Positions 1 to 64,000 of a stretch of 64,000 nt of DNA are shown here, piece after piece. Within the stretch, counting starts at the first letter, position 1, and every line of letters starts with the position of its first letter. The notes beneath the pieces were generated by a model. It was not told the origin of the DNA. It saw nothing but the letters and a program-made list of their open reading frames with translations, and did no database searches. The stretch lies in the IMG/VR virus record IMGVR_UViG_3300042391_000634, positions 1 through 64,000 of that record; one strand, given 5' to 3'. The position numbers and the translations under genes are program-made.

Positions 1-2
1 TA

Positions 3-269
3 CGTTATATAACTTGGACAGGAACAACATATACCCCAACATGGGTTGTAAATCCGAGTTATATAACGTATACTCAACCTAATTATACGATTACAACCAC
101 ACCTGGTACAGGAACTTATACAATACCTTACAACGGTACAATTAATACTGCGACAGGTTTTAGTTTAACAACATCAAATACAAACGGAACAACATATACA
201 ACAACAGGAACACTTAATACTTTAACAACGGGAACCGCATTATATTCAAGTAGTAGTTTTAAATTATGA
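3..269 (+). CDS. 3' end of a Thr/Gly/Tyr-rich low-complexity protein (start lies outside the window)
   Basis: Frame 3 is open from base 3: RYITWTGTTYTPTWVVNPSYITYTQPNY...TGTALYSSSSFKL, ending TGA at 267-269, which overlaps the next ATG (ATGA). Missing from the ORF track. Confidence 0.7.
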   Translation, partial: RYITWTGTTYTPTWVVNPSYITYTQPNYTITTTPGTGTYTIPYNGTINTATGFSLTTSNTNGTTYTTTGTLNTLTTGTALYSSSSFKL

Positions 270-1099
270 TAATGAAAAAAATAATTAATTTCACACCAAC
301 AGGTACTCAAACTACTCGTGAAAATTCATACGCACCATTATTACCAAATGAGATAATTGAAGAGGTTCATGAGGCAAATGAATTAGGTATATCTATAGTT
401 CATTTACATGCGAGAGATAAAGAAACATTAAAGAATACATATAAGAAAGAAGTTTACTCTCAAATTATTGAGGGGATAAAAAAACATTGTCCTGAATTAT
501 TAATTTGCGTCTCATTAACCGGTAGAAACTTTTCTGAGTTGGAGAAAAGAACTGAGATTCTACAATTACATCCTGATATGGGATCATTAACGATGTCATC
601 ACTAAACTTCCCAACGGGTGCGTCAGTTAATGAACCAAATATGATTTTATCTTTGATTGAGGAAATGAATAAATATGGTGTGAGTCCTGAGATAGAATGT
701 TTTGATTCTGGTATGTTAAACTATACAAATTATTTAATATCAAAAAATATATTAAAAGGTCCACATTACATCAATGTGATATTGGGGAACATATACAATT
801 CACAATCTGATATTCACACTATTGCGTCTATTAAATCTTCATTACCTAATAATGCGAAAGTATGTTTCGGCGGTATTGGTTCACAACAATTGAGAAGTAA
901 TGTCTATGGGTTACTTGAAGCGGACGGAGTTAGGGTTGGGTTGGAAGATAATTTATATTATAAAGATAAGGAGAAAGCAACCAATATACAATTATTAAAA
1001 AGAATTCATAACATTATGAATGAAATGGAATTAAAAATTTTATCATCAAAAGAACTAAGAGAATTAGGATATGGAAACAGACATAGTAATATTAGGTAA
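266..1099 (+). CDS. 3-keto-5-aminohexanoate cleavage enzyme family (BKACE/DUF849)
   Basis: Family motifs: TPTG...P..P.EI.EE....E.G.SIVHLHARD, PDMGSL..SSLN, PEIECFD.G, G.RVGLEDN. Confidence 0.9.
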   Translation: MIMKKIINFTPTGTQTTRENSYAPLLPNEIIEEVHEANELGISIVHLHARDKETLKNTYKKEVYSQIIEGIKKHCPELLICVSLTGRNFSELEKRTEILQLHPDMGSLTMSSLNFPTGASVNEPNMILSLIEEMNKYGVSPEIECFDSGMLNYTNYLISKNILKGPHYINVILGNIYNSQSDIHTIASIKSSLPNNAKVCFGGIGSQQLRSNVYGLLEADGVRVGLEDNLYYKDKEKATNIQLLKRIHNIMNEMELKILSSKELRELGYGNRHSNIR

Positions 1100-1706
1100 A
1101 GGGGATGCAATTGTTTGCATGATTTTAGATAATTTAGATTCCAATGGGATTTATGGTAATATATCAATATACAATAATTTGTCATTACCCATATTAAGAG
1201 AAATAAATCATCCCGATTTTAATTTAGATATTCGTGAAGAAATTGATATTAAACAATTTAAGAAATATGTTTTAGGTGTTTATGACCCTAAACATAAAAT
1301 TAAAATTATTGAAAAATTAAATCCTGAAATAGAAAAATTTCATACTCTATTATTTAATGATTTAATTATATCTAAAACATCTAAAATAGGTGATGGTTGT
1401 TTAATTCACGCCAATGTATCTATCGGGGCACACACTAATATTGAAAATTTTGTTTCAATAAATAGAAATGTTTCAATTGGTCACCATACTAATATTGGAA
1501 ATTTTGTTTCAATAAATCCTGGTTGTAATATTGCGGGTAATGTTAATATAGGTGAAGGGACATTAATTGGTATGGGAACAAATGTTTTAAACACAGTACA
1601 AATTGGTAAAAATACAATAATTGGTGCCGGTTCAAATGTAACAAGAGACATACCAGACAATGTAGTTGCTTATGGTAATCCATGTAAAATAATAAGAAAT
1701 AATTAA
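1071..1706 (+). CDS. Sugar O/N-acetyltransferase, hexapeptide-repeat (PglD/NeuD-like)
   Basis: Left-handed beta-helix hexapeptide repeats (IGDGCLI, IGHHTNIG, IGEGTLIG, IGAGSNV) and the C-terminal VTRDIPDNVVAYGNPCKII. Confidence 0.9.
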   Translation: METDIVILGKGDAIVCMILDNLDSNGIYGNISIYNNLSLPILREINHPDFNLDIREEIDIKQFKKYVLGVYDPKHKIKIIEKLNPEIEKFHTLLFNDLIISKTSKIGDGCLIHANVSIGAHTNIENFVSINRNVSIGHHTNIGNFVSINPGCNIAGNVNIGEGTLIGMGTNVLNTVQIGKNTIIGAGSNVTRDIPDNVVAYGNPCKIIRNN

Positions 1707-1707
1707 T

Positions 1708-2352
1708 ATGGCACAAGGGGCACATAAAATAACTGAGGACTTTGAAAACTTACTATGTGATTATACAGGATCACCTTATGCAATTGCTTTAGATAATATG
1801 AGTAATGCGTTGTTCTTATCATTATACTATGAAAAGAATATAAAGAAGAGTTTAACCACAACACATATTGATTGTCCATCTAACACATACCCATCGGTTC
1901 CTTGTGAAATTATTCATAATGGTTTTAAAGTAAATTTTATTCAATCAAACAGTGATAAAATAAAAGGACCATATACATTATATCCATCAAATGTAATTGA
2001 TTCCGCATTAAGATTCACGGCCGATATGTTCCAAAATGGAACACATATGTGTGTATCATTTACTGGCCCATATAAAACATTAAAATTAAGTAAAGGTGGT
2101 GCAATATTAACCGATGATTTTGATGCGATGATGTGGTTTAAACGAGCAAGATTTAGTGGTAGAAGAGAATGTTCATATCACGAAGATAATTTTGATATGT
2201 TGGGGTGGAACTTTTATATGATGCCAGAACTTGCTGCTAGAGGTATTTTAATGATGAGTCAATTCTATAATATAGACGGGACTAAAAAACATATTGAAGA
2301 TTTGGAATTAAGATATCCTGATTTATCTAAGTACGAAATATATAAACAATAA
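1708..2352 (+). CDS. DegT/DnrJ/EryC1/StrS-family PLP aminotransferase (short form, 214 aa)
   Basis: FE..L..YTG..YAIA, IDSA, SF...K.L.L..GGAILTDD, G.NFYM.E..AA.G. Shorter than typical family members. Confidence 0.8.
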   Translation: MAQGAHKITEDFENLLCDYTGSPYAIALDNMSNALFLSLYYEKNIKKSLTTTHIDCPSNTYPSVPCEIIHNGFKVNFIQSNSDKIKGPYTLYPSNVIDSALRFTADMFQNGTHMCVSFTGPYKTLKLSKGGAILTDDFDAMMWFKRARFSGRRECSYHEDNFDMLGWNFYMMPELAARGILMMSQFYNIDGTKKHIEDLELRYPDLSKYEIYKQ

Positions 2353-3311
2353 TGAACGATTTAATTTTTATTACAGCATATTGTGAAACTCAAAAACAAG
2401 AAGAGGTTTTAGAACGTTGTGTTAATTCTGTCATAAAATGTGGATACCACATTGCTTTATTATCACATTCACACATATCATTACACATTCAAAAAAAATG
2501 TCAATATTATATGTATGATTATAATAATGACATTTCTAAAGATTATAATTTATTTGGATACACGACATTTCAAATTAATAATAAACAAATACAATCCAGA
2601 TTTTTTAACAAAACATTTTATGGTTTTGCAATATATAGAATGGTCACAATGGCTTGTCAAATTGCAATAAACTTTGGTTACAAAAACATCCATCATATTG
2701 AGTACGATTGTGAATTATTAAACTCAAATTTAATAATTGAAAATAGTAAATTATTAGAAGAATACGATTCGGTGATTTATACCGATAATGGAGATGAAAA
2801 TGGATTTTTATTTGGATCGTTTAAATCTTTTAAAGTTAGTTCATTACCTGAAAAATATAAAAATTACGATAGAGATTTTATCGATAGTGAGATGAGAAAA
2901 CTAAATAAAACGTATTTGGAATATCTAACTAAAAAATTATTTATTGAATCAGGTAATGTGTTATTTAAGAAAGAACCAACAAACGAGGAGTTTAAAAGAG
3001 GTGATTATTTTAATCATAGAAATTTACATTTTACATTATATTATAATCCAGAAGATAAAACTTTAAATATTTTTTACAATGCTTTAGATTTAGGAAAGTC
3101 GGAGGAAATTACCGTAATAATAAATAAAGAAAAAATAGTTAAAATAATAACAAAACCTGCATTTTGGACCACAAGAATTTTAGGTTTATTTAATGAAATA
3201 ATACACGTTAGGGTGGACAATAATAGTAAAATTATTTACGAAATATCTTTTGATAATAAGTTCAGAGAAATTTTTAAAAACAAATCTTATATTTTAAATA
3301 ATGAAAAGTAA
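2352..3311 (+). CDS. Hypothetical protein, possibly glycosyltransferase-like
   Basis: 319 aa, coupled to the sugar genes; contains the acidic motif HHIEYDCEL. Confidence 0.45.
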   Translation: MNDLIFITAYCETQKQEEVLERCVNSVIKCGYHIALLSHSHISLHIQKKCQYYMYDYNNDISKDYNLFGYTTFQINNKQIQSRFFNKTFYGFAIYRMVTMACQIAINFGYKNIHHIEYDCELLNSNLIIENSKLLEEYDSVIYTDNGDENGFLFGSFKSFKVSSLPEKYKNYDRDFIDSEMRKLNKTYLEYLTKKLFIESGNVLFKKEPTNEEFKRGDYFNHRNLHFTLYYNPEDKTLNIFYNALDLGKSEEITVIINKEKIVKIITKPAFWTTRILGLFNEIIHVRVDNNSKIIYEISFDNKFREIFKNKSYILNNEK

Positions 3312-3768
3312 ATTTAACTTTTTCAGGGGGTATGTTGGAACATTAGATATAATGGATGGACAAACATATGCAACAGCATCGTTATATAACCCACATACAC
3401 TTACAAATGACGAAAGAATAGCACAAATCAATAGACGTCTTCAAATAGACGAAGAAATGTGTAATCAAGAAATCATAACTCATGAACAATATATGAGAAA
3501 TAGAGACATGTTAATTGAACAAGAAAGAATAAGAAGATTAGGAATGATAAATCATTCAAGGGAAACCGATAACCAAATTAGATTGTTTCAAGCAACAACA
3601 ACTGTAACCGTAAATCCAACACTATGGACTAAGGTTAAGATATTTGGAACAAGAGTTAAATTGGTTTTAATTGAAACTTGGAAGTTGGAACCTATCGGTG
3701 TTGTGGTGATGACACTGTTAGTGTCAGTTGTTACATTCATAGGTGTAATGAAATTATTCGGAGCATGA
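3301..3768 (+). CDS. FKF-leader protein (MKSKFNFFRG) with C-terminal TM helix
   Basis: ORF track; shared leader; hydrophobic IGVVVMTLLVSVVTFIGVM. Confidence 0.7.
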   Translation: MKSKFNFFRGYVGTLDIMDGQTYATASLYNPHTLTNDERIAQINRRLQIDEEMCNQEIITHEQYMRNRDMLIEQERIRRLGMINHSRETDNQIRLFQATTTVTVNPTLWTKVKIFGTRVKLVLIETWKLEPIGVVVMTLLVSVVTFIGVMKLFGA

Positions 3769-4037
3769 TAAAACCATTCAAATTTTTAACAAAATATGAA
3801 CATCATCGTTTTACTCCTTATTGTTGTTATGATAATGCAAAATTTATTATTGAAACTTTAATATCTACAGATGAATGGGAGACAACCATATTCCCAAAAG
3901 AATACCCACACGAAAATGGTGTATGGAGAGTTCTTTACATACAACGTGGAAGGAATAATTATCATTCCGTTGTTTGTCATGAACCAATAAATCCAGGATA
4001 CATAATTGAAAGATTTATAGTTAATATAGATTTATGA
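3765..4037 (+). CDS. FKF-leader small protein (MIKPFKFLTK)
   Basis: Start reassigned to the ATG at 3765 (ATGA overlap with the upstream stop). Confidence 0.7.
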   Translation: MIKPFKFLTKYEHHRFTPYCCYDNAKFIIETLISTDEWETTIFPKEYPHENGVWRVLYIQRGRNNYHSVVCHEPINPGYIIERFIVNIDL

Positions 4038-4357
4038 TTAGTAGATTCAAATTTTTGACGGATAATGATGAGGATGAAATTCCTGAAGGTTATATCAATT
4101 TAGAGAATGAAAACATTGCAACTTGGATTTGGGAAAGTTTAACACCACCATCAGACACATTATATTATATAGTTTCGGCAGATACTAATGGTATTATTGA
4201 ATTTTTAAGAATGTTTCCGTCAGAGATGATAGTCCCTGTGTGTTCCATTGTTGGTCCAAATGGTGTGGTTCATAACGGTGGAAACGAAGGAAATGGATGG
4301 GGATTTAATATTCAAACCGACCCAATTCACATAACATATTTAAGTTATAACCCATAA
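4034..4357 (+). CDS. FKF-leader small protein (MISRFKFLT)
   Basis: ORF track; ATGA overlap. Confidence 0.7.
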   Translation: MISRFKFLTDNDEDEIPEGYINLENENIATWIWESLTPPSDTLYYIVSADTNGIIEFLRMFPSEMIVPVCSIVGPNGVVHNGGNEGNGWGFNIQTDPIHITYLSYNP

Positions 4358-4514
4358 TATTTATAAATAAAACAAAAATGTCATCAAAATTTTTTAACAA
4401 TTCACAACAACCTAAAGTGGCTAAAGGAGATAAAAAACCAATACCAACTAAACCAATTAAGAACAATACTCAAATTAAGAAGACGGGAAGAGGTAAATAG
4501 GATATTTATATCTA

Positions 4515-5357
4515 ATGAGCGGATTAACAACAATTAAATTAAGTAGTGAAGATTTAAAGAAGGAACAAGAACGCCAAAGGAAACGAGGTAAATTGATACT
4601 TAAACAACTAAAAAAAGGTAAGGTTAAGGTTGTTGTTGGTCTATATGATGAAGATGGAACGGTTCCCGATATTATATTTCAATATCAAATACATGATGCG
4701 GAAGTTAAATCAATTGTTGATTATGCCAATGGAGATGTAAATTGTTTAATTATTTGTTTTTATGATGACATTGATATTTTTAACGAAGATGGTAGTGAAA
4801 TAACAGAAAAATTACCTCTTTGGTTAGTTTCAGAAATTGAGAACAAACTTGAAAAAAAGTTTGAACAATTCAATATTGAACTTAGATTTAACCAACAATC
4901 AGGCGGAGGGAAGAAACATATAGTTAATGAAGAAGTGAATGACGACGACCAAAGACTAATTAACAAAACTAGAGTTATTTATAAATTACTCAAAAAAGGT
5001 GGTAAAATGGGGTTCGACTCTGCACCATATTACCACGAAGTACATTGGACATTACCCAATAAATTTTACGTTAAAATTAAACATCATGATAAAAAGGATG
5101 CTGAACGTTATCAATTAAAAGTTGATAGTTATCCTATTTTATTGTTGAACACTGAAACTATAAATTACACCAAAACCAATGATAAACCATTGAGAAATGG
5201 TGAAAAACATTTAATTGCAGGTGAGATTACAACTCAATTTAAAAAATATGGAATAACTGTTTATTGGGGAGGAGAAGTTCCAAAATATTCTATTTTTAGT
5301 CCAAGATCAATATCTCCCGATGAAACGTATACTGAAGTAGACATCACTCCAAAATAA
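4515..5357 (+). CDS. Two-copy KALKKG-domain protein, putative head-internal protein
   Basis: TATTTATA at 4503-4510; repeats KLILKQLKKG and KTRVIYKLLKKG joined by an IVNEE linker. Confidence 0.65.
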   Translation: MSGLTTIKLSSEDLKKEQERQRKRGKLILKQLKKGKVKVVVGLYDEDGTVPDIIFQYQIHDAEVKSIVDYANGDVNCLIICFYDDIDIFNEDGSEITEKLPLWLVSEIENKLEKKFEQFNIELRFNQQSGGGKKHIVNEEVNDDDQRLINKTRVIYKLLKKGGKMGFDSAPYYHEVHWTLPNKFYVKIKHHDKKDAERYQLKVDSYPILLLNTETINYTKTNDKPLRNGEKHLIAGEITTQFKKYGITVYWGGEVPKYSIFSPRSISPDETYTEVDITPK

Positions 5358-5358
5358 A

Positions 5359-5390
5359 TTTGGATATTCCAAATGGGGGTTGTATATTTG
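5359..5390 (+). promoter_or_regulatory. Bacteroidota-type housekeeping promoter (-33 TTTG, -7 TAnnTTTG)
   Basis: TTTG 5359-5362, 20-nt spacer, TATATTTG 5383-5390; the near-palindrome TTTGGATATTCCAAA overlaps the -33 element. Confidence 0.7.
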
Positions 5391-5585
5391 TTCCATGAAA
5401 GTAAAAATAACAATTAAATACCACATAGAGGTTGGTAATGAGGTCATTGAGTGTGATTCACTTGAACAGGCTGAACGTAAGATGAAACATATGTCAGATG
5501 TTGATAAGTTTCTTATTAAGACAGAATTAAAGGGTGATGAAGTATTAAATCAATTTTTAATTGGTTAATAGGGTATTTATACCTA

Positions 5586-5909
5586 ATGAATAGAAAGGAG
5601 TATAGGAGACTATTACAGGACCCCAAATGGAAGATAAAGGCTTCCTTCATAAGAAAGAGAGATAACCACACCTGCGTCAGATGTGGGAAGAAATCAAATA
5701 GATTACAGGTTCACCATACCAAATACGAAGATGGTCTAATGCCTTGGGAGTATGATAATGATACTTTGGAGTCATTATGTTCTGGTTGTCACAAAAAAGA
5801 ACATAATATTAAACCTAAGAGAAAGTTTACACCAAGGAAGAAGAAAGAACCTAAATTACAAACAAGGGTTATTAAGATTAAACCGTTTGTTGATTCTCTT
5901 GTTCCCTAA
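5586..5909 (+). CDS. HNH endonuclease
   Basis: RDNHTCVRCGK...LQVHHTKY...LESLCSGCHKKEH; preceded by TATTTATA at 5574. Confidence 0.85.
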   Translation: MNRKEYRRLLQDPKWKIKASFIRKRDNHTCVRCGKKSNRLQVHHTKYEDGLMPWEYDNDTLESLCSGCHKKEHNIKPKRKFTPRKKKEPKLQTRVIKIKPFVDSLVP

Positions 5910-6138
5910 CCCTCAATTCGGTTTTAAAAATTTCAATCCATTCTTGTTTGGATTTACCTTCATGAATTTCAGGTATTTCTATTAGTCCTATTCCTCTTAA
6001 ACAACCTAATGTGTTGATAATGTGACTAGTGGTCATCCAAAAAATAGGTGTGTGCCTGCCGGTTGCTGTTTTCCATACCGTATTGTGTCTATCGTAATTG
6101 ACATCTATTTCCGTTCCTTTAAAAAATTTAAAATTCAT
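5878..6138 (-). CDS. FKF-leader small protein (MNFKFFKG), paralog of 12089-12301
   Basis: Shared pattern W.T..G...P....T..I.....L...G......G....EW..I...EL..R. Confidence 0.7.
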   Translation of the reverse strand: MNFKFFKGTEIDVNYDRHNTVWKTATGRHTPIFWMTTSHIINTLGCLRGIGLIEIPEIHEGKSKQEWIEIFKTELRVREQENQQTV

Positions 6139-6146
6139 ACATTGAA

Positions 6147-7499
6147 TTAATTAACGACAATTTCATTTATAGTTATTGTTCCATCTAAATTACCATTTAA
6201 CGCAAGGAAGGTTAGTTTATTATTAACCTTAAATACTTTTACATAAGCCGGTGTAATTTTAGGAATATCTAAACCTTTATTATAATCCCCCATAACACCA
6301 TTATTATTCTTCCAAAATAATTTATTAATGTTAAGTGAATTTCCAGTTTTTAAAAGTTTACCGGCCCATCCATGTAATATAATATCAGGATAACCATCCT
6401 TATCAAAATCGATAATATCAAATTCTCTGAATTGTAATTGGTCAAATGTATAATCTAATCTATTATTAGAAGGTGTAAAGTTTCCTTTACCGTCACTATA
6501 CCAAATTTCAATACCATTGTAATTTGTTCCCTCTGTTGCAATTGCCAAATCAATATTACCATCTTTATTAAAATCGGCGGCTTTAATTGATGTTGAACCT
6601 CTATCGTCTGTTTTAAATATACCAAGAGGACCTGGATCCTTATCTAATTTATATTTCCCAAGAGTTGAGTTATATGAAAAAATACTAACACTATATCTAT
6701 CGTTTGGTTTTTGAAATGTAGGATTAAAACCATAATCTCCTCTAACAATTTCAGGACGAGAATCTCCATATAAATCTTGAATTAAAACTGCACCGCCGGC
6801 TTTTCCACCATAGAAATCTGAAGGGTCAAATATGTTATTGTTTTCGGTAAATGAACCATTACTATTTTGTGTATATGAATGAAGACCAAGATAATTATTA
6901 CCTTTTGTTCCCATGTGTAACCCTATAACATCAATTAAACCATCATTATTAATATCACCTGAAGATACCGAATGATAAAAACTATTAACGGTTGATATGT
7001 TTGAAAATGAAACTTTACTCCCTTCTGTTTTCATTAAAATTAAATTACCAAATGGCCATGGTTGACCATTTAATTCAGGACCAGAATCTGAAAATACCCA
7101 ACTTTGTTTTGTGGTATCAATACAAGTGTAGTTTCTACCACAACCCATAGAAGCCTCAGGATAACTATTTTCATAAGACCAATTATTATTTGTTTTTGTT
7201 AAATGTAAAGTTGGTATTAATGGATATGTATAAAATAATGTTGCAGGTATAATCAAATGTTCAATGTTATCTTTTTGATATAAAATAACACCAGGTATTG
7301 CCAAATTAACACCTTTAGCCACTATGTCGTTTGTAAAGTTTGGAACATTAAAACCAGATATTACTGTGGTTGTTAATGTATAAGGTGAAGTAGGTGGGAT
7401 CACAACTACAGGAGGTTCAATAACTACAGGGGGGACTACAGATTCCTTCTTACAAGATATTATTAATAAAAATAATATAAAATATAGAGTTTTTTTCAT
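6147..7499 (-). CDS. Lipoprotein with FG-GAP/VCBS-like repeats
   Basis: Lipobox LLIISC followed by KKES; repeats GDINNDGLIDVI, DLYGDSRPEIV, ADFNKDGNIDLAI, IDFDKDGYPDII. Confidence 0.8.
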   Translation of the reverse strand: MKKTLYFILFLLIISCKKESVVPPVVIEPPVVVIPPTSPYTLTTTVISGFNVPNFTNDIVAKGVNLAIPGVILYQKDNIEHLIIPATLFYTYPLIPTLHLTKTNNNWSYENSYPEASMGCGRNYTCIDTTKQSWVFSDSGPELNGQPWPFGNLILMKTEGSKVSFSNISTVNSFYHSVSSGDINNDGLIDVIGLHMGTKGNNYLGLHSYTQNSNGSFTENNNIFDPSDFYGGKAGGAVLIQDLYGDSRPEIVRGDYGFNPTFQKPNDRYSVSIFSYNSTLGKYKLDKDPGPLGIFKTDDRGSTSIKAADFNKDGNIDLAIATEGTNYNGIEIWYSDGKGNFTPSNNRLDYTFDQLQFREFDIIDFDKDGYPDIILHGWAGKLLKTGNSLNINKLFWKNNNGVMGDYNKGLDIPKITPAYVKVFKVNNKLTFLALNGNLDGTITINEIVVN

Positions 7500-7586
7500 T
7501 TTTTACATTTATAGGACAAAAATAAGGATATTTTTTTGATATTCCAAATATATTTTATAATTTTAACAAAAAAATACTCTATAATA

Positions 7587-7618
7587 TTTGGAATATATTT
7601 AGTTTATACGTATATTTG
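7587..7618 (+). promoter_or_regulatory. Bacteroidota-type promoter driving the small-gene operon
   Basis: TTTG 7587-7590, 20-nt spacer, TATATTTG 7611-7618. Confidence 0.65.
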
Positions 7619-8123
7619 TGGTATATTAATTCTAAAACTTACATTACTATGTTATTTAAATACAAAATTACTTTAGATGTGGAGGTTGAGTTTGATGCTC
7701 CATTGTTGGGAACTGATACAACTAAAAACAAAAGAAAACAGGTGGATAGTATTGCAAAAAAAGCACTACAAGAAATGATTAATTTTAAAACAACATCTTA
7801 TGTTGGTGTTAATAGAGAAATTAATGATGAAAATTTAAAAGGTAATTACAAAGGTGAAATTATATTAAGGAGTGCAAAAATGTTTGAAGAAGACAAAAAA
7901 AAATAACATGGCAAAAAGACTAATCCAAAAGAAAATTATCTATCTTAAAACTTTATTAACAGAAACAAAAGGTTTCTTTAAAAGATTACAAATAAAGTTT
8001 TGGATTCGTAATGAAGAATGTAAACTAAAAAAATATAAGTAACATGATTGAAGTAATTGTAATTGGATTATACTATGTGTTAGTATTTTCATTATTAAGA
8101 TTTTTTCTAAAATTATTATCCAA

Positions 8124-9044
8124 ATGAGTTACATTTTAATTTACATAATAGGATTTATCTTAACACTAACATTCTTAAAGTTATATGGTAAGAAAATGGA
8201 GATTGATTATGATCCACCACATGATGAGGATTATGATGACTATAAAAATAATGCTGAGGCCTATCTATTCTTTTCATTGAGTTGGTTTGTAACAGCACCA
8301 ATGTTTATTGTTGTTGCAACAATTCAGTTGTTATATAAATTCACCCAATGGTTTATGAAATACCCAAACGTATAATATGACACTATTTTTAATTTATTGG
8401 ATACTAACAACAATATACGGAGTATATTGGTTGGTTAAACACCCATCATCAAGACATGGAGATGACAATGATGAATTTACATTATTGGAAGTTATTGCTA
8501 AAATTTTTCCAGCTGGTTTAATAGCTTGGGCAATTGTTCCAATGTTATTATTACATCAGGTTAAATTCAAAAGATAATGACCGACGCACAAATAGTAATA
8601 TCAGTAATTTTTGCTGTGATATTTTTCGTAATTCTTATTTTTAATGTGGTATCATACCCAAACGTGGAGTTATATAAAAAGAAATATGATGAATTGAAAC
8701 GTGGAGTGTATAAGTATGAACCAGATTATGGTGAATCACATTATTTTTATCTATACAGTTACGATATTCATACTCTAACATTTACTCGCACAGATGTTGA
8801 TATCATATTCTTTCTTGATGGTGATATAAAACTATCACATAACTTATACATACACAAAAGTCATTTGTTTATGTCATTAGTTAGTTGGTATTATTGGAGA
8901 AAGTTTCAAAAGTTAAAAGATGAATTGATTAACCAACATAATTTTAATGAGGCATATGCAAGATATAGATTAGGTTATTTGGAATCGTTACAAGAACAAC
9001 CTAAGAAACAAAACAAACTTACCTTCAAATTTTTTAGAGGATGA
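8124..9044 (+). CDS. Three small membrane proteins (8124-8375, 8377-8577, 8577-9044); the last ends in LTFKFFRG
   Basis: ORF track; hydrophobic N-terminal helices; tight gene spacing. Confidence 0.65.
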
Positions 9045-10541
9045 TAATACCATTTAAATTTTTTGTGGGGAAGGTTTATACCGATGAATTTGAATTTCCA
9101 AGAGTAAGGAGATCTCCAGAACATATAGGTAGAGGATATATTCAAACAATCTTACCGACCGAACCATATCTTGCAACACTACCAGAACCCAACTACGATG
9201 GATTTGTTATCAGTCGTGTAAGAACTAAAATGAGACGAAATATAAATTGGAGAGGATATGAAACTTCTATACAAGAAAGAAATGGTGAGGTAATAATATT
9301 AAAGATTGTAAGTGGTATAAACATTGGTGGAATGTTTCACATAGTTTATTTAATTACAAGAGACGGGAATACTGAAAATTATAGAGTAAGTGTCCCATTA
9401 GTCAATTTACAAAGAAGAGGATAATATGGCAAAAGCAAGAAAGATTTTATCAAACACTATAAGTGAATTGTTAAAAGAAACATCGTTGGAAACAAGAATT
9501 AAAATGTCATGTTGGTTTATGATTAACAATCTTATTCATGAATCAGGCGCAAGAGAAGAATCTGCGTGGGACGAAACAAATCCAAGAGATATTGAGATGA
9601 TGAAACTATTGGACGATAAAACAAAAGAACTAACGGAAACAATATTAAGAAACATTAAAGAATGGGAAGAAGATGGTAAACCAATTTAAATTTTTTGAGG
9701 GGAGACCAAAAAGATTATATCACTACGACCTATTGGTTGGGGGTATGCCTGTTGAGGTAATAACTTCAAACGAACCACCAACACATTTTTTTTCTGGTCC
9801 CACACAACATCATAGTTTTTATGTGGGAGTTCAAAATACACAATTAGAATTAATTTATGATGGCGATATGGATGAATTATCCGTTAGAGCAATGGTAGAT
9901 GAATTAAAATATAGATATATAAATTATATATCAATTAATGAACAGGTAATTGGATTTATGGAAGATTTTTTAAATGAACATTTAGATGGAACATCAACAA
10001 TAAGATACATATGATAAAACCTTTTAAACTACTTAATGGATACACATATATAAATGAGTTGCATGAACCATATATTCCGTTGCAGATAACACATGCACCA
10101 CCATTTGGTATATCACATCGTCATTGGAATATGTTGCCACGGGATTTGAGAGGTGGAACCCTAATACATATGGAAATATACATTGAGGGGTGGGAAGCTG
10201 GTCGCAATAATATCACCATCAATCCATATGAAGGTATCATCAATGACCCTGTGGTTACTGAATGGATTGAGTTGTGGAATAGAGGACATTTGAGGTGGTC
10301 TGGTAGAACAGGAATGAATTATGTTAATGTAAATCCCGACCCACCAATAGATGAAAGATATCCGGAATTCTATAACACAGATGAATTAATATTCTTTGAT
10401 GTAACGGAAGAAAGATTAGGTATGCTTGACGGTGAACCATATAAAGTTATGTTGTTCAGACATATTGAAGAGGGAAATACAATAGAAGGAGATACAATAT
10501 ATCCCGAACATCCAATGTATAATTTTCCTGATATAATTTAA
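9041..10541 (+). CDS. Small ORFs 9041-9424, 9426-9689, 9673-10014 and 10011-10541; three have FKF leaders and 10011 has an RMF-like motif
   Basis: Leaders MIIPFKFF, MVNQFKFF, MIKPFKLL; YIEGWEAGRNNITINPY...WIELWNRG in 10011. Confidence 0.65.
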
Positions 10542-11467
10542 AAAACAAAATAATATGAGATTAAACGTAGAATTACTTGCAATTGATTTTTACAGAGTAG
10601 GAAGAAGTTGGATTTCTATTTTAGAAATCAATTATGGTCACCCATTATTTTATATAGAATGGGGACAAGGTATGAAAATACAAATCAGTTTTTTATTTGG
10701 ACTAATTAAAAATTATTAATATGAAATTTGAAGAAGCGGAAGAAAAATCATTAACTGTAAAATGGGAAATAAGAACTTGCTCGCAAGGAGAAAAATGTTG
10801 GTGTAGAACAATCAAACCTATTGAACCCATACTTTTTGATGACGGGGGTCAAGATGAATATTGGATAGTTGGGTCTGGTGAGTTACATAAAAATATTGCA
10901 GAGTATTTTGTTGAACTCCATAATAAAAATATTGAAAATAAAATTAAATAATATGAAATTCAGAAAAACACTCACAGATAAACGTCTTGAAGAATTGTCT
11001 GATAAGGTAAGAAGAGGAACCCCAATCTTAATGAGTGAGGCGATTGAGGTAGTGGAATATCAAGAGATGTTAAAGAAGAATAAACTACCTTTCACAGATA
11101 GAATGCTTAATTTCTTTAAAATAAAAAAATAATATGAATATCATTTCAAACCCAAGCGATTTATTAAAACACTTATCCTTCTGGCATAACAAAACAGATG
11201 ACGAGTGTATTGAAATGGCAACAGGTGAATTTGGCGTTGATGCTGAACGAGCATTAATTAATATACTTGAAAGAGATTTCTGCACCAATATTAATAATAA
11301 TGTAATTGAAAAATTAAAAACATTATGACACCAAGAGAAAGAAAATATCACATAAACAAACGTCTTCGTAAATTACTTTGGGAAGAAATAACAAGAGTAA
11401 TTGATGAGGACATTGAAAATCAATTAAATGGTGGCAAACCTAATCTAGACATTCAACCAATGACAAT

Positions 11468-14400
11468 ATGAAAACATTTAAGTTCCTCTCAAAGAAACAA
11501 ATACAAGTTCCTATACCCAATAGATATAGTAGTTTAAGTCCTGAGGATAGAAACATATACACAAAAGGATATTATGATGCATTTGATTGTTATAATCATA
11601 GTCGTTCGTTAGAATCACCATACAATCCACTTGTGGAAGAATATGAGTATGAATTATGGAGAGAGGGAGTTACGATGTATGAACGAAATAATAATGCATA
11701 ATGATTAAGGACTTCAAATTTTTTCAAGGTAAAAAAGAAAGAATAAATTGGCAACTAACCGGTTTATTAGATGATGCAACAAATGTTCCATTATTGATTG
11801 GTGTATTGGACATCACATACAAATATATTCAGGATAATAATTTAATAGATAATAATAGGGTTAATAATATATTGATTATTGTTATGACCAAATTATACAG
11901 AGACAAATATAATTCTTATAGTGATTATGATATTAGACGTAAGATTGATGAGGTTGCGGTTCATACCAATAGTGTAACAATAAGAAGATACATACAAGAA
12001 CTTGAAGAGGGTGCTTGGATGAGTATTGATGTTGAAGCGGAGATTAATCATATTATTTATGAAAAATGTAAATGGGAAGAACATGACTATGGATTTTAAA
12101 TTTTTTAAAGGGACACCTCCACCTAAATGGAGAACATACGGTGGATTGATGCATCCATTGGAAACCATAAGCACAAATTATATCAAACGAATAATGAAAC
12201 TTTTGGTAACTAATGGTACATTGCCTAATCAAAAAGATGGGAGAACGGCAACCGAGTGGTATATTATATTAGATAATGAATTAAAAAGAAGAAATGATTA
12301 AACCATTTAAATTCTTTTCAGGGATAAAAATACAATATATTCTAATAATCACCAAGGATACCGATACAACGTACAGCATCCCATTAGATATGTATGGACA
12401 TATAATGGAAGTTGCGGTGGGTTTACACAGGGAGAATATGATATTATTTTCACCAGTAGAGTATAGAGTAGAAAACGAAATTGGTGAGGGAGTAACTTAT
12501 TTCTATATGATAAATAATATTGTACCATATTTTAATATAACTAATAGAATAATGATAGAATATAGTGTAAAGTTTCCTGATACAGAATATTATTGTGATT
12601 TTACCACTCAAGAAAATATATCCTTATATGAAACCATTTAAGTTCTTCCAAAATAATATAAAAAGAAAATGGTATTTAAGGAGTGACCACCTCGGTCAAA
12701 TACAATGGATGTATAGACCTGTGGGGGTAATATTCTATATGGAAAATAGATGGGATGGAAATTTTTATACAGAGGAGATGAAGACAATGACGGTGACGGC
12801 TACAAGTAGATATATGTACTCATACAATCAGTTTATGGAAATGAATAGGGATAATATTATATTTGCATATGAATTCGTGGACAATGCAGATATAAGTAAT
12901 ATGATACATTATAACGAAGATAATTTTGATGATATGCCAAGGGATAGACGACTAATATTTAGAGGAGTAATAAGAAATAATGAAACCATTTAAGTTCTTC
13001 CAAAAAGAAGATTATTTTCTTTCAATAGCAAGAAGAGGTGCGGGGAGAACCATCGCTCAAGACCTTGTGCCGGTTCAACCATTGGGCTCACCTGATAATG
13101 ACCTTCATATTCTTAGGAATTCACTATACGGTGCACTGCGTACAAGAGAATGTGCGGTAATTGCATCATCCATCCGAAATTTTAATAATTGGAGAAATGA
13201 AACATTTGACAGAAGTAGTGTTTTCATTATAACCAATAGAGATTTCACACATACTAATGGAAATAACAATCAAACCACAAGATACAGGGCAATAACGCGA
13301 ATTGATGATTGTTATGGACTAATGTTCGATGATTATATTTTAACGGATAGAATCCACGATATATTATCAAGCGGATATAATGAAACTATAGACCATATTC
13401 ACCAACTAGTTGATGAGGTTAACCTACACACAAGAAACAATGAAACCATTTAAATTTTTTAGAACCCCTTTTAACCCAAGACAATACGATCTTGATTCAT
13501 TTACATTCATCGGTGTTAGTCCCATTAAAACTCATGAAGATGTTCAAGGAAGGTATAGAACAATGATTTTTATGAATAATGATACACGTCTACCACTCAC
13601 TGGAAATTTAATACACGAACACGAGGAAGCATTCCATATGGCGGACATAATTGAAATAAGGGGAAATCAAATATTCCAATTACCAAGACAAGAGGCGGAA
13701 TATATAAACGTAACATTAACATTCACACCAAATGAAACCATTTAAGTTCCTAACCAAACCAAATACAATCAATTACGAAGGTGAGTGGTCACGACATGTT
13801 ATTGGAATAGTTTATGATTATATTAACAATAGATATAGAGACACATATATATCAGAAACATTTGATGCTAAATATATTATTACCGAAACAACATATGAAC
13901 TCGGACAATTATCACGTGCTGTTGTTAAAGTATATCCTAATAGAGATACTAACATGATAATAACATATTGGGTAACCGTGGTAAACACATTTGCATTCAT
14001 AACACAACATAATGTTGAACACTATGCGACCATTTAAATTCCTAAACGATAATAAGAAAGATGATTTTCTTATCCCAACGATGGATGAAATTGCTAACGC
14101 ATTAATTGTTGGAAGAGAAGCATATCTAAATGGACATCCGGTAGAATATAATCCTTTTTTAAGACAACAAACATTTGACGCATTTGACGAGGGATGGGAA
14201 TTAGAACATTCATATGATATATTAAGAGACGCACAACAAAGAGCAAACAATGGACTTTAAATTCTTTCAAAAACCAAAACCAATACAACCACCAGGTAAT
14301 ATGTATCTGATGTTTAATATGGATGATGCTCTAATCAATGTGATAAGATGGTTACAATATCATAATTGGGAAATATTAAATAGTGAAACATATATGTCTC

Positions 14401-15511
14401 AGGTGAATGTACCAATCAATAATTGTTTTATAAGGATAACGAGTTGGAGAAGACATATTAATCCACCAATAAGAGTTCAAATAAAATATAGTGTGTTTGA
14501 AGCAAACACATTTTCAAGAAATTTCACATTTATTATGAATGAAGAAGAATTTTTAAGAAGAATAGATATAACAGGAATATGATAAAAGAGTTTAAATTTT
14601 TAAGTAATAACAAATCAATAGGAACTAATACTATTCCATATCCTGATGATTTAGTATGTCCTTTAATGAGAGAGGTATATAAGGCTGGTTATTTATGTGC
14701 AATGGTGGGAAATCAGATAAGTGATAATCGTTACGCAAATACACAATATGCTTATATGTGGAATAGAGGTTGGATTGATTACCAAATGCAAACTGTAAAT
14801 GAGAGAGTTTAAGTTCCTAAGAAATCCTTTATTAGTTACCATTGATGGGAAATCAATCTATCCGGGGACATTATTCTATAGTATGAATAAGATATGTATA
14901 ATATTACCAAGGAAGATAACACCCAAATATACAATAGTAACAAGATGTATCCATCCAATTTATAAGGATGTATTCAAACCTGATTACGATACATTAATGT
15001 ATTTCAGCACAAAAGAATCTGCCGAGTTCTATAAGAGTAGATTAATACATTGGGATGAACACGTTATTGGTGGTGAGGTATTCCATAACAACGCTGACAT
15101 AACATTAACATTTAGAAGATGATAAGACAATTTAAATTTTTATCGGGAGTGAAATCCATGTTGGATATGTATGGTAGAGAAATCAACTCAAATAACTATA
15201 GAACCATCAGTATAACCGGCAATATTCGTTTTCTAAAAGAATACCATAGAAGATTGGATTGTATTTATATTTCACATTATAATATGTTTAATGAATATCA
15301 TCCATTATTTAATGAATCGGTAGATTTATATAATAGAACGGTTGGATTTATAGAAGGAGGTCACATAACAACCCACGAAGAGATAAGGAGATTTGTTCAT
15401 AGCGCCTATTCAGATATGGTATATGGGATATTTGACCAGTATGAAATAGGTGGGGCAACAAATCAGGAGATATTAGTTGATACATATAACTTTATAAACC
15501 CAAGACGATGA
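11468..15511 (+). CDS. Tandem operon of 13 FKF-leader ORFs (starts 11468, 11701, 12089, 12294, 12628, 12980, 13440, 13732, 14024, 14250, 14579, 14799, 15119)
   Basis: Each begins M-x(1-3)-FKF(F/L). After the first two genes, each start overlaps the upstream stop by 4-14 nt. Several starts were reassigned from the ORF track. Confidence 0.8.
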
Positions 15512-15549
15512 TAAAGATTTTAAATACCTGAAGATGATATTTATATAGG

Positions 15550-16395
15550 ATGAAATTAATGGATATATTATTAGAGGATTGGGAAGATGATTACCGAAAT
15601 GTATCTCATAAGCTTAAACTTATGTATAAATTACTTAGAGTAGGGTCGGTTAAAATTAGTAAATTAATACCTGATTTTGAGACACCATTTTGGACAGGAT
15701 TTGATTGGATTGAAGATGGTGATGCATTGATAACATATGAACTACCAAGCGAATATCATTTAATACCTGGTAGTATAACTAGCATATATAGAATAGTAAT
15801 AAGAGGTATAACTATTAATTGTGAAAAATATCCAGCGTTAGCTGATGACATAGATATTAGGGAAGATTTATTAAGATATATTTTACGTAGAATTGAAAAT
15901 TATCTAATACCTACACTCCAAGAGGGAGACGAAATTGAGTTTAGTATAAGAAAAAAACATGAAGAGAATATTATGTTTAAGAATGTCGTAAATGAAAGTG
16001 TTGTTGATGATAAAGAAAATGATTATGATACCGTTGTTAAAAAGGCACCAACAATTTTCAAAGCACTCAAGAAAGGTAAGATAACAATGGAGGTTGATGC
16101 AATAAGATTATTTTATCGAGGTGCAACGGACCCACAAAAATACACATTTGATTATGATTTAGGAGATGTATACATTGTTGAAACAGATCCATTTGAAAAT
16201 AACTACAATGTTAAAGTTTTAATACCGGCAATTAAAATTAACTGTGACGAAAACCCAAATTTAAATAATATTCAAACAATTAAAATGGACATTCTTAATA
16301 TTGTTAAGAAAAAATTTAACAACTTTGGATTGAACATTATTCTTAGAGCAACAAAATTTCGTTTAAAACATAATGGAAAGTGGATTATACCTTAA
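15550..16395 (+). CDS. CTS-like leader (MKLMDILLED) plus two KALKKG domains
   Basis: TATTTATA at 15538; KLKLMYKLLRVG and KKAPTIFKALKKG joined by a VVNES linker. Confidence 0.7.
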   Translation: MKLMDILLEDWEDDYRNVSHKLKLMYKLLRVGSVKISKLIPDFETPFWTGFDWIEDGDALITYELPSEYHLIPGSITSIYRIVIRGITINCEKYPALADDIDIREDLLRYILRRIENYLIPTLQEGDEIEFSIRKKHEENIMFKNVVNESVVDDKENDYDTVVKKAPTIFKALKKGKITMEVDAIRLFYRGATDPQKYTFDYDLGDVYIVETDPFENNYNVKVLIPAIKINCDENPNLNNIQTIKMDILNIVKKKFNNFGLNIILRATKFRLKHNGKWIIP

Positions 16396-16639
16396 TATAT
16401 AAATCCTCAGGTTTAGGTGGTTTTATTTCAAACACAACTGGTCTTTTCTTTTCCCATTTCTCTAAAATCTGTTGAGCCAAGGACACCATAGCCCTTTCAT
16501 AGTATTCCTCACCATATATTGGGACGATTATACTTTTATACATGTCTAATGTATCTGAAATGTTGAGACTATCAACTTTCTTTTTAACCGTGATGGTTTC
16601 ACTAAAATACTTATACGATAATGAGATTGGTATATTCAT
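16385..16639 (-). CDS. Hypothetical protein
   Basis: 84-aa ORF; upstream TATATTTG on the minus strand near 16644-16651. Confidence 0.55.
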   Translation of the reverse strand: MNIPISLSYKYFSETITVKKKVDSLNISDTLDMYKSIIVPIYGEEYYERAMVSLAQQILEKWEKKRPVVFEIKPPKPEDLYIKV

Positions 16640-16651
16640 TCCACAAATATA

Positions 16652-16690
16652 CTAGAATATTCTAGAATATCACAAATAAAGTTATCCACA
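16652..16690. promoter_or_regulatory. Palindrome CTAGAATATTCTAG plus perfect DnaA box TTATCCACA in a divergent intergenic region
   Basis: Palindrome at 16652-16665; DnaA box at 16682-16690. Confidence 0.55.
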
Positions 16691-16739
16691 TTTAAAATCG
16701 TGTTTTTAAATCTCGAATATTTTTATTATATTTAATGAT

Positions 16740-17162
16740 ATGTTGTCTAAATTTAGATTTTTCAGGGGTATAGTTAGTGCAAGGATTGTCAGTATTGATG
16801 GTGCTTTAGAAAGACTAACAAGGACACCTGTTAGTCATATTCCAATACCCGATACTCTTACAACCTTAGTAGAGATACAACAATTTAGGGCAGGATGGAG
16901 ATCGTGTGAGTTTGGAAGAAACATATACGATAATCCATATAGTAATAGAGAAGCTCTAATATATTCATTACATAGAGCATGGGAATATGGATTTACTGAA
17001 TGTTTTAATAATAGAAGAGTTAATAGAGATGAAGAGGTTTATTTAGAAGGATGGGCGACAGCTCAATTAGGGTTACCATTAAATGAAAACCCACACACAT
17101 ATGGTTCAAACCAATTTAATATGTGGTATATAGGATGGAATGACTTTGTTGATAATCATTAA
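16740..17162 (+). CDS. FKF-leader protein with two RMF/CrpP-like repeats
   Basis: FRAGWRSCEFGRNIYDNPY...AWEYGF and YLEGWATAQLGLPLNENPH...MWYIGW. Confidence 0.6.
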   Translation: MLSKFRFFRGIVSARIVSIDGALERLTRTPVSHIPIPDTLTTLVEIQQFRAGWRSCEFGRNIYDNPYSNREALIYSLHRAWEYGFTECFNNRRVNRDEEVYLEGWATAQLGLPLNENPHTYGSNQFNMWYIGWNDFVDNH

Positions 17163-17166
17163 AAAT

Positions 17167-17493
17167 ATGCGAGACTTCAAATTTCTTACCAAGAACGATA
17201 CAATAAACTTTCATGGACAAATGTCCATTGAAGCGCTCGGATATTTTGATGATTACGTTAATCGTATAATTAGATATGAAATCACAACAACAACCGCAAC
17301 ATATAAGATAGCAGATTACACTTATGGTGAAGGTAACGTTGTGGCGGGAACCGTCAACGCATATCCATTAGATGCTCCCAATATCATGGTCACCTACACT
17401 ATAAGGGGTGGAGAGATTACATCACATACAATACATATAGATTATTGGAATACGATGGGGCAATTGATAAATACAATAAGACGAGAGGATTAG
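17167..17493 (+). CDS. FKF-leader protein (MRDFKFLT), paralog of 13732-14037
   Basis: Aligns by eye: FKFLTK..TIN..G......G...DY.N... Confidence 0.65.
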   Translation: MRDFKFLTKNDTINFHGQMSIEALGYFDDYVNRIIRYEITTTTATYKIADYTYGEGNVVAGTVNAYPLDAPNIMVTYTIRGGEITSHTIHIDYWNTMGQLINTIRRED

Positions 17494-17545
17494 TCGGTAG
17501 CAATACTATAATACAATTCACCACGTTTATAAGATATTTATGTAG

Positions 17546-18229
17546 ATGAAAATACAAGCATTATTCATCAGTGATGTCCACTTAGGTTCTAAAGGTTCAA
17601 ATGCAGAACAAGTCTTAGATTTACTCAAACAATATCAACCCGAATATCTATTCTTAGTTGGTGATATAATAGATGGATGGTTACTTAAACGTAGGTTCCG
17701 TTGGCCTCAATCACATACAAATGTATTAAGAAAGATAATGTCATATTCAAAGAACGGAACCAAAGTAATTTATATACCAGGAAATCACGATGAGTTCTTA
17801 AGAGAGTATGGTGAGTTTTCTTTCGGCAATATAGAAATACACAATGAATATGTATGGAATAATACTTTTATTACACACGGAGATTTATATGATGGTGTGG
17901 TTAAACTTAAATGGTTGGGTATCTTAGGGTCAATAGGTTATGATATGGCAATAACAATAGATAGAAAATTAAAGAAATTGGGAATGAAACGTTCTTTATC
18001 TAAGTTCTTAAAAGATAAGGTAAAGGAAGCTGTTAAATTCATTACACAATTTGAGGTGGAGTTAACCAGACAAGCAAAGAAACATCACTGTACATCCGTT
18101 ATATGTGGTCATATTCATCATCCTGAGGATAGAGATATTGATGGAATAAGATATTTAAATTGTGGGGATTGGATTGAGAACAATAGTTATATCATATACA
18201 ACAACAATGAATACACAGTCATTAAGTAA
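17546..18229 (+). CDS. Metallophosphoesterase, LpxH/PlcP-like (UDP-2,3-diacylglucosamine hydrolase family)
   Basis: FISDVHLG, LVGDIIDGW, YIPGNHDE, HGDLYD, VICGHIH, YLNCGDW. Confidence 0.88.
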   Translation: MKIQALFISDVHLGSKGSNAEQVLDLLKQYQPEYLFLVGDIIDGWLLKRRFRWPQSHTNVLRKIMSYSKNGTKVIYIPGNHDEFLREYGEFSFGNIEIHNEYVWNNTFITHGDLYDGVVKLKWLGILGSIGYDMAITIDRKLKKLGMKRSLSKFLKDKVKEAVKFITQFEVELTRQAKKHHCTSVICGHIHHPEDRDIDGIRYLNCGDWIENNSYIIYNNNEYTVIK

Positions 18230-18923
18230 TCAATTAACAATAGTCATTCCATCAAAGAATGAAAATAGAACGTTATATGATTGTATCTATAACATATCTA
18301 AACAAACCAACATTGCAGGGATAAAGATAATAATAGCAGATGTATCAGATGAAGAAGAATCTATATGGTATTTATGGAAATTACAATCGGACTTTAAATA
18401 TTCATTAAACATAGAGGTAATAGAAGGGGGATATCCATCTCAGGGAAGACTTAACGGATCAAAACTTGTAACAACCCCATATATGTTATTCTTGGATGCA
18501 GATATATTCTTAACCAATAAGGATATAATCGTGGAGTGTATGAAATATAAGAAGGACTTAATTACGGTCCCGTTTTATACGGATAAACCATACAGATGGG
18601 TATTCAGATTATTTGATATGTTCCAATCAATATCCTCGTTATTGGGAACTCCATTTGCTGTAGGAGGATTTCAGTTATGGAACACAAAGACGTATTGGGA
18701 AATAGGAGGATACAATCCAGAGGAGTTATTCGCAGAGGACTATTCGTTATCAAAGATGGTTATGTCAAAGAACTTTAAGGTGGTTAATATAAAAGGAACA
18801 TACACATCACCAAGACGATTTAAATCTAAGGGTGTATTATGGATGTTCAATATAATGATTAAATCTTATCTCAATAGAAACAACCCATCCTTTTTTAAAC
18901 AGACCCACAACTATTGGACATAA
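18207..18923 (+). CDS. Glycosyltransferase family 2
   Basis: TIVIPSKNE, IIIAD, LFLDAD, GGYNPEELFAED. Confidence 0.85.
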   Translation: MNTQSLSNQLTIVIPSKNENRTLYDCIYNISKQTNIAGIKIIIADVSDEEESIWYLWKLQSDFKYSLNIEVIEGGYPSQGRLNGSKLVTTPYMLFLDADIFLTNKDIIVECMKYKKDLITVPFYTDKPYRWVFRLFDMFQSISSLLGTPFAVGGFQLWNTKTYWEIGGYNPEELFAEDYSLSKMVMSKNFKVVNIKGTYTSPRRFKSKGVLWMFNIMIKSYLNRNNPSFFKQTHNYWT

Positions 18924-18950
18924 CTATTTCATGGGATATTTATAAAGGTA

Positions 18951-19784
18951 ATGAAATTATTAGATATTATAAAAGAAGATGTGAGGTACTTTAAGAAAGA
19001 AGAACCTAGTGAGGAAAAGAGGGTAAAAACCATTTTCAAAGCACTTAGAAATGGTATTGTAAAGGTTCCACACCCAAGGACAAACAACATCATCAAGTTT
19101 AGATATCATATAAGTGATAATGTATTTTATAGATGGGAAAATTATATGAGTGAGAAGTGCCTTACTATCATTACCAGCAACTTCCCTGAAGAAGGTATAA
19201 CCATTTACTGTGATGATAAAGATGTGATAGATATGTGTACAAATAACACAGAATCTATCTCAAAGAACCCAACTGGTATTCATCTAAGGGAAATGTTCAT
19301 GAATAAACTTAAAAATAGATTCAATAAATTTCAGGTTAGTTTTTATGTTAATAAACAAGGTATGAAGTTTGTTTTAGAAGAACCAACCGAACTAATCAAT
19401 GAGAATGAAGAGGACGATAGAATAATAAAAAAGGTAGGGGTAATATTCAAAGCTCTTAATAAAAAAATGTATCGTGAGAACAAAGATTTTAAGTTTTATT
19501 TTGTTCTTCCCGATAAATTTAAGGTTTTATTAAATGATACCCCCGAAATAGAACGGCACAGACAAATTAGAAGAGAATATGGTTTTTTATATGTTCAGGT
19601 GGGAAATGATGGTGAAAACAATGATGTTAAATTCTACTATAAAAAAGAAGGTGATTATGAATTAAATAGATTAAATATCAATACAAATGATCAGTATAAT
19701 TATAACCTGTTTATTGTTAACGAAAAGTTTAAACCATTTAATATAAAACTAATATATAAAAATAGAGCAGGCAAGTGGGAATAA
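18951..19784 (+). CDS. CTS-like leader (MKLLDIIKED) plus two KALKKG domains
   Basis: TATTTATA at 18937; KRVKTIFKALRNG and KKVGVIFKALNKK joined by a LINEN linker. Confidence 0.7.
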   Translation: MKLLDIIKEDVRYFKKEEPSEEKRVKTIFKALRNGIVKVPHPRTNNIIKFRYHISDNVFYRWENYMSEKCLTIITSNFPEEGITIYCDDKDVIDMCTNNTESISKNPTGIHLREMFMNKLKNRFNKFQVSFYVNKQGMKFVLEEPTELINENEEDDRIIKKVGVIFKALNKKMYRENKDFKFYFVLPDKFKVLLNDTPEIERHRQIRREYGFLYVQVGNDGENNDVKFYYKKEGDYELNRLNINTNDQYNYNLFIVNEKFKPFNIKLIYKNRAGKWE

Positions 19785-20830
19785 TGAAATTAATAGACAC
19801 ACTTAGTGAGGATGAGGAGAAAAAATTAATCAAGAAGGCCAAGTTAATTTTTTCTATATTAAAGAAGGGAACAATCACTCGTAGAGATGGTGTGTCATTT
19901 AGTTATGAGCTCAAGGATAATATGGTCCCAAGAATCGTAAAAGGTGAGGTAGAGATAAGTGCGTTCATTACCGAGATCATAGAAAGAACCTACTGTCCTA
20001 TCAATGAACATGCGATGAAAGATTTAATTATGGACAAATTCAATCACTTCAATATTAATGCAAATTTATATTATACTTCCAATAGTCATGTAGAGAAATA
20101 CAAAGGAAAGAAACCGTGGGAAGAACAAAGGGAACTAAACGAATCCAAAGAGGATAACGAAAAACTTATAAAGAAGGTTAAGACCATTTATAAAGCCATA
20201 AGTGGTAGTATTATTCGTAAAGGACATTTCGGTAATATTACATATGAATTACCTCGTGAATATGATATTCAAATAGATGTAAATGACGATCCTTTTGTAA
20301 AGGTCGGTAGGAATGGGACAGACAATGAGATTAAATTCTATTATGTCGATGGTACAAGTGGTGAAGTTAAACAATATAGGTTAAACAACCACGAATATCA
20401 TTTATTTGTAAGAGAGATAGAAAGACGTAAGTTTAAACCGTTTAATATTGTATTATGGTATGAACCAAATGAGAACGTGATTCAACCTATAAATGAGGCT
20501 CTAATGAGGTATACAGAAGATGATTTAACCGACAAGGACAGGAAGAAAGTTAAACTTATATATGATTTATTTAAAACGGGGAGGTATATAGATGATGATA
20601 CGAAATATGAATATGTTCTTCCTGATGAGTATTATGTATCCATAGATGATGAAACGGGAATGCCTGTTGTTGTATTAACGATGAATCCGTCACAGACATT
20701 AGATTTATATATGGTTTTAACCAATACATATATTCCTAAGGTAGATAAAGAATACAATAACTTATATAAGGATACAAAGAGAAGAATTAAAGAGAAGTTT
20801 AATAATTTTAACATAGATATTATATTTTAA
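19784..20830 (+). CDS. CTS-like leader (MKLIDTLSED) plus three KALKKG domains
   Basis: KKAKLIFSILKKG, KKVKTIYKAISG and KKVKLIYDLFKTG; linkers LNES and INEA. Confidence 0.7.
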   Translation: MKLIDTLSEDEEKKLIKKAKLIFSILKKGTITRRDGVSFSYELKDNMVPRIVKGEVEISAFITEIIERTYCPINEHAMKDLIMDKFNHFNINANLYYTSNSHVEKYKGKKPWEEQRELNESKEDNEKLIKKVKTIYKAISGSIIRKGHFGNITYELPREYDIQIDVNDDPFVKVGRNGTDNEIKFYYVDGTSGEVKQYRLNNHEYHLFVREIERRKFKPFNIVLWYEPNENVIQPINEALMRYTEDDLTDKDRKKVKLIYDLFKTGRYIDDDTKYEYVLPDEYYVSIDDETGMPVVVLTMNPSQTLDLYMVLTNTYIPKVDKEYNNLYKDTKRRIKEKFNNFNIDIIF

Positions 20831-20858
20831 TGTAAAGATTTATGTGTATATTATACAA

Positions 20859-21473
20859 ATGAGAGTTTTAATCCTAACACACCCAAGAAGCGGGGGAATG
20901 TCCTTAATGAATTATATTCAGAAAGAATTAGATTACAATCAATATCATGAACCATTTTTCGACAATCTAAGTCACGGTTTAACTGATGAAGATATCAATA
21001 CAAAATTATTAGTAGAAGATAACATAGTGGTTAAAGACTTTCCATTTCTTATTAAAGAAAGGGGGTATGATATTAATGATGTGATATCTAAATTCGATAA
21101 GGTAATTATTCACCATAGAGGTAATCATAGAGATGTGGCAATTAGTTTAACCTATTTTCAATATGGATATGGTAGTAATTTACATGAAACATATAAAGTA
21201 ACGGACGAATGGATAAAGGATAATGAGGATAAGATAGAACAAATGATGGTGAATACGAATGAAATGTTCAATACAATTGAAAATATGAAGAATGAGGGGT
21301 GTCTAAGAACAAGTTACGATGGGATATATAACGATAAATCAGATGTACCAAGACTATTAAAGTATCTAAACATATATAGCCCGATTTATTTAGACATATT
21401 AGATAAAAGACACAAATTACAAAATGGGGAGGTAGGAATGGGTAATGTTAAGATTAGACCAAAATTAATATGA
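20859..21473 (+). CDS. Sulfotransferase-like (PAPS-binding loop) protein
   Basis: N-terminal ILTHPRSGGMSL, then EPF, and IIHHR.N.RD.AIS. Confidence 0.55.
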   Translation: MRVLILTHPRSGGMSLMNYIQKELDYNQYHEPFFDNLSHGLTDEDINTKLLVEDNIVVKDFPFLIKERGYDINDVISKFDKVIIHHRGNHRDVAISLTYFQYGYGSNLHETYKVTDEWIKDNEDKIEQMMVNTNEMFNTIENMKNEGCLRTSYDGIYNDKSDVPRLLKYLNIYSPIYLDILDKRHKLQNGEVGMGNVKIRPKLI

Positions 21474-21497
21474 TATTTTTGATATATTTATAAAGAC

Positions 21498-21947
21498 ATG
21501 AAGTTATTAGATATAGTAAGAGAAGAGGAAGATAAACAGAATTATCTTATTAAACAAAGAAAAAAGGTTAGACATATACACTCAGCACTAAAAAGGGGTA
21601 AAATTACTATAGATAATATACAATATAACTATGTTCTTGGTAATGATTTTGATATTGATGTTATATATCGTAACGGGTATGAGGAAACAGAGGTTAGGTT
21701 TAAGGAAGAAATGTTAACACCAAAATATAGAGATAAGATTTTAAAATTATATAAGGTTAATCCTGATGGGGAGGAAGAATATGTTCCTTATGGACATACT
21801 ATGAAGTCTTATAAAGAATATTATCATGCTATGAAATTTGATAATCCAACATATGAATCTGCGTGGGATATAATTAAAGATAAGTTTAAAAATTTTAGAA
21901 TACGTATATATCCTTTTAACGTTACTCAAACTAACCTTGATTTATAA
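21498..21947 (+). CDS. CTS-like leader (MKLLDIVREE) plus one KALKKG domain
   Basis: TATTTATA at 21485; KKVRHIHSALKRG...IKDKFKNFRI. Confidence 0.7.
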   Translation: MKLLDIVREEEDKQNYLIKQRKKVRHIHSALKRGKITIDNIQYNYVLGNDFDIDVIYRNGYEETEVRFKEEMLTPKYRDKILKLYKVNPDGEEEYVPYGHTMKSYKEYYHAMKFDNPTYESAWDIIKDKFKNFRIRIYPFNVTQTNLDL

Positions 21948-21951
21948 AGAC

Positions 21952-22311
21952 ATGAAACTATTAGATATACTTAACGAGGATGCTGAGGTGGACGTTCCAA
22001 AAGAGAAACGTAGGGTTAAAACCGTATTCAAGGCATTAAGGAAAGGGGTTATGTTTGTTCCATTTCTCGGATATAAGATTAAATATGAACTTAATAACGA
22101 CTACCAATTAAGTGTAGGGATAGGTAAAAGTCATAATGACACCATTTTATTTGTTCCATCAGATGATAAGACACCAAAGATAAAGTTATATGAGATTGGT
22201 TCTGACGGGGTGGAAAGATATTTCGAGGTAAATGGATATGACTCCATATATCAACTGATGTGGCAAAAAATATCAGAGAGATTCAAACATTTCCACATAC
22301 ATCTAAGATAA
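21952..22311 (+). CDS. CTS-like leader (MKLLDILNED) plus one KALKKG domain
   Basis: RRVKTVFKALRKG...ISERFKHFHI. Confidence 0.7.
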   Translation: MKLLDILNEDAEVDVPKEKRRVKTVFKALRKGVMFVPFLGYKIKYELNNDYQLSVGIGKSHNDTILFVPSDDKTPKIKLYEIGSDGVERYFEVNGYDSIYQLMWQKISERFKHFHIHLR

Positions 22312-22332
22312 GTGGGATAACTTATTTAAGGA

Positions 22333-22968
22333 TTAAATAAGTTGTTTGGCATGTGTTTTCATTTGTCCCATAACGTAATCACATATGTTTTCCTGAACTC
22401 CACGTGTATAATGACACTCCTCTTGTTTATGATATTCATTATCGTTCAACCATGTATCGAAATCCGTGGGGAAGGTAATCTTTGTTCCATACTCTAAAAG
22501 GGAATTAGACCATTCATTCTCAACAATAAAGATATAGTATATATGAACCCCCATAAGATGTAATTGTTTGAAGATGATATCAAACTGATGAAAGAGTCTC
22601 CTATTGTAATCTTCGTTATAATCTAACTGATGGGTTATGATATCCATAATATAATCTTTTCTAAAATTACGTGTATTGTTTAACTCTCTATCATTGTAGT
22701 AACGATTGGTTGACATCACCTTATTTTTTTCCCTATCGTAATAGGAACCTCTAACAAAGAAGGATAAGTTAAAGAATAAGATATCACCCTTTTTAATGTC
22801 CGTTACGCAGGATAATAGTTTGTTGAGTATCATCTCATTAGACCCACCAGATATTACTCCACGTGAATTGAATTTGTATTTAATCCTTTCAGATATAAGA
22901 CCAACAAAGTGTGTGTCTTCTTTACCCACCGTACCGTAACTATCCCCAAAATGATATATTGTCCCCAT
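22333..22968 (-). CDS. SGNH/GDSL-like hypothetical protein
   Basis: FGDSYG block I, GGSNE block II, C-terminal ECHY; similar to 54832-55590. Confidence 0.5.
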   Translation of the reverse strand: MGTIYHFGDSYGTVGKEDTHFVGLISERIKYKFNSRGVISGGSNEMILNKLLSCVTDIKKGDILFFNLSFFVRGSYYDREKNKVMSTNRYYNDRELNNTRNFRKDYIMDIITHQLDYNEDYNRRLFHQFDIIFKQLHLMGVHIYYIFIVENEWSNSLLEYGTKITFPTDFDTWLNDNEYHKQEECHYTRGVQENICDYVMGQMKTHAKQLI

Positions 22969-23012
22969 ATGTATAAGTAGTTGTAACTCACAAAAATGAC
23001 CCCAATCACGAA

Positions 23013-23021
23013 TGTGGATAA
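23013..23021 (-). promoter_or_regulatory. Perfect DnaA box in a divergent intergenic region
   Basis: TGTGGATAA, the reverse complement of TTATCCACA. Confidence 0.5.
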
Positions 23022-23088
23022 CTTTATGAGGAATAATTTAGAATATACGGAAATATTTCATACATTTGTAAAAACAATATAAAATATT

Positions 23089-23373
23089 ATGAAATACGGT
23101 TCATTAACAAAGAAAAACAAACCAACAAGGTTATCAGTGGAATTATTTTTAAAATACTTCGAACTCGGGGGTAATCCAACTGACACAAAGATTAATCCTC
23201 TAATAGGGGAAAGAATACAAGAGATGATGGGATGGAAAAAAGGCGAAGGATTAATATGTCTTCATTGGGGATTACATCCAAATGCAAGGAACAGTAAGAA
23301 ACATACTTATCATATCCCAATGACCGAAGCAAAGAATATGGCTTGGGATTTATATAGTAAATGTTCTAAGTAG
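23089..23373 (+). CDS. Hypothetical protein
   Basis: 94-aa ORF; upstream TACATTTG -7 element. Confidence 0.6.
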   Translation: MKYGSLTKKNKPTRLSVELFLKYFELGGNPTDTKINPLIGERIQEMMGWKKGEGLICLHWGLHPNARNSKKHTYHIPMTEAKNMAWDLYSKCSK

Positions 23374-23393
23374 ATTAACCATAAAACAAATAT

Positions 23394-23419
23394 AAGGGGA
23401 CTTAACTGTCCCTTTTTTT
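23394..23419 (+). terminator. Intrinsic terminator
   Basis: GGGGAC-TTAACT-GTCCCT followed by a T tract. Confidence 0.7.
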
Positions 23420-23672
23420 ATGACCTCAACCACCGTGAATGGGACTTCCGGCGTCGGAGAACAACCACCAAAACCGGCATACGACAACTATATGTATTTA
23501 CATATAAATCCCATTATAATATCTTTATTATATCCAAATAGATATAATCTCTAAAGCGACTGGAGTTCCTCAGTCCGTTAGTGGTATTATATTTTTTAGG
23601 ATATATTTTGAATTTTGGATGGAATTCTTTATATTAAACATTAAAGACCTACATGTAGGGGTAAAGTAATAT

Positions 23673-24773
23673 ATGGATAATAAACAATTCAAAGAACTAA
23701 AATCTCAGGGGAAACACAAATGTACACACTGTAAAGAAATAAAACCTATAAGTGAGTATTATGTTAATAAGAATTATAACACAATAAAGGGTCCGTGTAA
23801 GAAGTGTTATGTCTCATATAATAAAAGATTCAAAAAACATAAGGAAAAGGGAACCAAATGGTTATTGTCTTTAAGGGATAATGGAACAAAGAGATGTTAT
23901 AGTTGTATGGAGATATTACCATTTGATAAGTTTGGTAAGAATAAGAAGTCTATTGATGGACATATGCCATCATGTAAAGTATGTAAGAGTAGGATTGATA
24001 AGGAATATAGGGATTGTGATAAGAATAGACAAAAACTATTGGATAAGAAGAAGGAATACTATCAAAAGATTAAAGGTACGGAAATACATCGTATTAATCA
24101 GAAGAAGAGTAATGAAAAGAGAGATTATAAGGACGAATATAAAAAGTTAAGGAGTAACGAATGGAGAAGAGCAAAGGATGATTTGAGAAAATTAATTACT
24201 TCGTCATTTAAGAAAAGGGAATGGGTTCAGAAGGATACAAAGACCGAACAACTATTAGGTGCTGATTACTTCACCGTAAAAGGATATATTGAAAGACAGT
24301 TTCTTAAAGGAATGACTTGGGAGAATCATGGTGAATGGCATTTGGATCACATTATACCTTTGGACTCTGCGGGTAAAGATAAGGATATATTATATAGATT
24401 GTTTTATTATAAGAATTTATGTCCCGTATGGTGGAAAGATAATTTACAAAAGAGTTACAAAATACCTGAAGTGTGTACACTATGGAGTAATCCCATAGTT
24501 CCCTATAAAGAATTTAATCAGATATTTGAACCTACCCATAAGGGTAATGTTGGATCTAAACTATTCATTGAGAATGGAACAAGATTTGGAAGATTAATTA
24601 CATTGGAAGAATCTGAACCCGTTATATTAAACTCAGGTTGGAATAGAAGGATGTTTAAATGTCTATGTGATTGTGGTGTTGAAAAGGTCATTAGTATGCA
24701 GTCTTTAAGGTCTAAAAAAACGGTATCTTGTGGTTGTTACCATAAGGAAGTTATTAAAGGTAAGAGGAAATAA
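23673..24773 (+). CDS. Homing-endonuclease-like protein: Zn-finger repeats, HNH-like core, C-terminal CDCG/SCGC domain
   Basis: KCTHCKEIKP, RCYSCMEILP, CKVCK; WENHGEWHLDHIIPL; GTRFGRLIT...KCLCDCG...TVSCGC. Confidence 0.75.
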   Translation: MDNKQFKELKSQGKHKCTHCKEIKPISEYYVNKNYNTIKGPCKKCYVSYNKRFKKHKEKGTKWLLSLRDNGTKRCYSCMEILPFDKFGKNKKSIDGHMPSCKVCKSRIDKEYRDCDKNRQKLLDKKKEYYQKIKGTEIHRINQKKSNEKRDYKDEYKKLRSNEWRRAKDDLRKLITSSFKKREWVQKDTKTEQLLGADYFTVKGYIERQFLKGMTWENHGEWHLDHIIPLDSAGKDKDILYRLFYYKNLCPVWWKDNLQKSYKIPEVCTLWSNPIVPYKEFNQIFEPTHKGNVGSKLFIENGTRFGRLITLEESEPVILNSGWNRRMFKCLCDCGVEKVISMQSLRSKKTVSCGCYHKEVIKGKRK

Positions 24774-24780
24774 ACCCTGA

Positions 24781-25565
24781 AGGGGACCAAAGGTCCCCGC
24801 AAACTTCCGAGATTGTCACCATTTTACTTCCGAGATTGTCCACGTTTTACTTCCCACTATGTCTCCGACATCCGTGTCGGGAACACCCCCGATTTCCCAC
24901 TCGACCTAATTTTACTACGTTGTTTTCAGGAATAAAATCCCACCTGTAGACCCCTGAAATTTACCCCCATTTTATCCCCGTTATTGACCCTGTTAGAGGG
25001 GTTTTATTTACATGTTTTTATCGTAGGTTGTAAATCGGTATAATAATCCCACTTTTAGTGATATTTATTGATTGTGTATATACCAGCGTCATTTTGGGGA
25101 GAAAGTGGGGAAAAGTGGTAAGTTGTGGGGATTGACCCTTCCGTCAATCGAGACCCATATTCTAAAAATTTCAGATATATAACTGTATTACGGGGTCCTT
25201 CGGACCCCTTCAGGTGTGTCATAGTGTCATACAATGGTATATATGTATATATAATAGGATATGTAATACGTTCATTATTAAGGGACTAATTTCTATTTAA
25301 CATAATACCTGTTATAGGTTCACAAGTTATTAACATTGTCATACACCCTGACGACCGACCGAAGGGAGGGAGGAAACTTACTAACAACTTATCCACATTC
25401 CGTAATACGTCACTTTGCCAGACAATATCACGTTGATAGAATACCCGTTCACAAAACTTGCCAAACAATATTAGAGAACTTTTGGGCCAAACACATTTGT
25501 CCGTCATACATTCGTTCCACTACGGTAATACATAAAACCTGAAGGGGACCCATAGGGTCCCCGTA
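24781..25565. repeat. Non-coding, GC-enriched hairpin/direct-repeat zone at a convergent strand switch
   Basis: GGGGACC-AAA-GGTCCCC (24782), CTTCCGAGATTGTC x2, GGGGTCC-TTCG-GACCCC (25192), GGGGACCC-ATA-GGGTCCCC (about 25544), DnaA box 25389-25397. Confidence 0.6.
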
Positions 25566-25589
25566 ATTATGATTAATGTGTAATACGTA

Positions 25590-26513
25590 TTAATAATCTA
25601 TACCGAAGTTCCCGAAACGAGTTCTTAGAAATGAACGGAATTCTGATTGTTCTTCTTCAGACAGAGGTGAATCCGAAGGAGAGTTCTTTTTACCATCAAC
25701 TATCTCCCACCCAAAATTGGCTGCAACCGTGAACTCAGGATGTAATACTTTGTCTTGTTTGTTGTATGAATTATAATCTTGATGAACAATAAACCCTGCC
25801 TTTTTAACGTCGTAATCACTCAACTCATATGTATGACCTTTCCAAGTTCCCTTTCTAAGAGCTAGAAATACTGTATGGGCTTTCTTAAGTAACTTCTTCA
25901 TATATGGTCCATAGTCATCCGAGAAGGTTGGAAGGTCTGTTGGGGATAATTTATATGTTGATAACAATAGTGACCTTGAAAATAATATATTACCAAGTGG
26001 ACGTGGAGCCGAAACCTTTGTGTTCCATATGTGGTTCTCCATCATGTCCTTTAAGTGAAATATACCCCTCAATGGAAATACATTGATACGTTGTATCTTA
26101 ATGTCATACATGTCCAACAAACTTGTTGGAAAGATAGACGGTTTATCCCTAAGGTCAGGATTAATCTTTATCAAACTATCCACAAAGTCCTCCATACATA
26201 TTGTTAACAAATTTGTTGGGATGACTGGTGTTGAATCCATGTTTGGCATAAAGTCAATATCACATGTAATCTCCCCCAGTACACCTTCTTTGAATCTTTC
26301 TGGTGTGAATGGTATCTCTTCTATACGGATTGAATTATGAATCTCACCCTCGGGAACGATTAGGGTCTTCCAAAAGATATGGTCACTTCTATATTTCTTC
26401 AGGGTCTGAACCAATTTCTCGTTGGACCTTCTTTCAGATTTGAGCTCATCGTTATCGGATGGGATATCTGAAGGTATTGTTTCGTCCTGTTCTCTTAGTT
26501 TACTTAATTTCAT
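25590..26513 (-). CDS. Leader (MKLSKLREQ) plus C-terminal KALKKG domain protein
   Basis: TATTTATA directly upstream on the minus strand; KKAHTVFLALRKG...LRTRFGNFGI. Confidence 0.65.
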   Translation of the reverse strand: MKLSKLREQDETIPSDIPSDNDELKSERRSNEKLVQTLKKYRSDHIFWKTLIVPEGEIHNSIRIEEIPFTPERFKEGVLGEITCDIDFMPNMDSTPVIPTNLLTICMEDFVDSLIKINPDLRDKPSIFPTSLLDMYDIKIQRINVFPLRGIFHLKDMMENHIWNTKVSAPRPLGNILFSRSLLLSTYKLSPTDLPTFSDDYGPYMKKLLKKAHTVFLALRKGTWKGHTYELSDYDVKKAGFIVHQDYNSYNKQDKVLHPEFTVAANFGWEIVDGKKNSPSDSPLSEEEQSEFRSFLRTRFGNFGIDY

Positions 26514-26687
26514 GTATATAAATATTGCCAAACAATATTGACAGTGGATTCCTCCTCAAGGTTTATTTTTTTGCCAAACAATATTCGAGTCATCGTCTTC
26601 TGAGTTACTTTACTATTGACTGTCTACTGTAAACAATAAACCCCCCACAATAGTGGAGGGCTTACTATTGTCGTCCTATTGGGACAA

Positions 26688-26867
26688 TTACGCCGCTAAC
26701 AATTGGTTACGGTATGTAATTGCTGTTCTCTTGTTAGAGAAGTTCTTGCTGTGTTTAGTTCCTTCTACTGATACACGAACACGGTAGCTGTTACCATCAA
26801 AGTATACATTGTTAGAAACTGGCACATAAGTTGTCTTGGTGCGACGGGTTGTTTTTGTTGTTTTCAT
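26688..26867 (-). CDS. Small basic AP2-like DNA-binding protein
   Basis: NVYFDGNSYRVRVSVEGTKHSKNFSNKRTAITYRN resembles the AP2 beta-sheet plus helix; K/T/R-rich N-terminus. Confidence 0.5.
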   Translation of the reverse strand: MKTTKTTRRTKTTYVPVSNNVYFDGNSYRVRVSVEGTKHSKNFSNKRTAITYRNQLLAA

Positions 26868-27141
26868 CTTACTGAATTTAAATTTTAACATTATTGATTA
26901 TATTAAAATATAAAAAAATAAATCCGTAAAAAAAAATAAACGGCAACTATTTTTTCTTTTTCCCAGTAATTGTTTTGCCAAACAACATCCCGAATCCACA
27001 GTGGAACCTTAACTTCTTCTTATATAATCATACCACTCCTCACCCCATCTCTCCTCCATATAGATGAAGTGACCTTTTCTTTCCTCAGTATTAAACATTA
27101 AATACCCTTTAAAGTAATCCTTATACCACCGTAGTTTTCTT

Positions 27142-28061
27142 TTAAACCTTATCATGGTATGTTACATTTACGGTTACCTCATCTAATTTAAATGTATCAT
27201 AGAACTTCTCTAAGACATCTATCTTAGCAAGACCTGTTTCTTCAGGTTCTTGGTAGTAGTGGATGTGTTTCTTAATCTTCTTAATCTCATCCGTAATCCA
27301 TAGTTTAACAAATTGGTCATTCATTTTCTAATAGTTTATATTGTTTATCACCAATAGTATCCAAGATATATGCCACCTCTACTATATCTTCCAAGTCGTA
27401 AGTGGATAGGTCATCGAACTCATCACCATATGGTGTGGTACCTGTTAAGTATTGTCCATCAGACATTGTCTTAACTATGTATGGGACCTTGACCATTGAC
27501 GCGTCGTAGGTATTCTCCTCCGTTACATACACTGTGAACGGGTTGGTAAACTCTATGGTTTCATCAAGTTTGAATAGATTCTCTATCTCATTGCAGAACT
27601 TGGTCTTCAGGTTCTTTACTTCTTCCCTTGAGTTGTAGTTCATATTATTTAATATTAAGTTTGTGGTCAATTGAATATATTTCTTTTATCTTGGACCCAT
27701 CCATATTCACACCATCCTTATTCCAAAACGGTAGGACTCTTGGATTATACTTCACCTGTTGTCCATTGTCGGGGATGAAGTCCTCAGTTCTAATATCGAT
27801 GGTGTCACATAGAACCCACGCACATACCACCTTGTGTTCCCCATTTAATATCTTCATTGCTGTGGTCCTACTATTCTTAAGGACACAATCCTTCATTACC
27901 AACTGAACATCATATGGACTGTAGTATTTGGTATATCCATTTAGGTATTGGACCTTCCACTTCATATAGTTCTCACCTCTCCCGAGGTTGAACCTAACCT
28001 TGATTTTCTTTCCCATATTAATCTTCAGTTTCTTCGTCACAACAATAAACACATTCCCCAT
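27142..28061 (-). CDS. Three hypothetical early proteins (27142-27324, 27317-27670, 27645-about 28013)
   Basis: ORF track; overlapping stops and starts. Confidence 0.6.
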
Positions 28062-28659
28062 CTTCTTCTAAGTCACCTCCACATACTCCACATACATCAC
28101 TCTCGTCCTCATCTTCATCTAAGAGGTCTCTGTCGGAGTTACCAAGATAAGTTATCCTGATTCCTACAATCTTTTCTTTATCCATCATAACCTCCATAGG
28201 ATATTGTCCATCTCCAATACCTGATGAGGTTACCACACCCGTGTCATACGAACCAAATTGGTCCTTATGTATTGTGAACTGACACATCTTCTCATACCAC
28301 TTATCACCACCATCTCTAAAAGGTATTTCGAACGGTTGGTCAAGTGTGGGTGTTGTAATACCTTCTGCTATTTCATCGTTACGGTAACTTGTCATACAGA
28401 AGATTCCACACTGACCTGAGTCAACACCACATTCACTGTGGTCTTCCCACTCAAGTGATACACCATCGTCGGTTATGGATTCGTGAAGTATTGTAATACC
28501 TGATACACGAACACCCCAACCTGTTCCTTCGTCGGACTTTTCAACTTCGACATTGTAGAGACCGGGTAATACATTATCTAATTTGGTTTGACACCAAGTA
28601 TCCAATGAGTAACAAGGATCGGATACCATTACATTTTCGGAGAGAGTAATTTGATTCAT
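28018..28659 (-). CDS. DUF4241-like protein with acidic tail and C-terminal Zn ribbon
   Basis: VSDPCY, GVDSGQCGIF, SSGIGDGQY; CGVCGG..EEDGECVYC. Confidence 0.5.
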   Translation of the reverse strand: MNQITLSENVMVSDPCYSLDTWCQTKLDNVLPGLYNVEVEKSDEGTGWGVRVSGITILHESITDDGVSLEWEDHSECGVDSGQCGIFCMTSYRNDEIAEGITTPTLDQPFEIPFRDGGDKWYEKMCQFTIHKDQFGSYDTGVVTSSGIGDGQYPMEVMMDKEKIVGIRITYLGNSDRDLLDEDEDESDVCGVCGGDLEEDGECVYCCDEETED

Positions 28660-28709
28660 AGTTTTAAGTTTAGGATGTAAAGTTAATAAAGATTTAGAAT
28701 ATCACAAAT

Positions 28710-29210
28710 TTATTTGGAATATATTTTCTTATAGTTATCCACATTTTCTTCTATCTCATATCTCATTACTGTGGATATCTTGTCATACACTCGGTCCATG
28801 AATAACTCATTGCCAGACAATATCGTCACGTCTGCTGTTCCTTCGGGGAAGTATAAATCTATTGGGTCTATAAGAACCCTTACTTCATTAATATCATTAT
28901 CCGACCTGAAGAATGGACAACGACCATACACATAAGTGTTCCTAACAGTGTAGAGTTTAACACACTCTTTCATGTTAGTTAAAGCTCTAATCTGCATAAT
29001 GATTACTTCTAAGTTAGCCAACTGTTGAATGTCCATCTTATGTTTCGAAACCTTGGTTCTATATTCTGTTACAAAGTCTGCCAAACAATATTCGCCTGGC
29101 CCGTCTGTGTTATCACTTCTTGTTATGAACTGGTCATAGGAACTCCTTTCTTTAGAGGTCCCTACAATATTTACAAATACTCCTTCGGTGGTTTTATTTA
29201 CCCTACCCAT
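28710..29210 (-). CDS. Hypothetical protein containing two repeat half-sites and a DnaA box within its coding sequence
   Basis: TGCCAGACAA near 28811, TGCCAAACAA near 29079, TTATCCACA at 28735-28743. Confidence 0.6.
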   Translation of the reverse strand: MGRVNKTTEGVFVNIVGTSKERSSYDQFITRSDNTDGPGEYCLADFVTEYRTKVSKHKMDIQQLANLEVIIMQIRALTNMKECVKLYTVRNTYVYGRCPFFRSDNDINEVRVLIDPIDLYFPEGTADVTILSGNELFMDRVYDKISTVMRYEIEENVDNYKKIYSK

Positions 29211-29423
29211 GTTTTCTTATTTAAAATGTTAAAAAATGCTTCAGTTATTTTGCCAAACCAATTCGACCTGGAGACTCTGGCTGGTCGACCAGAAAAAACC
29301 CTGGTGTTAAAATCGTTCCCTCCATAGTATGGAGTTGGTTTTCTATATGCACTTGCCACACCATATTGGCGGCACCACTCGTCTTGAGGTGGTTGTTTTT
29401 CAGGGTAAGTAGTCTTACTCACT

Positions 29424-30035
29424 TTAGGATTCGACATTGCTTTCTTTTGTTTCGTTATATAATCTTGTTAATTCTTTCTTGTCTTCGTATGATACGAACA
29501 TATATTGGTTAAGGAAGTCTTCTAATGACATCTCTTCGCCCGAGATACTATCTAAACTATAGTCCACTTCAGACCAAAACTCATCTTTAGATAAAATATA
29601 CATTCCCTCAAGGAAACCAAACTCTTGGTCAAAGACATCCAACTCACCATCTTGCCAAGTAAATGTTGTCTCACCTGTAAATCCTACCCCACCTTCAGAG
29701 TAGTAGATGTGTCCATTCACCTGATACATTTTGCACAGATTCTCCATAAAAGGAATGGGAGGACTCCAAGCTGTTTCACAACTAAAAGATATTTCATCTT
29801 TGTTTAATGTAAATGCGTGTCTATCATATGAGATATCCCATTTAGTTCCAAACCAATTTACATTAGTATCATACCATTTCTCTTTGTAATCACCTTCAGA
29901 CATATAGGATGGAATACCTATTAGAGATTTAAACACATCATCATTCTCCTTAAGATTCTTAAGAACAGCGGTGAGGGCTTTAATAGTTCCCTCATTACCG
30001 CTGATTGTAATATTGTTATTGCACCAATTTGGCAT
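29424..30035 (-). CDS. DUF1281/Api92-like ferredoxin-fold protein
   Basis: MPNWCNNNITISG...WYDTNVNWFGTKWD...F.CETAWSPP...Y.EGGVGF.G. Confidence 0.7.
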   Translation of the reverse strand: MPNWCNNNITISGNEGTIKALTAVLKNLKENDDVFKSLIGIPSYMSEGDYKEKWYDTNVNWFGTKWDISYDRHAFTLNKDEISFSCETAWSPPIPFMENLCKMYQVNGHIYYSEGGVGFTGETTFTWQDGELDVFDQEFGFLEGMYILSKDEFWSEVDYSLDSISGEEMSLEDFLNQYMFVSYEDKKELTRLYNETKESNVES

Positions 30036-30291
30036 ATTATAAGAATTTAGTTTTATCGTAGAAGTTATTGTCGAGAGCTTTCTTAATCCCACTAATTAAA
30101 TGACATCTTGGTTCGGTGTCATACACTTCAGGATATTTAACCTTAATTTTCTCTCTTGCGGTATCAAACATAGTTTCGATTACTTCGGGAGTAACTCCTT
30201 TACCTTTTTCAATAAACTTCACAATTTTATTTAATTGTGTTTGACAAGCTGTATCACCAGCTTTACTATACATTTCAAAACTCATAGTATT

Positions 30292-30888
30292 TTAGTTTTC
30301 TTGTTCTTGTTTAAAATCATTTAGGAACTCACTCTCTAATGGTAAGTTATTCAAATCATATTTCTTTATCAACTTGATTGGATAATACTCACTTTCTTTA
30401 TCGGTTAGATTAAAGAACCTGTCCTCTATGGTTAATGGATTTTTATTAAAACCCTCGTAAACCTCTAATACATTCTTATCCAAATCTACAAGATATGCCC
30501 ACTCACAGAATAAACTATCACCTGCGAAGTCGGTGCTATCAGTAATCCATATCTCATCTTCTTCACCATTCATAATCATTTCAAGAATTTTAGCTCCATT
30601 GTCTCTTGTTAGATAAGGATACTTTTCCTGATACAATTTTGACTGGTCTCCATCCATCCAACCATTCTCACATCCAATAGACTTTAGCCACTTGCTAATT
30701 TCTTTTTCTTTACTACCATTCATAAACTTGACCTTACTTAATTTCTTCTTGAAGTCGTCCAAGTTGTTTGTTGATAAAAAGTCTAATACGACAACACCAT
30801 TACCTGATGGGTATCCATCCCATTGTCCGTATTGAGCTACCTTTGTTTCTCCATTGGAGATTACCATTGTTAAGTTTCTTGTTCCCAT
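30292..30888 (-). CDS. Conserved phage hypothetical protein (GTR...QWDGYPSG.G family)
   Basis: MGTRNLTMV...YGQWDGYPSGNG...EWAYLVDLDKNVLEVY. Confidence 0.6.
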   Translation of the reverse strand: MGTRNLTMVISNGETKVAQYGQWDGYPSGNGVVVLDFLSTNNLDDFKKKLSKVKFMNGSKEKEISKWLKSIGCENGWMDGDQSKLYQEKYPYLTRDNGAKILEMIMNGEEDEIWITDSTDFAGDSLFCEWAYLVDLDKNVLEVYEGFNKNPLTIEDRFFNLTDKESEYYPIKLIKKYDLNNLPLESEFLNDFKQEQEN

Positions 30889-31187
30889 TTTTATAAGTTT
30901 AGGATACAAAGATAATCATTATATCATTACACACAAACTTTTTTTGTTAAAATTTTGCTAAAGGATTTTAAATTTCTCACAGACATGCATCTGGTTGATA
31001 TTGTTTGGCAACGTTTGCGCTGGTAAATGCTGCAAATGCGCTCAGGGGGTATTTGTTTGGCAAAATCTTGGTATTGATAATCAATGAGTTATGTTTTGCC
31101 AAACAATATCTGTCTGGTGTGCCTGGTGATTTTTCTGGTAAAACTGGTGAATTGGCTGGTGCGAAGCAACATTGGCACATGCGAAGC

Positions 31188-31216
31188 AAAAAAAATCCCC
31201 CGTATTTCTACGAGGG
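31188..31216 (-). terminator. Repeated intrinsic terminator (CCCTCGTA-GAAA-TACGGGG followed by a U tract)
   Basis: Near-identical copies at about 31191, 33884 and 37250; variants at about 26638, 35039, 36172, 38219, 38808 and 39586. Confidence 0.75.
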
Positions 31217-31640
31217 ACTGAACTAAACTTACGAACCCACCTATCTAAAACTTACTTACTTTGTAATACGTCTTTTAATAATCTGAAAGAACCTTTGATT
31301 ATAGTTGTCTCTTTAATTGCATCATCTATTGATTTAAAACTCTTGTGTAATACGAAAGTCTTACCATCATTAGAATACCAAACATCGTATGTGTTTTTAC
31401 TTTGGGATAAAATAATCTTCGTTGTCATAATAATACGGATTGATTAAGATGTAAAGGTAATACATTTTATATTACAAACAAAAAAATTTAATTATAAACA
31501 TTATTTTTCCACATTTATTTTTGCCAGACAACATCCCTCAGGGGCCTTACATCTTGTCATACAGCAAATAAAAATGGGTATCATTTCTGACACCCATTCT
31601 ATAACAAACACTACTATATTGAACACTTCTATATAATATA

Positions 31641-33577
31641 CTAAATATTTTCCACTTTATCAACTTTGTTGGAATAAACCTCCAATACATCACCCAACTG
31701 ATTCATATTGTATATTTCAGCCGTCGACTCTCCACCATTTTCACTTGGGTCTAATGTTTCTTTGACACCATCTATTTCTTCCCAACTGATTTCATCGAGG
31801 TCTCCCGATTCATACATTTCTTTGGCAATCTTCACGGCTTGGTTTAAGTCCTCAGCTTTAACTTCAAAGTCGGTTCTCATCCACGTGGTAATCTTTTGGT
31901 CTATAAAGAATTCAAATGTTTTCATTGTTACTTATTTAATTCGTTAATTAATGTGATATCAGCTTCGGACATTTCATCTACCATTACTTTACTTAACTCG
32001 TCGAGATGTTTGCCAGAGAATTTGTCATACCCACCCATTTGGTATTTGGGATAAACAATTTTTGTTTCGGTGTCGATTACAGATGCAACTGATTTTAATT
32101 CTACTATCATGTTAATTAATTTAATTTTCTTATTGACATATAATTTTCTAATTCATCCAAAGAAATACGACCATCGTTAGAACTATAATAACCTTGTAGT
32201 TCGTATCGTTTTTTCCATTTATCAAATGCCTCAAATGCTTTTTTCTTTGAGGGGTAATATGGTTTATCGAACTCAATCGTAAACCCGTCGGGGGATAATA
32301 CTTGATACTTTATCATAGTCCTGCGTTTTTAATTATACAATCTAATTTATATTCAAACTCTTGGGTCATACCCTCAATGTCATACACCCTTTTAGTTTCA
32401 TCGTCGTCGGGATGATAAAATGAGATGTCCACTTTAATTACATTTTCATTGGTTTTTTTAACCATTGTTTGTGAATATTCGGTTTCGTGTTTAGTGTCCA
32501 TATGTTGAGAACCACTAAATCTATTTTGTGAATGAACAACTACAACTTGGTGAGGACCTACCGGTTCCCAACCATCGTTAATTTTATTACCAACTACTAC
32601 TGAAAGTCCTTCGGGACTACTTGATGCTACGATTTTATATTCCATTTGATTTAATTCATCATTAAGTTAAAAAATTTGATACCTAACTCTTGTAATTCTT
32701 TACACTTTCTTTTTTTTACTACTTCATCACGAACGTACATTGACTTATCGGATGTAATACCTAAGTCCATCATAGAAAAGAAGTGTTCCCACTTACCACC
32801 AACGAATAACTCACCTGTAAATCTTTCAAGTGCATTGTAACATTCGTAGGTCATTTTTAATTTAACCCCATTAACTTTCGGTTCTTGTATTACTAACACA
32901 TCGTGGGATGTATCCCTTGTGTGTGATTTACTTTCGTAGATTACTTTATTTTTCATTTGTGATAGTTTTAAATTGATTTAGATTACAAAGATAATTTAAT
33001 ATTGTGTTAGGGAAATGTTAAAGTGTTAACGATATAAGGTAACATAATCACCAAAATACTTTTCAAAAACATTTAATAAGTTTTCGTAATCACCTTTCAT
33101 CATTTCAGATTGAATTACTTTACCATCCAAACCTAATTGTTTTGCAAACTTGGATGCCATACCAATTAATACAAATGCGTTTCCATCGGGACCAGTTAGG
33201 TCGATTTCAATTCCTGATTTTTTTTCGTTGATTGACTTTATCATAACTTAATTTTTATTTTTGTTTATAATTTTTTTCTCAAACCATTGTTTCATTGTTA
33301 ATGGTGTTAGGGCATCGGATAAATCAGTTAGAATATATTCTCCTGATTTAATTTTAGTTTCAGTTTCTTTTTTCGATTCCCCCAAAAATTGATTCCTATA
33401 CTTTCCCGTTGTCTTGGAATAATTCCAATAGGTCTCATCCAAATAAACTCTCCCGTCTTCAATCTTTACAATAATACTTTCGTAGGACTGAAAGATTCTT
33501 AAACTTTCGTTTCTAATTACAATCTGATTGGGAACTTTGTTCCCGTTCGAACTTGTTAAATTTCTAATTGTTGTCAT
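31641..33577 (-). CDS. Seven small early hypothetical ORFs (31641-31925, 31928-32110, 32116-32316, 32313-32645, 32651-32956, 33026-33244, 33248-33577)
   Basis: ORF track; TATCTTTG -7 elements upstream (CAAAGATA at about 32986 and about 33596 on the + strand). Confidence 0.6.
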
Positions 33578-33931
33578 ATTATTTGATTTAGGATACAAAG
33601 ATAATTCATTTTAAATTATACTACAAACTATTTTATGTTAAAACTTTGTTAAGATGTAATACGAATGTTTCACCTGTCGTCCGAGCTATGATATTGTTTG
33701 GCATTGTAATACGTTTGCCAAACAACTTTGGATGTCATCGGAACATGTGGGACTTCGGGAACATCAGGAACATCTTTTTGGGAACATTGGGAACATTGGG
33801 AACATGCGCACTGTGAATATCTTCTGGCAAATGCCAAACAATATTCATAGCTCACCAGGTGCTAGTATTTCCTATCGGACAATAAAAAACCCCCGTATTT
33901 CTACGAGGGTTCGGGGGACAAACAATAACCA

Positions 33932-34777
33932 TTAAACCATATGAACCAAATCTGAAAATATCTCTTGTTCTACTTGACCGATACCACCGAACATTTTTGC
34001 CTCGGTATTATCGTTCTTACTATAAGAGTGTGTTGTGTATTTTGTTACACCACTAAACAAACCCCAAAGGTTATCACCTTTACCTTGAATCTCACCATTT
34101 AAGTCAATATAGAATCTACTTAAATTGTTTTTAGTTCTTGTAGATAATTCATCACTATCTAAACTAAATTCAGGTTTGATGCCAAACAACTTTCGTGTCA
34201 CCTTCTCCTTCAACAAATCGTCAAAACGTGTTTCACTCAATTCAGTAATGAATCTGAATGTTTCTTTTTCTTCTTCCAATACAACGTCTAATCTTCTACA
34301 AATGTCTTCCACTTTTAAAGACATAGACTTTGTGTGTCGAACTTTGTTTTGAAGTCCACTCATCACTCTAAAGAATGTGTTCATACAACTGATAGTCGTA
34401 TTAGAATGACCGAATGCTAATGATGTAGAACCATCAAAAGAATTCACACCTGTTAAATAACCCTCAATTCGGTCGTTACCCAATTTAAGGTCGTTACCTT
34501 TTAATTGAACGTAAATACGTCCACCACCTTTGAACTCACCACCACGATGAATTTCTAAACCTGTTCTACCTGATACTTGATGTAATAAGTCCATCAACTC
34601 ATGGTTCTGATAAGGAACATAACCATCAGAGTGTAAACCCACAATATCTTGTGTGTCGTTTCTAACGATTGCTTTTTTGTTTGGAATACTAATACCACTA
34701 ATGGTTTGTAATTCCTCCTGACGTACCGTCCAATTAAGGTTGGTCTTGTCTAATAATGTTTTTACTTGTTCGTTCAT
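33932..34777 (-). CDS. DUF932-family phage/plasmid protein
   Basis: W.V..E.L, AIVR.DT..IVG.HS..Y...QN, NSFDGSTS..F..S.....CMN, LWGLFSGVTKY.TH. Confidence 0.8.
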   Translation of the reverse strand: MNEQVKTLLDKTNLNWTVRQEELQTISGISIPNKKAIVRNDTQDIVGLHSDGYVPYQNHELMDLLHQVSGRTGLEIHRGGEFKGGGRIYVQLKGNDLKLGNDRIEGYLTGVNSFDGSTSLAFGHSNTTISCMNTFFRVMSGLQNKVRHTKSMSLKVEDICRRLDVVLEEEKETFRFITELSETRFDDLLKEKVTRKLFGIKPEFSLDSDELSTRTKNNLSRFYIDLNGEIQGKGDNLWGLFSGVTKYTTHSYSKNDNTEAKMFGGIGQVEQEIFSDLVHMV

Positions 34778-35089
34778 ATAAATTAATTTAGAGTGTAAAG
34801 GTAGGTCTTTTATATTACCCACCAAATAATATTTGTTAACACTTTGTTAAAGAATATGTAATACGAATGGGATCCACTGTGCCATCTGAATATTGATTGG
34901 CAATTGCCAAACAAATTGTCTACGGTGCCCTGAACCAAGTCGTGTTGTCCTGTTTTTTATATAATAAAGTGGACAAGTGTAATACGTTTGCCAAACAATA
35001 TATTTGCATGCATGATGCAGGAAAGTTTGGACATAAAAAAAGGGATTGTCATACGACAACCCCCTCTTACTTTATCACTACTAACCCTC

Positions 35090-35836
35090 TTAAATGTTTC
35101 TCAAATTAATTCTACTTTCTTTGTTTCTACTAAAATTATAGATTTCTTCTATCATTTTAATATATTCATCTACACTACCACAAAAGTGAATATTAGTTGG
35201 TCTTAACTTTACCTTACGAACAAACTCACTAAAAGAAAAGTCTTTACATCTTGTTAAAGTTTTGATAATCGCTCTTACGAATGTTGAACGATTATAACCC
35301 TCAAACAAAGGTTTCAATTCCATAATGTTCATCGCCCATTCAATCGCCTTATCCATATTCTTTGTAACAAACTTACCACTCTCAAAGTTCTCTCTATCAC
35401 AACCACTTAACGAATTCGTACATAACATCATACATTCAGTTGGTCTTAATTCGGGATATTGTTTCATAAAGTTATTTAACTTAATGTAGTGTGGATTTCC
35501 CTCTACAACAAACCCGTGAATATGGTCGGTTATCGCCCAATTCTTTTGACGACTATTTAAACTTCTAATTGTTTCAAAACCTGCGGTCGTTTCTAAAATA
35601 TAAGAAATAGGAACCCCTACTTCCATAGCGGCGGTTACTCTATGTTGTCCATCAATGATTTCACCTTTCTTGTTGATAACAACATAAGAACCTCTTTCCC
35701 AACCACGAACTTTCATATTGTTTACAATATTCTTTACGTGGGATTTGTTAATAACTCTATTGTCACTTCTAAATGTGAAAATAGAATAATCTTTTGTTTG
35801 GTAAACTTCGTTTACTTTTTTTCCGTTACGTATCAT
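35090..35836 (-). CDS. ParB/Srx N-terminal-like protein
   Basis: NR.IN..HVK.I...M, VVINKKGEIIDGQHRVTAA. Confidence 0.7.
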   Translation of the reverse strand: MIRNGKKVNEVYQTKDYSIFTFRSDNRVINKSHVKNIVNNMKVRGWERGSYVVINKKGEIIDGQHRVTAAMEVGVPISYILETTAGFETIRSLNSRQKNWAITDHIHGFVVEGNPHYIKLNNFMKQYPELRPTECMMLCTNSLSGCDRENFESGKFVTKNMDKAIEWAMNIMELKPLFEGYNRSTFVRAIIKTLTRCKDFSFSEFVRKVKLRPTNIHFCGSVDEYIKMIEEIYNFSRNKESRINLRNI

Positions 35837-36225
35837 TTTTATTTTTGTTCAGATTTTATCCTGTCCCCGAGATTGATTAATAATGATAGAACAAAGATAT
35901 GTTGTATATTATTATATTCCAAGTATTATTTAGAATATTTTAGTTAAGAATATGTTAAAGTGTAATACGAAGATTTCCCCGCTGTTGCTGCAGTACGATA
36001 TTGATTGGCAAATTTTTGACCAGTGTTGATGCAGCTCAGGACCAGTGACGATATTGATTGGCAAATGCCAAACAAGTTTCAGCGCATGCGTTGTGGGACT
36101 CGACTAAGTGTAATACGTTTGCCAAACAATATTCCCTGAACTTCACAGTGCCGCTGAATTTGATAAACAAAAAAAAGGATAGTCTTTCGACTACCCTTCT
36201 TCACCTTTTCCAACCTTATGTATTT

Positions 36226-36771
36226 CTACACAAGTTCTTTTTCCAAGTGTTGTAATACGGACTTACCTTCACTTTCACATTCTTCTTCACCAAAATATCC
36301 ACCACAACTTTCAACTAATGTTTTATGTTCGTGTCCTTTATCACAAGTTTCTATTTCATATACTTCATAACAATAAACTTCACCCGTTAGATACTTATCG
36401 TAAGTTTCAATTTCACCTTTAAGGTATTCTTCAACTTTAGTTTCATCAATACCTTCTTTCTTTATCTTATGTTTAGATACAAAGATAAAACCAACCTGTC
36501 CACTATCCCAACGACAATCAAACGGACTTGTTGATATAGTTATACCCGAGTGGTCATATAGATACAAAGGTAAGATAACAACTTCACCTTCATTAGTAAT
36601 AATACCTTCTTTTAATTCGTCCCAACTATCATAATCTTCAGTTCGATAATCAGTCTTGTCACCAAGTTCATACCTTTTGTGAAAACATACCATCGTTCCC
36701 AAGTTATCCCAATCGGTTCGAGGGTTCATTGGGTTTGTGTCTTGTTCAATTTTTAATTCAAATTTTTTCAT
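36226..36771 (-). CDS. Conserved phage hypothetical protein
   Basis: NPRTDWDNLGTM.CFH.RY.LGD...LPLYLYDHSG.TI...WDSGQVGF...SCGGYFG. Confidence 0.65.
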   Translation of the reverse strand: MKKFELKIEQDTNPMNPRTDWDNLGTMVCFHKRYELGDKTDYRTEDYDSWDELKEGIITNEGEVVILPLYLYDHSGITISTSPFDCRWDSGQVGFIFVSKHKIKKEGIDETKVEEYLKGEIETYDKYLTGEVYCYEVYEIETCDKGHEHKTLVESCGGYFGEEECESEGKSVLQHLEKELV

Positions 36772-37305
36772 ATTGTTTGTTTTAGAGTATAAAGGTAAGT
36801 CTTTTATATAACATACCAAAATATTATCGTTAAGACTTTGTTAAAGAATATATCACCTGTTGGGACCGGCATCGATTGAATATTGGTTGGCAATTGCCAA
36901 ACAAATAGCAGCGCGCGCTGCTTTTCACGGGGTATTGTAATACGTTTGCCAAACAATAACCGCACAGGCCTGTGGCGCATGGTCTACAGCATTTCTTGTT
37001 CATTAATTCTTCTTGTTCACGTTCCGTGAACATAGGTAATACGTGAACACTTTTGCCAGACAATATTTCCTGAATTCGAACCGTCGGGGTGTATTCCCTC
37101 CACTATGTATTACGAAAGTCAATGGTAGTAAGGGTTTAATAATTCTTTAGAGAACTTTTAGTAAGTTTTTAGCAAATATTGTAGCAAATAGTGTGAAACT
37201 TGCCAAACAACTTGTCTACAGCGCGCACCCGGTAGATTCTCTACCAAATAAAAACCCCCCGTATTTCTACGAGGGGAACACAATATAAATCACAAACAGA
37301 ACAAA

Positions 37306-37898
37306 CTAATCTACCATATCATATTTCCAATCCATTTTTTCCATAACCTTCTCAATCTTGTCATACACTTTGGAATCTTCTACTCGGTTGAACATTTCAT
37401 CAAACACAAGTATAGAACTCGGGTCACAAAAATAGGTGTTTGTTTCTTTAACAACAACAACGTTGTATTCATCAACATTATACCAATTACCAACTCTTTG
37501 TAATTTCATATCAATTAATTTTTAGGGTTTAAGTAGATTTCCATTCTCGCGGGAACGACTTTTGCCAGATTACATTCATCACAACATTCGTCATCTTCAT
37601 TTTTAGTTTCTAACGGGTGTGGGTCATTACCATAACCTTCTACTTCTTTGTCACAAAGACAACAGATAAACTTTTCCATTTTTATTTAATTTAATACTTG
37701 AAAAATATCCTTACCAATAATCAATCCTAATGTTCTTCCGTTATCCCATTTAACATTGACAACATCAAAACCAACATTATACACAACTCCTTCACGACCA
37801 ACTAAAATTGGTTGTGGGTCATCTTCCATTGGTTCAATAAGTTTAACTCTTTTACCCATAAGTAATTGTGGGTTTACAAGGAAATCATTTACTATCAT
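37306..37898 (-). CDS. Small ORFs 37306-37509, 37515-37679 (Cys-rich CCLC...CCDEC; absent from the track) and 37686-37898 (DUF4314-like)
   Basis: Manual translation MEKFICCLCDKEVEGYGNDPHP...CCDECN; G.RV.LI..M.DD..PI..G.EG.V...VKWDNGRTLGLI.G.D. Confidence 0.55.
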
Positions 37899-38265
37899 AG
37901 TGTTTGTTTTAGAGTGTAAAGATAAGTGTAATACTTTTATATTACAAACTCATTTAGTTAAAACTATGTTAATGTGTAATACGACCAAACCCGTGGAGGA
38001 AGACCGGATAATTTATTGTTTGGCAAAATGTAAAGTAAAACCCCCACAATATGTAATACGAATTCACCCGTGGGACGAGTTTACTCAGGAGATATTGATT
38101 GGCAACCTTGTTACCTTTTTATATAAAACCATAACATAAGTCAAGTTTTTGAATCAATAAACTTGACATCTGCCAAACAATATCCGGATGGAGACGACAG
38201 GTGAGAGGTGTGGAAATAAAAAACCCCCTACTTTCGTAGAGGGTCTTGGTCTTTGGGAGGAATAA

Positions 38266-38532
38266 TTAATTCAATGGAATTTCTTTACCAATACCATACT
38301 CACAAATTTTGTGTAGTAAGGGTAAAACTCTACTACCGATAATCTCATTCAAATACTCATCTCTGTCAAATTCATCATCGGTGTCATCTTCAATGTTTTT
38401 ACCCGTTTGGTCAAAATACATATCACCAATCATTTCAAGAAATTCGTTATCACTCATTTCTTCAATCAATTGTGTTAATCGGTCAGTAATAACTCCATTA
38501 ACAATTTCTAATACTTTTTCTTTTTTGTTCAT
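38266..38532 (-). CDS. Hypothetical protein
   Basis: Start reassigned to MNKKEK, downstream of the conserved TACCTTTACACTCTAAA module. Confidence 0.6.
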   Translation of the reverse strand: MNKKEKVLEIVNGVITDRLTQLIEEMSDNEFLEMIGDMYFDQTGKNIEDDTDDEFDRDEYLNEIIGSRVLPLLHKICEYGIGKEIPLN

Positions 38533-39630
38533 TTTATTTGTTTTAGAGTGTAAAGGTAATACAATTATAGGACATACCAAAATTCATCAGTTAAAACTTT
38601 GTTAATGTAATACGTTTTCACCCGGGTGTAACTGATTGTTGTGTGGCAATTGCCAAACAAGTTCACCGATGGGATCCACGGTGTGTGTCGTAATACGAAT
38701 CTTTGCCAAACAATAGTTCGGATACTTCACGGGGAAGTGTTCCTTCATTAGAATAATTGCCACACAACATCTTAGCGGAACCCTGACTCAAGTCCGTTGT
38801 GGACATAAAAAACCCCCACCATAGAAATGATGAGGGTAAATCTAAAATGAAAACACAGACAATTACATATAAGACCATTTACGACCAAGAATATTGTTTA
38901 CCATTACACGAAACGATTTTTTATACAAACGATACATTCTATCCTCTCCCGTTGAAGTTCCAATTTTATCACTGAACTTAAAAGTCCATATAAAACGAAC
39001 AATAAAGAAAGGAGTTAAAATAAACACGATAATGATAGTTTGCCAAAGAAATTTCAATAGATACTTCATAATTTTAAAATTTTAAATGAGTTTTTAAATT
39101 ACCCTACAAGGACAATGTAGGACATAAAATAGGTTAATGAGAAACTGAACATTAGTAGTCCGTAGATTTTGATTTTCTTTTCCATTTGATTAAGTAGTTT
39201 AGGACACAAAGATAATACTTTTATCTTTATATTTTCTTATCTATTAAGAATTGGTCGTTAAAATTATGTTAATGTAATACCAAGTGGTGAGGAGTTACGA
39301 AGACACAGGAGAATATTGTGTGGCAAATCGGATATGGTTACGAATATTAACGGATATATACGGATATTGCCAATCAATATCACATTCTACAAGGAATCCA
39401 ACATTCGTTGTATGACAATTGCCAAACCATATTATTTTCTACAACCGAGATCCCTTCCATTTTTATTGTTAAACCTATGTTAAAGGTTTGCCAAACAACA
39501 ATTCGGATTTGGATTCTGTGTTCGGTGTTATGTATGACAATTGCCAAACAATAGTTCGGATTACTTCGTAAGGTTCGGGTCAAAAAAAAACCACTCCTTT
39601 CGGAGTGGTCGGTTTGTAGGGGAACAAACC

Positions 39631-40185
39631 TTAAAGAATTGTGTATTCTTGTTTAAGAATTTTAATTCTTTTAATGTGGTCTAAACTCATTACCTTATAG
39701 TTTAAGGTATTGTCTAAACCATTTTGATACTTTGAGTAGTCCGTTTTCGTATCAATAAGGTATTGAGTGAACATTACCTTTTCAATACTATTACCCTCAA
39801 ACACATACTTTGTATCAAGGTAAGAACTATCGTGGTCTTGGTAACGAAAGTAAAATTTCGTTGGGTCGGACTTTAATACTACCAAACTTTTTGATACTAA
39901 CTGATAAGGACTTTCTTTCTTATCCTCGTTTACGATAGGGGTAATTCCTTCGGTCTTATACTTTCTACCTAATTGACCTTCGTAATCAAAACCCGTTTGG
40001 ATATTTGATAACTTTTGTTCAATCAAAACTAAATCGTAATAAGGGTTAGGGTTACTTTTACCACTTACTTTGAAGTCAAGATATTTGTTCATCTTAACTT
40101 TTTTTAATGTTGTCAATCCCACATTAGGGACAAAGATATCTATACCTGATAGTATATCTTTTAGTTCTGTTTTTGTAATGTTCAT
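39631..40185 (-). CDS. Hypothetical protein, first gene of the inverted island
   Basis: Start MNITKTE; TATCTTTG -7 element upstream. Confidence 0.6.
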   Translation of the reverse strand: MNITKTELKDILSGIDIFVPNVGLTTLKKVKMNKYLDFKVSGKSNPNPYYDLVLIEQKLSNIQTGFDYEGQLGRKYKTEGITPIVNEDKKESPYQLVSKSLVVLKSDPTKFYFRYQDHDSSYLDTKYVFEGNSIEKVMFTQYLIDTKTDYSKYQNGLDNTLNYKVMSLDHIKRIKILKQEYTIL

Positions 40186-40235
40186 ATATCTTATTGTTTT
40201 GTTCCCACAAAGATATAGTATATTCCAATACAAAG

Positions 40236-40278
40236 TTAGAATATTCTAATAAAGTTATCCACATTCCGTTGTGGATAA
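40236..40278. promoter_or_regulatory. Palindrome TTAGAATATTCTAA plus an inverted pair of perfect DnaA boxes
   Basis: Palindrome 40236-40249; TTATCCACA 40255-40263 and TGTGGATAA 40270-40278, 6 bp apart. Confidence 0.65.
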
Positions 40279-40319
40279 AGTGTTGATATCGTGGGGGTTC
40301 ACCTTCGGGAACAAAGTTG

Positions 40320-40610
40320 TTTGGCAGTGGGGTGTATAGGGGTGTAGGTAGTGGTAGGGGGGGTCCCCCCTCCCGTATCCCCCCTTTATATAGTCATTTT
40401 GGGGGGGTCTAAACAGGGGGTCAATGCCACGACTGAAATTTTTCCAGAAATTTTTGGGAACATTTAAGGTTTTTTACTGCTCACATTTAAGACTGAAAAT
40501 TAGAACTATATTTCTAATCCATATAATAACTCTTATTATTCGGGGGGTAAAACCTGTAATTGGAAATATATGTCTAAAAACTGAAAAAAAAATTCCAGAA
40601 AATTTTTGGG
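40320..40610. other. G-run-rich non-coding zone at the divergent strand switch (possible terminus, pac or origin)
   Basis: GGGGTGTA x2, GGGGGGGTCCCCCC (40357-40370), GGGGGGGTCT, GGGGGTC; direct repeat ACTGAAA...TTCCAGAAA(A)TTTTTGGGA near 40432 and 40580. Confidence 0.45.
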
Positions 40611-40622
40611 ATATTTATACAT

Positions 40623-41168
40623 ATGAACTTACAAGAAGATATACAAAGGATTAAGGAGGTGATGGGGATTAATGAATTAAGAAACCCGTGGTTCAATTAT
40701 GTGCAATCCAAAACAAAAGAGATTACCGGACAAGATTGGCCTAACTATGTATTAAAAGATTGGTTATATAGTTTCACCAAAAAATATGAGAATAGTGATT
40801 CTCCTGAAGTTTATAAAAACATTGTTAAGTCCTTTGTGGAAAGTTTTGTAGAAGGACACGGTAAGGGTAATTGGGAACATAAGGTATTAGATGTTAGTAT
40901 GAATATTTTTATCCCATCAACACAAGAGAATTTAAAAAAGAAGATAGAAGGTGATATTAACAAAGATATACCCAAAGATGAAGAAAGACATAATGTACAA
41001 CAATCTAAATTAGATAAGGTGGGAGTTTCTCCTGAACCTATTATTGTTCTACAGAAAAAAGACGGTATTGAATTATTGGAAGGTTGGCACAGAACCACAT
41101 CTGCCCTTAATAAATTTGGTACCTATAAACAAAATGCTTGGGTATATGTACCTGATATATTAAAATAA
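40623..41168 (+). CDS. Leader plus ParB/Srx-like domain protein
   Basis: TATTTATA at 40612; MNLQEDIQRIKEVMGINE; PEPIIVLQKKDGIELLEGWHRTTSAL. Confidence 0.65.
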   Translation: MNLQEDIQRIKEVMGINELRNPWFNYVQSKTKEITGQDWPNYVLKDWLYSFTKKYENSDSPEVYKNIVKSFVESFVEGHGKGNWEHKVLDVSMNIFIPSTQENLKKKIEGDINKDIPKDEERHNVQQSKLDKVGVSPEPIIVLQKKDGIELLEGWHRTTSALNKFGTYKQNAWVYVPDILK

Positions 41169-41169
41169 T

Positions 41170-41718
41170 ATGAAATTAGTGTCGGTCTTAAATGAAGTTT
41201 TGAATATAGGGAGTGGAGAGAGAATACATGTCTCTAACAACCCTATGCAGGAACTACGTGACCTAACCGCACAGAACGGTGTTCCTTCTGATAATAGACC
41301 TATAGGTAAACCTGATGGGTTTTGGTATGCATTCGGTGATAGTTGGTTATATTGGACATCTATGAATATGTCAACTAAAAATTACGAACATGCATATAAG
41401 GTTATTGTTGATAGGTCCAAAATAGTATCCATACGTAATCAGGATATGTTAGATGATTTTAACCGTGAATTTACATATGAAACGGATAGTAAATATATGC
41501 CGTATTTAGTAGATTGGGTTAAGGTATCTCAAAAATATTCAGGGTTTGAAATTCCAGCTTATGATGACCTTGAAATTAGTGGAGATAGATATATCATACG
41601 AAATAGATGGTTATTAAATTGGGACATTCCCTCAGGTGTTATATGGAACCCCAATGCTGTATTGAAACTAAAACCATTGGGTAATCCTAATACACTCAAA
41701 CAACCAAGAAAGAATTAA
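41170..41718 (+). CDS. Leader (MKLVSVLNE) plus putative ART-like domain
   Basis: IH.S....KPDGFWYAFG..W..W...DW.KVSQKYSGFEI...WDIPSGVIWN, a pattern I associate with viral ADP-ribosyltransferase-like folds. Confidence 0.45.
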   Translation: MKLVSVLNEVLNIGSGERIHVSNNPMQELRDLTAQNGVPSDNRPIGKPDGFWYAFGDSWLYWTSMNMSTKNYEHAYKVIVDRSKIVSIRNQDMLDDFNREFTYETDSKYMPYLVDWVKVSQKYSGFEIPAYDDLEISGDRYIIRNRWLLNWDIPSGVIWNPNAVLKLKPLGNPNTLKQPRKN

Positions 41719-41744
41719 TAACATAATTAAGATATTTATATAAC

Positions 41745-42389
41745 ATGTATAAGAATTTCAATATTACAGAGTCAGAGAAAGAACAAATCTTAAATAGACT
41801 CAAAGAGAATGGTTACAGACAACCGACAAATAAAAAAGTTATATCTGAACAAGGTGAACCAGAAGGTGAATTGGAACAAAATCCAATAGGAGAATTAAGA
41901 AATGATTTTCATATTGCAAGTAAAGATGAATATGGAATATTATACCTTTTACGTAATAAAAGAGGTGGGGAATATGGTGTGTTCAATAAATCAAAGATGG
42001 ATTGGGAACATGGATATCAACCAAGTTTTACTGAATCGGATATAAAATTATACGAAACACAAACAGGAGAGTCTGTACTTATACAAAAATATATGGGAAT
42101 TGGTGATAAAGTATTCTATACCCTATATAAAATAGATGGAGACGATTCGATGACATCTACGGTGAAATTTTTAAATACAAGAGAACATGTTGACGTTGTA
42201 AAAAATCTAAAACCTATTGATACTGACGAACCTGTTAATAATGGTGGTTTTGATGAGAAATACACCGATAGTGTATATGAGGAAGATGAGACAATGGATA
42301 AGGAAGACTACATGGTAAAACATGGTCAAAATCCAATGAACGAAGGTAAAGAGATATTAAAGGACGTATTTAAGAAATTAATCAAATAA
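41745..42389 (+). CDS. Leader-bearing acidic hypothetical protein
   Basis: TATTTATA at 41733; MYKNFNITESEKEQIL; internal VISEQ and MNEG. Confidence 0.6.
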   Translation: MYKNFNITESEKEQILNRLKENGYRQPTNKKVISEQGEPEGELEQNPIGELRNDFHIASKDEYGILYLLRNKRGGEYGVFNKSKMDWEHGYQPSFTESDIKLYETQTGESVLIQKYMGIGDKVFYTLYKIDGDDSMTSTVKFLNTREHVDVVKNLKPIDTDEPVNNGGFDEKYTDSVYEEDETMDKEDYMVKHGQNPMNEGKEILKDVFKKLIK

Positions 42390-42396
42390 AGATACC

Positions 42397-42478
42397 CAGG
42401 GTTTGAAGACCCTGCTTAGGACCGGGACTAGTTACTAATCCCGTTGGGATATGAATTCGCTACTCATATCCCTTTTTT
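42397..42478 (+). ncRNA. Candidate structured RNA: three tandem hairpins, the last a terminator
   Basis: CAGGGT/ACCCTG, CGGGA/TCCCG, GGGATATGA/TCATATCCC followed by T6. Confidence 0.4.
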
Positions 42479-42493
42479 ATTGTATTTATACAT

Positions 42494-42937
42494 ATGAAAC
42501 TAATGGACCTGTTAACTGAGAATACTAATGAACCAAGAGTTGTATATTTTAATACTCCCGATGGTTATAGTGGTTCACCGGAAGACCATAAGATGATTAA
42601 GAAGATGAAAACCATCTATAAGGCCCTATCTAAGGGTCGTGGTGAGGTTCAGGTACATCATGGTGATAATTACCCTCCCCTTGATTTATCCTACGAATTA
42701 CCCCCTTTAAACACCGTTGCAATCCTTATTGACTATCCCACTAAGAAACAACTTAAGAATGGTGCCGAAATTGCTTATACGTTTGATGTTGTCGGTAAGG
42801 TGAAATACACCCTCCATAACTTTGAAACACAACGAGATACCGATATTGATAGATTTATGATGCATAAGGGACATGAAATATCGTTTGTCTATAAAAAGAG
42901 ATTTGAAGACTTTGATATTGGTATCACCAGTTCTTAA
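42494..42937 (+). CDS. CTS-like leader (MKLMDLLTEN) plus one KALKKG domain
   Basis: TATTTATA at 42483; KKMKTIYKALSKG...YKKRFEDFDI. Confidence 0.7.
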   Translation: MKLMDLLTENTNEPRVVYFNTPDGYSGSPEDHKMIKKMKTIYKALSKGRGEVQVHHGDNYPPLDLSYELPPLNTVAILIDYPTKKQLKNGAEIAYTFDVVGKVKYTLHNFETQRDTDIDRFMMHKGHEISFVYKKRFEDFDIGITSS

Positions 42938-42978
42938 ACCACCCGAGGAACTCTTGGTTTACAATATATTTATATAAC

Positions 42979-43965
42979 ATGAAAGTATTAATCTCAGAAC
43001 AACAACTAAAACGTATTATAACGGAACAATCATCAGGTGGTTTAATACCATCATTAGGTTATAAAATAATAAATGATATTGAACATACCTATTCATTCAC
43101 CACTTCTGATGGAAAGGTTAGTGGTGGAAATTACAATGGAAAAGAAAAAGAAAGTAATATAAGTGAATATATCAATAATACCATCGGGTTAGATAGTTGG
43201 AATAAATTAAACGATTTATTTAAAGTGCAATTATACTCCTACATGTATCAACACGATTCTGGTGATGGTGGAATGAGAATGTGGTGGATTGCCGGTCTTG
43301 CACAAGCAATTGATTCTAATATTAAAAGACCCCTAATCGGTAAAAAACCTTTGACCGATCCTAACGTGGTTAATGCAATTAAAATAATTAAAGATGCTTG
43401 TAAAAATAACACCATTAATTCATATTATAAACAATGGTTAACTGTTGTCGACAATCAAATGAGTGGTACTGGTAGTCAACACCCCGATAACTATAAAAAC
43501 GTTTGGAAGAATAGACCGAGAGCTATTGAACGTCTAATGAGTGGAGAAAAATGGGATGTGGTTAAAAAAGAATTTAATTCTACAGTTATAAGTGAACCTA
43601 AAAAATCTGTAGATGTTAAAACAACTCCTGTTGACAAACCTAATAATACCCCTATAATCAATTCTAAGACCATTTCTATTAAGTCAGTAGATTTATCTAC
43701 ATTCTTAACCGATATTAAGACAGAAACCCTTAATAAGACACTTGATTTGAATTCTGCAGTTATTGATGTGGATAATCTCTCATTGACCGTTAAATCATCC
43801 GATAAGGGTGTGTTGGTTAAAAAGTTGGTTCTTACCCTATCTACACAGGCAGATGGTAATACTGCGGCCGATAATGTCTTGGGTAAAAATCCTGGTTCTA
43901 AGGTTGTCTCTAAAGGTAAGTTTGAAAGTGGTAAAAGAACATACCATTTGATTGCAATAATCTAA
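42979..43965 (+). CDS. Leader-bearing hypothetical protein (MKVLISEQQLKRIITE)
   Basis: TATTTATA at 42967; 328 aa. Confidence 0.65.
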   Translation: MKVLISEQQLKRIITEQSSGGLIPSLGYKIINDIEHTYSFTTSDGKVSGGNYNGKEKESNISEYINNTIGLDSWNKLNDLFKVQLYSYMYQHDSGDGGMRMWWIAGLAQAIDSNIKRPLIGKKPLTDPNVVNAIKIIKDACKNNTINSYYKQWLTVVDNQMSGTGSQHPDNYKNVWKNRPRAIERLMSGEKWDVVKKEFNSTVISEPKKSVDVKTTPVDKPNNTPIINSKTISIKSVDLSTFLTDIKTETLNKTLDLNSAVIDVDNLSLTVKSSDKGVLVKKLVLTLSTQADGNTAADNVLGKNPGSKVVSKGKFESGKRTYHLIAII

Positions 43966-44069
43966 CCTCGTATACCCCCGTTCACAAGTTTCCGACGCCG
44001 GAACCCCCATTGAAATTTGTCCCTCTCTTTTTGTGTCCGTTAATAATAGTGGGATATTTATATGTGTAT

Positions 44070-45380
44070 ATGAAATTAATTGATATTATATTTGAGAGTG
44101 TTGTTGATTTATCTGAAGTAGTAACTAAAGATGAGTTTATTAAAAGGGCACAACAAGTTCATAAGGATGAAAACGGTAATCCAAAATATAGATATAACAA
44201 TGTTATTTATAAGAACACTAGAGTTCCTATAACTGTTACATGTCCAAAACATGGAGACTTTACGGTGTCTCCTGATAATCACACAAGAGGTAGAGGTTGT
44301 AAAATGTGTGGATATGAAAGTACATCTAAAAAGAAAAGAATGACAAAAGATGAGTTTGTTAAAAAAGCACAACAAGTTCATAAGGATGAAAACGGAAACC
44401 CTTCATACAATTACGATAAGGTAAATTATACAACAGGTAGAGTAAAAGTTCCTATCACATGCCCAATACACGGAGATTTTCTTATTGCACCTAATAGTCA
44501 TTTAGCCAATCATGGATGTCCAAAATGTGGATGGAAAAGGTTGGCACTAGTTAAATCTGATACTAAAGACAATTTCGTTAAAAAAGCGGAACAAATTCAT
44601 AAAGATGAGAATGGAAACCCCATGTATGTTTATAATGACGTAACTTATAAAAATGCCATGACAAAGGTCGATATTACTTGTCCAATACATGGAAATTTTA
44701 ATATGAGTCCAAATGCACATTTAGTGGGTCAAAAATGTCCAAAGTGTTCATTAATCAATAGGTCTAATTTAAGGAGATTCACAAAAGATGAGTTTATTAA
44801 AAGAGCACAACAATCAAATAAAGACGATAATGGAAATCCACTATACACATATGATAATGTAAATTATCATAATACTACTGAGAAAGTGAATATTACTTGT
44901 CCTATACACGGAGATTTTCTAATGTCACCTCAATCTCACTTAATAGGTTCAGGATGTTCTAAATGTAGTGAATCAAAAGGGGAGAAATCAATTAGAAAAC
45001 ATTTAAAAGAAATGAATATCACATTTAACTCACAAGAGAGATTTGGTAGTTGTTTTTCTGTAGGAGAAAAAAGTAAAAGATGTTATAAACTTCCTTTTGA
45101 CTTTTTCATACCAAACATAAAAACCGCAATTGAGGTCGATGGTACTCCACATTTCCAACCTAAATTCGGAGAGGAACAACTTAACTCAACAATATTCAAC
45201 GATAAAATAAAAAATAAATTTGTTAAATCGTCTAATCAAATTAATAAATTAATTAGGTTATATTATGATGGAAAAAATATGGATGAATTAATTTCAGAAT
45301 TAAATCGTCTTCTCAAAGAAAAAACATCTAACAAAATAGTTTTATCTAAAGGTTACCCTAAAGGGGGTTGGAACAAATAA
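44070..45380 (+). CDS. Leader plus four DUF723-like CPxHG repeats plus PD-(D/E)XK (Vsr/DUF559-like) endonuclease
   Basis: F...AQQ.HKDENGNP.Y.Y..V.Y.....V.ITCP.HG.F...P..H..G.GC.KC x4; SKGEK.I, LPFDFFIP....AIEVDG..HF. Confidence 0.8.
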   Translation: MKLIDIIFESVVDLSEVVTKDEFIKRAQQVHKDENGNPKYRYNNVIYKNTRVPITVTCPKHGDFTVSPDNHTRGRGCKMCGYESTSKKKRMTKDEFVKKAQQVHKDENGNPSYNYDKVNYTTGRVKVPITCPIHGDFLIAPNSHLANHGCPKCGWKRLALVKSDTKDNFVKKAEQIHKDENGNPMYVYNDVTYKNAMTKVDITCPIHGNFNMSPNAHLVGQKCPKCSLINRSNLRRFTKDEFIKRAQQSNKDDNGNPLYTYDNVNYHNTTEKVNITCPIHGDFLMSPQSHLIGSGCSKCSESKGEKSIRKHLKEMNITFNSQERFGSCFSVGEKSKRCYKLPFDFFIPNIKTAIEVDGTPHFQPKFGEEQLNSTIFNDKIKNKFVKSSNQINKLIRLYYDGKNMDELISELNRLLKEKTSNKIVLSKGYPKGGWNK

Positions 45381-45662
45381 TTAACCAATACTAATACTCT
45401 TAATATCTCTAATTGAGATATTCTTTAATTTTAATGTTCCGTGAGCAAATGGAATGAACTTACCTGACTGTTGAAAGTGCATAAAGACGTAATAGAGGTA
45501 TTGTGGGTCCAAGACATCAGTTTGTATTACCTTAACCCCGATACGTTCAGAATCGAACTCTTTTACAGGCATACCGACGGTTTTATCCGATCCCTTTCTA
45601 ACCAACCAAAAATCCGCTTCGGGAAAGTTGATTTTAAATTCACATAAATCTCCTAATGTCAT
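45381..45662 (-). CDS. Small protein resembling a Type I R-M specificity (HsdS) fragment
   Basis: MTLGDLCE...LDPQYLYYVF......G....GT..LKNISIRDIKSISI; TATTTAT directly upstream on the minus strand. Confidence 0.45.
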   Translation of the reverse strand: MTLGDLCEFKINFPEADFWLVRKGSDKTVGMPVKEFDSERIGVKVIQTDVLDPQYLYYVFMHFQQSGKFIPFAHGTLKLKNISIRDIKSISIG

Positions 45663-45692
45663 AATCATAAATATCTGGTATTTATATACAGT

Positions 45693-46784
45693 ATGAAAAT
45701 TATTATAACGGAGGAACAACTTAACAATATAATATCTGAACACGGATATGGTAGTAAACCTTTACCACAAGAAGAGGTGGATAAAAGATTATTGAAAGCA
45801 AAGAAGGTCGCCGTTAAATTTCCAAACCCAAGACAATTCTCATTAAAATACCCCAACTTATGGAATTTTCTTAGAAGTAAAGGATTACTTGATGATGTGT
45901 TCCCTAATAGAAAATTATACAAAAATGATGGTTATTGGACCCCCGAGACGATATCACAAGAAGCAAGTAAGTATAACACTAAAACTGAATTTTTGAGGTC
46001 TAATCAAGTTGCATATAAAAAGGCGGTTGAGTTAGGTATATTAAACGATTTAATACCTATAGATGGTAGATATGGTTCGTCTGGTAATAAAAAGAAATGG
46101 ACATTGGAAAAATCAATTCAGGTTGCAAAAGAATTTGAAGGGACAAAGACAGAATTTTGGAAAAAACATCCAGCAGCAACATTGGAGTTGAGAAGAAACA
46201 ATTTATTGAAATCTATATTTCCTGACGATAAACGAAAAGGTGATGATGATATATTGATAAATCAAGCAAAAGAATATGAAAATAGATCGGTATTAAGACG
46301 TGATAATCCATCTTTATATAGTAAGTTAGTGATTAGAGGGATGTTATATGATGTATTTCCAAAAGTAGAAATGACCGCCGATGAGATTATTACAAAGGCT
46401 AAAGAATATGAAACACCAACTGAATTATCAAAAGGTAATCAAAATTTATATTTAAAATTAAAAAAAATACCGAATGGTTATGAATTGGCGTTCGGTAAAG
46501 AATATAAATACAAAAAATTATTTGACATTGCGAAACAATACCAAAACAAATATGAATTACTTAAGGGTAATGCGTATGTATATAATAATTTGGAAAAATT
46601 GGGATTATTAAATAAAGCATATGGTATTGAACCAATTGAAAAATTATCCTTAACAAACACATTTAATAAAATTAATCCTGAACCAAAACGAAAGGATAAA
46701 ACAAATAGTAAAATAAAATCATATGAGGATAAAACTACAAAAGAAAAAATGGAATTAATAAGACAATTACGTAGTAAAAATTAA
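45693..46784 (+). CDS. Leader plus tandem helical repeats of the type found in 46935-48152; no nuclease motif seen
   Basis: WT.E....A.KY.TK.EF...N..AY..A...G.L repeated about six times. Confidence 0.65.
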   Translation: MKIIITEEQLNNIISEHGYGSKPLPQEEVDKRLLKAKKVAVKFPNPRQFSLKYPNLWNFLRSKGLLDDVFPNRKLYKNDGYWTPETISQEASKYNTKTEFLRSNQVAYKKAVELGILNDLIPIDGRYGSSGNKKKWTLEKSIQVAKEFEGTKTEFWKKHPAATLELRRNNLLKSIFPDDKRKGDDDILINQAKEYENRSVLRRDNPSLYSKLVIRGMLYDVFPKVEMTADEIITKAKEYETPTELSKGNQNLYLKLKKIPNGYELAFGKEYKYKKLFDIAKQYQNKYELLKGNAYVYNNLEKLGLLNKAYGIEPIEKLSLTNTFNKINPEPKRKDKTNSKIKSYEDKTTKEKMELIRQLRSKN

Positions 46785-46879
46785 ATAGTTTTTCTATAAA
46801 AATTAGATATTTATTAATATACTAGTATTAAATAACTAGATATAAAGAATTAGAATACCAGTTTATACTGGGTAAAACC

Positions 46880-46905
46880 AATCCTCTCCGTTGAGAGGTT
46901 TTTTT
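46880..46905 (+). terminator. Intrinsic terminator
   Basis: CCTCTC-CGTT-GAGAGG followed by a T tract. Confidence 0.7.
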
Positions 46906-46934
46906 ATTTATATAATCGATATTTATATGTGTAT

Positions 46935-48152
46935 ATGAAATTATTAGACATTATATTTGAAAATAAACCTCGTAATGAAAAATCAGATGAAGATTTAAAA
47001 AGAGAGTTGATAAGTAGTCCGAATACAACTGGATTAACATTTGATAATGCTAAATTTATATATAACTCACAACAAAAAAGATATCAAATAACAAATTATT
47101 CTTGTAAATCACACCCCACGTGGTTCAAAGATGGATGGTCCAGAGTAAGTCAAGTTATGGATGGTAGAGCCACATGTGCGGAATGTGCGAAATTAAAACA
47201 AAGGAACAGGCTTGATAAAGAAAGATTAGAAAAAAATGAATTAATAAAAAAATTAGCAGAAAAATACGGTGACCAATTTAAAGAAAAAGAACCCTTATTA
47301 TATGCTGACGGTATTGCAAATAAAATTATTGAACCAAAAAGAAAAAGACCAGGTGAATGGACGGCGAAGGAGATTGAGGATATTGCAGATAACTACACAG
47401 ACTTAAACGATTTTTTTAATAAAGAAAATGCGGCGTATCAAATGGCAGTTAAAATGGGAATAAAAGACCATATAGTTGCACATATGAGTCTTAAAAGACG
47501 TAATTTATCATTTGAAGATATACAAAAAATGGCCGAACCTTTTAAACATAAAATTGAATTTTCAAGAAACGATCCTGCGGCCTATAGAACGGCATATGAC
47601 AATGGGTGGATTGATAAAATTAAAGAGTGGATACCATTAGGTAATAAAGAAAAAAGAATGGTTTACGCTTATGAATTTTATGATAAAAAAGGAAATCCAT
47701 TAGCGATATATGTTGGTTTAACATTAAATGAAGATAGAAGAGGTAAAGAACATAGGGGTCAATGGGTTTCCCGTTCTGGAAAAGAATCTCCGGTTTATAG
47801 ATATATTATAGATAATAAGTTAAAACCAATTTATAAAGTATTGTCAAATGGATACATTCCTTACAAAGAAGCCATTGATATGGAATGTTATTATCAAAAT
47901 GATTTTTATAAAAAAGACAAACACGAAGATGGTTCTTTAGTTTGGAAACCTTTACATAGTGTAAAATGTGGTGGTCTCGGAGGATTCATAAAATGGACTG
48001 AAGAAAAATTAAGAAAGGAAGTGTCAAAATATGAAACACTAAAAGATTTTACCAAATATTCTGGTGGAGCCCCAAGTGCAGCAAAACGATTGGGTATATA
48101 TTATGATTTAATAAAAAATTTAAGTAGAAGGGGAAATATTAATATAAAATAA
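46935..48152 (+). CDS. Leader plus GIY-YIG homing-endonuclease-like protein with helical repeats
   Basis: RMVYAYEF......AIYVGLT....RR..EH...E.Y; C-x2-C; AAY..A...G repeats. Confidence 0.75.
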   Translation: MKLLDIIFENKPRNEKSDEDLKRELISSPNTTGLTFDNAKFIYNSQQKRYQITNYSCKSHPTWFKDGWSRVSQVMDGRATCAECAKLKQRNRLDKERLEKNELIKKLAEKYGDQFKEKEPLLYADGIANKIIEPKRKRPGEWTAKEIEDIADNYTDLNDFFNKENAAYQMAVKMGIKDHIVAHMSLKRRNLSFEDIQKMAEPFKHKIEFSRNDPAAYRTAYDNGWIDKIKEWIPLGNKEKRMVYAYEFYDKKGNPLAIYVGLTLNEDRRGKEHRGQWVSRSGKESPVYRYIIDNKLKPIYKVLSNGYIPYKEAIDMECYYQNDFYKKDKHEDGSLVWKPLHSVKCGGLGGFIKWTEEKLRKEVSKYETLKDFTKYSGGAPSAAKRLGIYYDLIKNLSRRGNINIK

Positions 48153-48154
48153 TA

Positions 48155-48676
48155 ATGAAACTACAAGACATATTATTAGAGAAGTTAAGGGACATGGTGT
48201 CAATCCCAATCTACCATCATACCACAGAAGAACGTGCTTTAGGTATTATGAATAGTAATATGTTGACAGGGTCAAAACAATATGAGGAGGTTTTAAATTT
48301 AGATAGGGTATTAAAACAATCCAAACATAAAACAATGGTTTCTTTTACTCGTGATAAGAACTTTATACCGGATGGGTCTATTGGCAATTCTGGTGACGGT
48401 CCTCGTATTAAACCCGATATGTTGAACGTAATCTTTGTTGCAGATAGAAGTCGTCTTAAAACACGTTATAGAGTGGTTCCATTTGATTATGGAACAATTG
48501 CAAATAAAGCATGGATGGACGAAATACCTCGTAGTCGTAAAAATCCAGAAGTGGAGGAAAGAGTATTAACTGATAGAATATATCCATTAAGACAATATCT
48601 TACAAACATCATTTATACAGGTCAAGATCCTGAGGTACAAAAGAAGATAGATGAATATCTATCTGGAATTAAGTAA
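48155..48676 (+). CDS. Leader (MKLQDILLE) plus ADP-ribosyltransferase-like domain
   Basis: PIYHHTT...ALGIM.SN.L, VSFTRDK, E.EERV: an H-x-T / S-x-T / E-x-E pattern. Confidence 0.55.
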   Translation: MKLQDILLEKLRDMVSIPIYHHTTEERALGIMNSNMLTGSKQYEEVLNLDRVLKQSKHKTMVSFTRDKNFIPDGSIGNSGDGPRIKPDMLNVIFVADRSRLKTRYRVVPFDYGTIANKAWMDEIPRSRKNPEVEERVLTDRIYPLRQYLTNIIYTGQDPEVQKKIDEYLSGIK

Positions 48677-48688
48677 TATTTATATCTA

Positions 48689-50101
48689 ATGAAGCTTCAG
48701 GTAACAGAATCACAATTAAAACTTATTGAACAACAACAGTTAAATGAACTGAAGTGGTTGGGTGATATTAAATCACACATTCATAGATTAGACATACCTT
48801 TAACTCCGTCCTTTGTAAATTATATTTGGGGTAAACAAAGAGTCACAACGTTTCATATTGGAGATGTTAACGGTATAGATAAGGTGGGTGAAATGGTCGG
48901 AACAAGAAAATCATTATCCACATTTAGATTTATGGAAAAGTATATGTTGAAGGACATTAAAGGTATACAGACTGAAGGTGGAATTATATATCAAATAGAA
49001 GGAGATTTACAATTTGATGCTCCAACTGACATTATGAGTACGCCAGACGAATCGGGAAGAAGATGGATTACAATACACACATTACCAATTGAATTTGTTG
49101 AAAAATTTTATGGTGAATTTAAAAAACACAATAAGTTTAATTATATAAACGAACCAAAAGATTTAATTAGTTATTATAGGTGGATTGATGGATTTATTAG
49201 GGACCACGCAAAAGAAATTCGAGAACATTTTACCGACATCAAGAAAAATAGAGGAGATAGAGAAAGTACGTGGAACGAGACAGTTGTAAATAATATCCAA
49301 ATTAAAGATATTCTTTGGAGAGAATCAATTGTTGCATTTTTAGAAACATGGGAGACTACAGAACAAAAAATAAAAGTAATACAAGAGATTGGAACCAAAT
49401 TAAGTTCAATTGCCACCGGAGATGTTTATTTATCTGATGGTAAAGGAACGTTTGGTTTTAGAGATATTAACCCCATAAAATGGGTTGAACGAAGGGGAGG
49501 GTTAACCGATTTTAAAAAATACGTTAAAAAATTCCACGTAGATAGGGAACCAAGAACTATACATATTAACGAAGATAAACCAAACCCAAACAATCCACCA
49601 TTTGAGAAACGAATTGAGGGGGGTATTTTAAGTACACCCGATAAACCTGTTGATAATACTGCTTGTGTTATTTTTGGTGGAGTTAGTTATGCGACACCTA
49701 AATGGATGTTAAGTCAAATGCCACAAGAACTAAAAGATAAAAAAACAATTTTAGTATTACCATATACAAGTGATATAACACAAGCAAAAAGAATATTGGG
49801 TAAAACGTCCATAAAATCTGTTTTAGGTTTTAGTCAAGGTGGACTTAAAGCGTGGCCAGCAAGTGGTGAATATGAGTTTGTTGGGTTAATTGATCCAACA
49901 ACAAAAGAAGATTCACTTAGATACCACATTAATGATAAAAGGGTTCATATGATTTATAACCCGTCTGGTTGGGGATTTCCTGAAGTTGTTAAATGTCAGA
50001 AAAAAGCGGCAAAAATAATGTTAGGTAATGCAATATTACTTAATATAGGACATAGTGAAATGCCGGCTGAATTCTTTAAAAGATTTGGAAATTACCTTTA
50101 A
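48689..50101 (+). CDS. Leader plus two-domain protein; C-terminal alpha/beta-hydrolase-like domain
   Basis: TATTTATA at 48677; INED linker; nucleophile elbow LGFSQGG; C-terminal His in GHSEMP. Confidence 0.55.
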   Translation: MKLQVTESQLKLIEQQQLNELKWLGDIKSHIHRLDIPLTPSFVNYIWGKQRVTTFHIGDVNGIDKVGEMVGTRKSLSTFRFMEKYMLKDIKGIQTEGGIIYQIEGDLQFDAPTDIMSTPDESGRRWITIHTLPIEFVEKFYGEFKKHNKFNYINEPKDLISYYRWIDGFIRDHAKEIREHFTDIKKNRGDRESTWNETVVNNIQIKDILWRESIVAFLETWETTEQKIKVIQEIGTKLSSIATGDVYLSDGKGTFGFRDINPIKWVERRGGLTDFKKYVKKFHVDREPRTIHINEDKPNPNNPPFEKRIEGGILSTPDKPVDNTACVIFGGVSYATPKWMLSQMPQELKDKKTILVLPYTSDITQAKRILGKTSIKSVLGFSQGGLKAWPASGEYEFVGLIDPTTKEDSLRYHINDKRVHMIYNPSGWGFPEVVKCQKKAAKIMLGNAILLNIGHSEMPAEFFKRFGNYL

Positions 50102-50643
50102 CTAAGAGAACTTAATGCTCTTGATAATAAACTCTTAACTTTTTTTGCGTAATTGTTTGTTCCACAAGATGGTGGTATACAATAGATACGATTTAACTTG
50201 GCAACGTATTGGTCTTTAGACAAATTAGATAACTTATTGTAATCTTGCCACATTTTATAGTCTTTTACCGAATCTTGCCAATTATCGAAACTAGCATGAC
50301 CCCTATTCGGACCTTTAGATAATGTCTGTCTTTGTCTTGGATGTTTCATCCCAAACAGGTTGTTATTATCTAAAAATATACCACTTTTAAAATATCCAGT
50401 TTCCAACATAGATTGAGCCATTGCAACATCTGGATACATAACTCCTTGATTTTTAAGTTCTTGTCCTAAGTTTTTCTCAGAAAATGGTAAAGGACCTTCT
50501 TCGGTTTTCTTCTGTTTCTTTTGTTCAGGAGAGGTTAGTTCCTTATATTTATCATAAACATACTTACCAATTTGAATTGGATTAACGATTTGTTCATTAA
50601 TCATCTTTTCAAGGTCTTTTTGTTTAATTTTAATAATTTTCAT
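50098..50643 (-). CDS. Leader plus glucosaminidase (GH73-like peptidoglycan hydrolase)
   Basis: VAMAQSMLETGYF.S.....NNNLFGMK...GHASFDNWQDSVKDY; leader ends MINEQ. Confidence 0.8.
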   Translation of the reverse strand: MKIIKIKQKDLEKMINEQIVNPIQIGKYVYDKYKELTSPEQKKQKKTEEGPLPFSEKNLGQELKNQGVMYPDVAMAQSMLETGYFKSGIFLDNNNLFGMKHPRQRQTLSKGPNRGHASFDNWQDSVKDYKMWQDYNKLSNLSKDQYVAKLNRIYCIPPSCGTNNYAKKVKSLLSRALSSLS

Positions 50644-50697
50644 CTATTTTATAAATATTCACAAAATGTTCGATATTTATATAAAAACACAAAAACA

Positions 50698-50895
50698 ATG
50701 GAAGAGAAAACATTTATTGCAATTACCTTACCTGGAGAAAGTACCCCAGCTATTGGAACTGAACACATTACAAATAGAGAAGATGCAATTGCTTGGTTGG
50801 AAACACACCAAGAATTCATTCCTAACGCCGAAGGTTCAGAACTTGAAGCAAGTAGCAAGTATATTCTTTTAGAGAGACACGCACCAACGGCTTAA
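50698..50895 (+). CDS. Small hypothetical protein
   Basis: Start MEEKTF; upstream ATTTATATAAAAACACAAAAA is also found before 55648. Confidence 0.6.
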   Translation: MEEKTFIAITLPGESTPAIGTEHITNREDAIAWLETHQEFIPNAEGSELEASSKYILLERHAPTA

Positions 50896-50961
50896 TTTAG
50901 ATAATATATTAAAAAATTATAATAAGAACCCTCTCCTGAGGGTTTTTTTTGTAAAAATATT

Positions 50962-50992
50962 TTTGAAATATTCTAAAATATACATATCTTTG
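50962..50992 (+). promoter_or_regulatory. Bacteroidota-type promoter
   Basis: TTTG 50962-50965, 19-nt spacer, TATCTTTG 50985-50992. Confidence 0.7.
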
Positions 50993-51012
50993 TTCTATCA
51001 AATTAAAAATAT

Positions 51013-52530
51013 ATGAAAAAGTTTTGTCTTGGTTTTATTTTATTAATTATAATTTCTTGTAATAAACAAGTTGATTATAGTAAAGATATAAATGAATTAA
51101 AATCACAAATTTCTTTATTACAAGGACAAATTGGTGGGTTACGTAAAACTACCGATTCATTAACGAATGAGTTAAAGGGGATTAATTCCCAAGTAAGTGA
51201 AGTATCTCGTAAAGTTGATTCTATATTAAATAGAATAACAGTCATTAATACACAGTTAATTGATTTGAATAGTCAATTAACAAAAAATAGTGCAGACATT
51301 GATGGTCTCCTAAAAAAAATTGAGGATTTACAGATTGAGTTAGTTAACTTAACTAAACTAATCCAAGATTTAAAATATCAACAAGTTGCAACTTCTGGTT
51401 ATGAAATTATTTCAGTTGACCCAAGATTAAAATCAAACGGAAAGGGAGTAATAAACGTACCCGTTGTTATTGTGAATTATCTACCTACGTCTGACGGTAC
51501 TTATCTTGATAGATGGAAAACTTACGACTCAAGAGTAGTAAAACAACAAAAAGATATATTAACACTTAAAAGAGCAAATGAAAAAATATTAAGTGAAAAA
51601 ATAATTGAAAAATTAAGTATTGAAGAGGGTTCAAGATTTAGAGATTATGGTAAAAATATAACAAGACCTTACGTTAATATAAATGTTGTGGCATATATAA
51701 ATGTTTATGATATAAAATTAATAAAGATTGGAACTAAAATTATTGATACCACAACTAACGACAGTGATGACGGTATAGATAATCCTGTAACAATAGATAG
51801 ACATTTTATAGATTTTAATGATTTATTTAATAGAGTAGACATTAAAAATTACGTAAATAATATGGGAGTAAAAGAGGTATGGTTTACATCATTTACAAAG
51901 GAGGTTGGTTCAAATAGTTATAATGTTTTTGAGTCAAGTATGTCTCCATCTATAAATTCTACAAACACTGCGAATATTTCAAATGGAGGTGGAGATTTAA
52001 AAGATTTACCAAGATTCAATAGTACATATATCGTATATGGTTTTAATGGATGGAGAGGAGTCGATACTGACTTACATAATAGAGGACATCAAATAGAAAG
52101 ACAATTAGAATATGTTGATTTTGAAAAATTTTATTATGGTAATTTTGCTAAGGATAGAAACACTATTGGTGGGTATACACATACTCCGGTAAACACAACA
52201 AAGCAATATGATTATAATAACACATCAGTTGTCTCTTCTGATATTACAACGTGGAAACCTTCAAGAGGAATTGGTATACCAACAAATAACTTATCTTGGT
52301 TAAATATTACTTATACTTTTAGTAATCAAATGATTGCACCAAATTCATTTGCAATTGGTAATGATGATTGGAATAAAAATGCTGAAGTTAAGTGGCATAT
52401 CTATTGGTGGCAATCACTTGCGGGATATAATAATAATATTGAGGATAATGGTAAAAAAGTTACAAATTGGTGGGATATAATTTATAATTGGGATGACGCG
52501 ATTAGAAATAAAACAAAACTAGTTTACTAA
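51013..52530 (+). CDS. Lipoprotein with coiled coil and possible zincin-like domain
   Basis: Lipobox LLIIISC followed by NK; heptad repeats over about residues 25-120; LHNRGHQIE. Confidence 0.65.
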   Translation: MKKFCLGFILLIIISCNKQVDYSKDINELKSQISLLQGQIGGLRKTTDSLTNELKGINSQVSEVSRKVDSILNRITVINTQLIDLNSQLTKNSADIDGLLKKIEDLQIELVNLTKLIQDLKYQQVATSGYEIISVDPRLKSNGKGVINVPVVIVNYLPTSDGTYLDRWKTYDSRVVKQQKDILTLKRANEKILSEKIIEKLSIEEGSRFRDYGKNITRPYVNINVVAYINVYDIKLIKIGTKIIDTTTNDSDDGIDNPVTIDRHFIDFNDLFNRVDIKNYVNNMGVKEVWFTSFTKEVGSNSYNVFESSMSPSINSTNTANISNGGGDLKDLPRFNSTYIVYGFNGWRGVDTDLHNRGHQIERQLEYVDFEKFYYGNFAKDRNTIGGYTHTPVNTTKQYDYNNTSVVSSDITTWKPSRGIGIPTNNLSWLNITYTFSNQMIAPNSFAIGNDDWNKNAEVKWHIYWWQSLAGYNNNIEDNGKKVTNWWDIIYNWDDAIRNKTKLVY

Positions 52531-53328
52531 AAAAGTTAAATAATCCTCTAATCCTTTTTCTAAATTGAATTCAGGTTCCCAACCAATCATCCAATTGTCA
52601 GAATTACTTTTAGTATGAAATTGATATCCTTTTGGTATATCTTTTTCATTATGGTAGGTGTAATTAATTTTTAAAATATCTAAAACATCTTCAAAGGTTC
52701 TATCCTCACCACTACCCACTTCATACCATTCACCCATGTTTTTTTCAAAGTTTTCCATAGCATATAAGTTTGCACTTACAACATCTTTAACATAAACAAA
52801 ATCCCTTTGTGGTTTATTGGGGAATAACTTGATTTCCTGACCTTCTTTTTGTTTTTCCAACATTTGATATGCAACTGATGCCATCTTCCCTTTTTGGTCC
52901 TCTAATGGACCGTAAACGTTAAAATAACGTAAACCAATACCACCACATTTAACAACGTATTGTTCCGCAACATATTTGCTCCACCCATAAAGATTAGATG
53001 GATATTCTTCATTTGTCCCAAAGTTAGCCGCCGATGAGGAGTAAATAAACTTTTTACCTAACAATTGACACCACTCAGCAACTCTACGAGTAAATTCAAA
53101 GTTCCTTGTCATCATATAATTTACATCGGTTTCCAAAGTGTCTGAACAAGCGCCAACGTGAAACACCACCTCTGGATTGAATTTATTTAATTTATAATAT
53201 ATTTCATTATACCAATCCTCAATATCAAAAATATCTTCGTTTATTTCTAATATATCGTGTTTATCTTTTAACTCATTTAAAAGATTTTTTCCAATAAAAC
53301 CATTTGTCCCTGTTATTAAAATTCTCAT
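52519..53328 (-). CDS. hldD: ADP-L-glycero-D-manno-heptose 6-epimerase-like
   Basis: ITGTNGFIGKNL, FHVGACSDTLETD..YMM.RN, YSSSAA, NLYGWSK, GLRYFNVYGP.E..KG.MASV, RDFVYVKDV. Confidence 0.85.
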   Translation of the reverse strand: MRILITGTNGFIGKNLLNELKDKHDILEINEDIFDIEDWYNEIYYKLNKFNPEVVFHVGACSDTLETDVNYMMTRNFEFTRRVAEWCQLLGKKFIYSSSAANFGTNEEYPSNLYGWSKYVAEQYVVKCGGIGLRYFNVYGPLEDQKGKMASVAYQMLEKQKEGQEIKLFPNKPQRDFVYVKDVVSANLYAMENFEKNMGEWYEVGSGEDRTFEDVLDILKINYTYHNEKDIPKGYQFHTKSNSDNWMIGWEPEFNLEKGLEDYLTFLVN

Positions 53329-53330
53329 AA

Positions 53331-54095
53331 CTATTTTTTTTGTCTCGTTATTGGTACACTCACCCCTCTTTTTTGAACAACAATAGATGACATTTCATTT
53401 GCGTATATTATTGATTCCTCAATGTTTTTTGTTTCCAAATATTTTACAGTAAATGATGCGGTAAAAGTATCGCCAGCACCACTAACATCAATTGTTTCAC
53501 GAGGATCGGGTGACGGATATATGGTATCCATATACTTTGCACCTTTTGAACCTAACGTTACAATTAATTTGTTTGGATATTGTTTCTTAATATCATCACT
53601 AAAATTACTATACTCGTGTTCGTTTAATTTTATAAAATTAAAACTGGCCACAAGGTTAGGTGAAATTTGTTTCTTTGTATCCATAACAATAAAACGAGAA
53701 TGATATGCGACTTCTAATAATATTTTTTCATTCAAATATCCCTTATTGTAATCACTTACAATAATTGCATCAGATTCTTTTATTCCATCAATTACACTAT
53801 CGGTCAATTCCAAAGGTGTAATTGTTTCCTCACCCTCGTCAACCCTAATAAACATATGGTTAGATTTATCATCCACATATCTTGTTTTTTTAATTGGTTG
53901 AAATTGATGTAAATGTTTAATTGTCACATCTTGGTCTAGTGACTTCAAATTTTCAACTACGTTTCCCGCCATTCCAAAATTTCTTTCTATATATAACGGA
54001 TTAAAAACTGGCACAGGAGCCTCAGGACTTAATCTCTTTGTTTCACCATATACAAATATATCCGTACAAAACTCACCTATTACTGTTATTTTCAT
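53331..54095 (-). CDS. HldE-like heptose-7-phosphate kinase domain (PfkB family)
   Basis: RLSPEAPVPV, GMAGNV..NL, KTRY, SDYNKG, DVSGAGDTF. Confidence 0.85.
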   Translation of the reverse strand: MKITVIGEFCTDIFVYGETKRLSPEAPVPVFNPLYIERNFGMAGNVVENLKSLDQDVTIKHLHQFQPIKKTRYVDDKSNHMFIRVDEGEETITPLELTDSVIDGIKESDAIIVSDYNKGYLNEKILLEVAYHSRFIVMDTKKQISPNLVASFNFIKLNEHEYSNFSDDIKKQYPNKLIVTLGSKGAKYMDTIYPSPDPRETIDVSGAGDTFTASFTVKYLETKNIEESIIYANEMSSIVVQKRGVSVPITRQKK

Positions 54096-54471
54096 GTTTT
54101 AAAATCTTTGTTGTTGATTTATTTTCTATCTTATCAAAAAATGATATTCTATCCACTAATTCGTTACCTATAATTTCGTGGTATTTGTAATCATCACCAA
54201 TTACCATAATTTCAGTATCCCATTCCATAATACATTTTTCAAGTTCTTCATCGGTACCAAAACTGACAACACTATCAACATACTTTATTGATTTCATAAA
54301 ATCAATTCTATCTTGTAATGTGTTTACAGGTCTATTAGAACCTTTTTTTAGTTTAACCCTTTCATCGGTATCTAAACCAACTCTAACAACCCCCAGACTA
54401 CTGGCGTGTTCTAATAATTTAATGTGTCCAACGTGCATTACATCAAACGTTCCATTAACCCAAATTTTCAT
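54073..54471 (-). CDS. HldE-like/cytidylyltransferase-family nucleotidyltransferase
   Basis: NGTFDVMHVGH, GLDTDERV..KKG.NRPVN, GDDY, STTKI. Confidence 0.85.
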   Translation of the reverse strand: MKIWVNGTFDVMHVGHIKLLEHASSLGVVRVGLDTDERVKLKKGSNRPVNTLQDRIDFMKSIKYVDSVVSFGTDEELEKCIMEWDTEIMVIGDDYKYHEIIGNELVDRISFFDKIENKSTTKILKHENNSNR

Positions 54472-54854
54472 TTTTGTGAATCTCCTTTCCATACTCTATA
54501 TGAATCTGTATCTTTATGTTCTGTTGATACTTCAAATACCACCCCATCAGTTAGTGCCTCTAATTGATGTGGTTGACCCGGTCTTTGTCTAACAGTATCC
54601 CCAACTTTTAATTTTTGTTCAATTGTTTCTGCGGTTTCTGTATCTATCCATCTATAGATAAATTCACCATTATCTACATACCACGTCTCATCCTTAATCA
54701 TGTGGTAATGCATTGAAAATTTAGCACCTTGTTTAAACCTTAAAAGTTTACCACAATACATTTCATTATTTTCAATTATAATTTCATCACCCCAACCTTT
54801 TGGAACGCAACAACCTTCAGTTTCTAAAGCATTAATTACTATTGGTTTTTCCAT
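54468..54854 (-). CDS. Cupin-domain protein (sugar isomerase-like)
   Basis: KGWGDE, YCGKLL, SMHYH.IKDETWYV, PGQPHQL, EVST.H...DSYRV. Confidence 0.75.
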   Translation of the reverse strand: MEKPIVINALETEGCCVPKGWGDEIIIENNEMYCGKLLRFKQGAKFSMHYHMIKDETWYVDNGEFIYRWIDTETAETIEQKLKVGDTVRQRPGQPHQLEALTDGVVFEVSTEHKDTDSYRVWKGDSQK

Positions 54855-55590
54855 ATTTTTCTTTTATATCGTTATACATTTCTAAACACCACCACTCTAA
54901 AAATTTAGGATTTGGGTGACCGTCATTTATATCTTCATATAATGGATGAATTTTCATTAGGGTTCTCATGTCGCCTAATTTATTAAAAAAACACTTATCA
55001 TTTAATATTTTTAATTTAAATTCATCTGACAATAGATATATATCGTTGTGACCCGATACGTGTTGTTTATTTGGGTAGAACATATCTAATATAGAACCTA
55101 ACCCCTCAAACATAACATAATCAATATTTTTATTGTCAAGGTAATTCTTGGTTAAAATCATTGATTGGATTGTTCTTAAAATATTTTCTTTATAGTCAAA
55201 CCATAGTGAAATAAAAAAATCTTGGTTATCTCTAAAAAAATATAATTCGGGCGAATCGTTCTTCATTAATTCAAGTTGTTCTAATGATGGAACATTAAAT
55301 GACTTATATTTCATTTCAGACTCAACCCAAAATTCACGCCGACTCCATTCACTCCATTGTATCCCCAAACACACATTATTAGTGTCATTGGACTCACAAA
55401 ATTTAACCACGTTGTTCATTATAAGGTTATTTGATGACCCGTTAAACCCATAATTATAATGTTCACAATTAAGTAATTTTGATAGGTGATACCCCCATGA
55501 CCCCACTTCTCCTATTTTATGACCATTTGAATAAGAACAACCAAAGGTAACAAATCTATCATATTTCTTATTTGAATCAATTAATGACAT
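54832..55590 (-). CDS. SGNH-like hypothetical protein
   Basis: TFGCSYSNG, W...L...L, GSSN, IQWS...R.E, C-terminal DGHPN. Confidence 0.55.
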   Translation of the reverse strand: MSLIDSNKKYDRFVTFGCSYSNGHKIGEVGSWGYHLSKLLNCEHYNYGFNGSSNNLIMNNVVKFCESNDTNNVCLGIQWSEWSRREFWVESEMKYKSFNVPSLEQLELMKNDSPELYFFRDNQDFFISLWFDYKENILRTIQSMILTKNYLDNKNIDYVMFEGLGSILDMFYPNKQHVSGHNDIYLLSDEFKLKILNDKCFFNKLGDMRTLMKIHPLYEDINDGHPNPKFLEWWCLEMYNDIKEKYGKTNSN

Positions 55591-55647
55591 ACATATAATA
55601 TAATCAATTTATTTCTAAATTACAAGTATTTATATAAAAACACAAAA

Positions 55648-55839
55648 ATGGGAAAGAAGTTTAAAATCACAGAAGACCAATTAAAAAGATTGGTAGAAAA
55701 TAAAGATAAGTTCCAAGAAGAACCAGTTGAATCAACAGAAGAAGAAACTATAGATTTACCTGAAGAGGAAGAAACCGAGGATAACCAAATCAACGAGGCG
55801 GTAGAAAAGATTAAATCACAATTCAAGAGATTTATGTAA
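55648..55839 (+). CDS. Small acidic leader-bearing protein
   Basis: TATTTATA at 55627; KITEDQLKRLVE...INEAVEKIK. Confidence 0.6.
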   Translation: MGKKFKITEDQLKRLVENKDKFQEEPVESTEEETIDLPEEEETEDNQINEAVEKIKSQFKRFM

Positions 55840-55857
55840 TCTCATAAAACTTATAGG

Positions 55858-55885
55858 AAAACCCTTCAGAAATGAGGGGTTTTTT
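55858..55885 (+). terminator. Intrinsic terminator with GAAA tetraloop
   Basis: AAACCCTTCA-GAAA-TGAGGGGTTT followed by a T tract. Confidence 0.7.
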
Positions 55886-55913
55886 ATTAAAAATATAAGG
55901 ATATTTATATATA

Positions 55914-57779
55914 ATGAATTTTAACGCCCTATTAGAAGAATTACTACTTGAGTTAAGTGGAACGGAAATATACCAAAAGTATTATTCCAAAATACCATAT
56001 GAGACTTTTGTGGAGATAGTAATGGCCGACCCAAAGTCAAATATAGACGGTGTTGGTAATTTACAATCATTAGGAAAATACTCAAAACTACTTTTATCGT
56101 TTTATCAAAAGGGAACATTACAAATTGAGGATTTAGTTAAGGCCAAAGAATATCTTGGGTATGTCTATCAACATAGAATTTCTTTGGATATTAATAGTTT
56201 AAGGAGTTTGGCTGACTTATATAAAGTGGTTCAGAAATATATTATTGAGGATACGTTAGATTTTAAGGAAATTATAAATGCACTAACGATAGACGTTGAT
56301 TATAAGTTATTACACGAAGGTGAGGATTGGTCCTTCTACCAACCTTTAACAGAAAAGGGTGCATCTTATTTAGGTTTTGGAACTGAGTGGTGCACAACGT
56401 GGGGAAAACATTGTTTAAATAAAAAACATAGAGATAGAGATAATTATTTCCAAACACATCACAACAAAGGTCCTTTGTTTATTATTATGAACAAAATAAA
56501 CCCAATCGACAAATACCAATTTCATTTCGAATCAAATCAATATATGGATAAAATGGATAGGAGAATTAATCTATCTGAATTTTGGTTTGGTAAAGATGAG
56601 GTTAAGTTTTATTTTTTCCCTTCATTGGTAAGAGAAACATCAAAAGAAGAGGTTGAAAGTGAAGTAAAAAGAATATCAATATTACCCGACGAAGATGGAA
56701 TGGAAATCATAAAAAAATCTATTGGTGTTATTAATAATCCGTTGGTTAATGCGATATTAACTAACGATGAAGATGCGTTAGAAGATTTAATTGTAGATGA
56801 TAGTAGAGATGGTTCGGTTTATATTAATAACGGAAGACTTATTATACAGGTTGATAAATTATCAGGTGACGCTGAGGGGGTTGAAAAGTCAATTGACCAA
56901 TATAGATATGAAGGAAGTAATGGTTGGGAATTTGTTCATAGTGATATAGAAAACAAATATTATGAACAAGAAGATTACGTATTAGATATAGAAGGGATTT
57001 TTACAAATTACTACAATAACAATAAAAGTGAATTGAGTGAGGATTTAGGTGTTATATCATATGAACAATTTAAAGATGATTATTTTGATAATTACGTTAA
57101 TGATGAAAACCTAAAAGATTATTATGTCGATGATGTAACTGATTTATCTTACGGAAGTTACCAACAAGAAAATGATAAAGAGGCTGACGAAATTGAAAAA
57201 TACTTATCATTTGGTAGTAGGAGTGATGAACTTAATTTTTCCGTTGTATTCTTTGTTCGATTTTTAATTAAAAAAGGAATATCTCGTATTGATTACAATT
57301 CGGATAATGATAATGGACTTACATTACAAGATGTAACGGACATGTATATCAGTAATTACAGATTAACGGTAGAAATTGAAGAGCCTGTTTATAATTTTGA
57401 AATAACATACCCAAAATACGGAGATGGTAATTATATCACAAAACGCACAGATGAATATTTTAATAAATTAATTGGTGACCCTGAAAATAACAAAAATTGT
57501 ATTGAACTAAGAAAAAAATTAAATAACATTATTAATAAATTCTTTAATGGAGGATATGGAACAAATATGTTTGATAATAAACATGTTCGTGTTCAACTTA
57601 AATCACAAAATATTGATTGTAACACTGGTTCGATTAAAATAGATTATGAGAATAAAGATAATGAACAAAATTTTTATAACAAATCAGTTAAAATAGATAA
57701 TTTAGTTTCATATCTAACTAATTATCAATTAAATTTGAATGAATCTAAATTGAATTTAACCTCTTTGATTTCCAAGTAA
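55914..57779 (+). CDS. Large leader-bearing hypothetical protein (MNFNALLEELLLE)
   Basis: TATTTATA at 55902; GASYLG.GTEWCT...GPLFII...KYQFHF.S.Q.MD..D motif. Confidence 0.65.
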   Translation: MNFNALLEELLLELSGTEIYQKYYSKIPYETFVEIVMADPKSNIDGVGNLQSLGKYSKLLLSFYQKGTLQIEDLVKAKEYLGYVYQHRISLDINSLRSLADLYKVVQKYIIEDTLDFKEIINALTIDVDYKLLHEGEDWSFYQPLTEKGASYLGFGTEWCTTWGKHCLNKKHRDRDNYFQTHHNKGPLFIIMNKINPIDKYQFHFESNQYMDKMDRRINLSEFWFGKDEVKFYFFPSLVRETSKEEVESEVKRISILPDEDGMEIIKKSIGVINNPLVNAILTNDEDALEDLIVDDSRDGSVYINNGRLIIQVDKLSGDAEGVEKSIDQYRYEGSNGWEFVHSDIENKYYEQEDYVLDIEGIFTNYYNNNKSELSEDLGVISYEQFKDDYFDNYVNDENLKDYYVDDVTDLSYGSYQQENDKEADEIEKYLSFGSRSDELNFSVVFFVRFLIKKGISRIDYNSDNDNGLTLQDVTDMYISNYRLTVEIEEPVYNFEITYPKYGDGNYITKRTDEYFNKLIGDPENNKNCIELRKKLNNIINKFFNGGYGTNMFDNKHVRVQLKSQNIDCNTGSIKIDYENKDNEQNFYNKSVKIDNLVSYLTNYQLNLNESKLNLTSLISK

Positions 57780-57798
57780 TTTTTCATATATTACGATA

Positions 57799-59133
57799 AT
57801 GAAAATTGTATATGGTTATGATATAATGACCTTTAATGGCCCATTACCAAATTGTCTTAATCCAAAATTTATACCAACAATTTACGAAGGTTCTAAATAT
57901 GACTATCGTAAATCATACCACTATTTTAATGAAAAATGGAAATGTGATTTTGCGGTTTTTAATAGTCACGATTACAATAAAATTATAGATTATAAATCAG
58001 TTTATGAAATTGTAAAAGATAGAAATAATAACAATGACTATAAATGGTTTTACATTGTTGAACCTCATTCAGGATTAGATCTATTTTTTGGACAACACTC
58101 AACACATAATGAATTTGCTTTAAATTTTATATCGGATAATGTTATAGATGAAATTGTTAATTATAACGGTAACTTATTAATTAATTATACCGTTGACGGA
58201 GGACTTGGAATTAATTTAAAGAACTTTCAAAAAATAGTTGATTTTACAAGAGGAAAAAATATACCTGACGAAAAGGTTTATTTTATTTTTGCGGATTATA
58301 AACTCAAAAGAAATTTTGAAAAAATAAATGTTGGATATAAGGTATTAGATTTTAATTTTTATTTAATTTTTAAATCGCACGAATTTAATCACATTTATAA
58401 TCAATCTGTTGTTCAACCAGATGATTATATAAACCACATTAAGGAAGATAAGAAAGATTTCTTGATGTTAACCAGACATTGGAAACAACATAGAGTATTC
58501 TTAATCAATAAATTACATCGTTTAGGTTTAGATAAAAGTTTAATATCTTGGGAAAAATCATACTATGATGATAGAATGATAAATGAACTATTCAAATATG
58601 ATGAAAATAAAGAACTTGCAAATTTATTAAAAACAGAATCAAGACATGTTGATGTGGCAGATTTGGTAAACGTATCAGGATATGGTTTTGAAAATAAAGA
58701 AATGTATTTGAACACCTATATTAGTATTGTCACCGAATCTATATTTTTTCAAAATGATAATATAGATTTTTTAACGGGGTTTCTATCTGAAAAAATATGG
58801 AAACCAATAGGTCACTGCCAACCTTTTATTTTGGCCGCTCCGTCAAAATCATTAGAATATATAAAAAATAGATTTGGGTTTAAAACATTTCATCCTTTTA
58901 TTGATGAAACATACGATACGGTTAATGATGACATGGAAAGATTAAATCTGATACAAAGTGAAATTGATAGATTCTCTAAAAAAACAAAAGAAGAGAAAGT
59001 TCAATTTTTAAATGATGTAAAAGACATATGTATTTACAATCAAAAACTATTTTTAAAATACGGTAAAAATTACGAATTACCGTTAGATGAAAATGTAGAG
59101 TTAAAGAAGGTCTACGATTTCCTTTCTACTTAG
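57799..59133 (+). CDS. Glycosyltransferase-like protein
   Basis: C-terminal YISIVTES...FLSEKIWKPI...QPFI...FGFKTF...DE.YD, similar to GT10-like tails. Confidence 0.5.
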   Translation: MKIVYGYDIMTFNGPLPNCLNPKFIPTIYEGSKYDYRKSYHYFNEKWKCDFAVFNSHDYNKIIDYKSVYEIVKDRNNNNDYKWFYIVEPHSGLDLFFGQHSTHNEFALNFISDNVIDEIVNYNGNLLINYTVDGGLGINLKNFQKIVDFTRGKNIPDEKVYFIFADYKLKRNFEKINVGYKVLDFNFYLIFKSHEFNHIYNQSVVQPDDYINHIKEDKKDFLMLTRHWKQHRVFLINKLHRLGLDKSLISWEKSYYDDRMINELFKYDENKELANLLKTESRHVDVADLVNVSGYGFENKEMYLNTYISIVTESIFFQNDNIDFLTGFLSEKIWKPIGHCQPFILAAPSKSLEYIKNRFGFKTFHPFIDETYDTVNDDMERLNLIQSEIDRFSKKTKEEKVQFLNDVKDICIYNQKLFLKYGKNYELPLDENVELKKVYDFLST

Positions 59134-59155
59134 ATATTTATAATAAACAAGTTTT

Positions 59156-59584
59156 GTGAGAATATTAATATCAGAAGGTCAATTAGAGAATTTAAAGAAA
59201 TCGGTTAAGAAAATACATTGTTCTGAATGTGGGTGGGAATGGGATTTATCTGATAGTGGAAATGACCCTTACACTTGTCACAAATGTGGTCATGTTAATG
59301 AAGAACAAGAGGTTGACGAAAGAAGTCGTAGTTTTGCATTTACAAGAAAAAAACGATTATTTAGTAAACCAGAAAGAATGTCCAATCCTTTAAGATATAA
59401 ACTTGCAGATAGACTTGAGGAATATAGACCACTTACCGATATACAAATTAAAAGTATTGAGGACCTTAATAAGGATGCCAAATTCCTAACTTGTAAGAAT
59501 TGTAGAAAGAAATTTACCCAAACAACATACAAAAAGAAGAAGTCTTTACCTATATGTCCTTATTGTGGGACACATAACAAATAG
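59156..59584 (+). CDS. Leader plus Zn-ribbon protein
   Basis: CSECG..CHKCG and CKNC..CPYCG; MRILISEGQLENL. Confidence 0.65.
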   Translation: MRILISEGQLENLKKSVKKIHCSECGWEWDLSDSGNDPYTCHKCGHVNEEQEVDERSRSFAFTRKKRLFSKPERMSNPLRYKLADRLEEYRPLTDIQIKSIEDLNKDAKFLTCKNCRKKFTQTTYKKKKSLPICPYCGTHNK

Positions 59585-59624
59585 TATAATTAAAATAAAA
59601 TTATACAAATATTTTTTTATTTTT

Positions 59625-59655
59625 TTTGGATATTCCAATAATATCCATATCTTTG
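59625..59655 (+). promoter_or_regulatory. Bacteroidota-type promoter
   Basis: TTTG 59625-59628, 19-nt spacer, TATCTTTG 59648-59655. Confidence 0.7.
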
Positions 59656-59673
59656 TGTTCTAAATTAAAAATT

Positions 59674-60084
59674 ATGAAAAAATCAACACTTAGTTTATTG
59701 ATGTTATTGTTATTTGGGAACTTATTTTCCCAAACTTATGTTATTAATGTTAAAAATGTTCAAAAGTTTGAACATTCAATGATGGAGACAAATAAGGCCA
59801 TTGTGGAAGATAAAGTAACATACAAAGAATCGGGCACCGCCAATTCTAAATATATTTTTGATTTAAATAAAATGAAATTATTCAGAAATATGAACGGATT
59901 GGAGGGTGAATTTGATATTGTAGAAAAAAAGTCAGATAATTCAATATTCAATATTTGGGTTAAGTTTCCTAATGATGTATACGTGAATTATGTCTTTCAA
60001 AAAGAGGACGATAATTTTAAAACTTTATTCTGTAGATGGTCTAAAGAAGATAAAATTGTTGGGTGGTTTGATAGAACACTATAA
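59674..60084 (+). CDS. Secreted hypothetical protein
   Basis: Signal peptide MKKSTLSLLMLLLFGNLFS followed by Q. Confidence 0.65.
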   Translation: MKKSTLSLLMLLLFGNLFSQTYVINVKNVQKFEHSMMETNKAIVEDKVTYKESGTANSKYIFDLNKMKLFRNMNGLEGEFDIVEKKSDNSIFNIWVKFPNDVYVNYVFQKEDDNFKTLFCRWSKEDKIVGWFDRTL

Positions 60085-60085
60085 T

Positions 60086-60115
60086 AAAAAAAAGGAGTCA
60101 ATTGACTCCTTTTTT
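60086..60115. terminator. Bidirectional terminator
   Basis: A8-GGAGTCAATTGACTCC-T6 between convergent genes. Confidence 0.8.
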
Positions 60116-60119
60116 AATT

Positions 60120-60686
60120 CTAACCATTTGTCATTTTACCTTTTTGATAATCTAATAATTTACTTAATGATACCCAATATTGATCCATTGTTATATTTAA
60201 AACCTCTACATTAAAAAGTCTATGTAATGTATTTGTATAATCTTTATTAATATCTCTTTCATCCATTTTTTGTAAAAGTCTTGCTGACATTCCTTTAATT
60301 GCTTTAGATGGTAGGTTATATTGTGCCGCAACGTCCAAGAAAGCCCAAATAGAACCAAGAATATATTTGAAGTTATTTGGTTTGGTTGGGTCTTTTTGCA
60401 TTTGAGCGTTAGCTTCTTGAGCTAAACCTGTTAAATCTAAACCCATAGATTTTAAAACTACCTCAGGTCTACTTCCCGTTTGGAAATTTATAAACTTATT
60501 AATATCCTCATTACTTTTTATAAGTGGTAACCTATAAACTTTACCTTGTTGGTCTTTAAAAAGTTGTTCATCAGGGGTTTGTTGAGGTGCTGCCGGTTTT
60601 GCCACAGGAGCCGTTTGTTCTTTTATAACCTTATTGATCATTAGTTTTAACTGTGATTCGGTTAATCTTACTATTTTTTTGGACAT
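60120..60686 (-). CDS. Leader-bearing hypothetical protein (MSKKIVRLTESQLKLMINKVIKEQ)
   Basis: Start reassigned; TATTTATA upstream on the minus strand. Confidence 0.65.
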   Translation of the reverse strand: MSKKIVRLTESQLKLMINKVIKEQTAPVAKPAAPQQTPDEQLFKDQQGKVYRLPLIKSNEDINKFINFQTGSRPEVVLKSMGLDLTGLAQEANAQMQKDPTKPNNFKYILGSIWAFLDVAAQYNLPSKAIKGMSARLLQKMDERDINKDYTNTLHRLFNVEVLNITMDQYWVSLSKLLDYQKGKMTNG

Positions 60687-60731
60687 AAATCTTTTAATAT
60701 AAATAGTTAATATTTTAAAAAAAAACATTTT

Positions 60732-60762
60732 TTTGGATATTCCAAATATATTATTACCTTTG
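60732..60762 (+). promoter_or_regulatory. Bacteroidota-type promoter
   Basis: TTTG 60732-60735, 19-nt spacer, TACCTTTG 60755-60762; nearly identical to the 59625 module. Confidence 0.7.
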
Positions 60763-60780
60763 TGTCCTAAATTAAAAATT

Positions 60781-61113
60781 ATGAAAAAAGTATTTCTATT
60801 ATTGTTTTTAAGTTTTTCTATAATTAGTTGTTTTTCACAGACCATTAGTGAGAATGACATTGGGAAATGTATGGATAGTATTTTCAAATGTCACATTACT
60901 ATGTGGGTAACAGAAATTCAACCAAACGGTGAAAAAAAATTAATTTGGATTAGTTACTATAAGTTTGAAAACAACAAATTACTCACATTATTTGCAGATG
61001 AAAAGGAACTACAAAAAATATTACTTACAATCAAGAGCAACCCTCCATCTGGTTGCCCCATTAGGACTGACGTTGATAACTTTAATCGTATCAAGACCAT
61101 TTATTTTTGGTAA
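60781..61113 (+). CDS. Secreted hypothetical protein
   Basis: Signal peptide MKKVFLLLFLSFSIISCFS followed by Q. Confidence 0.55.
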   Translation: MKKVFLLLFLSFSIISCFSQTISENDIGKCMDSIFKCHITMWVTEIQPNGEKKLIWISYYKFENNKLLTLFADEKELQKILLTIKSNPPSGCPIRTDVDNFNRIKTIYFW

Positions 61114-62181
61114 TTCAAATTTTTGATAGGTTTTACCTATTTTAGATGTTAGATATCCCCATTTAAAATCTGTACCTAACGATTTTAATAATTTTCTAAT
61201 ATTTTTTCCTTTTGTATCAAAAGTATTAAATGCATCCATATATTCTTGATTAGGGGAATGTCCTATGGGTCCAAATGTATTTTTAAATGATTCATTTAAT
61301 CCCCATTCTTCATTTTTTAGTGCAGACATTAATCTTGGGTCATTTAATTGTATTTGTTCAAATGTTGTATCATAAAAATAATCCGGTAATGTTCCACCAG
61401 AACCGAATTTATTTAATAATGCGGTTCCTATTAACATTCTTATATCATCATCACCACCCTCTCCTGAGAATCCTTTATATCCGTATATTTTATTATTATA
61501 CTCAGCAATTAAAATATCAGGCATTGTAATGGAATGTAAAGATATGTTCGCCATACCCTCACCTCTTCCAATGTTGTATTCTAAAACTTGGGTAAAATTA
61601 TTAATCGACGACGCGTAGGCACCGTCTGCTTCTATTGGTTTTGCGTTACAGTATTCTTTTACATCATATTTCTTTTCTTCTTTTTGTCCTAATCCGGATA
61701 ATTTTAATATAACATACTGCCATTTAGTGTATTTTTCATCTTTAGAATTACCATTTTCAGCATCCCATTCGTCTCCCTGACTCCCCATATCTTTTGGTTG
61801 AAAAGTCACATTTTGAGGTAATTTTCCTTTTAAATATGTTATTGTATTATTTATTCTATATTTTGATAAATCACCAGGATTTAAACCGACACCTCTATTT
61901 GGAACTTTAGATTCCGACCCTTCAACATAAACCACAAATTTTTGATTTTGAGGATAATCCTTAATATCGTTTTTAATTGAGCTTATTGCATTATCAATTT
62001 CTGAAGTATTTGTTAGTTTATATTGACCACTTTCAAAAGAGTTAGTTATGTTATAATTTTTAGTAGATGAGTTGGTAATTACAGATGGTAATTCTGTTTT
62101 AACAATTCGTTGCTCCTTAATGATTCTTTTAACCATTAACTTCAACTGAGACTCCTTAATTCTTATTACTTTTTTGGACAT
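61021..62181 (-). CDS. Leader plus OmpA C-terminal-like domain protein
   Basis: F.SG.Y.L...I...I..IK...V.VEGSESKV...LS..R...TITYL...QYV. Confidence 0.5.
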   Translation of the reverse strand: MSKKVIRIKESQLKLMVKRIIKEQRIVKTELPSVITNSSTKNYNITNSFESGQYKLTNTSEIDNAISSIKNDIKDYPQNQKFVVYVEGSESKVPNRGVGLNPGDLSKYRINNTITYLKGKLPQNVTFQPKDMGSQGDEWDAENGNSKDEKYTKWQYVILKLSGLGQKEEKKYDVKEYCNAKPIEADGAYASSINNFTQVLEYNIGRGEGMANISLHSITMPDILIAEYNNKIYGYKGFSGEGGDDDIRMLIGTALLNKFGSGGTLPDYFYDTTFEQIQLNDPRLMSALKNEEWGLNESFKNTFGPIGHSPNQEYMDAFNTFDTKGKNIRKLLKSLGTDFKWGYLTSKIGKTYQKFELPKINGLDTIKVINVSPNGATRWRVALDCK

Positions 62182-62240
62182 AAAACTTTATATATAAATA
62201 CTATTGTTTTTATAATGGTATTTATAATAAAAGAAAGACT

Positions 62241-63083
62241 ATGTTACTAAAATTAGGATCTGAAGGAGAAGACGTTAAAAAACTCCAAATTAAGTTAGGG
62301 GTTGACCCAATAGGTAAGTTCGGACCAAAGACTGAATCTGCAGTAAAATCATTTCAAACAAAACATGGAATAACGCCCGACGGTATTGTGGGTGACGGAA
62401 CGTGGTCTAAAATGTTCACAGAAGGGACAGTAAGTGCACCTACGGTAATTACAGAACCAGCACCAATTAAGAGTGTGGGTGGTTTAAAATTAGAGGGATT
62501 AAGGGGTCATATACCTGATGCGGTAATTGCTCAAATTCCCGATACGGCGGCCAAATTTGAAATCAATACCCCATTAAGACTTGCACATTTCTTGGCTCAA
62601 TGTGGTCACGAAAGTGGTGGATTTAGACTTACAAAAGAAAATTTAAATTATTCGGCAAAAGGATTAAACGGGACATTTAAAAAGTATTTCCCAACACTTG
62701 AGTCAGCAACACCTTACGAAAGAAAACCAGAAAAGATTGCAAATAAGGTATATGGTGGAAGAATGGGAAATGGTCCTGAATCTTCAGGAGACGGTGCTAA
62801 ATTCTGTGGTCGTGGTTATATTCAATTAACAGGTAAAGACAACTACACTGCATTTGGTAAGTCAATCAATGAAGATATGTCGGCCAATCCCGATAAAGTG
62901 GCATCATCTTATGCTTTATTATCGGCGGCTTGGTTCTTTAATAAGAACGGATTACATAAAATGGCCGATGGTGGGGCAACTGATGCGGTTGTAACATCTA
63001 TCACCAAACGAGTTAATGGTGGAACAATTGGTTTACCTGACCGTATTAAACACTTTAAAGAATACTATTCATTGTTATCATAA
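62241..63083 (+). CDS. Endolysin: peptidoglycan-binding domain plus GH19 catalytic domain
   Basis: GS.GEDVKKLQ..LG...DGIVG..T; RLAHFLAQCGHESGGF, ENLNYSA, GRGYIQLTGKDNY, VNGGTIGL.DR. Confidence 0.92.
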   Translation: MLLKLGSEGEDVKKLQIKLGVDPIGKFGPKTESAVKSFQTKHGITPDGIVGDGTWSKMFTEGTVSAPTVITEPAPIKSVGGLKLEGLRGHIPDAVIAQIPDTAAKFEINTPLRLAHFLAQCGHESGGFRLTKENLNYSAKGLNGTFKKYFPTLESATPYERKPEKIANKVYGGRMGNGPESSGDGAKFCGRGYIQLTGKDNYTAFGKSINEDMSANPDKVASSYALLSAAWFFNKNGLHKMADGGATDAVVTSITKRVNGGTIGLPDRIKHFKEYYSLLS

Positions 63084-63110
63084 AAAAAGGGACCATTACG
63101 GTCCCTTTTT
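63082..63110. terminator. Bidirectional terminator
   Basis: A7-GGGACC-ATTAC-GGTCCC-T5. Confidence 0.8.
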
Positions 63111-63113
63111 CAT

Positions 63114-63959
63114 TTAGTATGTTTCTCTTATATCTACATCCGTTTCAGGATTAAAATCTGTAATTCTTTGTGTATCATTATCCTCATCATCATTTTTTGG
63201 GTGCATTTTACTACTTAATTCATCCCATTTTTTTGCACCAATAAAATGACCTTTACCTAATTCATTTTCATCATTAACGGGATATACACAATAAAGTGTC
63301 GTATTATCAATATCACCGTTATTTTTTACATATGATTCAACCAAATAATCTTTACCTTGGTCGTCAACATAAAGTAATGTGTTATTTTCATTATATGGAG
63401 GTTCAAATGTGATACCATCATGAATAACCCAATTGTTTTTACCAAAATGATATAAACCAAAACTTTTTTTATTCACTTTACTGTTAAGTAATTGAATTAG
63501 AGGATTATCAATACTGGATCTGGCAACAATGAATTCCTCTCTCATCAAATGTTGATAGATAATACCAACACCCAAATCGGACATATTTTGGTTTACAATT
63601 CTACCATTTTCGTCTAATCTTGAACCTAAAGATTTTATATGTTTATTTAATAAATTAAACTCACTACCAATCATTTTTATAGTTTTCATTAATTCATATG
63701 ATTGGAATTTATCAATAACGTCTCTTGATGTTGTTGTTAAAATATAAAGTTCTCTTAAGTCGAGGTCCATACTTAACCAAGACCTTTCGGTTTTAATTGT
63801 ACCGCCTCTTTCAATATAAGCCTTTTTAATTTCTCTTCTTGCTGCTGCGAATTCGTTTCTTCCTGGTGTTTCAGAAATTCTACTTATTGTGTCTTTATTT
63901 AACAATTCACCTTCATCATATTTAATGTATGTCTCAAATTTCTCTCTATGTTCCGACAA
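63114..63959 (-). CDS. Hypothetical protein
   Basis: 281-aa ORF from the track; the start may lie elsewhere. Confidence 0.55.
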   Translation of the reverse strand: MSEHREKFETYIKYDEGELLNKDTISRISETPGRNEFAAARREIKKAYIERGGTIKTERSWLSMDLDLRELYILTTTSRDVIDKFQSYELMKTIKMIGSEFNLLNKHIKSLGSRLDENGRIVNQNMSDLGVGIIYQHLMREEFIVARSSIDNPLIQLLNSKVNKKSFGLYHFGKNNWVIHDGITFEPPYNENNTLLYVDDQGKDYLVESYVKNNGDIDNTTLYCVYPVNDENELGKGHFIGAKKWDELSSKMHPKNDDEDNDTQRITDFNPETDVDIRETY

Positions 63960-64000
63960 CTGAGGATATAATTGAACTACTTGTTCCCATGTTTTTGTAT

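What the first reader, a model, noticed from the sequence alone, without database searches (positions are those of the whole stretch)
25414..40327. About 30 TGCCAAACAA boxes plus about 20 GTAATACG boxes confined to the island: an unexplained protein-binding or recombination lattice
Seen: half-sites occur in both orientations, clustered between terminator and next promoter (for example 25414, 25458, 26525, 26571, 26974, 31001-31110, 31521, 33691-33725, 33826, 34897, 34978, 36001-36129, 36885-36956, 37053, 37199, 38016-38180, 38636-38712, 39316-39552). Head-to-head dyads TTGGCAA(T/A)TGCCAAACAA and four exact 21-mers TGTAATACGTTTGCCAAACAA are present. The sequence between boxes is GC-richer and unrelated from copy to copy. 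Some boxes lie within coding sequence (28811, 29079). None were seen in the other 49 kb. Inference: a cis-acting system for coating, anchoring or protecting the first-entering DNA, partition-like (parS-like) loading, or site-specific cassette shuffling. I cannot match it to a known element.
Basis: partly seen in the sequence, partly recalled or inferred. Interest (0 to 1): 0.85.

Follow-up and report, generated by a model that had tools for sequence, protein, structure and literature searches.

The report
Junction boxes between phage gene cassettes
In a 335-kb lake-water jumbo phage, a 15-kb block of small early genes is built from promoter-gene-terminator cassettes joined by a spacer of fixed geometry that carries short inverted boxes; relatives keep this design but change the box sequence and reshuffle the cassettes, so the boxes are most likely protein-recognition sites of a cassette junction rather than a partition or DNA-coating lattice.

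Summary
TGCCAAACAA occurs 27 times (0.16 expected), 25 of them in 25.4-40.4 kb. GTAATACG occurs 18 times, all on the + strand and all in the island. Composite forms occur nowhere else in the whole 335.6-kb contig.

The boxes follow a strict grammar. In the direction of the (minus-strand) genes it reads: terminator T-tract, about 43 nt of GC-rich DNA, box, CGTATTACA, about 40 nt, box dyad, about 38 nt, CGTATTACA, TTAACn6TTAAC, then a Bacteroidota-type -33/-7 promoter. Promoters with no terminator upstream lack the boxes.

Distant relatives keep this architecture but carry different inverted arms (for example TTTAGTCTGGA/TCCAGACTAAA). GTATTAC and the promoter stay constant. The arms are usually not complementary, and their spacing varies from 1 to 44 nt. 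This points to duplex recognition by a phage-specific protein, not a hairpin.

Cassette order and content differ between relatives. Homology switches at the boxes, and one box-flanked unit is inverted.

The closest known kind is the PeSL promoter-terminator cassette of T4-type phages, here with an added recognition module. No evidence supports parS-like loading or coating of entering DNA. A site-specific recombination system is not excluded. The protein that reads the boxes is unknown.

The parts
25263..40420 (-). Island of about 29 small minus-strand genes arranged as promoter-gene(s)-terminator cassettes. It holds all junction modules.
   Evidence: ORF layout and GC skew. Minus-strand terminators. 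Motif confinement.
33578..33931 (-). Junction module: terminator, box, GGAACAT x6 array, box+CGTATTACA+box, CGTATTACA, TTAACn6TTAAC, promoter.
34778..35089 (-). Canonical junction module upstream of the DUF932 gene. It holds the 21-mer at 34978-34998 and the dyad at 34893-34914.
35837..36225 (-). Canonical junction module upstream of the ParB/KorB-like gene. It holds the 21-mer at 36109-36129, the dyad at 36054-36075 and a single box at 36001-36010.
   Evidence: In alignment A3 the boxes are invariant while the spacers are replaced.
36772..37305 (-). Long junction module. It holds the 21-mer at 36936-36956, the dyad at 36883-36904, variant boxes at 37054 and 37201, and a parS-like inverted repeat near 37015-37031.
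37899..38265 (-). Junction module with boxes at 38016, 38095 and 38171. Its 37-nt box+spacer unit (38171-38207) recurs at 100% identity in the opposite orientation in L007.
38533..38862 (-). Junction module with the dyad at 38639-38660 and boxes at 38704 and 38758.
39070..39630 (-). Junction module. The box-flanked unit at 39316-39380 (CGGATAT x3) is inverted relative to L003, L007 and L008.
30889..31251 (-). Junction module with boxes at 31001, 31053 and 31097. The loop between two of them holds the palindrome ATTGATTATCAAT, which is also kept in L137 and L139.
25380..25589 (-). Terminal junction at the island's left edge: two boxes, CGTATTAC, then a DnaA-box-like TGTGGATAA.
26514..27008 (-). 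Two short junctions (boxes at 26526, 26572 and 26976) flanking the 67-aa DNA-binding-domain gene.
40186..40420 (-). First promoter region of the island: one forward box at 40317-40326 and an inverted pair of DnaA-box 9-mers at 40255-40286.
34835..34850 (-). Example of the TTAACn6TTAAC element immediately upstream of the -33 element. There are 8 copies, all on the minus strand and all in the island. Their high-coordinate ends are at 33652, 34850, 35958, 36844, 37972, 38605, 39272 and 39483.
   Evidence: In L002 the element abuts the -33 TTTG.
34796..34826 (-). Example of a host-type (Bacteroidota) promoter, TTTG-N19-TAnnTTT(G/A). Nine such full matches on the minus strand lie in the island, each just upstream of a gene.
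   Evidence: Metatranscriptome contigs end at 34766-34775, just downstream of it.
35090..35836 (-). ParB/KorB-fold protein (DGQHR motif). It is a candidate regulator but probably not the box reader.
   Evidence: PHROG 12305. AF2 model plus Foldseek matches to ParB-CTP and KorB-KorA structures, probability 1.0. Its phylogeny is discordant with box type.
26688..26891 (-). 67-aa basic protein with an integrase arm-type/AP2-like DNA-binding fold. It is a candidate box reader, but this is only a lead.
   Evidence: Atlas look-alikes. AF2 pLDDT 82. Foldseek top hits are arm-binding domains of HPI and P4-like integrases, probability 0.87-0.91 with weak E-values.

Best explanation
The boxes are the recognition elements of a repeated 'cassette junction'. 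The island is a run of small early, host-takeover-type genes. Each transcription unit starts at a host-type (Bacteroidota -33/-7) promoter and ends at an intrinsic terminator.

Between each terminator and the next promoter lies a spacer of fixed geometry. About 43 bp after the T-tract comes a 14-bp asymmetric box, TTGCCAAnCAAnAT, whose TAT end faces a GC-rich arm. More boxes follow at 12 bp (inverted dyad) or about 52 bp. The strictly gene-oriented core CGTATTACA is interleaved with them. The last box lies about 51 bp before the promoter's upstream element, TTAACn6TTAAC.

I propose that the boxes are read as duplex DNA, one protein subunit per box, by a phage-encoded sequence-specific protein. 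This builds a nucleoprotein boundary between neighbouring units, which would insulate them and/or switch them off or on together. Because a dozen near-identical junctions lie in direct order, they are also the places where recombination adds, removes, swaps, reorders and locally inverts cassettes, as PeSL elements do in T4-type phages.

Shown here: the grammar, its confinement to the island, its link to terminator-promoter junctions, lineage-specific arms with a constant core, the lack of arm complementarity, and cassette mosaicism with switch points at the boxes.

Inferred: that a protein (rather than RNA or single-stranded DNA) reads the boxes, that this protein is phage-encoded, and that its role is insulation or co-regulation.
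For: 1. The boxes are non-random and confined to the island. This holds in the window and in the whole 335.6-kb contig.

2. The grammar and spacing are fixed in six related loci. T-tract to first box is 41-48 bp (mode 43). Box-to-box spacing is 12 bp in 20 of 92 pairs and 50-55 bp in 32 of 92. Last box to TTAACn6TTAAC has a mode of 51 bp. The intervening sequence is unrelated between junctions, which implies selection on distance.

3. Internal promoters with no upstream terminator keep TTAACn6TTAAC and the -33/-7 elements but have no boxes (window 32957-33025).

4. Relatives with 56-62% DUF932 identity keep the same layout of terminator, GC arm, inverted arms, GC arm and promoter, but with different arms: TTTAGTCTGGA, TTGTTTCGCA, TGTTTGGCT/GCCAATCAT and TTGGTTGGCG. 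GTATTAC and the promoter are unchanged.

5. Conservation has sharp edges: 14 bp are invariant while the flanks are replaced. Gene conversion alone would not produce this.

6. Twenty-eight of 37 non-redundant arm pairs are not complementary in the central triplet. Tight dyads are almost always AAA on the upstream arm and AAT on the downstream arm. Arm spacing ranges from 1 to 44 nt. RNA folds are not exceptional, with z-scores from -0.2 to -2.2.

7. Metatranscriptome contigs cover the gene bodies but none of the junctions (weak evidence).

8. Cassette order and content differ between relatives. Identity steps occur at junctions: DUF932 about 90%, the ParB-like gene about 60%. Homology blocks start or stop at the boxes, and there is a box-flanked inversion. 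Identical box+spacer units recur at other junctions and in the other orientation.

9. The island encodes DNA-binding candidates.
Against: - No binding protein has been identified.
- The ParB/KorB-like protein does not track the box type.
- The arm-type-domain protein is only a fold-level lead with weak E-values.
- Most boxes lie 100-250 bp upstream of the promoter, not over it. Simple occlusion is therefore excluded, and the regulatory mode is a guess.
- The layout 'lineage-specific word + TAT + GC-rich' also looks like a phage-polymerase promoter.
- The compact forms in L139 and L136 (9-10-bp arms around a 9-11-nt oriented core) look like recombinase core sites or HUH stem-loops.
- The RNA evidence comes from unstranded, low-depth assembled contigs, which cannot show small or antisense RNAs.
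- Lineage-specific arms could equally reflect different hosts rather than a phage protein.
Confidence: 0.42

Rival explanations
1. The junctions are crossover sites of a dedicated site-specific recombination system. In this reading the inverted arms bind a recombinase, and the strictly oriented, lineage-invariant GTATTAC is the asymmetric exchange region. This resembles a tyrosine or serine recombinase core site, a shufflon sfx site or an integron attC site. With all sites in direct order, cassettes could be excised as circles and re-inserted.
For: - The compact forms TTGTTTGGC-A(c)GTATTAC-GCCAAACAA in L139 and TTGGTTGGCG-ttcGTATTACa-CGCCAACCAA in L136 have the arm-core-arm layout.
- The core is constant and always in one orientation, while the arms vary by lineage.
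- Cassette reordering, replacement and a box-flanked inversion are seen between relatives.
- A stand-alone integrase arm-type DNA-binding-domain protein is encoded in the island.
- sfx sites are likewise asymmetric, with one conserved arm (PMC11852207).
Against: - No integrase, invertase, transposase or HUH family was found among 68+ window proteins, and there is no HUH motif in island proteins.
- The centre between the arms varies from 1 to 44 nt, and in the window lineage GTATTAC is not between the tight dyad arms.
- The central dinucleotide of the dyads varies (AT, AA, TT).
- The inverted unit is only about 62 bp, too short for a recombinase synapse.
- All rearrangements seen are equally explained by homologous recombination or template switching at 14-21-bp repeats.
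- The fixed distances to the terminator and promoter are not needed for a recombination site.
Confidence: 0.2
2. The boxes are promoters for a phage-encoded RNA polymerase or sigma factor. The lineage-specific word would be the specificity region, TAT the melting region and the GC-rich arm the initially transcribed sequence. Forward boxes would re-express cassettes later in infection. The more numerous reverse boxes would fire antisense into the upstream gene to shut early genes off, or would make short GC-rich RNAs.
For: - The box consensus is AT-rich upstream, then TTGCCAAACAA, then nAT, then 22 nt at 46-68% GC.
- Analogous layouts with other words are found in L136-L140.
- One set of boxes per terminated unit, and none at internal promoters, fits a scheme of one promoter per transcription unit.
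- Confinement to one temporal class of genes.
Against: - No position-specific start nucleotide follows the TAT.
- The arm lengths are constrained to a few bp relative to the terminator and promoter, which a transcribed leader does not need.
- Most boxes point away from the downstream gene. In L139 nearly all exact TGCCAAnCAA boxes are in reverse orientation; its forward arms are mostly the CGCC variant.
- Metatranscriptome contigs stop at the proximal host-type promoter, and none covers a junction (weak).
- No polymerase or sigma family was seen in the window.
Confidence: 0.13
3. The boxes are ends of small selfish palindromic elements (MITE-, REP/BIME- or Correia-like). These would have colonised harmless terminator-promoter gaps and would be moved by a phage-encoded transposase. 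Any effect on the phage would be secondary.
For: - Clusters of short inverted boxes in alternating orientation, mixed with other motifs, in extragenic positions after terminators.
- Lineage-specific sequences.
- Identical box+spacer units at several places and in both orientations.
- The box begins TG...CA at its outer ends.
Against: - The position relative to the T-tract and promoter is fixed within a few bp in all lineages, unlike random insertion.
- The boxes are confined to one 15-kb island of a 335-kb genome that has other intergenic gaps.
- There are no target-site duplications.
- The interior between the arms can be as short as 1-2 nt.
- No transposase was found in the window.
Confidence: 0.1
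4. The boxes are parS/operator sites of the island's ParB/KorB-like protein. It would load there and slide or spread, either to partition or anchor the DNA or to silence the early promoters at a distance, as KorB does on plasmid RK2.
For: - A ParB/KorB-fold protein is conserved in the island.
- The sites are numerous and lie at variable distances upstream of promoters. This resembles KorB operator classes (my own knowledge, not checked in a paper here).
- The perfect palindrome TTGGCAATTGCCAA occurs in some dyads.
Against: - The protein's relationships are discordant with box type. The window copy is 62-63% identical to L138/L141, which have different arms, but only 51-53% identical to L132/L135/L002, which have identical arms.
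- Most boxes are single asymmetric sites, and partner spacing is variable.
- A separate, better parS-like inverted repeat (ATGTTCACGnnnCGTGAACA plus a third half-site) lies once in the island and is kept in L003 and L007.
- No ParA-type ATPase is present in the window.
Confidence: 0.06

Closest known systems
PeSL (promoter-early stem-loop) regulatory cassettes of T4-type phages (Arbiol et al. 2010, PMC2839356; Comeau et al. 2014, PMC4122927)
   Same: - Repeated composite terminator plus host-type early promoter motifs between small non-essential genes.
- Concentrated in a hyperplastic region.
- Insertions, deletions and replacements between relatives map to them.
   Different: - Here an extra module lies between terminator and promoter: 14-bp asymmetric boxes in both orientations, the oriented CGTATTACA core and GC-rich arms of fixed length. 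It spans 120-400 bp.
- The box sequence changes between lineages while the promoter does not.
- The host is a Bacteroidota-type organism, and no T4 core genes were seen in the window.
- Mini-circles were not tested.
R64-type shufflon sfx sites and integron attC sites
   Same: - Short asymmetric or imperfect inverted sites between cassettes.
- Lineage-specific arms.
- Rearranged cassette order, and at least one inversion bounded by inverted sites.
   Different: - No Rci or IntI recombinase was seen.
- The cassettes carry their own promoter and terminator.
- The R''/R' core motifs of attC are absent.
- The spacing between arms is highly variable.
- Shufflon segments encode protein ends, whereas here the inverted piece is about 40 nt of non-coding DNA.
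REP/BIME mosaic extragenic elements of enterobacteria (my own knowledge, not checked in a paper here)
   Same: Mosaic clusters of short imperfect inverted units in alternating orientation, mixed with other short motifs, placed after terminators between transcription units. Proposed roles there are protein binding (gyrase, IHF) and insulation.
   Different: - Different sequence and no GTAG-hairpin signature.
- The arms are not selected for pairing.
- Confined to one island of a phage genome, with fixed distances to the promoter.
Dispersed asymmetric operator regulons: P1 C1 operators, RK2 KorB OB sites, integrase arm-type sites (my own knowledge, not checked in a paper here)
   Same: Many copies of a 10-17-bp site, single or as inverted pairs, in front of several operons. 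One protein coordinates them all, and site and protein are lineage-specific.
   Different: - No reader protein has been identified.
- The sites do not overlap the promoters.
- The sites are tied to the upstream terminator as much as to the downstream promoter.

Membership tests
PeSL-type mobile regulatory cassette | A composite of a terminator stem-loop and a host-type early promoter between small genes. | tested here: met
   There are 8 or more minus-strand intrinsic terminators. Each is followed by a TTTG-N19-TAnnTTT(G/A) promoter just before the next gene.
PeSL-type mobile regulatory cassette | Concentrated in a hyperplastic region of variable, mostly unknown genes. | tested here: met
   Confined to the 15-kb island. 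Gene content there differs between relatives, and most genes have no known family.
PeSL-type mobile regulatory cassette | Indels, replacements and reordering between relatives map to the repeats. | tested here: met
   Homology blocks end at the boxes. Identity steps occur at junctions. The order of the ParB-like and DUF932 cassettes is swapped in L002, L138, L139 and L141.
PeSL-type mobile regulatory cassette | Excised mini-circles formed between neighbouring repeats. | not testable with these tools
PeSL-type mobile regulatory cassette | Carried by a T4-type myovirus. | tested here: inconclusive
   No T4 core gene family was found among the window proteins, but only 64 of 335 kb were seen.
parS/ParB (or KorB-OB) system | A ParB-family protein encoded with the sites. 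| tested here: met
   The AF2 model of 35090-35836 matches ParB-CTP and KorB-KorA structures at probability 1.0. It also hits PHROG 12305.
parS/ParB (or KorB-OB) system | The site is a 13-16-bp palindrome with fixed half-site spacing. | tested here: not met
   The box is an asymmetric 14-mer and most copies are single. Partner spacing is 1-44 nt, and 28 of 37 pairs have non-identical centres.
parS/ParB (or KorB-OB) system | Site sequence and reader protein change together. | tested here: not met
   The window protein is closest to those of L138/L141, which have different arms, and farther from L132/L135/L002, which have identical arms.
parS/ParB (or KorB-OB) system | A partner ParA-type ATPase. 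| tested here: not met
   No ParA/CbiA/AAA_31-type family was found among the window proteins. The rest of the genome was not seen.
Integron attC / shufflon sfx | A dedicated tyrosine recombinase encoded beside the array. | tested here: not met
   No integrase or recombinase family was found in the 64-kb window. The remaining 271 kb were not examined.
Integron attC / shufflon sfx | Sites with two arms around a short core of fixed length. | tested here: inconclusive
   Met in L139 and L136 (9-10-bp arms, 9-11-nt centre holding GTATTAC). Not met in the window lineage or in L002 and L140, where the centre is 1-44 nt.
Integron attC / shufflon sfx | Rearranged forms coexisting within one population. 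| not testable with these tools
Only between-relative inversion and reordering were seen.
Phage-polymerase promoter | Oriented towards the genes it serves, with transcripts starting just downstream. | tested here: inconclusive
   The boxes occur in both orientations, and most point antisense. No RNA contig covers a junction, but the data are unstranded, low-depth contigs.
HUH Rep origin (stem-loop with ..TATTAC loop) | A perfect stem with the nick motif in the loop, plus a Rep gene. | tested here: not met
   In the window lineage the arms are mostly non-complementary, and GTATTAC lies outside the tight dyads. There is no convincing HUH/Y motif (one HIH in the ParB-like protein) and no Rep family in the island or window. 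Compact stem-loops with the motif exist only in L139 and L136.

The most novel reading that the evidence does not exclude
The junctions could be the sites of a phage-borne cassette-exchange machine, an integron- or shufflon-like system (or an HUH-nickase system) not yet described.

In this reading, a lineage-specific recombinase binds the inverted arms and exchanges strands in the invariant, oriented GTATTAC core. Self-contained promoter-gene-terminator cassettes, many of them candidate anti-defence genes, would then be excised as circles, captured, reordered and traded between jumbo phages.

The compact stem, ..GTATTAC loop and stem forms in L139 and L136 would be the ancestral site. The box lattices of the window would be expanded versions of it.
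Probability: 0.15. Interest if true: 0.85.

Novelty: new variant of a known kind. Interest (0 to 1): 0.6.

Why it matters
Early 'host-takeover' regions of large phages are where anti-defence genes turn over fastest, yet the DNA rules that let such genes be swapped while staying correctly expressed are known only for T4-type phages (PeSLs).

Here an uncultivated freshwater jumbo phage, probably of Bacteroidota/Chitinophagaceae, shows a more elaborate, precisely spaced junction. It has a constant oriented core and arms that change between lineages.

If the arms are read by a phage protein, this defines a new regulator-operator pair controlling a whole early gene set. It would also give a portable insulator/boundary part for Bacteroidota.

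If the junctions are recombinase sites, this would be an integron-like gene-capture system in a virus.

Either way, the grammar gives a sequence signature for finding early or anti-defence islands in metagenomic phage contigs.

Tried and rejected
- **Chance or assembly artefact.** Rejected.
- **Known RNA families or tRNAs in the window.** None found.
- **Structured RNA or hairpins from the junctions.** Fold z-scores were only -0.2 to -2.2, and the arms are mostly non-complementary.
- **Sigma-54 reading of TGGCA-N6-TTACA.** Considered from sequence and dropped, because the gap between box and CGTATTACA varies from 2 to 10 nt.
- **Bacteroidota -7 box reading of TACGTTTG on the + strand.** No -33 partner, and it is present only in the 21-mers.
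- **ECF-type -35/-10 reading of CGTA.** No common upstream hexamer.
- **CRISPR-like mini-arrays.** The repeat units are inconsistent, and no hits for the motif were found in the literature.
- **DNA wrapping (gyrase-like) phased on the box.** Short words recur at lags of 9, 11 and 22 nt in some arms. However, only a few junctions have them, and the GC profile shows no 10-bp phase relative to the box.
- **Chi-like words.** The private words differ between junctions.
- **Boxes in coding sequence as functional sites.** The one tested, 34180, follows from LFG codons and is absent in L002.
- **GenBank phage relatives.** None found.
- **A 14-mer scan of IMG/VR.** Too unspecific to be useful.
- **The crude intergenic versus coding tally.** Spoiled by spurious ORFs and not used.
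- **Pfam/NCBIfam/PDB sequence searches of island proteins.** Gave little.

Full report
**What the window is**

The window is 100% identical to loci L001 and L006 of IMG/VR contig IMGVR_UViG_3300042391_000634, which is 335,630 bp long. Its coordinates equal contig coordinates 1-64,000. No GenBank phage is similar.

Sixteen lake or freshwater metagenome runs hold 38-97% of the sampled words of 33.5-39.5 kb. The sequence is therefore real and recurrent. The only bacterial-genome hits to the 21-mer are three short MAG contigs, two of them binned as Chitinophagaceae. The gene promoters fit the Bacteroidota -33 TTTG / -7 TAnnTTTG type; that consensus is from my own knowledge of Bacteroides and Flavobacterium promoter studies. 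The likely host is therefore a freshwater Bacteroidota.

**Checking the observation**

- TGCCAAACAA occurs 27 times against 0.16 expected, and 25 copies lie in the island.
- GTAATACG occurs 18 times against 1.6 expected, all on the + strand and all in the island.
- With one mismatch allowed, 47 of 50 box hits lie in the island.
- The box extends to T-TGCCAAnCAA-nAT. The 5' side is AT-rich, and the 22 nt after the TAT end are 46-68% GC, in a genome of about 30-34% GC.
- In the whole 335.6-kb contig, the 21-mer and the dyad pattern occur only inside the island.

**Anatomy of the island**

All island genes lie on the minus strand. Read in gene direction, each long intergenic region has the same order of parts:

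1. The intrinsic terminator of the upstream unit.
2. A GC-rich arm.
3. A reverse box (TTGTTTGGCA), followed after 2-10 nt by CGTATTACA.
4. An arm of about 30-35 nt.
5. A reverse box abutting a forward box (the dyad).
6. An arm of about 25-32 nt.
7. A second CGTATTACA.
8. TTAACn6TTAAC.
9. TTTG-N19-TAnnTTT(G/A), a short leader and the ATG.

The distances are narrow. T-tract to first box is 41-48 bp (mode 43). Box-to-box spacing is 12 bp in 20 of 92 pairs and 50-55 bp in 32 of 92. Last box to TTAACn6TTAAC has a mode of 51 bp.

CGTATTACA (15 of 15 copies) and TTAACn6TTAAC (8 of 8 copies) occur only in gene orientation and only in the island. Nine of the 18 minus-strand full matches to the host-type promoter pattern in the window lie in the island, each in front of a gene.

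**The boxes belong to the junction, not the promoter**

In L002 several promoters lie inside operons with no terminator upstream. They keep TTAACn6TTAAC directly abutting the -33 element but have no boxes and no CGTATTACA. Every promoter that follows a terminator has them. The window's short gap at 32,957-33,025 behaves the same way.

**Transcription**

Assembled metatranscriptome contigs from four lake runs lie on the gene bodies: 33,881-34,775; 35,084-35,870; 36,381-36,580; 37,315-37,899; and 38,244-38,527. None lies on a junction.

Contigs over the DUF932 gene end at 34,766-34,775, one of them running straight into adapter sequence. This is just downstream of the proximal promoter. It fits transcription from the host-type promoter to the terminator. 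The evidence is weak, because the data are unstranded, low-depth, and blind to small RNAs.

**Relatives**

Six loci with the same boxes show the same grammar. More distant loci were fetched with the DUF932 protein. They keep the layout of terminator, arm of about 45 nt, inverted arms, arm of about 45 nt, A-rich or upstream element and promoter. Their arm sequences differ:

| Locus | Arm sequences |
|---|---|
| L140 | TTTAGTCTGGA / TCCAGACTAAA |
| L137 | TTGTTTCGCA / TGCGAAACAA |
| L138, L141 | TGTTTGGCT / GCCAATCAT |
| L136 | TTGGTTGGCG / CGCCAACCAA |
| L139 | TTGTTTGGC(A) / (C)GCCAAACAA |

GTATTAC (sometimes GTATGAC or GTCATAC) stays between or beside the arms in gene orientation in all of these. 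L142 (42% identity) has only promoters and no junction. So both arms change together between lineages, while the core and the host promoter do not.

**Duplex recognition rather than hairpins**

- Of 37 non-redundant adjacent arm pairs, 28 differ in the central triplet.
- Tight dyads are nearly always AAA on the upstream arm and AAT (or another variant) on the downstream arm.
- Arm gaps range from 1 to 44 nt.
- Folds of six junction segments give z-scores from -0.2 to -2.2.
- In an alignment of four orthologous junctions the boxes are invariant while the arms between them are substituted or replaced.

Sharp 14-bp conservation with unrelated flanks argues for selection on a recognition word. The lack of pairing and the variable gaps argue against an RNA or single-stranded-DNA stem. 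They fit one protein subunit per box.

**Recombination**

Cassette order and content differ between relatives. The ParB-like and DUF932 cassettes are swapped in L002, L138, L139 and L141. The cassettes between the first island gene and the DUF4314 gene differ in the window, L003, L007 and L008.

Between the window and L003, identity is about 90% in DUF932, about 60% in the ParB-like gene and about 70% in the next gene. The steps fall in the junctions.

Homology of the first cassette ends just after the first box in both L003 and L007. Other homology blocks begin or end at CGTATTACA.

The unit at 39,316-39,380 (box, CGGATAT x3, box) is inverted in the window relative to L003, L007 and L008. A 37-nt box+arm unit (38,171-38,207) is 100% identical to two forward copies in L007 but reversed. 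A 78-nt module is reversed and sits in another junction in L003. One arm family (…GGACGACAGGTGA…) has nine members at different junctions.

These data show that junctions are exchange points. They do not tell site-specific recombination from homologous recombination or template switching.

**Candidate readers**

The 248-aa protein at 35,090-35,836 carries a DGQHR motif and hits a ParB-like PHROG. Its AF2 model (pLDDT 78) matches ParB-CTP and KorB-KorA structures at probability 1.0. However, its relationships are discordant with box type. A separate parS-like repeat lies near 37,015-37,031 and is conserved in L003 and L007. It is therefore an unlikely box reader.

The basic 67-aa protein at 26,688-26,891 looks like a stand-alone integrase arm-type/AP2 DNA-binding domain. 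The support is Atlas look-alikes at score 0.80, an AF2 model with pLDDT 82, and top Foldseek hits to HPI and P4-like integrase arm-binding domains at probability 0.87-0.91 but E-values of about 0.3. This is a lead, not a result.

No recombinase, transposase, HUH, polymerase or sigma family was found among the window proteins. Several island proteins are very acidic, with net charge from -13 to -37. This fits an early anti-restriction or takeover region, which is an inference.

**Verdict**

The closest known kind is the PeSL promoter-terminator cassette of T4-type phages, which mediates modular shuffling in hyperplastic regions (PMC2839356; PMC4122927). This element shares the terminator plus host-promoter composite, the location and the evolutionary behaviour. 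It adds a precisely spaced recognition module with lineage-specific arms and an invariant oriented core.

I take it to be a protein-bound junction (boundary or co-regulation) that also serves as the crossover point (confidence 0.42). Rivals are:

- a dedicated site-specific recombination system (0.20)
- phage-polymerase promoters (0.13)
- selfish palindromic elements (0.10)
- ParB/KorB operators (0.06)

Noticed in passing
window 40255-40286; 25381-25389; L007 about 8640-8660; L005; L140: Perfect DnaA-box 9-mers (TTATCCACA/TGTGGATAA) form an inverted pair in the island's first promoter region, and one sits next to CGTATTAC at the island's far end. In relatives, TGTGGATAAC replaces TTAACn6TTAAC just upstream of some promoters.
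   Followed up: partly
window about 37000-37040: A parS-like inverted repeat, ATGTTCACGnnnCGTGAACA plus a third GTGAACA half-site, lies in the junction two genes upstream of the ParB/KorB-like gene. It is conserved in L003/L132 and L007/L135. It is a better candidate site for that protein than the boxes.
   Followed up: partly
window 33740-33806; 31114-31161; 39329-39368: Some GC-rich arms hold private short words repeated at 9-12-nt steps: GGAACAT x6, CTGGTG x4 and CGGATAT x3. GTTCC-type arrays recur in L003, L136 and the distant L137, so at least that array is conserved. Its function is unknown.
   Followed up: partly
window 24774-25380 and 40340-40620: Long non-coding stretches flank the island, with G-runs and C-runs (for example GGGGGGATACGGGAGGGGGGA...). 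The right-hand one is conserved in L003. They could be an origin, a phage-specific promoter or a non-coding RNA. Rfam found nothing.
   Followed up: no
window 28018-28659, 29424-30035, 36226-36771, 27317-27643, 31641-31925, 38266-38532: Several island proteins are strongly acidic, with net charge from -13 to -37. They may be DNA-mimic or anti-restriction-type early proteins. DUF932, DUF4314, DUF1281_C and L5 gp82-like families are also present.
   Followed up: no
window 35084-35087: RNA contigs from three independent metatranscriptome runs all begin within 4 nt of each other, just past the stop codon of the ParB-like gene and about 45 nt before its terminator would end the transcript. This could be a processing site, an antisense start or an assembly break.
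   Followed up: no
window 38100-38170; L003 (original coordinates about 3100-3180): A 78-nt module holds the AT-rich palindrome CCTTTTTATATAAAACC next to the hairpin GTCAAGTTT...AAACTTGAC. It lies in opposite orientation and in a different junction in L003. A similar TTATATAAAA element is at 34955-34964.
   Followed up: partly
window 266-24773 and 40623-64000: The flanking plus-strand regions encode sugar-nucleotide and cell-wall enzymes: BKACE, NAD epimerase/dehydratase, DegT aminotransferase, cytidylyltransferase, glycosyltransferases, hexapeptide transferase, glucosaminidase and a chitinase-like lysozyme. There is also an HNH homing endonuclease at 44070-45380. No structural or replication genes were recognised.
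   Followed up: no
L128-L130 (genome contigs): The exact 21-mer occurs in three short MAG contigs, two binned to one Chitinophagaceae MAG and one to an Acidimicrobiaceae MAG. They carry the same box grammar. They are probably phage fragments co-binned with a host, which gives a hint to the host.
   Followed up: partly

What the first reader, a model, noticed from the sequence alone, without database searches (positions are those of the whole stretch)
30900..39290. Standardised promoter module and terminator bracket each early gene cassette
Seen on the minus strand: CGTATTACA-N-TTAAC(A)-N4-5-TTAAC-N~20-TA(C/T)CTTT(A/G)-N-CTAAA-N-ATG recurs at about 30905-30960, 33596-33662, 34796-34865, 35900-35970, 36790-36845, 37915-37985, 38550-38612 and 39205-39280. 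Spurious ORF starts MVGNIKDLPLHSK, MVCYIKDLPLYSK and MVCPIIVLPLHSK betray the shared DNA. Near-identical GAAA-loop terminators close the cassettes. Known: T4-type phages shuffle early genes through repeated promoter/stem-loop cassettes (PeSLs). Inference: a similar modular shuffling system with a phage-specific TTAAC upstream element replacing the -33 TTTG.
Basis: partly seen in the sequence, partly recalled or inferred. Interest (0 to 1): 0.65.

Follow-up and report, generated by a model that had tools for sequence, protein, structure and literature searches.

The report
Phage early promoter-terminator gene cassettes
A 15-kb block of a 335-kb uncultured phage packs small, mostly unknown genes into units that each start with the same Bacteroidota-type host promoter carrying a phage-specific upstream tag and end with a hairpin terminator, and related phages have gained, lost and reordered these units.

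Summary
On the minus strand between about 40.3 and 25.2 kb, about a dozen transcription units each begin with a recurring promoter module and nine visibly end with a G+C-rich hairpin followed by a T run, mostly with GAAA loops.

The core is the standard Bacteroidota primary-sigma promoter, with TTTG at -33, a 19-20 nt spacer and TAnnTTT(G/A) at -7. The -33 TTTG is present in most modules, so TTAAC does not replace it.

TTAAC-N6-TTAAC lies further upstream, at about -46 and -57. It sits 8 nt from the TTTG in 71 of 78 modules across related phages. All 8 copies in the 335-kb genome fall in this block.

The 210-530 bp spacers between units also hold about 40 copies of a 15-nt half-site ending TTGTTTGGCAA and oriented GTATTAC boxes.

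Gene order is not invariant among relatives. Whole units are gained or lost, units change places, and one conserved 85-nt promoter drives unrelated genes in three genomes. Exchange like that of T4-type PeSLs is therefore supported by comparison. However, the anatomy differs from PeSLs, no recombinase is encoded, and no start-site or DNA-circle data could be obtained.

The parts
40208..40215 (-). -7 box TATCTTTG of the first unit (184-aa gene 39631-40185). It has no clear -33 element and no TTAAC pair.
   Evidence: read directly; the ATG is 22 nt downstream
39186..39281 (-). Promoter module 1: GTATTACA, TTAAC-N6-TTAAC, a 42-nt gap, -7 box at 39214-39207, then a CTAAA leader. It drives a 28-aa ORF and a 68-aa ORF.
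   Evidence: 88-92% identical modules in L013 and L014 drive unrelated genes
38533..38614 (-). Promoter module 2, complete: CGTATTACA, TTAAC pair, TTTG-N19, TACCTTTA at 38558-38551. It drives the 88-aa gene 38266-38532.
37899..37983 (-). Promoter module 3, complete. It drives the DUF4314 gene plus 54-aa and 67-aa genes (37306-37898).
36772..36844 (-). Promoter module 4: TTAAC pair, TTTG-N19, TACCTTTA, but no CGTATTACA. It drives the phrog_6186 gene 36226-36771.
35837..35969 (-). Promoter module 5: CGTATTACA, TTAAC pair, a 43-nt gap, -7 box at 35899-35892, and a longer leader. It drives the ParB-like gene 35090-35836.
34778..34865 (-). Promoter module 6, complete. It drives the DUF932 gene 33932-34777.
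33578..33663 (-). Promoter module 7, complete. It drives a seven-gene operon, 31641-33577.
32985..33029 (-). Internal promoter-like site inside that operon, with TTAAC copies and -7 box TATCTTTG at 32992-32985, upstream of the 101-aa gene.
   Evidence: (family D18)
31429..31484 (-). Host-type promoter without a TTAAC pair (TTTG-N19-TACCTTTA). It drives the 58-aa gene 31252-31428.
30889..30950 (-). Promoter module 9: a single TTAAC, N8, TTTG-N19, TATCTTTG. It drives the unit that starts at 30888.
28678..28708 (-). Host-type promoter (TTTG-N19-TAACTTTA) upstream of the 213-aa gene. It has no TTAAC pair.
39582..39630 (-). Terminator of unit 0 (double hairpin, GAAA loop, T run).
38807..38837 (-). 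Terminator of unit 1.
38218..38247 (-). Terminator of unit 2 (GAAA loop).
37250..37276 (-). Terminator of unit 3. It shares its 20-nt stem-loop with the terminators at 33912 and 31219.
   Evidence: (D14)
36169..36202 (-). Terminator of unit 4 (GAAA loop).
35035..35065 (-). Terminator of unit 5.
   Evidence: conserved in relatives
33884..33912 (-). Terminator of unit 6 (shared stem-loop).
31570..31600 (-). Terminator of unit 7 (GAAA loop).
31188..31219 (-). Terminator of unit 8 (shared stem-loop).
25164..40326 (.). Span that holds the intergenic motif arrays. There are about 40 intergenic copies of the 15-nt half-site (consensus ends TTGTTTGGCAA) in both orientations. They include four perfect 14-bp palindromes and four copies of a 21-27 nt composite of half-site plus CGTATTACA. 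Oriented GTATTAC boxes also lie here. The arrays sit between each terminator and the next promoter.
   Evidence: conserved as blocks in five genomes

Best explanation
The 25.2-40.3 kb minus-strand block is an accessory, most likely early-expressed, region of a 335-kb lytic phage of a Bacteroidota host.

Each unit is read by host RNA polymerase with the host primary sigma factor. The promoter has TTTG at -33, an AT-rich 19-20 nt spacer and TAYCTTT(G/A) at -12 to -5. The predicted start lies in a conserved CTAAA, and a short A-rich leader of about 13 nt without a Shine-Dalgarno sequence follows. Each unit is closed by an intrinsic terminator. This gives insulated one- to seven-gene units of orphan genes and genes resembling anti-defence or plasmid leading-region genes (DUF932, DUF4314, ParB-like, DUF1281_C).

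The TTAAC direct repeat is an extra upstream element at about -46 and -57. Its two copies are 11 bp apart, so they lie on one face of the helix, and it keeps a rigid 8-nt distance to the -33 TTTG. It most likely serves as an UP-like or activator-type contact that marks this block as one co-regulated set.

The long, G+C-richer spacers carry phased 15-nt half-sites, palindromes and GTATTAC boxes. These are most simply read as operators for a phage-specific regulator of the block.

Because the regulatory DNA is repeated at every unit and is better conserved than several of the genes it flanks, it supplies homology for general recombination. That would explain the gain, loss, replacement and reordering of units seen among relatives.

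Shown: the motifs, their geometry, their statistics, their conservation, and the unit-level mosaicism. Inferred: promoter activity and timing, what binds TTAAC and the half-sites, and recombination at the modules as the cause of the mosaicism.
For: -
- The match to the published Bacteroidota consensus (TTTG at about -33, TAnnTTTG at -7, T-12 to G-5, AT-rich motifs at -18 and -28) comes from PMC7366714 and PMC6847099.
- Shine-Dalgarno-like 4-mers are depleted upstream of 250 long ORFs (0.04 against 0.09 at random), and leaders are A-rich.
- Related phage loci carry 10-18 strict -33/-7 promoters per 20 kb on the gene strand and 0-2 on the other strand.
- TTAAC-to-TTTG spacing is 8 nt in 71 of 78 modules from 17 loci.
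- Footprinting in five genomes shows the motif blocks conserved while the DNA between them varies.
- The same core promoter, without TTAAC, precedes other genes, including the phage's own RpoD/RpoS-like sigma gene. This fits a cascade from host sigma to phage sigma.
- Terminators are documented.
- Gene content is documented.
- Mosaicism: adjacent genes are 51-94% identical to the 334-kb relative, and the window's DUF4314 gene resembles one relative while its phrog_6186 gene resembles another. Whole units are gained or lost. ParB, DUF932, DUF4314 and the 184-aa gene change relative order between lineages. One promoter is fused to three unrelated genes.
- No tyrosine or serine recombinase is encoded.
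Against:
- Four of the eight -7 boxes end in A where G at -5 is nearly invariant in Flavobacterium johnsoniae.
- Two modules lack a -33 TTTG.
- The host is inferred only from promoter type, the lack of Shine-Dalgarno sequences, weak sigma similarity to huge phages assigned to Prevotella, and two motif-bearing contigs binned in a Chitinophagaceae genome assembled from a metagenome.
- TTAAC at this position is not enriched in 150 genomes of that phylum (7 matches against 6 control). It is therefore not a general host UP element, and its binder is unknown.
- Exact repeats shared between spacers are only 14-27 nt, which is short for homologous exchange.
- About three of eight content differences from the closest relative lie inside operons.
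Confidence: 0.72

Rival explanations
1. One reading: a PeSL-like system dedicated to shuffling early genes, in which a phage-specific TTAAC element has taken over the role of the -33 TTTG.
For: Units bracketed by repeated regulatory DNA differ in presence and order among relatives. PeSLs are defined as promoter plus stem-loop elements in hyperplastic regions.
Against: The TTTG is present at -33 in most modules, and TTAAC lies 8 nt upstream of it. Terminator and promoter are not fused but are 150-450 bp apart. Some gene turnover happens inside operons. No recombinase is encoded, and DNA circles could not be tested.
Confidence: 0.15
2. The modules are middle promoters read with one of the two phage-encoded sigma-70-family proteins. 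In this reading TTAACA acts as a -35-like hexamer and the TATAAT-like stretch just after the TTTG acts as a -10, rather than the modules being host-sigma early promoters.
For: The phage encodes an RpoD/RpoS-like sigma. TTAACA is 5/6 of TTGACA, and TATAAT-like hexamers recur in the spacer.
Against: TTAACA-to-TATAAT spacing ranges from 11 to 19 nt and is mostly too short, whereas the -33/-7 geometry is rigid. An AT-rich motif at about -28 is a normal feature of host promoters. The sigma gene itself has the same -33/-7 promoter. TTAAC is confined to one block, not spread over middle or late genes.
Confidence: 0.08
3. The half-site and palindrome arrays, and perhaps the TTAAC pairs, are mainly DNA-organising sites rather than transcription operators. 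Examples would be a ParB/KorB-like loading or partition array for the ParB-like protein encoded in the block, or replication iterons.
For: The ParB-like gene lies in the block. Palindromic sites are often spaced 52-54 nt apart. The sites are confined to one 15-kb region. Every lineage with the half-site whose locus extends past the phrog_6186 gene also has the ParB-like gene.
Against: The protein has no Pfam or NCBIfam ParB hit. It is only 51-52% identical between genomes that share the same half-site. Two lineages have the gene without the exact half-site motif. In other lineages TTGGCAA sits at a fixed distance from the -33 element, which points to transcription.
Confidence: 0.15
4. The repeats are chance or low-complexity matches in an AT-rich genome.
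For: The genome is 31% G+C.
Against: The full module occurs 5 times against 0.00 expected. The half-site core occurs 29 times against 1.2 expected, with 26 copies in this block. The motifs are conserved in position across divergent relatives.
Confidence: 0.01

Closest known systems
PeSLs (promoter-early stem-loops) of T4-type phages (PMC2839356, PMC4122927)
   Same: Both are repeated host-sigma early promoters paired with terminator hairpins that flank small orphan genes in a plastic region. In both, gains, losses and replacements between relatives involve these elements, and the units are transcriptionally insulated.
   Different: There is no sequence relation, and the promoter is the Bacteroidota -33/-7 type, not the sigma-70 -35/-10 type. 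The hairpin and promoter are not fused in one short element but lie 150-450 bp apart, separated by a structured spacer with its own conserved motifs. An extra, rigidly spaced TTAAC element is present. Mini-circles were not tested.
Bacteroidota primary-sigma promoters (TTTG / TAnnTTTG; PMC7366714, PMC6847099)
   Same: The -7 box has no G at -10 or -9, the TTTG lies 19-20 nt upstream, the spacer is AT-rich, and the leader is short, A-rich and lacks a Shine-Dalgarno sequence.
   Different: Half of the window's boxes end in A instead of G. A TTAAC repeat is added at about -46 and -57, and this is not found above background in 150 genomes of the phylum. The 18-nt distance from box to ATG is unusually uniform.
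Host-takeover module of Bacillus phage SPO1 and the early promoter arrays of T5 and T4 (from my own knowledge, not checked with a tool here)
   Same: Both are a dense run of strong host-sigma promoters and terminators driving many small early genes in one genome segment.
   Different: The host phylum and promoter type differ. No phased operator-like arrays in long spacers are described for those phages, to my knowledge.
UP elements and class I activator sites of E. coli promoters; KorB operators of plasmid RK2; Aca-repressed anti-CRISPR promoters (from my own knowledge; these are working analogies only)
   Same: The element lies at -40 to -60 on one helical face and keeps its phase when moved by one turn. 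Palindromic operators at variable distance upstream of many promoters of one regulon sit next to genes resembling anti-defence genes.
   Different: No binder has been identified, and the motifs are unrelated in sequence. Whether the effect is activation or shut-off is unknown.

Membership tests
Bacteroidota primary-sigma (sigma-ABfr type) promoter | -7 element TAnnTTTG, with no G at the two n positions | tested here: met
   All eight modules have TA(C/T)CTTT(G/A). Four of the eight end in A rather than G. In relatives, 65 of 78 boxes end in G.
Bacteroidota primary-sigma (sigma-ABfr type) promoter | TTTG at about -33, roughly 19-20 nt upstream of the -7 box | tested here: met
   It is present in six of the eight listed modules and absent in those at 35899 and 39214. 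Spacing is 19 or 20 nt in all 78 related modules selected with TTAAC.
Bacteroidota primary-sigma (sigma-ABfr type) promoter | A transcription start a few nucleotides downstream of the -7 box, with activity dependent on the host holoenzyme | not testable with these tools
PeSL (T4-type promoter-early stem-loop) | One short composite intergenic element in which the stem-loop overlaps or adjoins the early promoter | tested here: not met
   The hairpin and the next promoter are separated by about 150-450 bp of structured spacer.
PeSL (T4-type promoter-early stem-loop) | Concentrated in a hyperplastic region of small orphan genes | tested here: met
   Most genes have no family match or only an unknown-function one. 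Gene content is variable among 30 related loci.
PeSL (T4-type promoter-early stem-loop) | Gain, loss and replacement breakpoints between relatives map to the elements | tested here: inconclusive
   Three whole-unit differences exist, including one flanked by two homologous modules, and there is a sharp promoter-to-gene junction. However, about three of eight differences lie inside operons, and the relatives are too divergent (70-90% nucleotide identity) to fix crossover points.
PeSL (T4-type promoter-early stem-loop) | Excised mini-circles formed by exchange between flanking elements | not testable with these tools
Intrinsic (factor-independent) terminator | A G+C-rich stem-loop followed directly by a T run, at the 3' end of a transcription unit | tested here: met
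   Nine sites lie on the gene strand between stop codons and the next promoter. Stems differ between copies and genomes but stay paired.
Integron-type gene cassette array | A site-specific tyrosine recombinase with attC-type recombination sites | tested here: not met
   The whole 335-kb genome has no Phage_integrase or Resolvase domain. In addition, these units carry their own promoters.
UP element (RNA polymerase alpha C-terminal domain site) of the host | An upstream element at about -40 to -60 that is used generally by host promoters | tested here: inconclusive
   The position fits. The pattern with TTAAC is not above the reversed-pattern control in 150 genomes of the phylum (7 against 6), and the true host is unknown.

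The most novel reading that the evidence does not exclude
The block is a self-contained regulon of a clade of uncultured large phages.

Its promoters carry a rigidly spaced, lineage-specific upstream tag: TTAAC here, TTGGCAA, TACTGGA or CCCAGTAAT in sister lineages. Its unusually long, G+C-richer spacers carry 15-nt operators, often about 53 bp apart, and oriented GTATTAC boxes.

Together these would form the binding platform for a co-evolving phage factor that switches the whole block of anti-defence-like genes on or off. That factor could be delivered in the virion, or it could resemble ParB or KorB. The same platform would serve as the homology scaffold that lets units move between co-infecting phages.
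Probability: 0.3. Interest if true: 0.7.

Novelty: new variant of a known kind. Interest (0 to 1): 0.5.

Why it matters
Little is known about how phages of Bacteroidota control their first genes. This block gives a clean, repeated, evolutionarily footprinted set of phage promoters for that phylum. It includes an upstream element with fixed geometry that host genomes do not seem to use, and a candidate operator system.

It provides ready-made parts (promoter, leader, terminator) for genetics in Bacteroidota, and a concrete regulon in which to look for a phage early-gene regulator.

It also extends the idea that repeated regulatory DNA channels gene exchange in the plastic regions of large phages. 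That idea was described for T4-type phages. Here it applies to an unrelated clade with a different promoter type.

Tried and rejected
- Nucleotide search of the region against 50,697 phage records found no match. The sigma gene as DNA also found none.
- tRNA and Rfam scans of the region found nothing.
- One viral-contig scan was wasted on a pattern with the wrong internal spacing.
- Pfam RNA polymerase beta and beta-prime domains were not found in the genome. A phiKZ-type virion polymerase reading of GTATTAC has no support, though very divergent polymerases could be missed.
- A sigma-54 reading of the composite motif (TGGCA, then N7, then TTACA) was rejected. The -12 GC is AC in every copy, and only the composite copies fit the geometry (reading).
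- A sigma-70 -35/-10 reading (TTAACA with TATAAT) was rejected because the spacing is inconsistent.
- An integron-like reading was rejected because no recombinase is encoded.
- A genome-wide Chi-like or skewed-oligomer reading of GTATTAC was rejected because the motif is confined to 20-40 kb.
- The terminase Pfam model gave no hit, and the DUF932 protein hits only distant actinophage genes, so neither names a host.
- The small ORFs inside spacers (for example 36830-37033 and 30977-31180) have no relatives in related loci and were treated as non-coding.

Full report
**Context.** The window is the first 64 kb of a 335,630-bp IMG/VR virus record with 31% G+C, rated complete by CheckV. It has no nucleotide match among 50,697 deposited phage genomes. 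The finding lies in a minus-strand gene block that runs from a G+C-rich divergent region at about 40.3 kb down to convergent hairpins at about 25.2 kb.

**Observation.**
- The complete module is (C)GTATTACA, then 0-5 nt, TTAAC-N6-TTAAC, 8-9 nt, TTTG, 19-20 nt and TAYCTTT(G/A). The ATG usually lies 18 nt after the box, across a leader that begins with CTAAA.
- Five sites are complete (-7 boxes at 33603, 34803, 36797, 37924, 38558), although 36797 lacks the GTATTACA.
- Two sites (35899 and 39214) have the TTAAC pair 42-43 nt from the box instead of 31-32 nt, which is one helical turn further, and have no TTTG at -33.
- One site (30914) has a single TTAAC plus a one-mismatch distal copy.
- Against a first-order Markov model of the genome, the full module occurs 5 times against 0.00 expected.
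- All 8 TTAAC-N6-TTAAC copies in the genome lie in this block on the minus strand, against 4.25 expected genome-wide on both strands. One of the eight, at 39483, has no promoter behind it.
- CGTATTACA occurs 16 times, 15 of them here.
- The 'spurious ORF starts' are TTG-initiated in-frame extensions that run through the promoter.
- Nine hairpin-plus-T-run terminators close the units. Three share an identical 20-nt stem-loop. Seven have GAAA loops.

**What the module is.**
TTTG at -33 with TAnnTTTG at -7 is the published consensus of the primary sigma factor of Bacteroidota (PMC7366714).
- In Flavobacterium johnsoniae the box spans T-12 to G-5, never has G at -10 or -9, and is accompanied by AT-rich motifs at -18 and -28 (PMC6847099). 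The window's boxes and their conserved AT-rich spacers fit this. One deviation is that four of the eight boxes end in A.
- Shine-Dalgarno-like words are depleted upstream of 250 long ORFs genome-wide (0.04 against 0.09 at random positions), and leaders are A-rich, as expected for this phylum.
TTAAC lies upstream of it, at about -49 to -45 and -60 to -56. The two copies are 11 bp apart, so they sit on the same face of the helix.

**Relatives.**
- An exact-motif scan of viral contigs found six related records, one of 334 kb.
- A protein-guided scan with the phrog_6186-like gene returned 80 loci, many from contigs of 250-360 kb.
- In these loci the strict -33/-7 promoter occurs 10-18 times per 20 kb on the gene strand and 0-2 times on the other strand. 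The core promoter array is therefore a feature of the clade.
- Among 78 non-redundant modules with a proximal TTAAC, from 17 loci, the TTAAC-to-TTTG spacing is 8 nt in 71, and the distal copy is conserved as TTnAC.
- Sister lineages put a different short motif in the same promoter-proximal slot: TTGGCAA, TACTGGA or CCCAGTAAT.
- In 150 genomes of the phylum of a Chitinophagaceae metagenome-assembled genome that holds two motif-bearing contigs, TTAAC-N8-TTTG-N19-20-TAnnTTTG occurs 7 times against 6 for the reversed control. The tag is therefore not a general host promoter feature.
- Inside this genome, the same core promoter without TTAAC precedes other genes, including the phage's own RpoD/RpoS-like sigma gene. 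This fits a cascade from host sigma to phage sigma and marks TTAAC as specific to this block.

**The spacers.**
- The intergenic regions are 210-530 bp long and G+C-richer than the coding DNA, which is unusual for a phage.
- They hold about 40 copies of a 15-nt half-site (consensus ending TTGTTTGGCAA) in both orientations. The 10-nt core occurs 29 times in the genome, 26 of them in this block, against 1.2 expected.
- They also hold four perfect 14-bp palindromes, four copies of a 21-27 nt composite of half-site plus CGTATTACA, and oriented GTATTAC boxes. GTATTAC occurs 28 times on the minus strand in 20-40 kb against about 1 per 10 kb elsewhere.
- Successive forward half-sites are often 52-54 nt apart.
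- An alignment of the spacer upstream of the DUF932 gene from five genomes shows these blocks conserved while the DNA between them varies in sequence and length.
- No known RNA family, tRNA or conserved ORF explains the spacers.
- I read them as operator arrays for an unidentified phage-specific factor. This is inference.

**Gene content.** The units encode DUF932, DUF4314, a ParB-like protein (PHROG match only), a phrog_6186 protein, DUF1281_C, an L5 gp82-like protein and many orphans. This is a set typical of accessory, anti-defence-like or plasmid leading-region genes.

**Shuffling.** Order is not invariant.
- Compared with the 334-kb relative, two whole units of the window are absent.
- An extra unit is present in that relative, flanked by two homologous regulatory modules of about 150 nt. 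Exchange between them would give the window's arrangement.
- Between lineages, the ParB-like, DUF932, DUF4314, phrog_6186 and 184-aa genes change relative order.
- Adjacent genes differ sharply in similarity to one relative (94%, 59%, 51% and 93% amino-acid identity), and the window combines one relative's DUF4314 type with another's phrog_6186 type.
- The spacer upstream of DUF932 is 86-88% identical where the neighbouring ParB-like gene is 69%.
- An 85-nt promoter module is 88-92% identical in three genomes, with conservation starting at GTATTACA and ending just after CTAAA. It is followed by three unrelated genes.
- Against a strict module-dependent mechanism: about three of eight content differences lie inside operons, exact repeats shared between spacers are only 14-27 nt, and no tyrosine or serine recombinase is encoded. 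Any exchange must therefore use general recombination.

**Comparison with PeSLs.** PeSLs are short composite elements in which a sigma-70-like early promoter and a stem-loop overlap or adjoin. They lie in hyperplastic regions, with breakpoints and mini-circles mapping to them (PMC2839356 and PMC4122927). Here the function and setting are alike, but the anatomy differs. The promoter type is different, the hairpin and promoter are 150-450 bp apart, and a structured spacer and an upstream tag are added. This is a functional analogue, not a member.

**Limits.** Promoter activity, timing, terminator efficiency and circles are therefore untested. The host is inferred, not shown. The binders of TTAAC, GTATTAC and the half-site are unknown.

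**Verdict.** It is best explained as an array of Bacteroidota-type host promoters and intrinsic terminators that form insulated accessory-gene units, with a phage-specific upstream tag and operator-like spacers. The units are exchanged among related large phages. It is a new variant of a known kind and of moderate interest.

Noticed in passing
window 25164-40326, intergenic parts: There are about 40 copies of a 15-nt half-site (ending TTGTTTGGCAA), four perfect 14-bp palindromes and oriented GTATTAC boxes. They are confined to this block, often spaced 52-54 nt apart, and sit in spacers that are G+C-richer than the genes. The binder is unknown.
   Followed up: partly
window about 33730-33810, 31110-31180 and 39330-39560 (minus strand): Each spacer also has its own private short repeat: GTTCCC six times, CACCAG five times, ATCCG five times. 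A similar GTTCC repeat sits in a non-orthologous spacer of the 334-kb relative (L010 about 6950-6990).
   Followed up: no
G000:C1:214398-215236 (+) and 133850-134035 (-): The phage encodes two sigma-70-family proteins. The 269-aa one scores as RpoD/RpoS-like and has its own host-type -33/-7 promoter. Its closest phage hits include huge uncultured phages and phages assigned to Prevotella, at about 30-33% identity.
   Followed up: partly
window 40280-40450: The divergent region at the head of the block is G+C-rich (0.44-0.47) and contains runs of six to eight G and C.
   Followed up: no
window 24776-24802 and 25188-25214: Two 27-nt arms are 85% complementary and lie 385 nt apart. Each contains its own tetraloop hairpin. 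They look like convergent terminators where the minus-strand block meets plus-strand genes.
   Followed up: no
window about 37015-37045 (minus strand); L010 about 7040-7075: A GTTCACG...CGTGAAC inverted repeat lies in the longest spacer (37305-36772) and is conserved in the 334-kb relative.
   Followed up: no
window promoter modules; L042, L044: The -7 boxes fall into two co-varying forms: ...TTTG followed by TAT or TGT, and ...TTTA followed by CAC or CAT. A TATAAT-like hexamer recurs 2-6 nt after the -33 TTTG. These may be promoter subclasses, or the host's -28 AT-rich motif.
   Followed up: partly
window 7517 (-), 7618 (+), 50992, 59655, 60762 (+); G000:C1:65200 (-), 328433 (+): Further near-consensus host-type promoters have the same 17-20 nt box-to-ATG distance and CTAAA leader, but no TTAAC or GTATTAC. 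This suggests other early units outside the block.
   Followed up: no
L017-L019 (genome contigs): The 21-nt composite motif occurs on two short contigs binned into a Chitinophagaceae metagenome-assembled genome and on one in an Acidimicrobiaceae one. These are probably phage fragments swept in by binning, and they give only a weak hint about the host.
   Followed up: partly

What the first reader, a model, noticed from the sequence alone, without database searches (positions are those of the whole stretch)
44050..48152. Homing-endonuclease-like genes have acquired the late promoter and head-targeting leader module
Seen: GATATTTATATGTGTATATGAAATTA(A/T)T(T/A)GA(T/C)ATTATATTTGA is nearly identical before 44070 (CPxHG x4 plus PD-(D/E)XK) and 46935 (GIY-YIG), giving MKLIDIIFES and MKLLDIIFEN on unrelated nucleases. 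The intervening 45693 gene has the other leader type and only the helical repeats of the GIY-YIG protein. Inference: selfish nucleases hitch-hiking into the capsid (immediate homing or exclusion of co-infecting phage) or domesticated injected nucleases; 45693 could be a nuclease-less competitor or immunity factor.
Basis: partly seen in the sequence, partly recalled or inferred. Interest (0 to 1): 0.66.

Follow-up and report, generated by a model that had tools for sequence, protein, structure and literature searches.

The report
Nuclease genes carrying capsid-targeting-like leaders
In a 336-kb T4-related giant phage, two homing-endonuclease-type nuclease genes start with the same late-promoter box and short leader peptide that ends like a T4 capsid-targeting signal, so they are probably loaded into the phage head and injected, though no experiment shows this yet.

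Summary
A 44-nt block is 41/44 identical in front of and into genes 44070 and 46935. Gene 44070 encodes four CPxHG zinc fingers plus a Vsr-like PD-(D/E)XK nuclease domain. Gene 46935 encodes a GIY-YIG nuclease. Gene 45693 has the other leader type and only the helical repeats.

The window is the first 64 kb of a 335.6-kb T4-superfamily jumbo phage. That phage encodes a gp21-type prohead protease, a scaffold protein and a gp23-type capsid protein. All leader types end in hydrophobic-x-Glu, the T4 protease cleavage rule.

The box TATTTATA lies 3-25 nt before 66 ORFs, among them terminase, portal, protease and tail fibres. Homologues in other phages lack the leader. Orthologues in relatives swap leader types but keep the junction Glu. 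The nuclease content between well-conserved flanking genes differs between related phages.

Best reading (confidence 0.5): a T-even-style internal-protein cassette locus whose cargo includes nucleases of homing-endonuclease origin, packaged by a CTS-like propeptide and injected. Packaging, cleavage and injection are inferred, not shown.

Main rival: the module is only an expression and recombination cassette.

The "immunity factor" idea for 45693 has no support. This is a new variant of a known kind.

The parts
42494..42937 (+). Conserved left-flank gene (147 aa) with a type-1 leader, MKLMDLLTE
   Evidence: 77-86% amino-acid identity in related contigs, while the cassettes to its right differ. 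TATTTATA lies 3 nt before the ATG.
42979..43965 (+). 328-aa gene with a type-2 leader, MKVLISEQQLKRIITE; function unknown
44053..44096 (+). Module copy 1: TATTTATA box (44055-44062), spacer TGTGTAT (44063-44069), ATG and nine leader codons (44070-44096)
   Evidence: 41/44 identical to copy 2. The same module, with about 40 nt of upstream sequence, stands before different nuclease bodies in 18 further unique genes from related contigs.
44070..45380 (+). 436-aa protein: type-1 leader, four treble-clef zinc-finger repeats, then a Vsr-like PD-(D/E)XK nuclease domain (aa 301-430)
   Evidence: Pfam DUF723/DUF4379. phrog_559, 681 and 9084, all endonuclease or homing endonuclease. Alignment invariants. 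AF2 model plus Vsr Z 11.1 and I-Bth0305I Z 9.7.
45381..45668 (-). Small antisense ORF (95 aa; 120 aa from an upstream GTG), unassigned
   Evidence: No Pfam or PHROG match. It may not be a gene.
45679..45692 (+). TATTTATA box (45679-45686) and 6-nt spacer before gene 45693
45693..46784 (+). 363-aa protein: type-2 leader, about six helical repeats of roughly 40 aa (read by eye), a lysine-rich tail, no nuclease domain
   Evidence: BLASTP to the repeats of 46935. phrog_20046. Orthologues are nuclease-less and mostly carry type-2 leaders.
46883..46905 (+). Terminator-like hairpin plus T-run, closing the 45693 unit
46918..46961 (+). Module copy 2: TATTTATA box (46920-46927), spacer TGTGTAT (46928-46934), ATG and nine leader codons (46935-46961)
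46935..48152 (+). 405-aa protein: type-1 leader, one CKxHP...CxxC finger, a long helix, helical repeats, a GIY-YIG domain (aa 239-345), one more repeat
   Evidence: Alignment invariants. PF01541 in 18 of 19 relatives. AF2 model plus I-TevI Z 8.5. The N-terminal finger is shared with PD-(D/E)XK proteins P0017-P0024.
48155..48676 (+). Conserved right-flank gene (173 aa) with a type-1 leader, MKLQDILLE; candidate ADP-ribosyltransferase (a lead only)
   Evidence: 92-98% identity in related contigs. Orthologues carry four leader kinds that all end at an invariant Glu. Weak ADP-ribosyltransferase hints.

Best explanation
The region is a hypervariable cassette locus in the plastic part of a T4-superfamily jumbo phage. 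It is the analogue of the T-even internal-protein (IP) loci.

Each cassette begins with a late-type TATTTATA box a few bases before the ATG, and with a short N-terminal leader. The type-1 leader is 9 aa (MKLxD-hydrophobic-hydrophobic-x-E). The type-2 leader is about 16-23 aa (...ITE(S/E)QL..II.E).

The leader most likely acts as a capsid-targeting propeptide. It would bind the scaffold core of the prohead, and the gp21-type protease would cut it off after hydrophobic-x-Glu. The mature protein would stay in the head and enter the cell with the DNA.

Two of the cargo proteins are site-specific nucleases of homing-endonuclease ancestry: a Vsr-like PD-(D/E)XK nuclease with zinc fingers, and a GIY-YIG nuclease with a finger and helical repeats. 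A third is the repeat module alone. Once injected, the nucleases would cut host, prophage or competing-phage DNA before any phage gene is expressed.

The near-identity of the two nuclease modules at the DNA level, and the presence of the same module before different nucleases in relatives, is best explained by homologous recombination in the module, which swaps cassettes.

Shown: the sequence features, folds, gene content, leader distribution, leader swapping and locus variability.

Inferred: promoter timing, targeting, cleavage, injection and target DNA.
For: T4-type head machinery is present:
- Peptidase_S77 (gp21) at genome 122913-123596, 72.5 bits.
- An acidic scaffold protein and a gp23-type capsid protein, 211 bits.
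- The capsid protein's N-terminal region contains ...LINE followed by AAVAD, which fits the same cleavage rule.

T4 literature:
- A 10-aa CTS suffices for packaging.
- CTS-EcoRI and CTS-staphylococcal-nuclease fusions were packaged and delivered (PMC9026906; PMC3012670).
- Alt is cut at ITE-6 and LTE-619 (PMC5694885).

Leader census:
- Ten type-1 leaders, all between 15.5 and 48.7 kb.
- About 11 type-2 leaders at N-termini, nearly all behind the box.

Conservation is at the peptide level, not the DNA level. Codons differ between genes, with a mean of 52% nucleotide identity. The residue between the hydrophobic position and the Glu varies freely.

Leaders are exchangeable:
- The same GIY-YIG body carries type 1 in P0001-P0004 and type 2 in P0005 and P0007-P0016.
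- The 48155 family carries four leader kinds with an invariant junction Glu.

The leader is a separate short helix of low confidence in both models.

The box plus type-1 leader precedes at least 25 unrelated protein clusters in IMG/VR contigs. One of three larger records that could be searched has the T4-type protease.

Locus variability: flanking genes are 77-98% identical, while the nucleases between them are 26-44% identical or differ in number.
Against: - There is no virion proteome, N-terminal sequence or transcript data for this phage or any relative.
- The leaders do not resemble the T4 CTS in sequence; only length, charge pattern and ending agree.
- The protease-leader complex prediction gave no answer.
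- The box lies so close to the ATG that the mRNAs may be leaderless. The first codons could then be constrained for expression rather than targeting.
- The nuclease modules are conserved at the DNA level, spacer included. That needs only recombination, not a working peptide.
- The nearest cultured relative by capsid protein, Flavobacterium phage immuto, has no type-1 leader.
Confidence: 0.5

Rival explanations
1. The module is only an expression and recombination cassette. The late box, spacer and first codons provide transcription and (leaderless) translation starts, plus a patch of homology that lets free-standing homing-endonuclease genes and other ORFs move between phages, as PeSL elements do in T4-type phages. 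The encoded peptide has no targeting role, and the nucleases act in the cytoplasm late in infection (homing or marker exclusion).
For: - The nuclease modules are near-identical at the DNA level, including the non-coding spacer TGTGTAT. That spacer is found in 18 of 24 nuclease-cluster genes and in only 1 gene outside that cluster.
- The same junction holds different nucleases in relatives.
- The box lies 3-7 nt from the ATG at 33 ORFs.
- There is precedent for promoter-bearing shuffling cassettes (PMC2839356).
Against: - Outside the nuclease pair, the leaders are conserved as peptides and not as DNA.
- Two or more unrelated leader sequences all end in hydrophobic-x-Glu, and the junction Glu is invariant across leader types.
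- Structural late genes use the same box without any such leader.
- A recombination role and a targeting role are not mutually exclusive.
Confidence: 0.27
2. The leaders do bring the proteins into the prohead or to the protease, but only transiently. The proteins act during head assembly or DNA packaging, or are activated or destroyed by the protease, and are not injected.
For: [quoted passage not shown] Two small leader-bearing genes sit next to the capsid gene.
Against: Site-specific nucleases and cell-wall hydrolases (glucosaminidase 50098c; genome 319736) have no evident role inside a prohead. The cargo genes are variable, which is not expected for assembly factors.
Confidence: 0.1
3. The similarity is chance or low-complexity AT-rich sequence, or the start codons are wrong.
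For: The genome is 31% G+C. Some gene callers extend these ORFs upstream through the box (P0006, P0013, P0024).
Against: - The 26-mer, searched with up to 2 mismatches, is found only at the two gene starts in 335 kb.
- 62% of TATTTATA occurrences lie just before an ORF, against 7% for the reverse complement.
- More than 100 independent examples exist in other contigs.
Confidence: 0.01

Closest known systems
T-even internal proteins (IPI, IPII, IPIII and more than 30 variants) with their capsid targeting sequence (CTS)
   Same: - Short N-terminal leader starting with MK and ending in hydrophobic-x-Glu.
- A T4-type prohead protease is present.
- Unrelated cargo bodies sit behind a shared leader.
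- The genes cluster in small hypervariable loci (PMC9026906, PMC3012670, PMC2839356, PMC12373910).
   Different: - The leader sequences are unrelated to MKTYQEFIAE, and at least two or three leader families coexist.
- The cargo here is large, multidomain nucleases rather than small basic restriction inhibitors.
- The host is probably Bacteroidota.
- Nothing has been shown experimentally.
T4 Alt (ADP-ribosyltransferase packaged in the head and injected)
   Same: An enzyme, not just a small inhibitor, that carries a short N-terminal propeptide cut at ITE-6 and is injected (PMC5694885). The neighbouring gene 48155 may be an ADP-ribosyltransferase with a type-1 leader.
   Different: Alt is not a nuclease. 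The assignment of 48155 as an ADP-ribosyltransferase rests only on weak hints.
Engineered CTS-EcoRI and CTS-staphylococcal-nuclease fusions in T4 (Black laboratory)
   Same: A nuclease behind a CTS is packaged with the DNA and delivered (PMC9026906 section 2.7; PMC3012670).
   Different: Those fusions are artificial. The case here would be a natural equivalent.
Free-standing phage homing endonucleases (I-TevI-type GIY-YIG; I-Bth0305I-type Vsr-like PD-(D/E)XK)
   Same: The catalytic folds and residues match. The architecture is a DNA-binding module plus a nuclease. The 44070 family is multi-copy in many large phages, found in 900 records.
   Different: - They carry a leader and a late box.
- They are single-copy in this genome.
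- They sit at a fixed cassette junction rather than inside or beside a conserved target gene.
- Homing itself was not tested.
PeSL mobile regulatory cassettes of T4-type phages
   Same: Conserved promoter-containing intergenic modules that flank variable ORFs and mediate shuffling (PMC2839356).
   Different: PeSLs are early sigma70-like promoters with stem-loops and do not extend into the coding sequence. Here the box is late-type and the homology continues through nine codons.
Propeptides of phiKZ/SPN3US-type jumbo phage head proteins
   Same: Many head and ejection proteins are cut by a T4-related protease at a small motif ending in Glu (PMC5694885).
   Different: Those propeptides are long and individual, not a shared short leader.

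Membership tests
T4-type CTS / internal-protein system | The phage encodes a gp21-type prohead protease, a scaffold core and a gp23-type capsid protein | tested here: met
   PF03420 at 72.5 bits. PF07068 at 211 bits. An acidic 420-aa scaffold protein lies between them.
T4-type CTS / internal-protein system | A short N-terminal leader shared by unrelated proteins and ending in (L/I/V)-x-Glu | tested here: met
   The junction Glu is invariant.
T4-type CTS / internal-protein system | The leader sequence is homologous to the T4 CTS | tested here: not met
   The leaders share only length, the MK start and the ending with MKTYQEFIAE (sequence recalled from memory). This is functional analogy, not family membership.
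T4-type CTS / internal-protein system | The protein is present in virions, with the leader removed, and is injected | not testable with these tools
   No cultured relative was found.
GIY-YIG nuclease (46935) | GIY-YIG fold with the catalytic Tyr, Tyr, Arg, His and Glu | tested here: met
   I-TevI at Z 8.5, rmsd 3.1, 87 of 94 residues aligned. Y244, Y259, R269, H273 and E317 are invariant. The window protein's own Pfam score is below threshold (E 0.045).
Vsr-like PD-(D/E)XK nuclease (44070) | Restriction-endonuclease-like fold with a conserved acidic core | tested here: met
   Vsr at Z 11.1, rmsd 2.5, 112 residues aligned. I-Bth0305I at Z 9.7. D344, E355, D357 and H361 are invariant.
Homing endonuclease (mobile, self-propagating) | Presence/absence polymorphism at a defined site, with cleavage of the empty allele | tested here: inconclusive
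   The cassette content at one junction differs between relatives. No empty site, target sequence or cleavage could be examined. The genes are single-copy in this genome.
T4-type late promoter | A conserved AT-rich octamer just upstream of morphogenesis genes, on the coding strand only | tested here: met
   66 of 107 TATTTATA occurrences lie before ORFs, against 7 of 107 for the reverse complement. Terminase, portal, protease and tail fibres are among them. Timing and the sigma factor were not tested. The octamer differs from T4's TATAAATA.
Nuclease-immunity pair (45693 with 46935) | Strict linkage of the two genes across genomes | tested here: not met
   The 45693 orthologue in L144 has no GIY-YIG neighbour among the window proteins matched. 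In L142 only a 29%-identical copy lies about 1.4 kb downstream of the GIY-YIG gene. In L047 and L099 a partial homologue lies elsewhere, next to PD-(D/E)XK cassettes.

The most novel reading that the evidence does not exclude
A widespread group of uncultured T4-like phages, probably of Bacteroidota, keeps an integron-like exchangeable arsenal of capsid-loaded effectors addressed by two or three interchangeable leader peptides. Within it, nucleases descended from homing endonucleases serve as pre-made first-strike weapons, injected with the genome to cut rival phage, prophage or host DNA. The leader-plus-promoter module doubles as the recombination site that swaps these weapons between phages.
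Probability: 0.35. Interest if true: 0.8.

Novelty: new variant of a known kind. Interest (0 to 1): 0.62.

Why it matters
If the leaders are true capsid-targeting signals, injected proteins of a large group of uncultured phages can be read straight from sequence. There are at least about 21 candidates in this genome and at least 25 unrelated families in related contigs.

Known natural CTS cargo in T4 is restriction inhibitors and an ADP-ribosyltransferase. In the literature searched here, nucleases have been put there only by engineering.

Natural capsid-loaded, site-specific nucleases would be a new kind of phage-phage or phage-host weapon. They would also be a new fate for homing endonuclease genes.

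The short leaders could also serve as packaging tags for protein delivery by non-coliphage T4 relatives.

Tried and rejected
- Near and protein searches of cultured phage genomes: no close relative of the region, of the 319-aa leader protein or of 48155. No virion proteome could therefore be used.
- Flavobacterium phage immuto (closest cultured capsid protein): no type-1 leader.
- Sequence search of PDB with the proteins or their profiles: nothing useful. The folds were needed instead.
- Complex prediction of the prohead protease with residues 1-40 of the 46935 product: 'no answer', score 0.00. This is not evidence either way.
I did not try to reach reads by another route.
- Paralogues of the three proteins elsewhere in the genome: none.
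- The C-terminal (E)SKLSL tail seen in relatives was not found within 25 residues of a stop on any sizeable ORF of this genome. Gene 45693 has an internal EKLSL motif.
- Sigma70-type promoter scan: at chance level, 35 found against 35.4 expected.
- Pfam at lenient thresholds for 45381c, 42494, 48689 and the 142-aa neighbour of the capsid gene: nothing.
- Rejected: the idea that the leader is a secretion signal, because it is acidic and amphipathic with no hydrophobic core.
- Rejected: the idea that 45693 is a freshly decayed nuclease gene, because its family is conserved without a nuclease domain.


Full report
**What the window is**

The window is bases 1-64,000 of a 335,630-bp virus record (31% G+C, CheckV-complete). 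The genome encodes:
- a T4-type prohead protease (Peptidase_S77, 72.5 bits, genome 122913-123596);
- next to it, a very acidic 420-aa scaffold-like protein;
- a gp23-type major capsid protein (211 bits);
- a T4-type large terminase and a portal protein.

The closest cultured capsid proteins are those of Microcystis phage Mel-JY01 and Flavobacterium phage immuto, at about 41-45% identity over part of the protein. Early-looking promoters of the TTTG...TAnnTTTG kind and lipoprotein-like signal peptides in the window point to a Bacteroidota host. This is my reading, not a tested result.

**Check of the observation**

Positions 44053-44096 and 46918-46961 share 26 exact bases and 41 of 44 overall. 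The 26-mer, searched with up to two mismatches, is found nowhere else in the genome.

The block consists of three parts:
- a TATTTATA box;
- a 7-nt spacer, TGTGTAT;
- the ATG and nine codons, encoding MKLIDIIFE and MKLLDIIFE.

Gene 44070:
- It has four CP(K/I)HG...C..C units, matching the DUF723/DUF4379 treble-clef fingers.
- It matches phage endonuclease families phrog_559, 681 and 9084.
- In the AlphaFold model (pLDDT 77.6), residues 301-430 superpose on Vsr endonuclease (Z 11.1, rmsd 2.5, 112 residues).
- The same residues superpose on the catalytic domain of the phage homing endonuclease I-Bth0305I (Z 9.7, 96 of 97 residues) (also Foldseek).
- D344, E355, D357 and H361 are invariant in 13 relatives.

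Gene 46935:
- It has no Pfam hit above threshold.
- Eighteen of 19 family members touch PF01541 (best E 8e-8).
- Y244, Y259, G261, R269, H273 and E317 are invariant.
- Residues 239-345 of the model (pLDDT 79.4) match the I-TevI catalytic domain at Z 8.5, followed by other GIY-YIG enzymes.

Gene 45693 begins MKIIITEEQLNNIISE. It shares only the roughly 40-aa helical repeats with 46935.

**The box behaves like a late promoter**

- TATTTATA occurs 107 times in the genome. Of these, 66 lie 3-23 nt upstream of an ORF of 60 aa or more on the same strand.
- Its reverse complement TATAAATA, which tests the opposite orientation, does so 7 times in 107. Composition-matched octamers do so in 7-13% of cases.
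- Genes behind the box include the large terminase, portal, prohead protease and two tail-fibre proteins.
- Half of the spacings are only 3-7 nt. If the box works like T4's -10-type late element, these mRNAs start at or within a few bases of the AUG.
- Timing and start sites were not measured.

**The leaders**

Ten genes in the genome, all between 15.5 and 48.7 kb, start with M-K-L-x-(D/S)-hydrophobic-hydrophobic-x-E.

About eleven more start with a longer amphipathic leader of the form ...I-T-E-(S/E)-Q-L-x-x-I-I-x-E, nearly all directly behind the box. The same pattern is rare inside proteins: 7 internal matches in six frames.

A third kind (...LNEQ.SRIK..MG-hydrophobic-x-E) is seen at 40623 and in relatives.

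All kinds end in (I/L/V)-x-Glu.
- This is the rule of the T4 prohead protease. Examples are the 10-aa CTS of the internal proteins and the Alt cuts at ITE-6 and LTE-619.
- The capsid protein of this phage has ...LINE followed by AAVAD at the place where gp23 is cut in T4 (the T4 site is recalled from my own knowledge).

Among the ten type-1 genes the codons differ freely, with a mean of 52% nucleotide identity over -25..+27. The residue between the hydrophobic position and the Glu is hypervariable. So the conservation is of a peptide, not of DNA. The exception is the nuclease pair, at 79%.

In both structure models the leader is a short detached helix of low confidence.

**The leader is an add-on and is exchangeable**

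- The 44070 family is found in 900 phage records, often in many copies per genome. The alignments start at query residue 13-23, so the leader is not part of it.
- Metagenomic orthologues of the GIY-YIG protein (50-97% identity) carry a type-1 leader in P0001-P0004 and a type-2 leader in P0005 and P0007-P0016.
- The family of the neighbouring gene 48155 carries four different leader kinds, all ending at one invariant Glu just before the conserved body.

**Spread of the module**

These gave 102 different proteins in 25 unrelated clusters.

- Most clusters have unknown function.
- One cluster is the nuclease group.
- One protein is an RNase T-type exonuclease, and one matches Pfam GP88.
- One of three larger records that could be searched also has the T4-type protease. 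All three are fragments.
- In about 1 Mb of these loci, 84 box-proximal ORFs have type-1 leaders (81 of them by the design of the search) and 24 have strict type-2 leaders. Typical structural-looking proteins use the box without a leader.

**A cassette locus**

In related contigs the flanking genes are well conserved: 42494 at 77-86%, 48155 at 92-98% and 48689 at 69-80% amino-acid identity. Between them lie different numbers and kinds of leader-bearing nucleases, at 42-44% or about 26% identity to 44070, and some are GIY-YIG proteins.

Twenty unique genes carry the box with the TGTGTAT spacer. Fifteen of them, the window's 44070 included, share about 40 nt of upstream sequence plus the 27-nt leader almost base for base. 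Similarity then collapses a few codons after the leader.

The TGTGTAT spacer is found in 18 of 24 nuclease-cluster genes and in only one gene outside that cluster.

This is the pattern expected if recombination within the module exchanges cassettes. It resembles what has been proposed for PeSL elements and for the two T-even IP loci. In the window, the two copies are direct repeats flanking 44070, the small antisense ORF and 45693.

**Gene 45693**

Its relatives (40-64% identity) are repeat-only proteins, mostly with type-2 leaders. Only distant relatives (P0049, P0050) join such repeats to a GIY-YIG domain. It is therefore a stable nuclease-less lineage, probably a DNA-binding protein sent to the same destination.

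It is not consistently linked to a GIY-YIG gene. I therefore see no support for a dedicated immunity or competitor role, although it cannot be excluded.

**Interpretation**

The most economical reading is that this phage, like T4, loads accessory proteins into the prohead through short propeptides that its protease removes. The nuclease genes would then be cargo in a polymorphic internal-protein-type locus.

Work with engineered CTS-EcoRI and CTS-staphylococcal nuclease shows that a nuclease can share a T4 head with the DNA and be delivered. Other leader-bearing cargo here includes two glucosaminidases.

What remains inferred is everything biochemical: promoter timing, binding to the scaffold, cleavage, retention, injection and the DNA target.

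The main alternative is that the module is merely an expression and recombination cassette. It explains the DNA-level identity of the nuclease modules. It does not explain the peptide-level pattern shared by unrelated leader families. The two readings can both be true.

My confidence is 0.5 for targeting and injection, 0.27 for the cassette-only reading and 0.1 for transient prohead targeting.

**Steps that failed**

- The complex prediction gave no verdict.

**Novelty**

The principle (CTS, polymorphic IP loci, regulatory shuffling cassettes) is known from T-even phages. Four things are new:
- the leader families;
- the large and varied cargo set;
- the setting in uncultured jumbo T4 relatives;
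- natural nuclease cargo of homing-endonuclease descent.

I rate this a new variant of a known kind.

Noticed in passing
whole genome; e.g. window 44055-44069, 46920-46934, 42480-42493: The late-type box is TATTTATA, the reverse complement of T4's TATAAATA. At 33 ORFs it lies only 3-7 nt before the ATG, so many late mRNAs may be leaderless or nearly so.
   Followed up: partly
window 48155-48676: This 173-aa protein has a type-1 leader and is 92-98% conserved in relatives. H21, S63-x-T65-R66 and E132-x-E134-E135 are invariant. The nearest named Atlas clusters are DarT/PARP (0.92) and Arr (0.89). Pfam Tox-ART-HYD1 matches at E 0.05 or weaker in 6 of 16 members. It is possibly an ADP-ribosyltransferase, which would parallel the injected T4 Alt. 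This is a lead only.
   Followed up: partly
proteins P0002-P0024, loci L056, L064, L121; window 46626-46661: Many related nuclease proteins end in a conserved tail, (T/G)E(S)KLSL(M/I)..L, that resembles the core of the type-2 leader. Gene 45693 has EPIEKLSLTNTF internally. P0007 and P0011 are in-frame fusions of the GIY-YIG protein, through this tail, to the body of the 48155 homologue. It could be a 3' recombination scar or a C-terminal signal; T4 Alt is also cut at its C-terminus.
   Followed up: partly
window 40623-41168; L144 10657-12076: A third leader family...LNEQ.SRIK..MG(I/L)xE, also sits behind the TATTTATA box.
   Followed up: no
genome 127141-127964 (L004 2765-3588, minus strand): Two small genes with type-2 leaders lie directly after the capsid gene. 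One ends in a basic CWKGY...PNCV motif, which also ends P0083, a relative of 48155. They are candidate internal head proteins. No family was found.
   Followed up: partly
window 50098-50643 (-); genome 319736-321145; window 62241-63083: There are three cell-wall hydrolase genes. Two glucosaminidases have N-terminal leaders of the same general kind. The GH19/PG-binding enzyme has none.
   Followed up: partly
window 45381-45668 (-): An antisense 95-aa ORF lies between the cassettes. It has no family match and no late box. It may be spurious.
   Followed up: partly
window about 3300-17500: A long run of small paralogous genes whose products start M(I/K)(K)PFKFF. One of them weakly matched the gp23 Pfam model, below cut-off.
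   Followed up: no
window 28018-39000 (-), 51013, 59674, 60781: Genes are preceded by TTTG...TA..TTTG-type sequences about 20 nt before the ATG, and several products have lipoprotein-like signal peptides. This fits early, host-type promoters of a Bacteroidota host.
   Followed up: no
L124 6685-7530: In a related contig, an RNase T/DnaQ-type exonuclease also carries the box and a type-1 leader. This is a further nuclease-type cargo.
   Followed up: no
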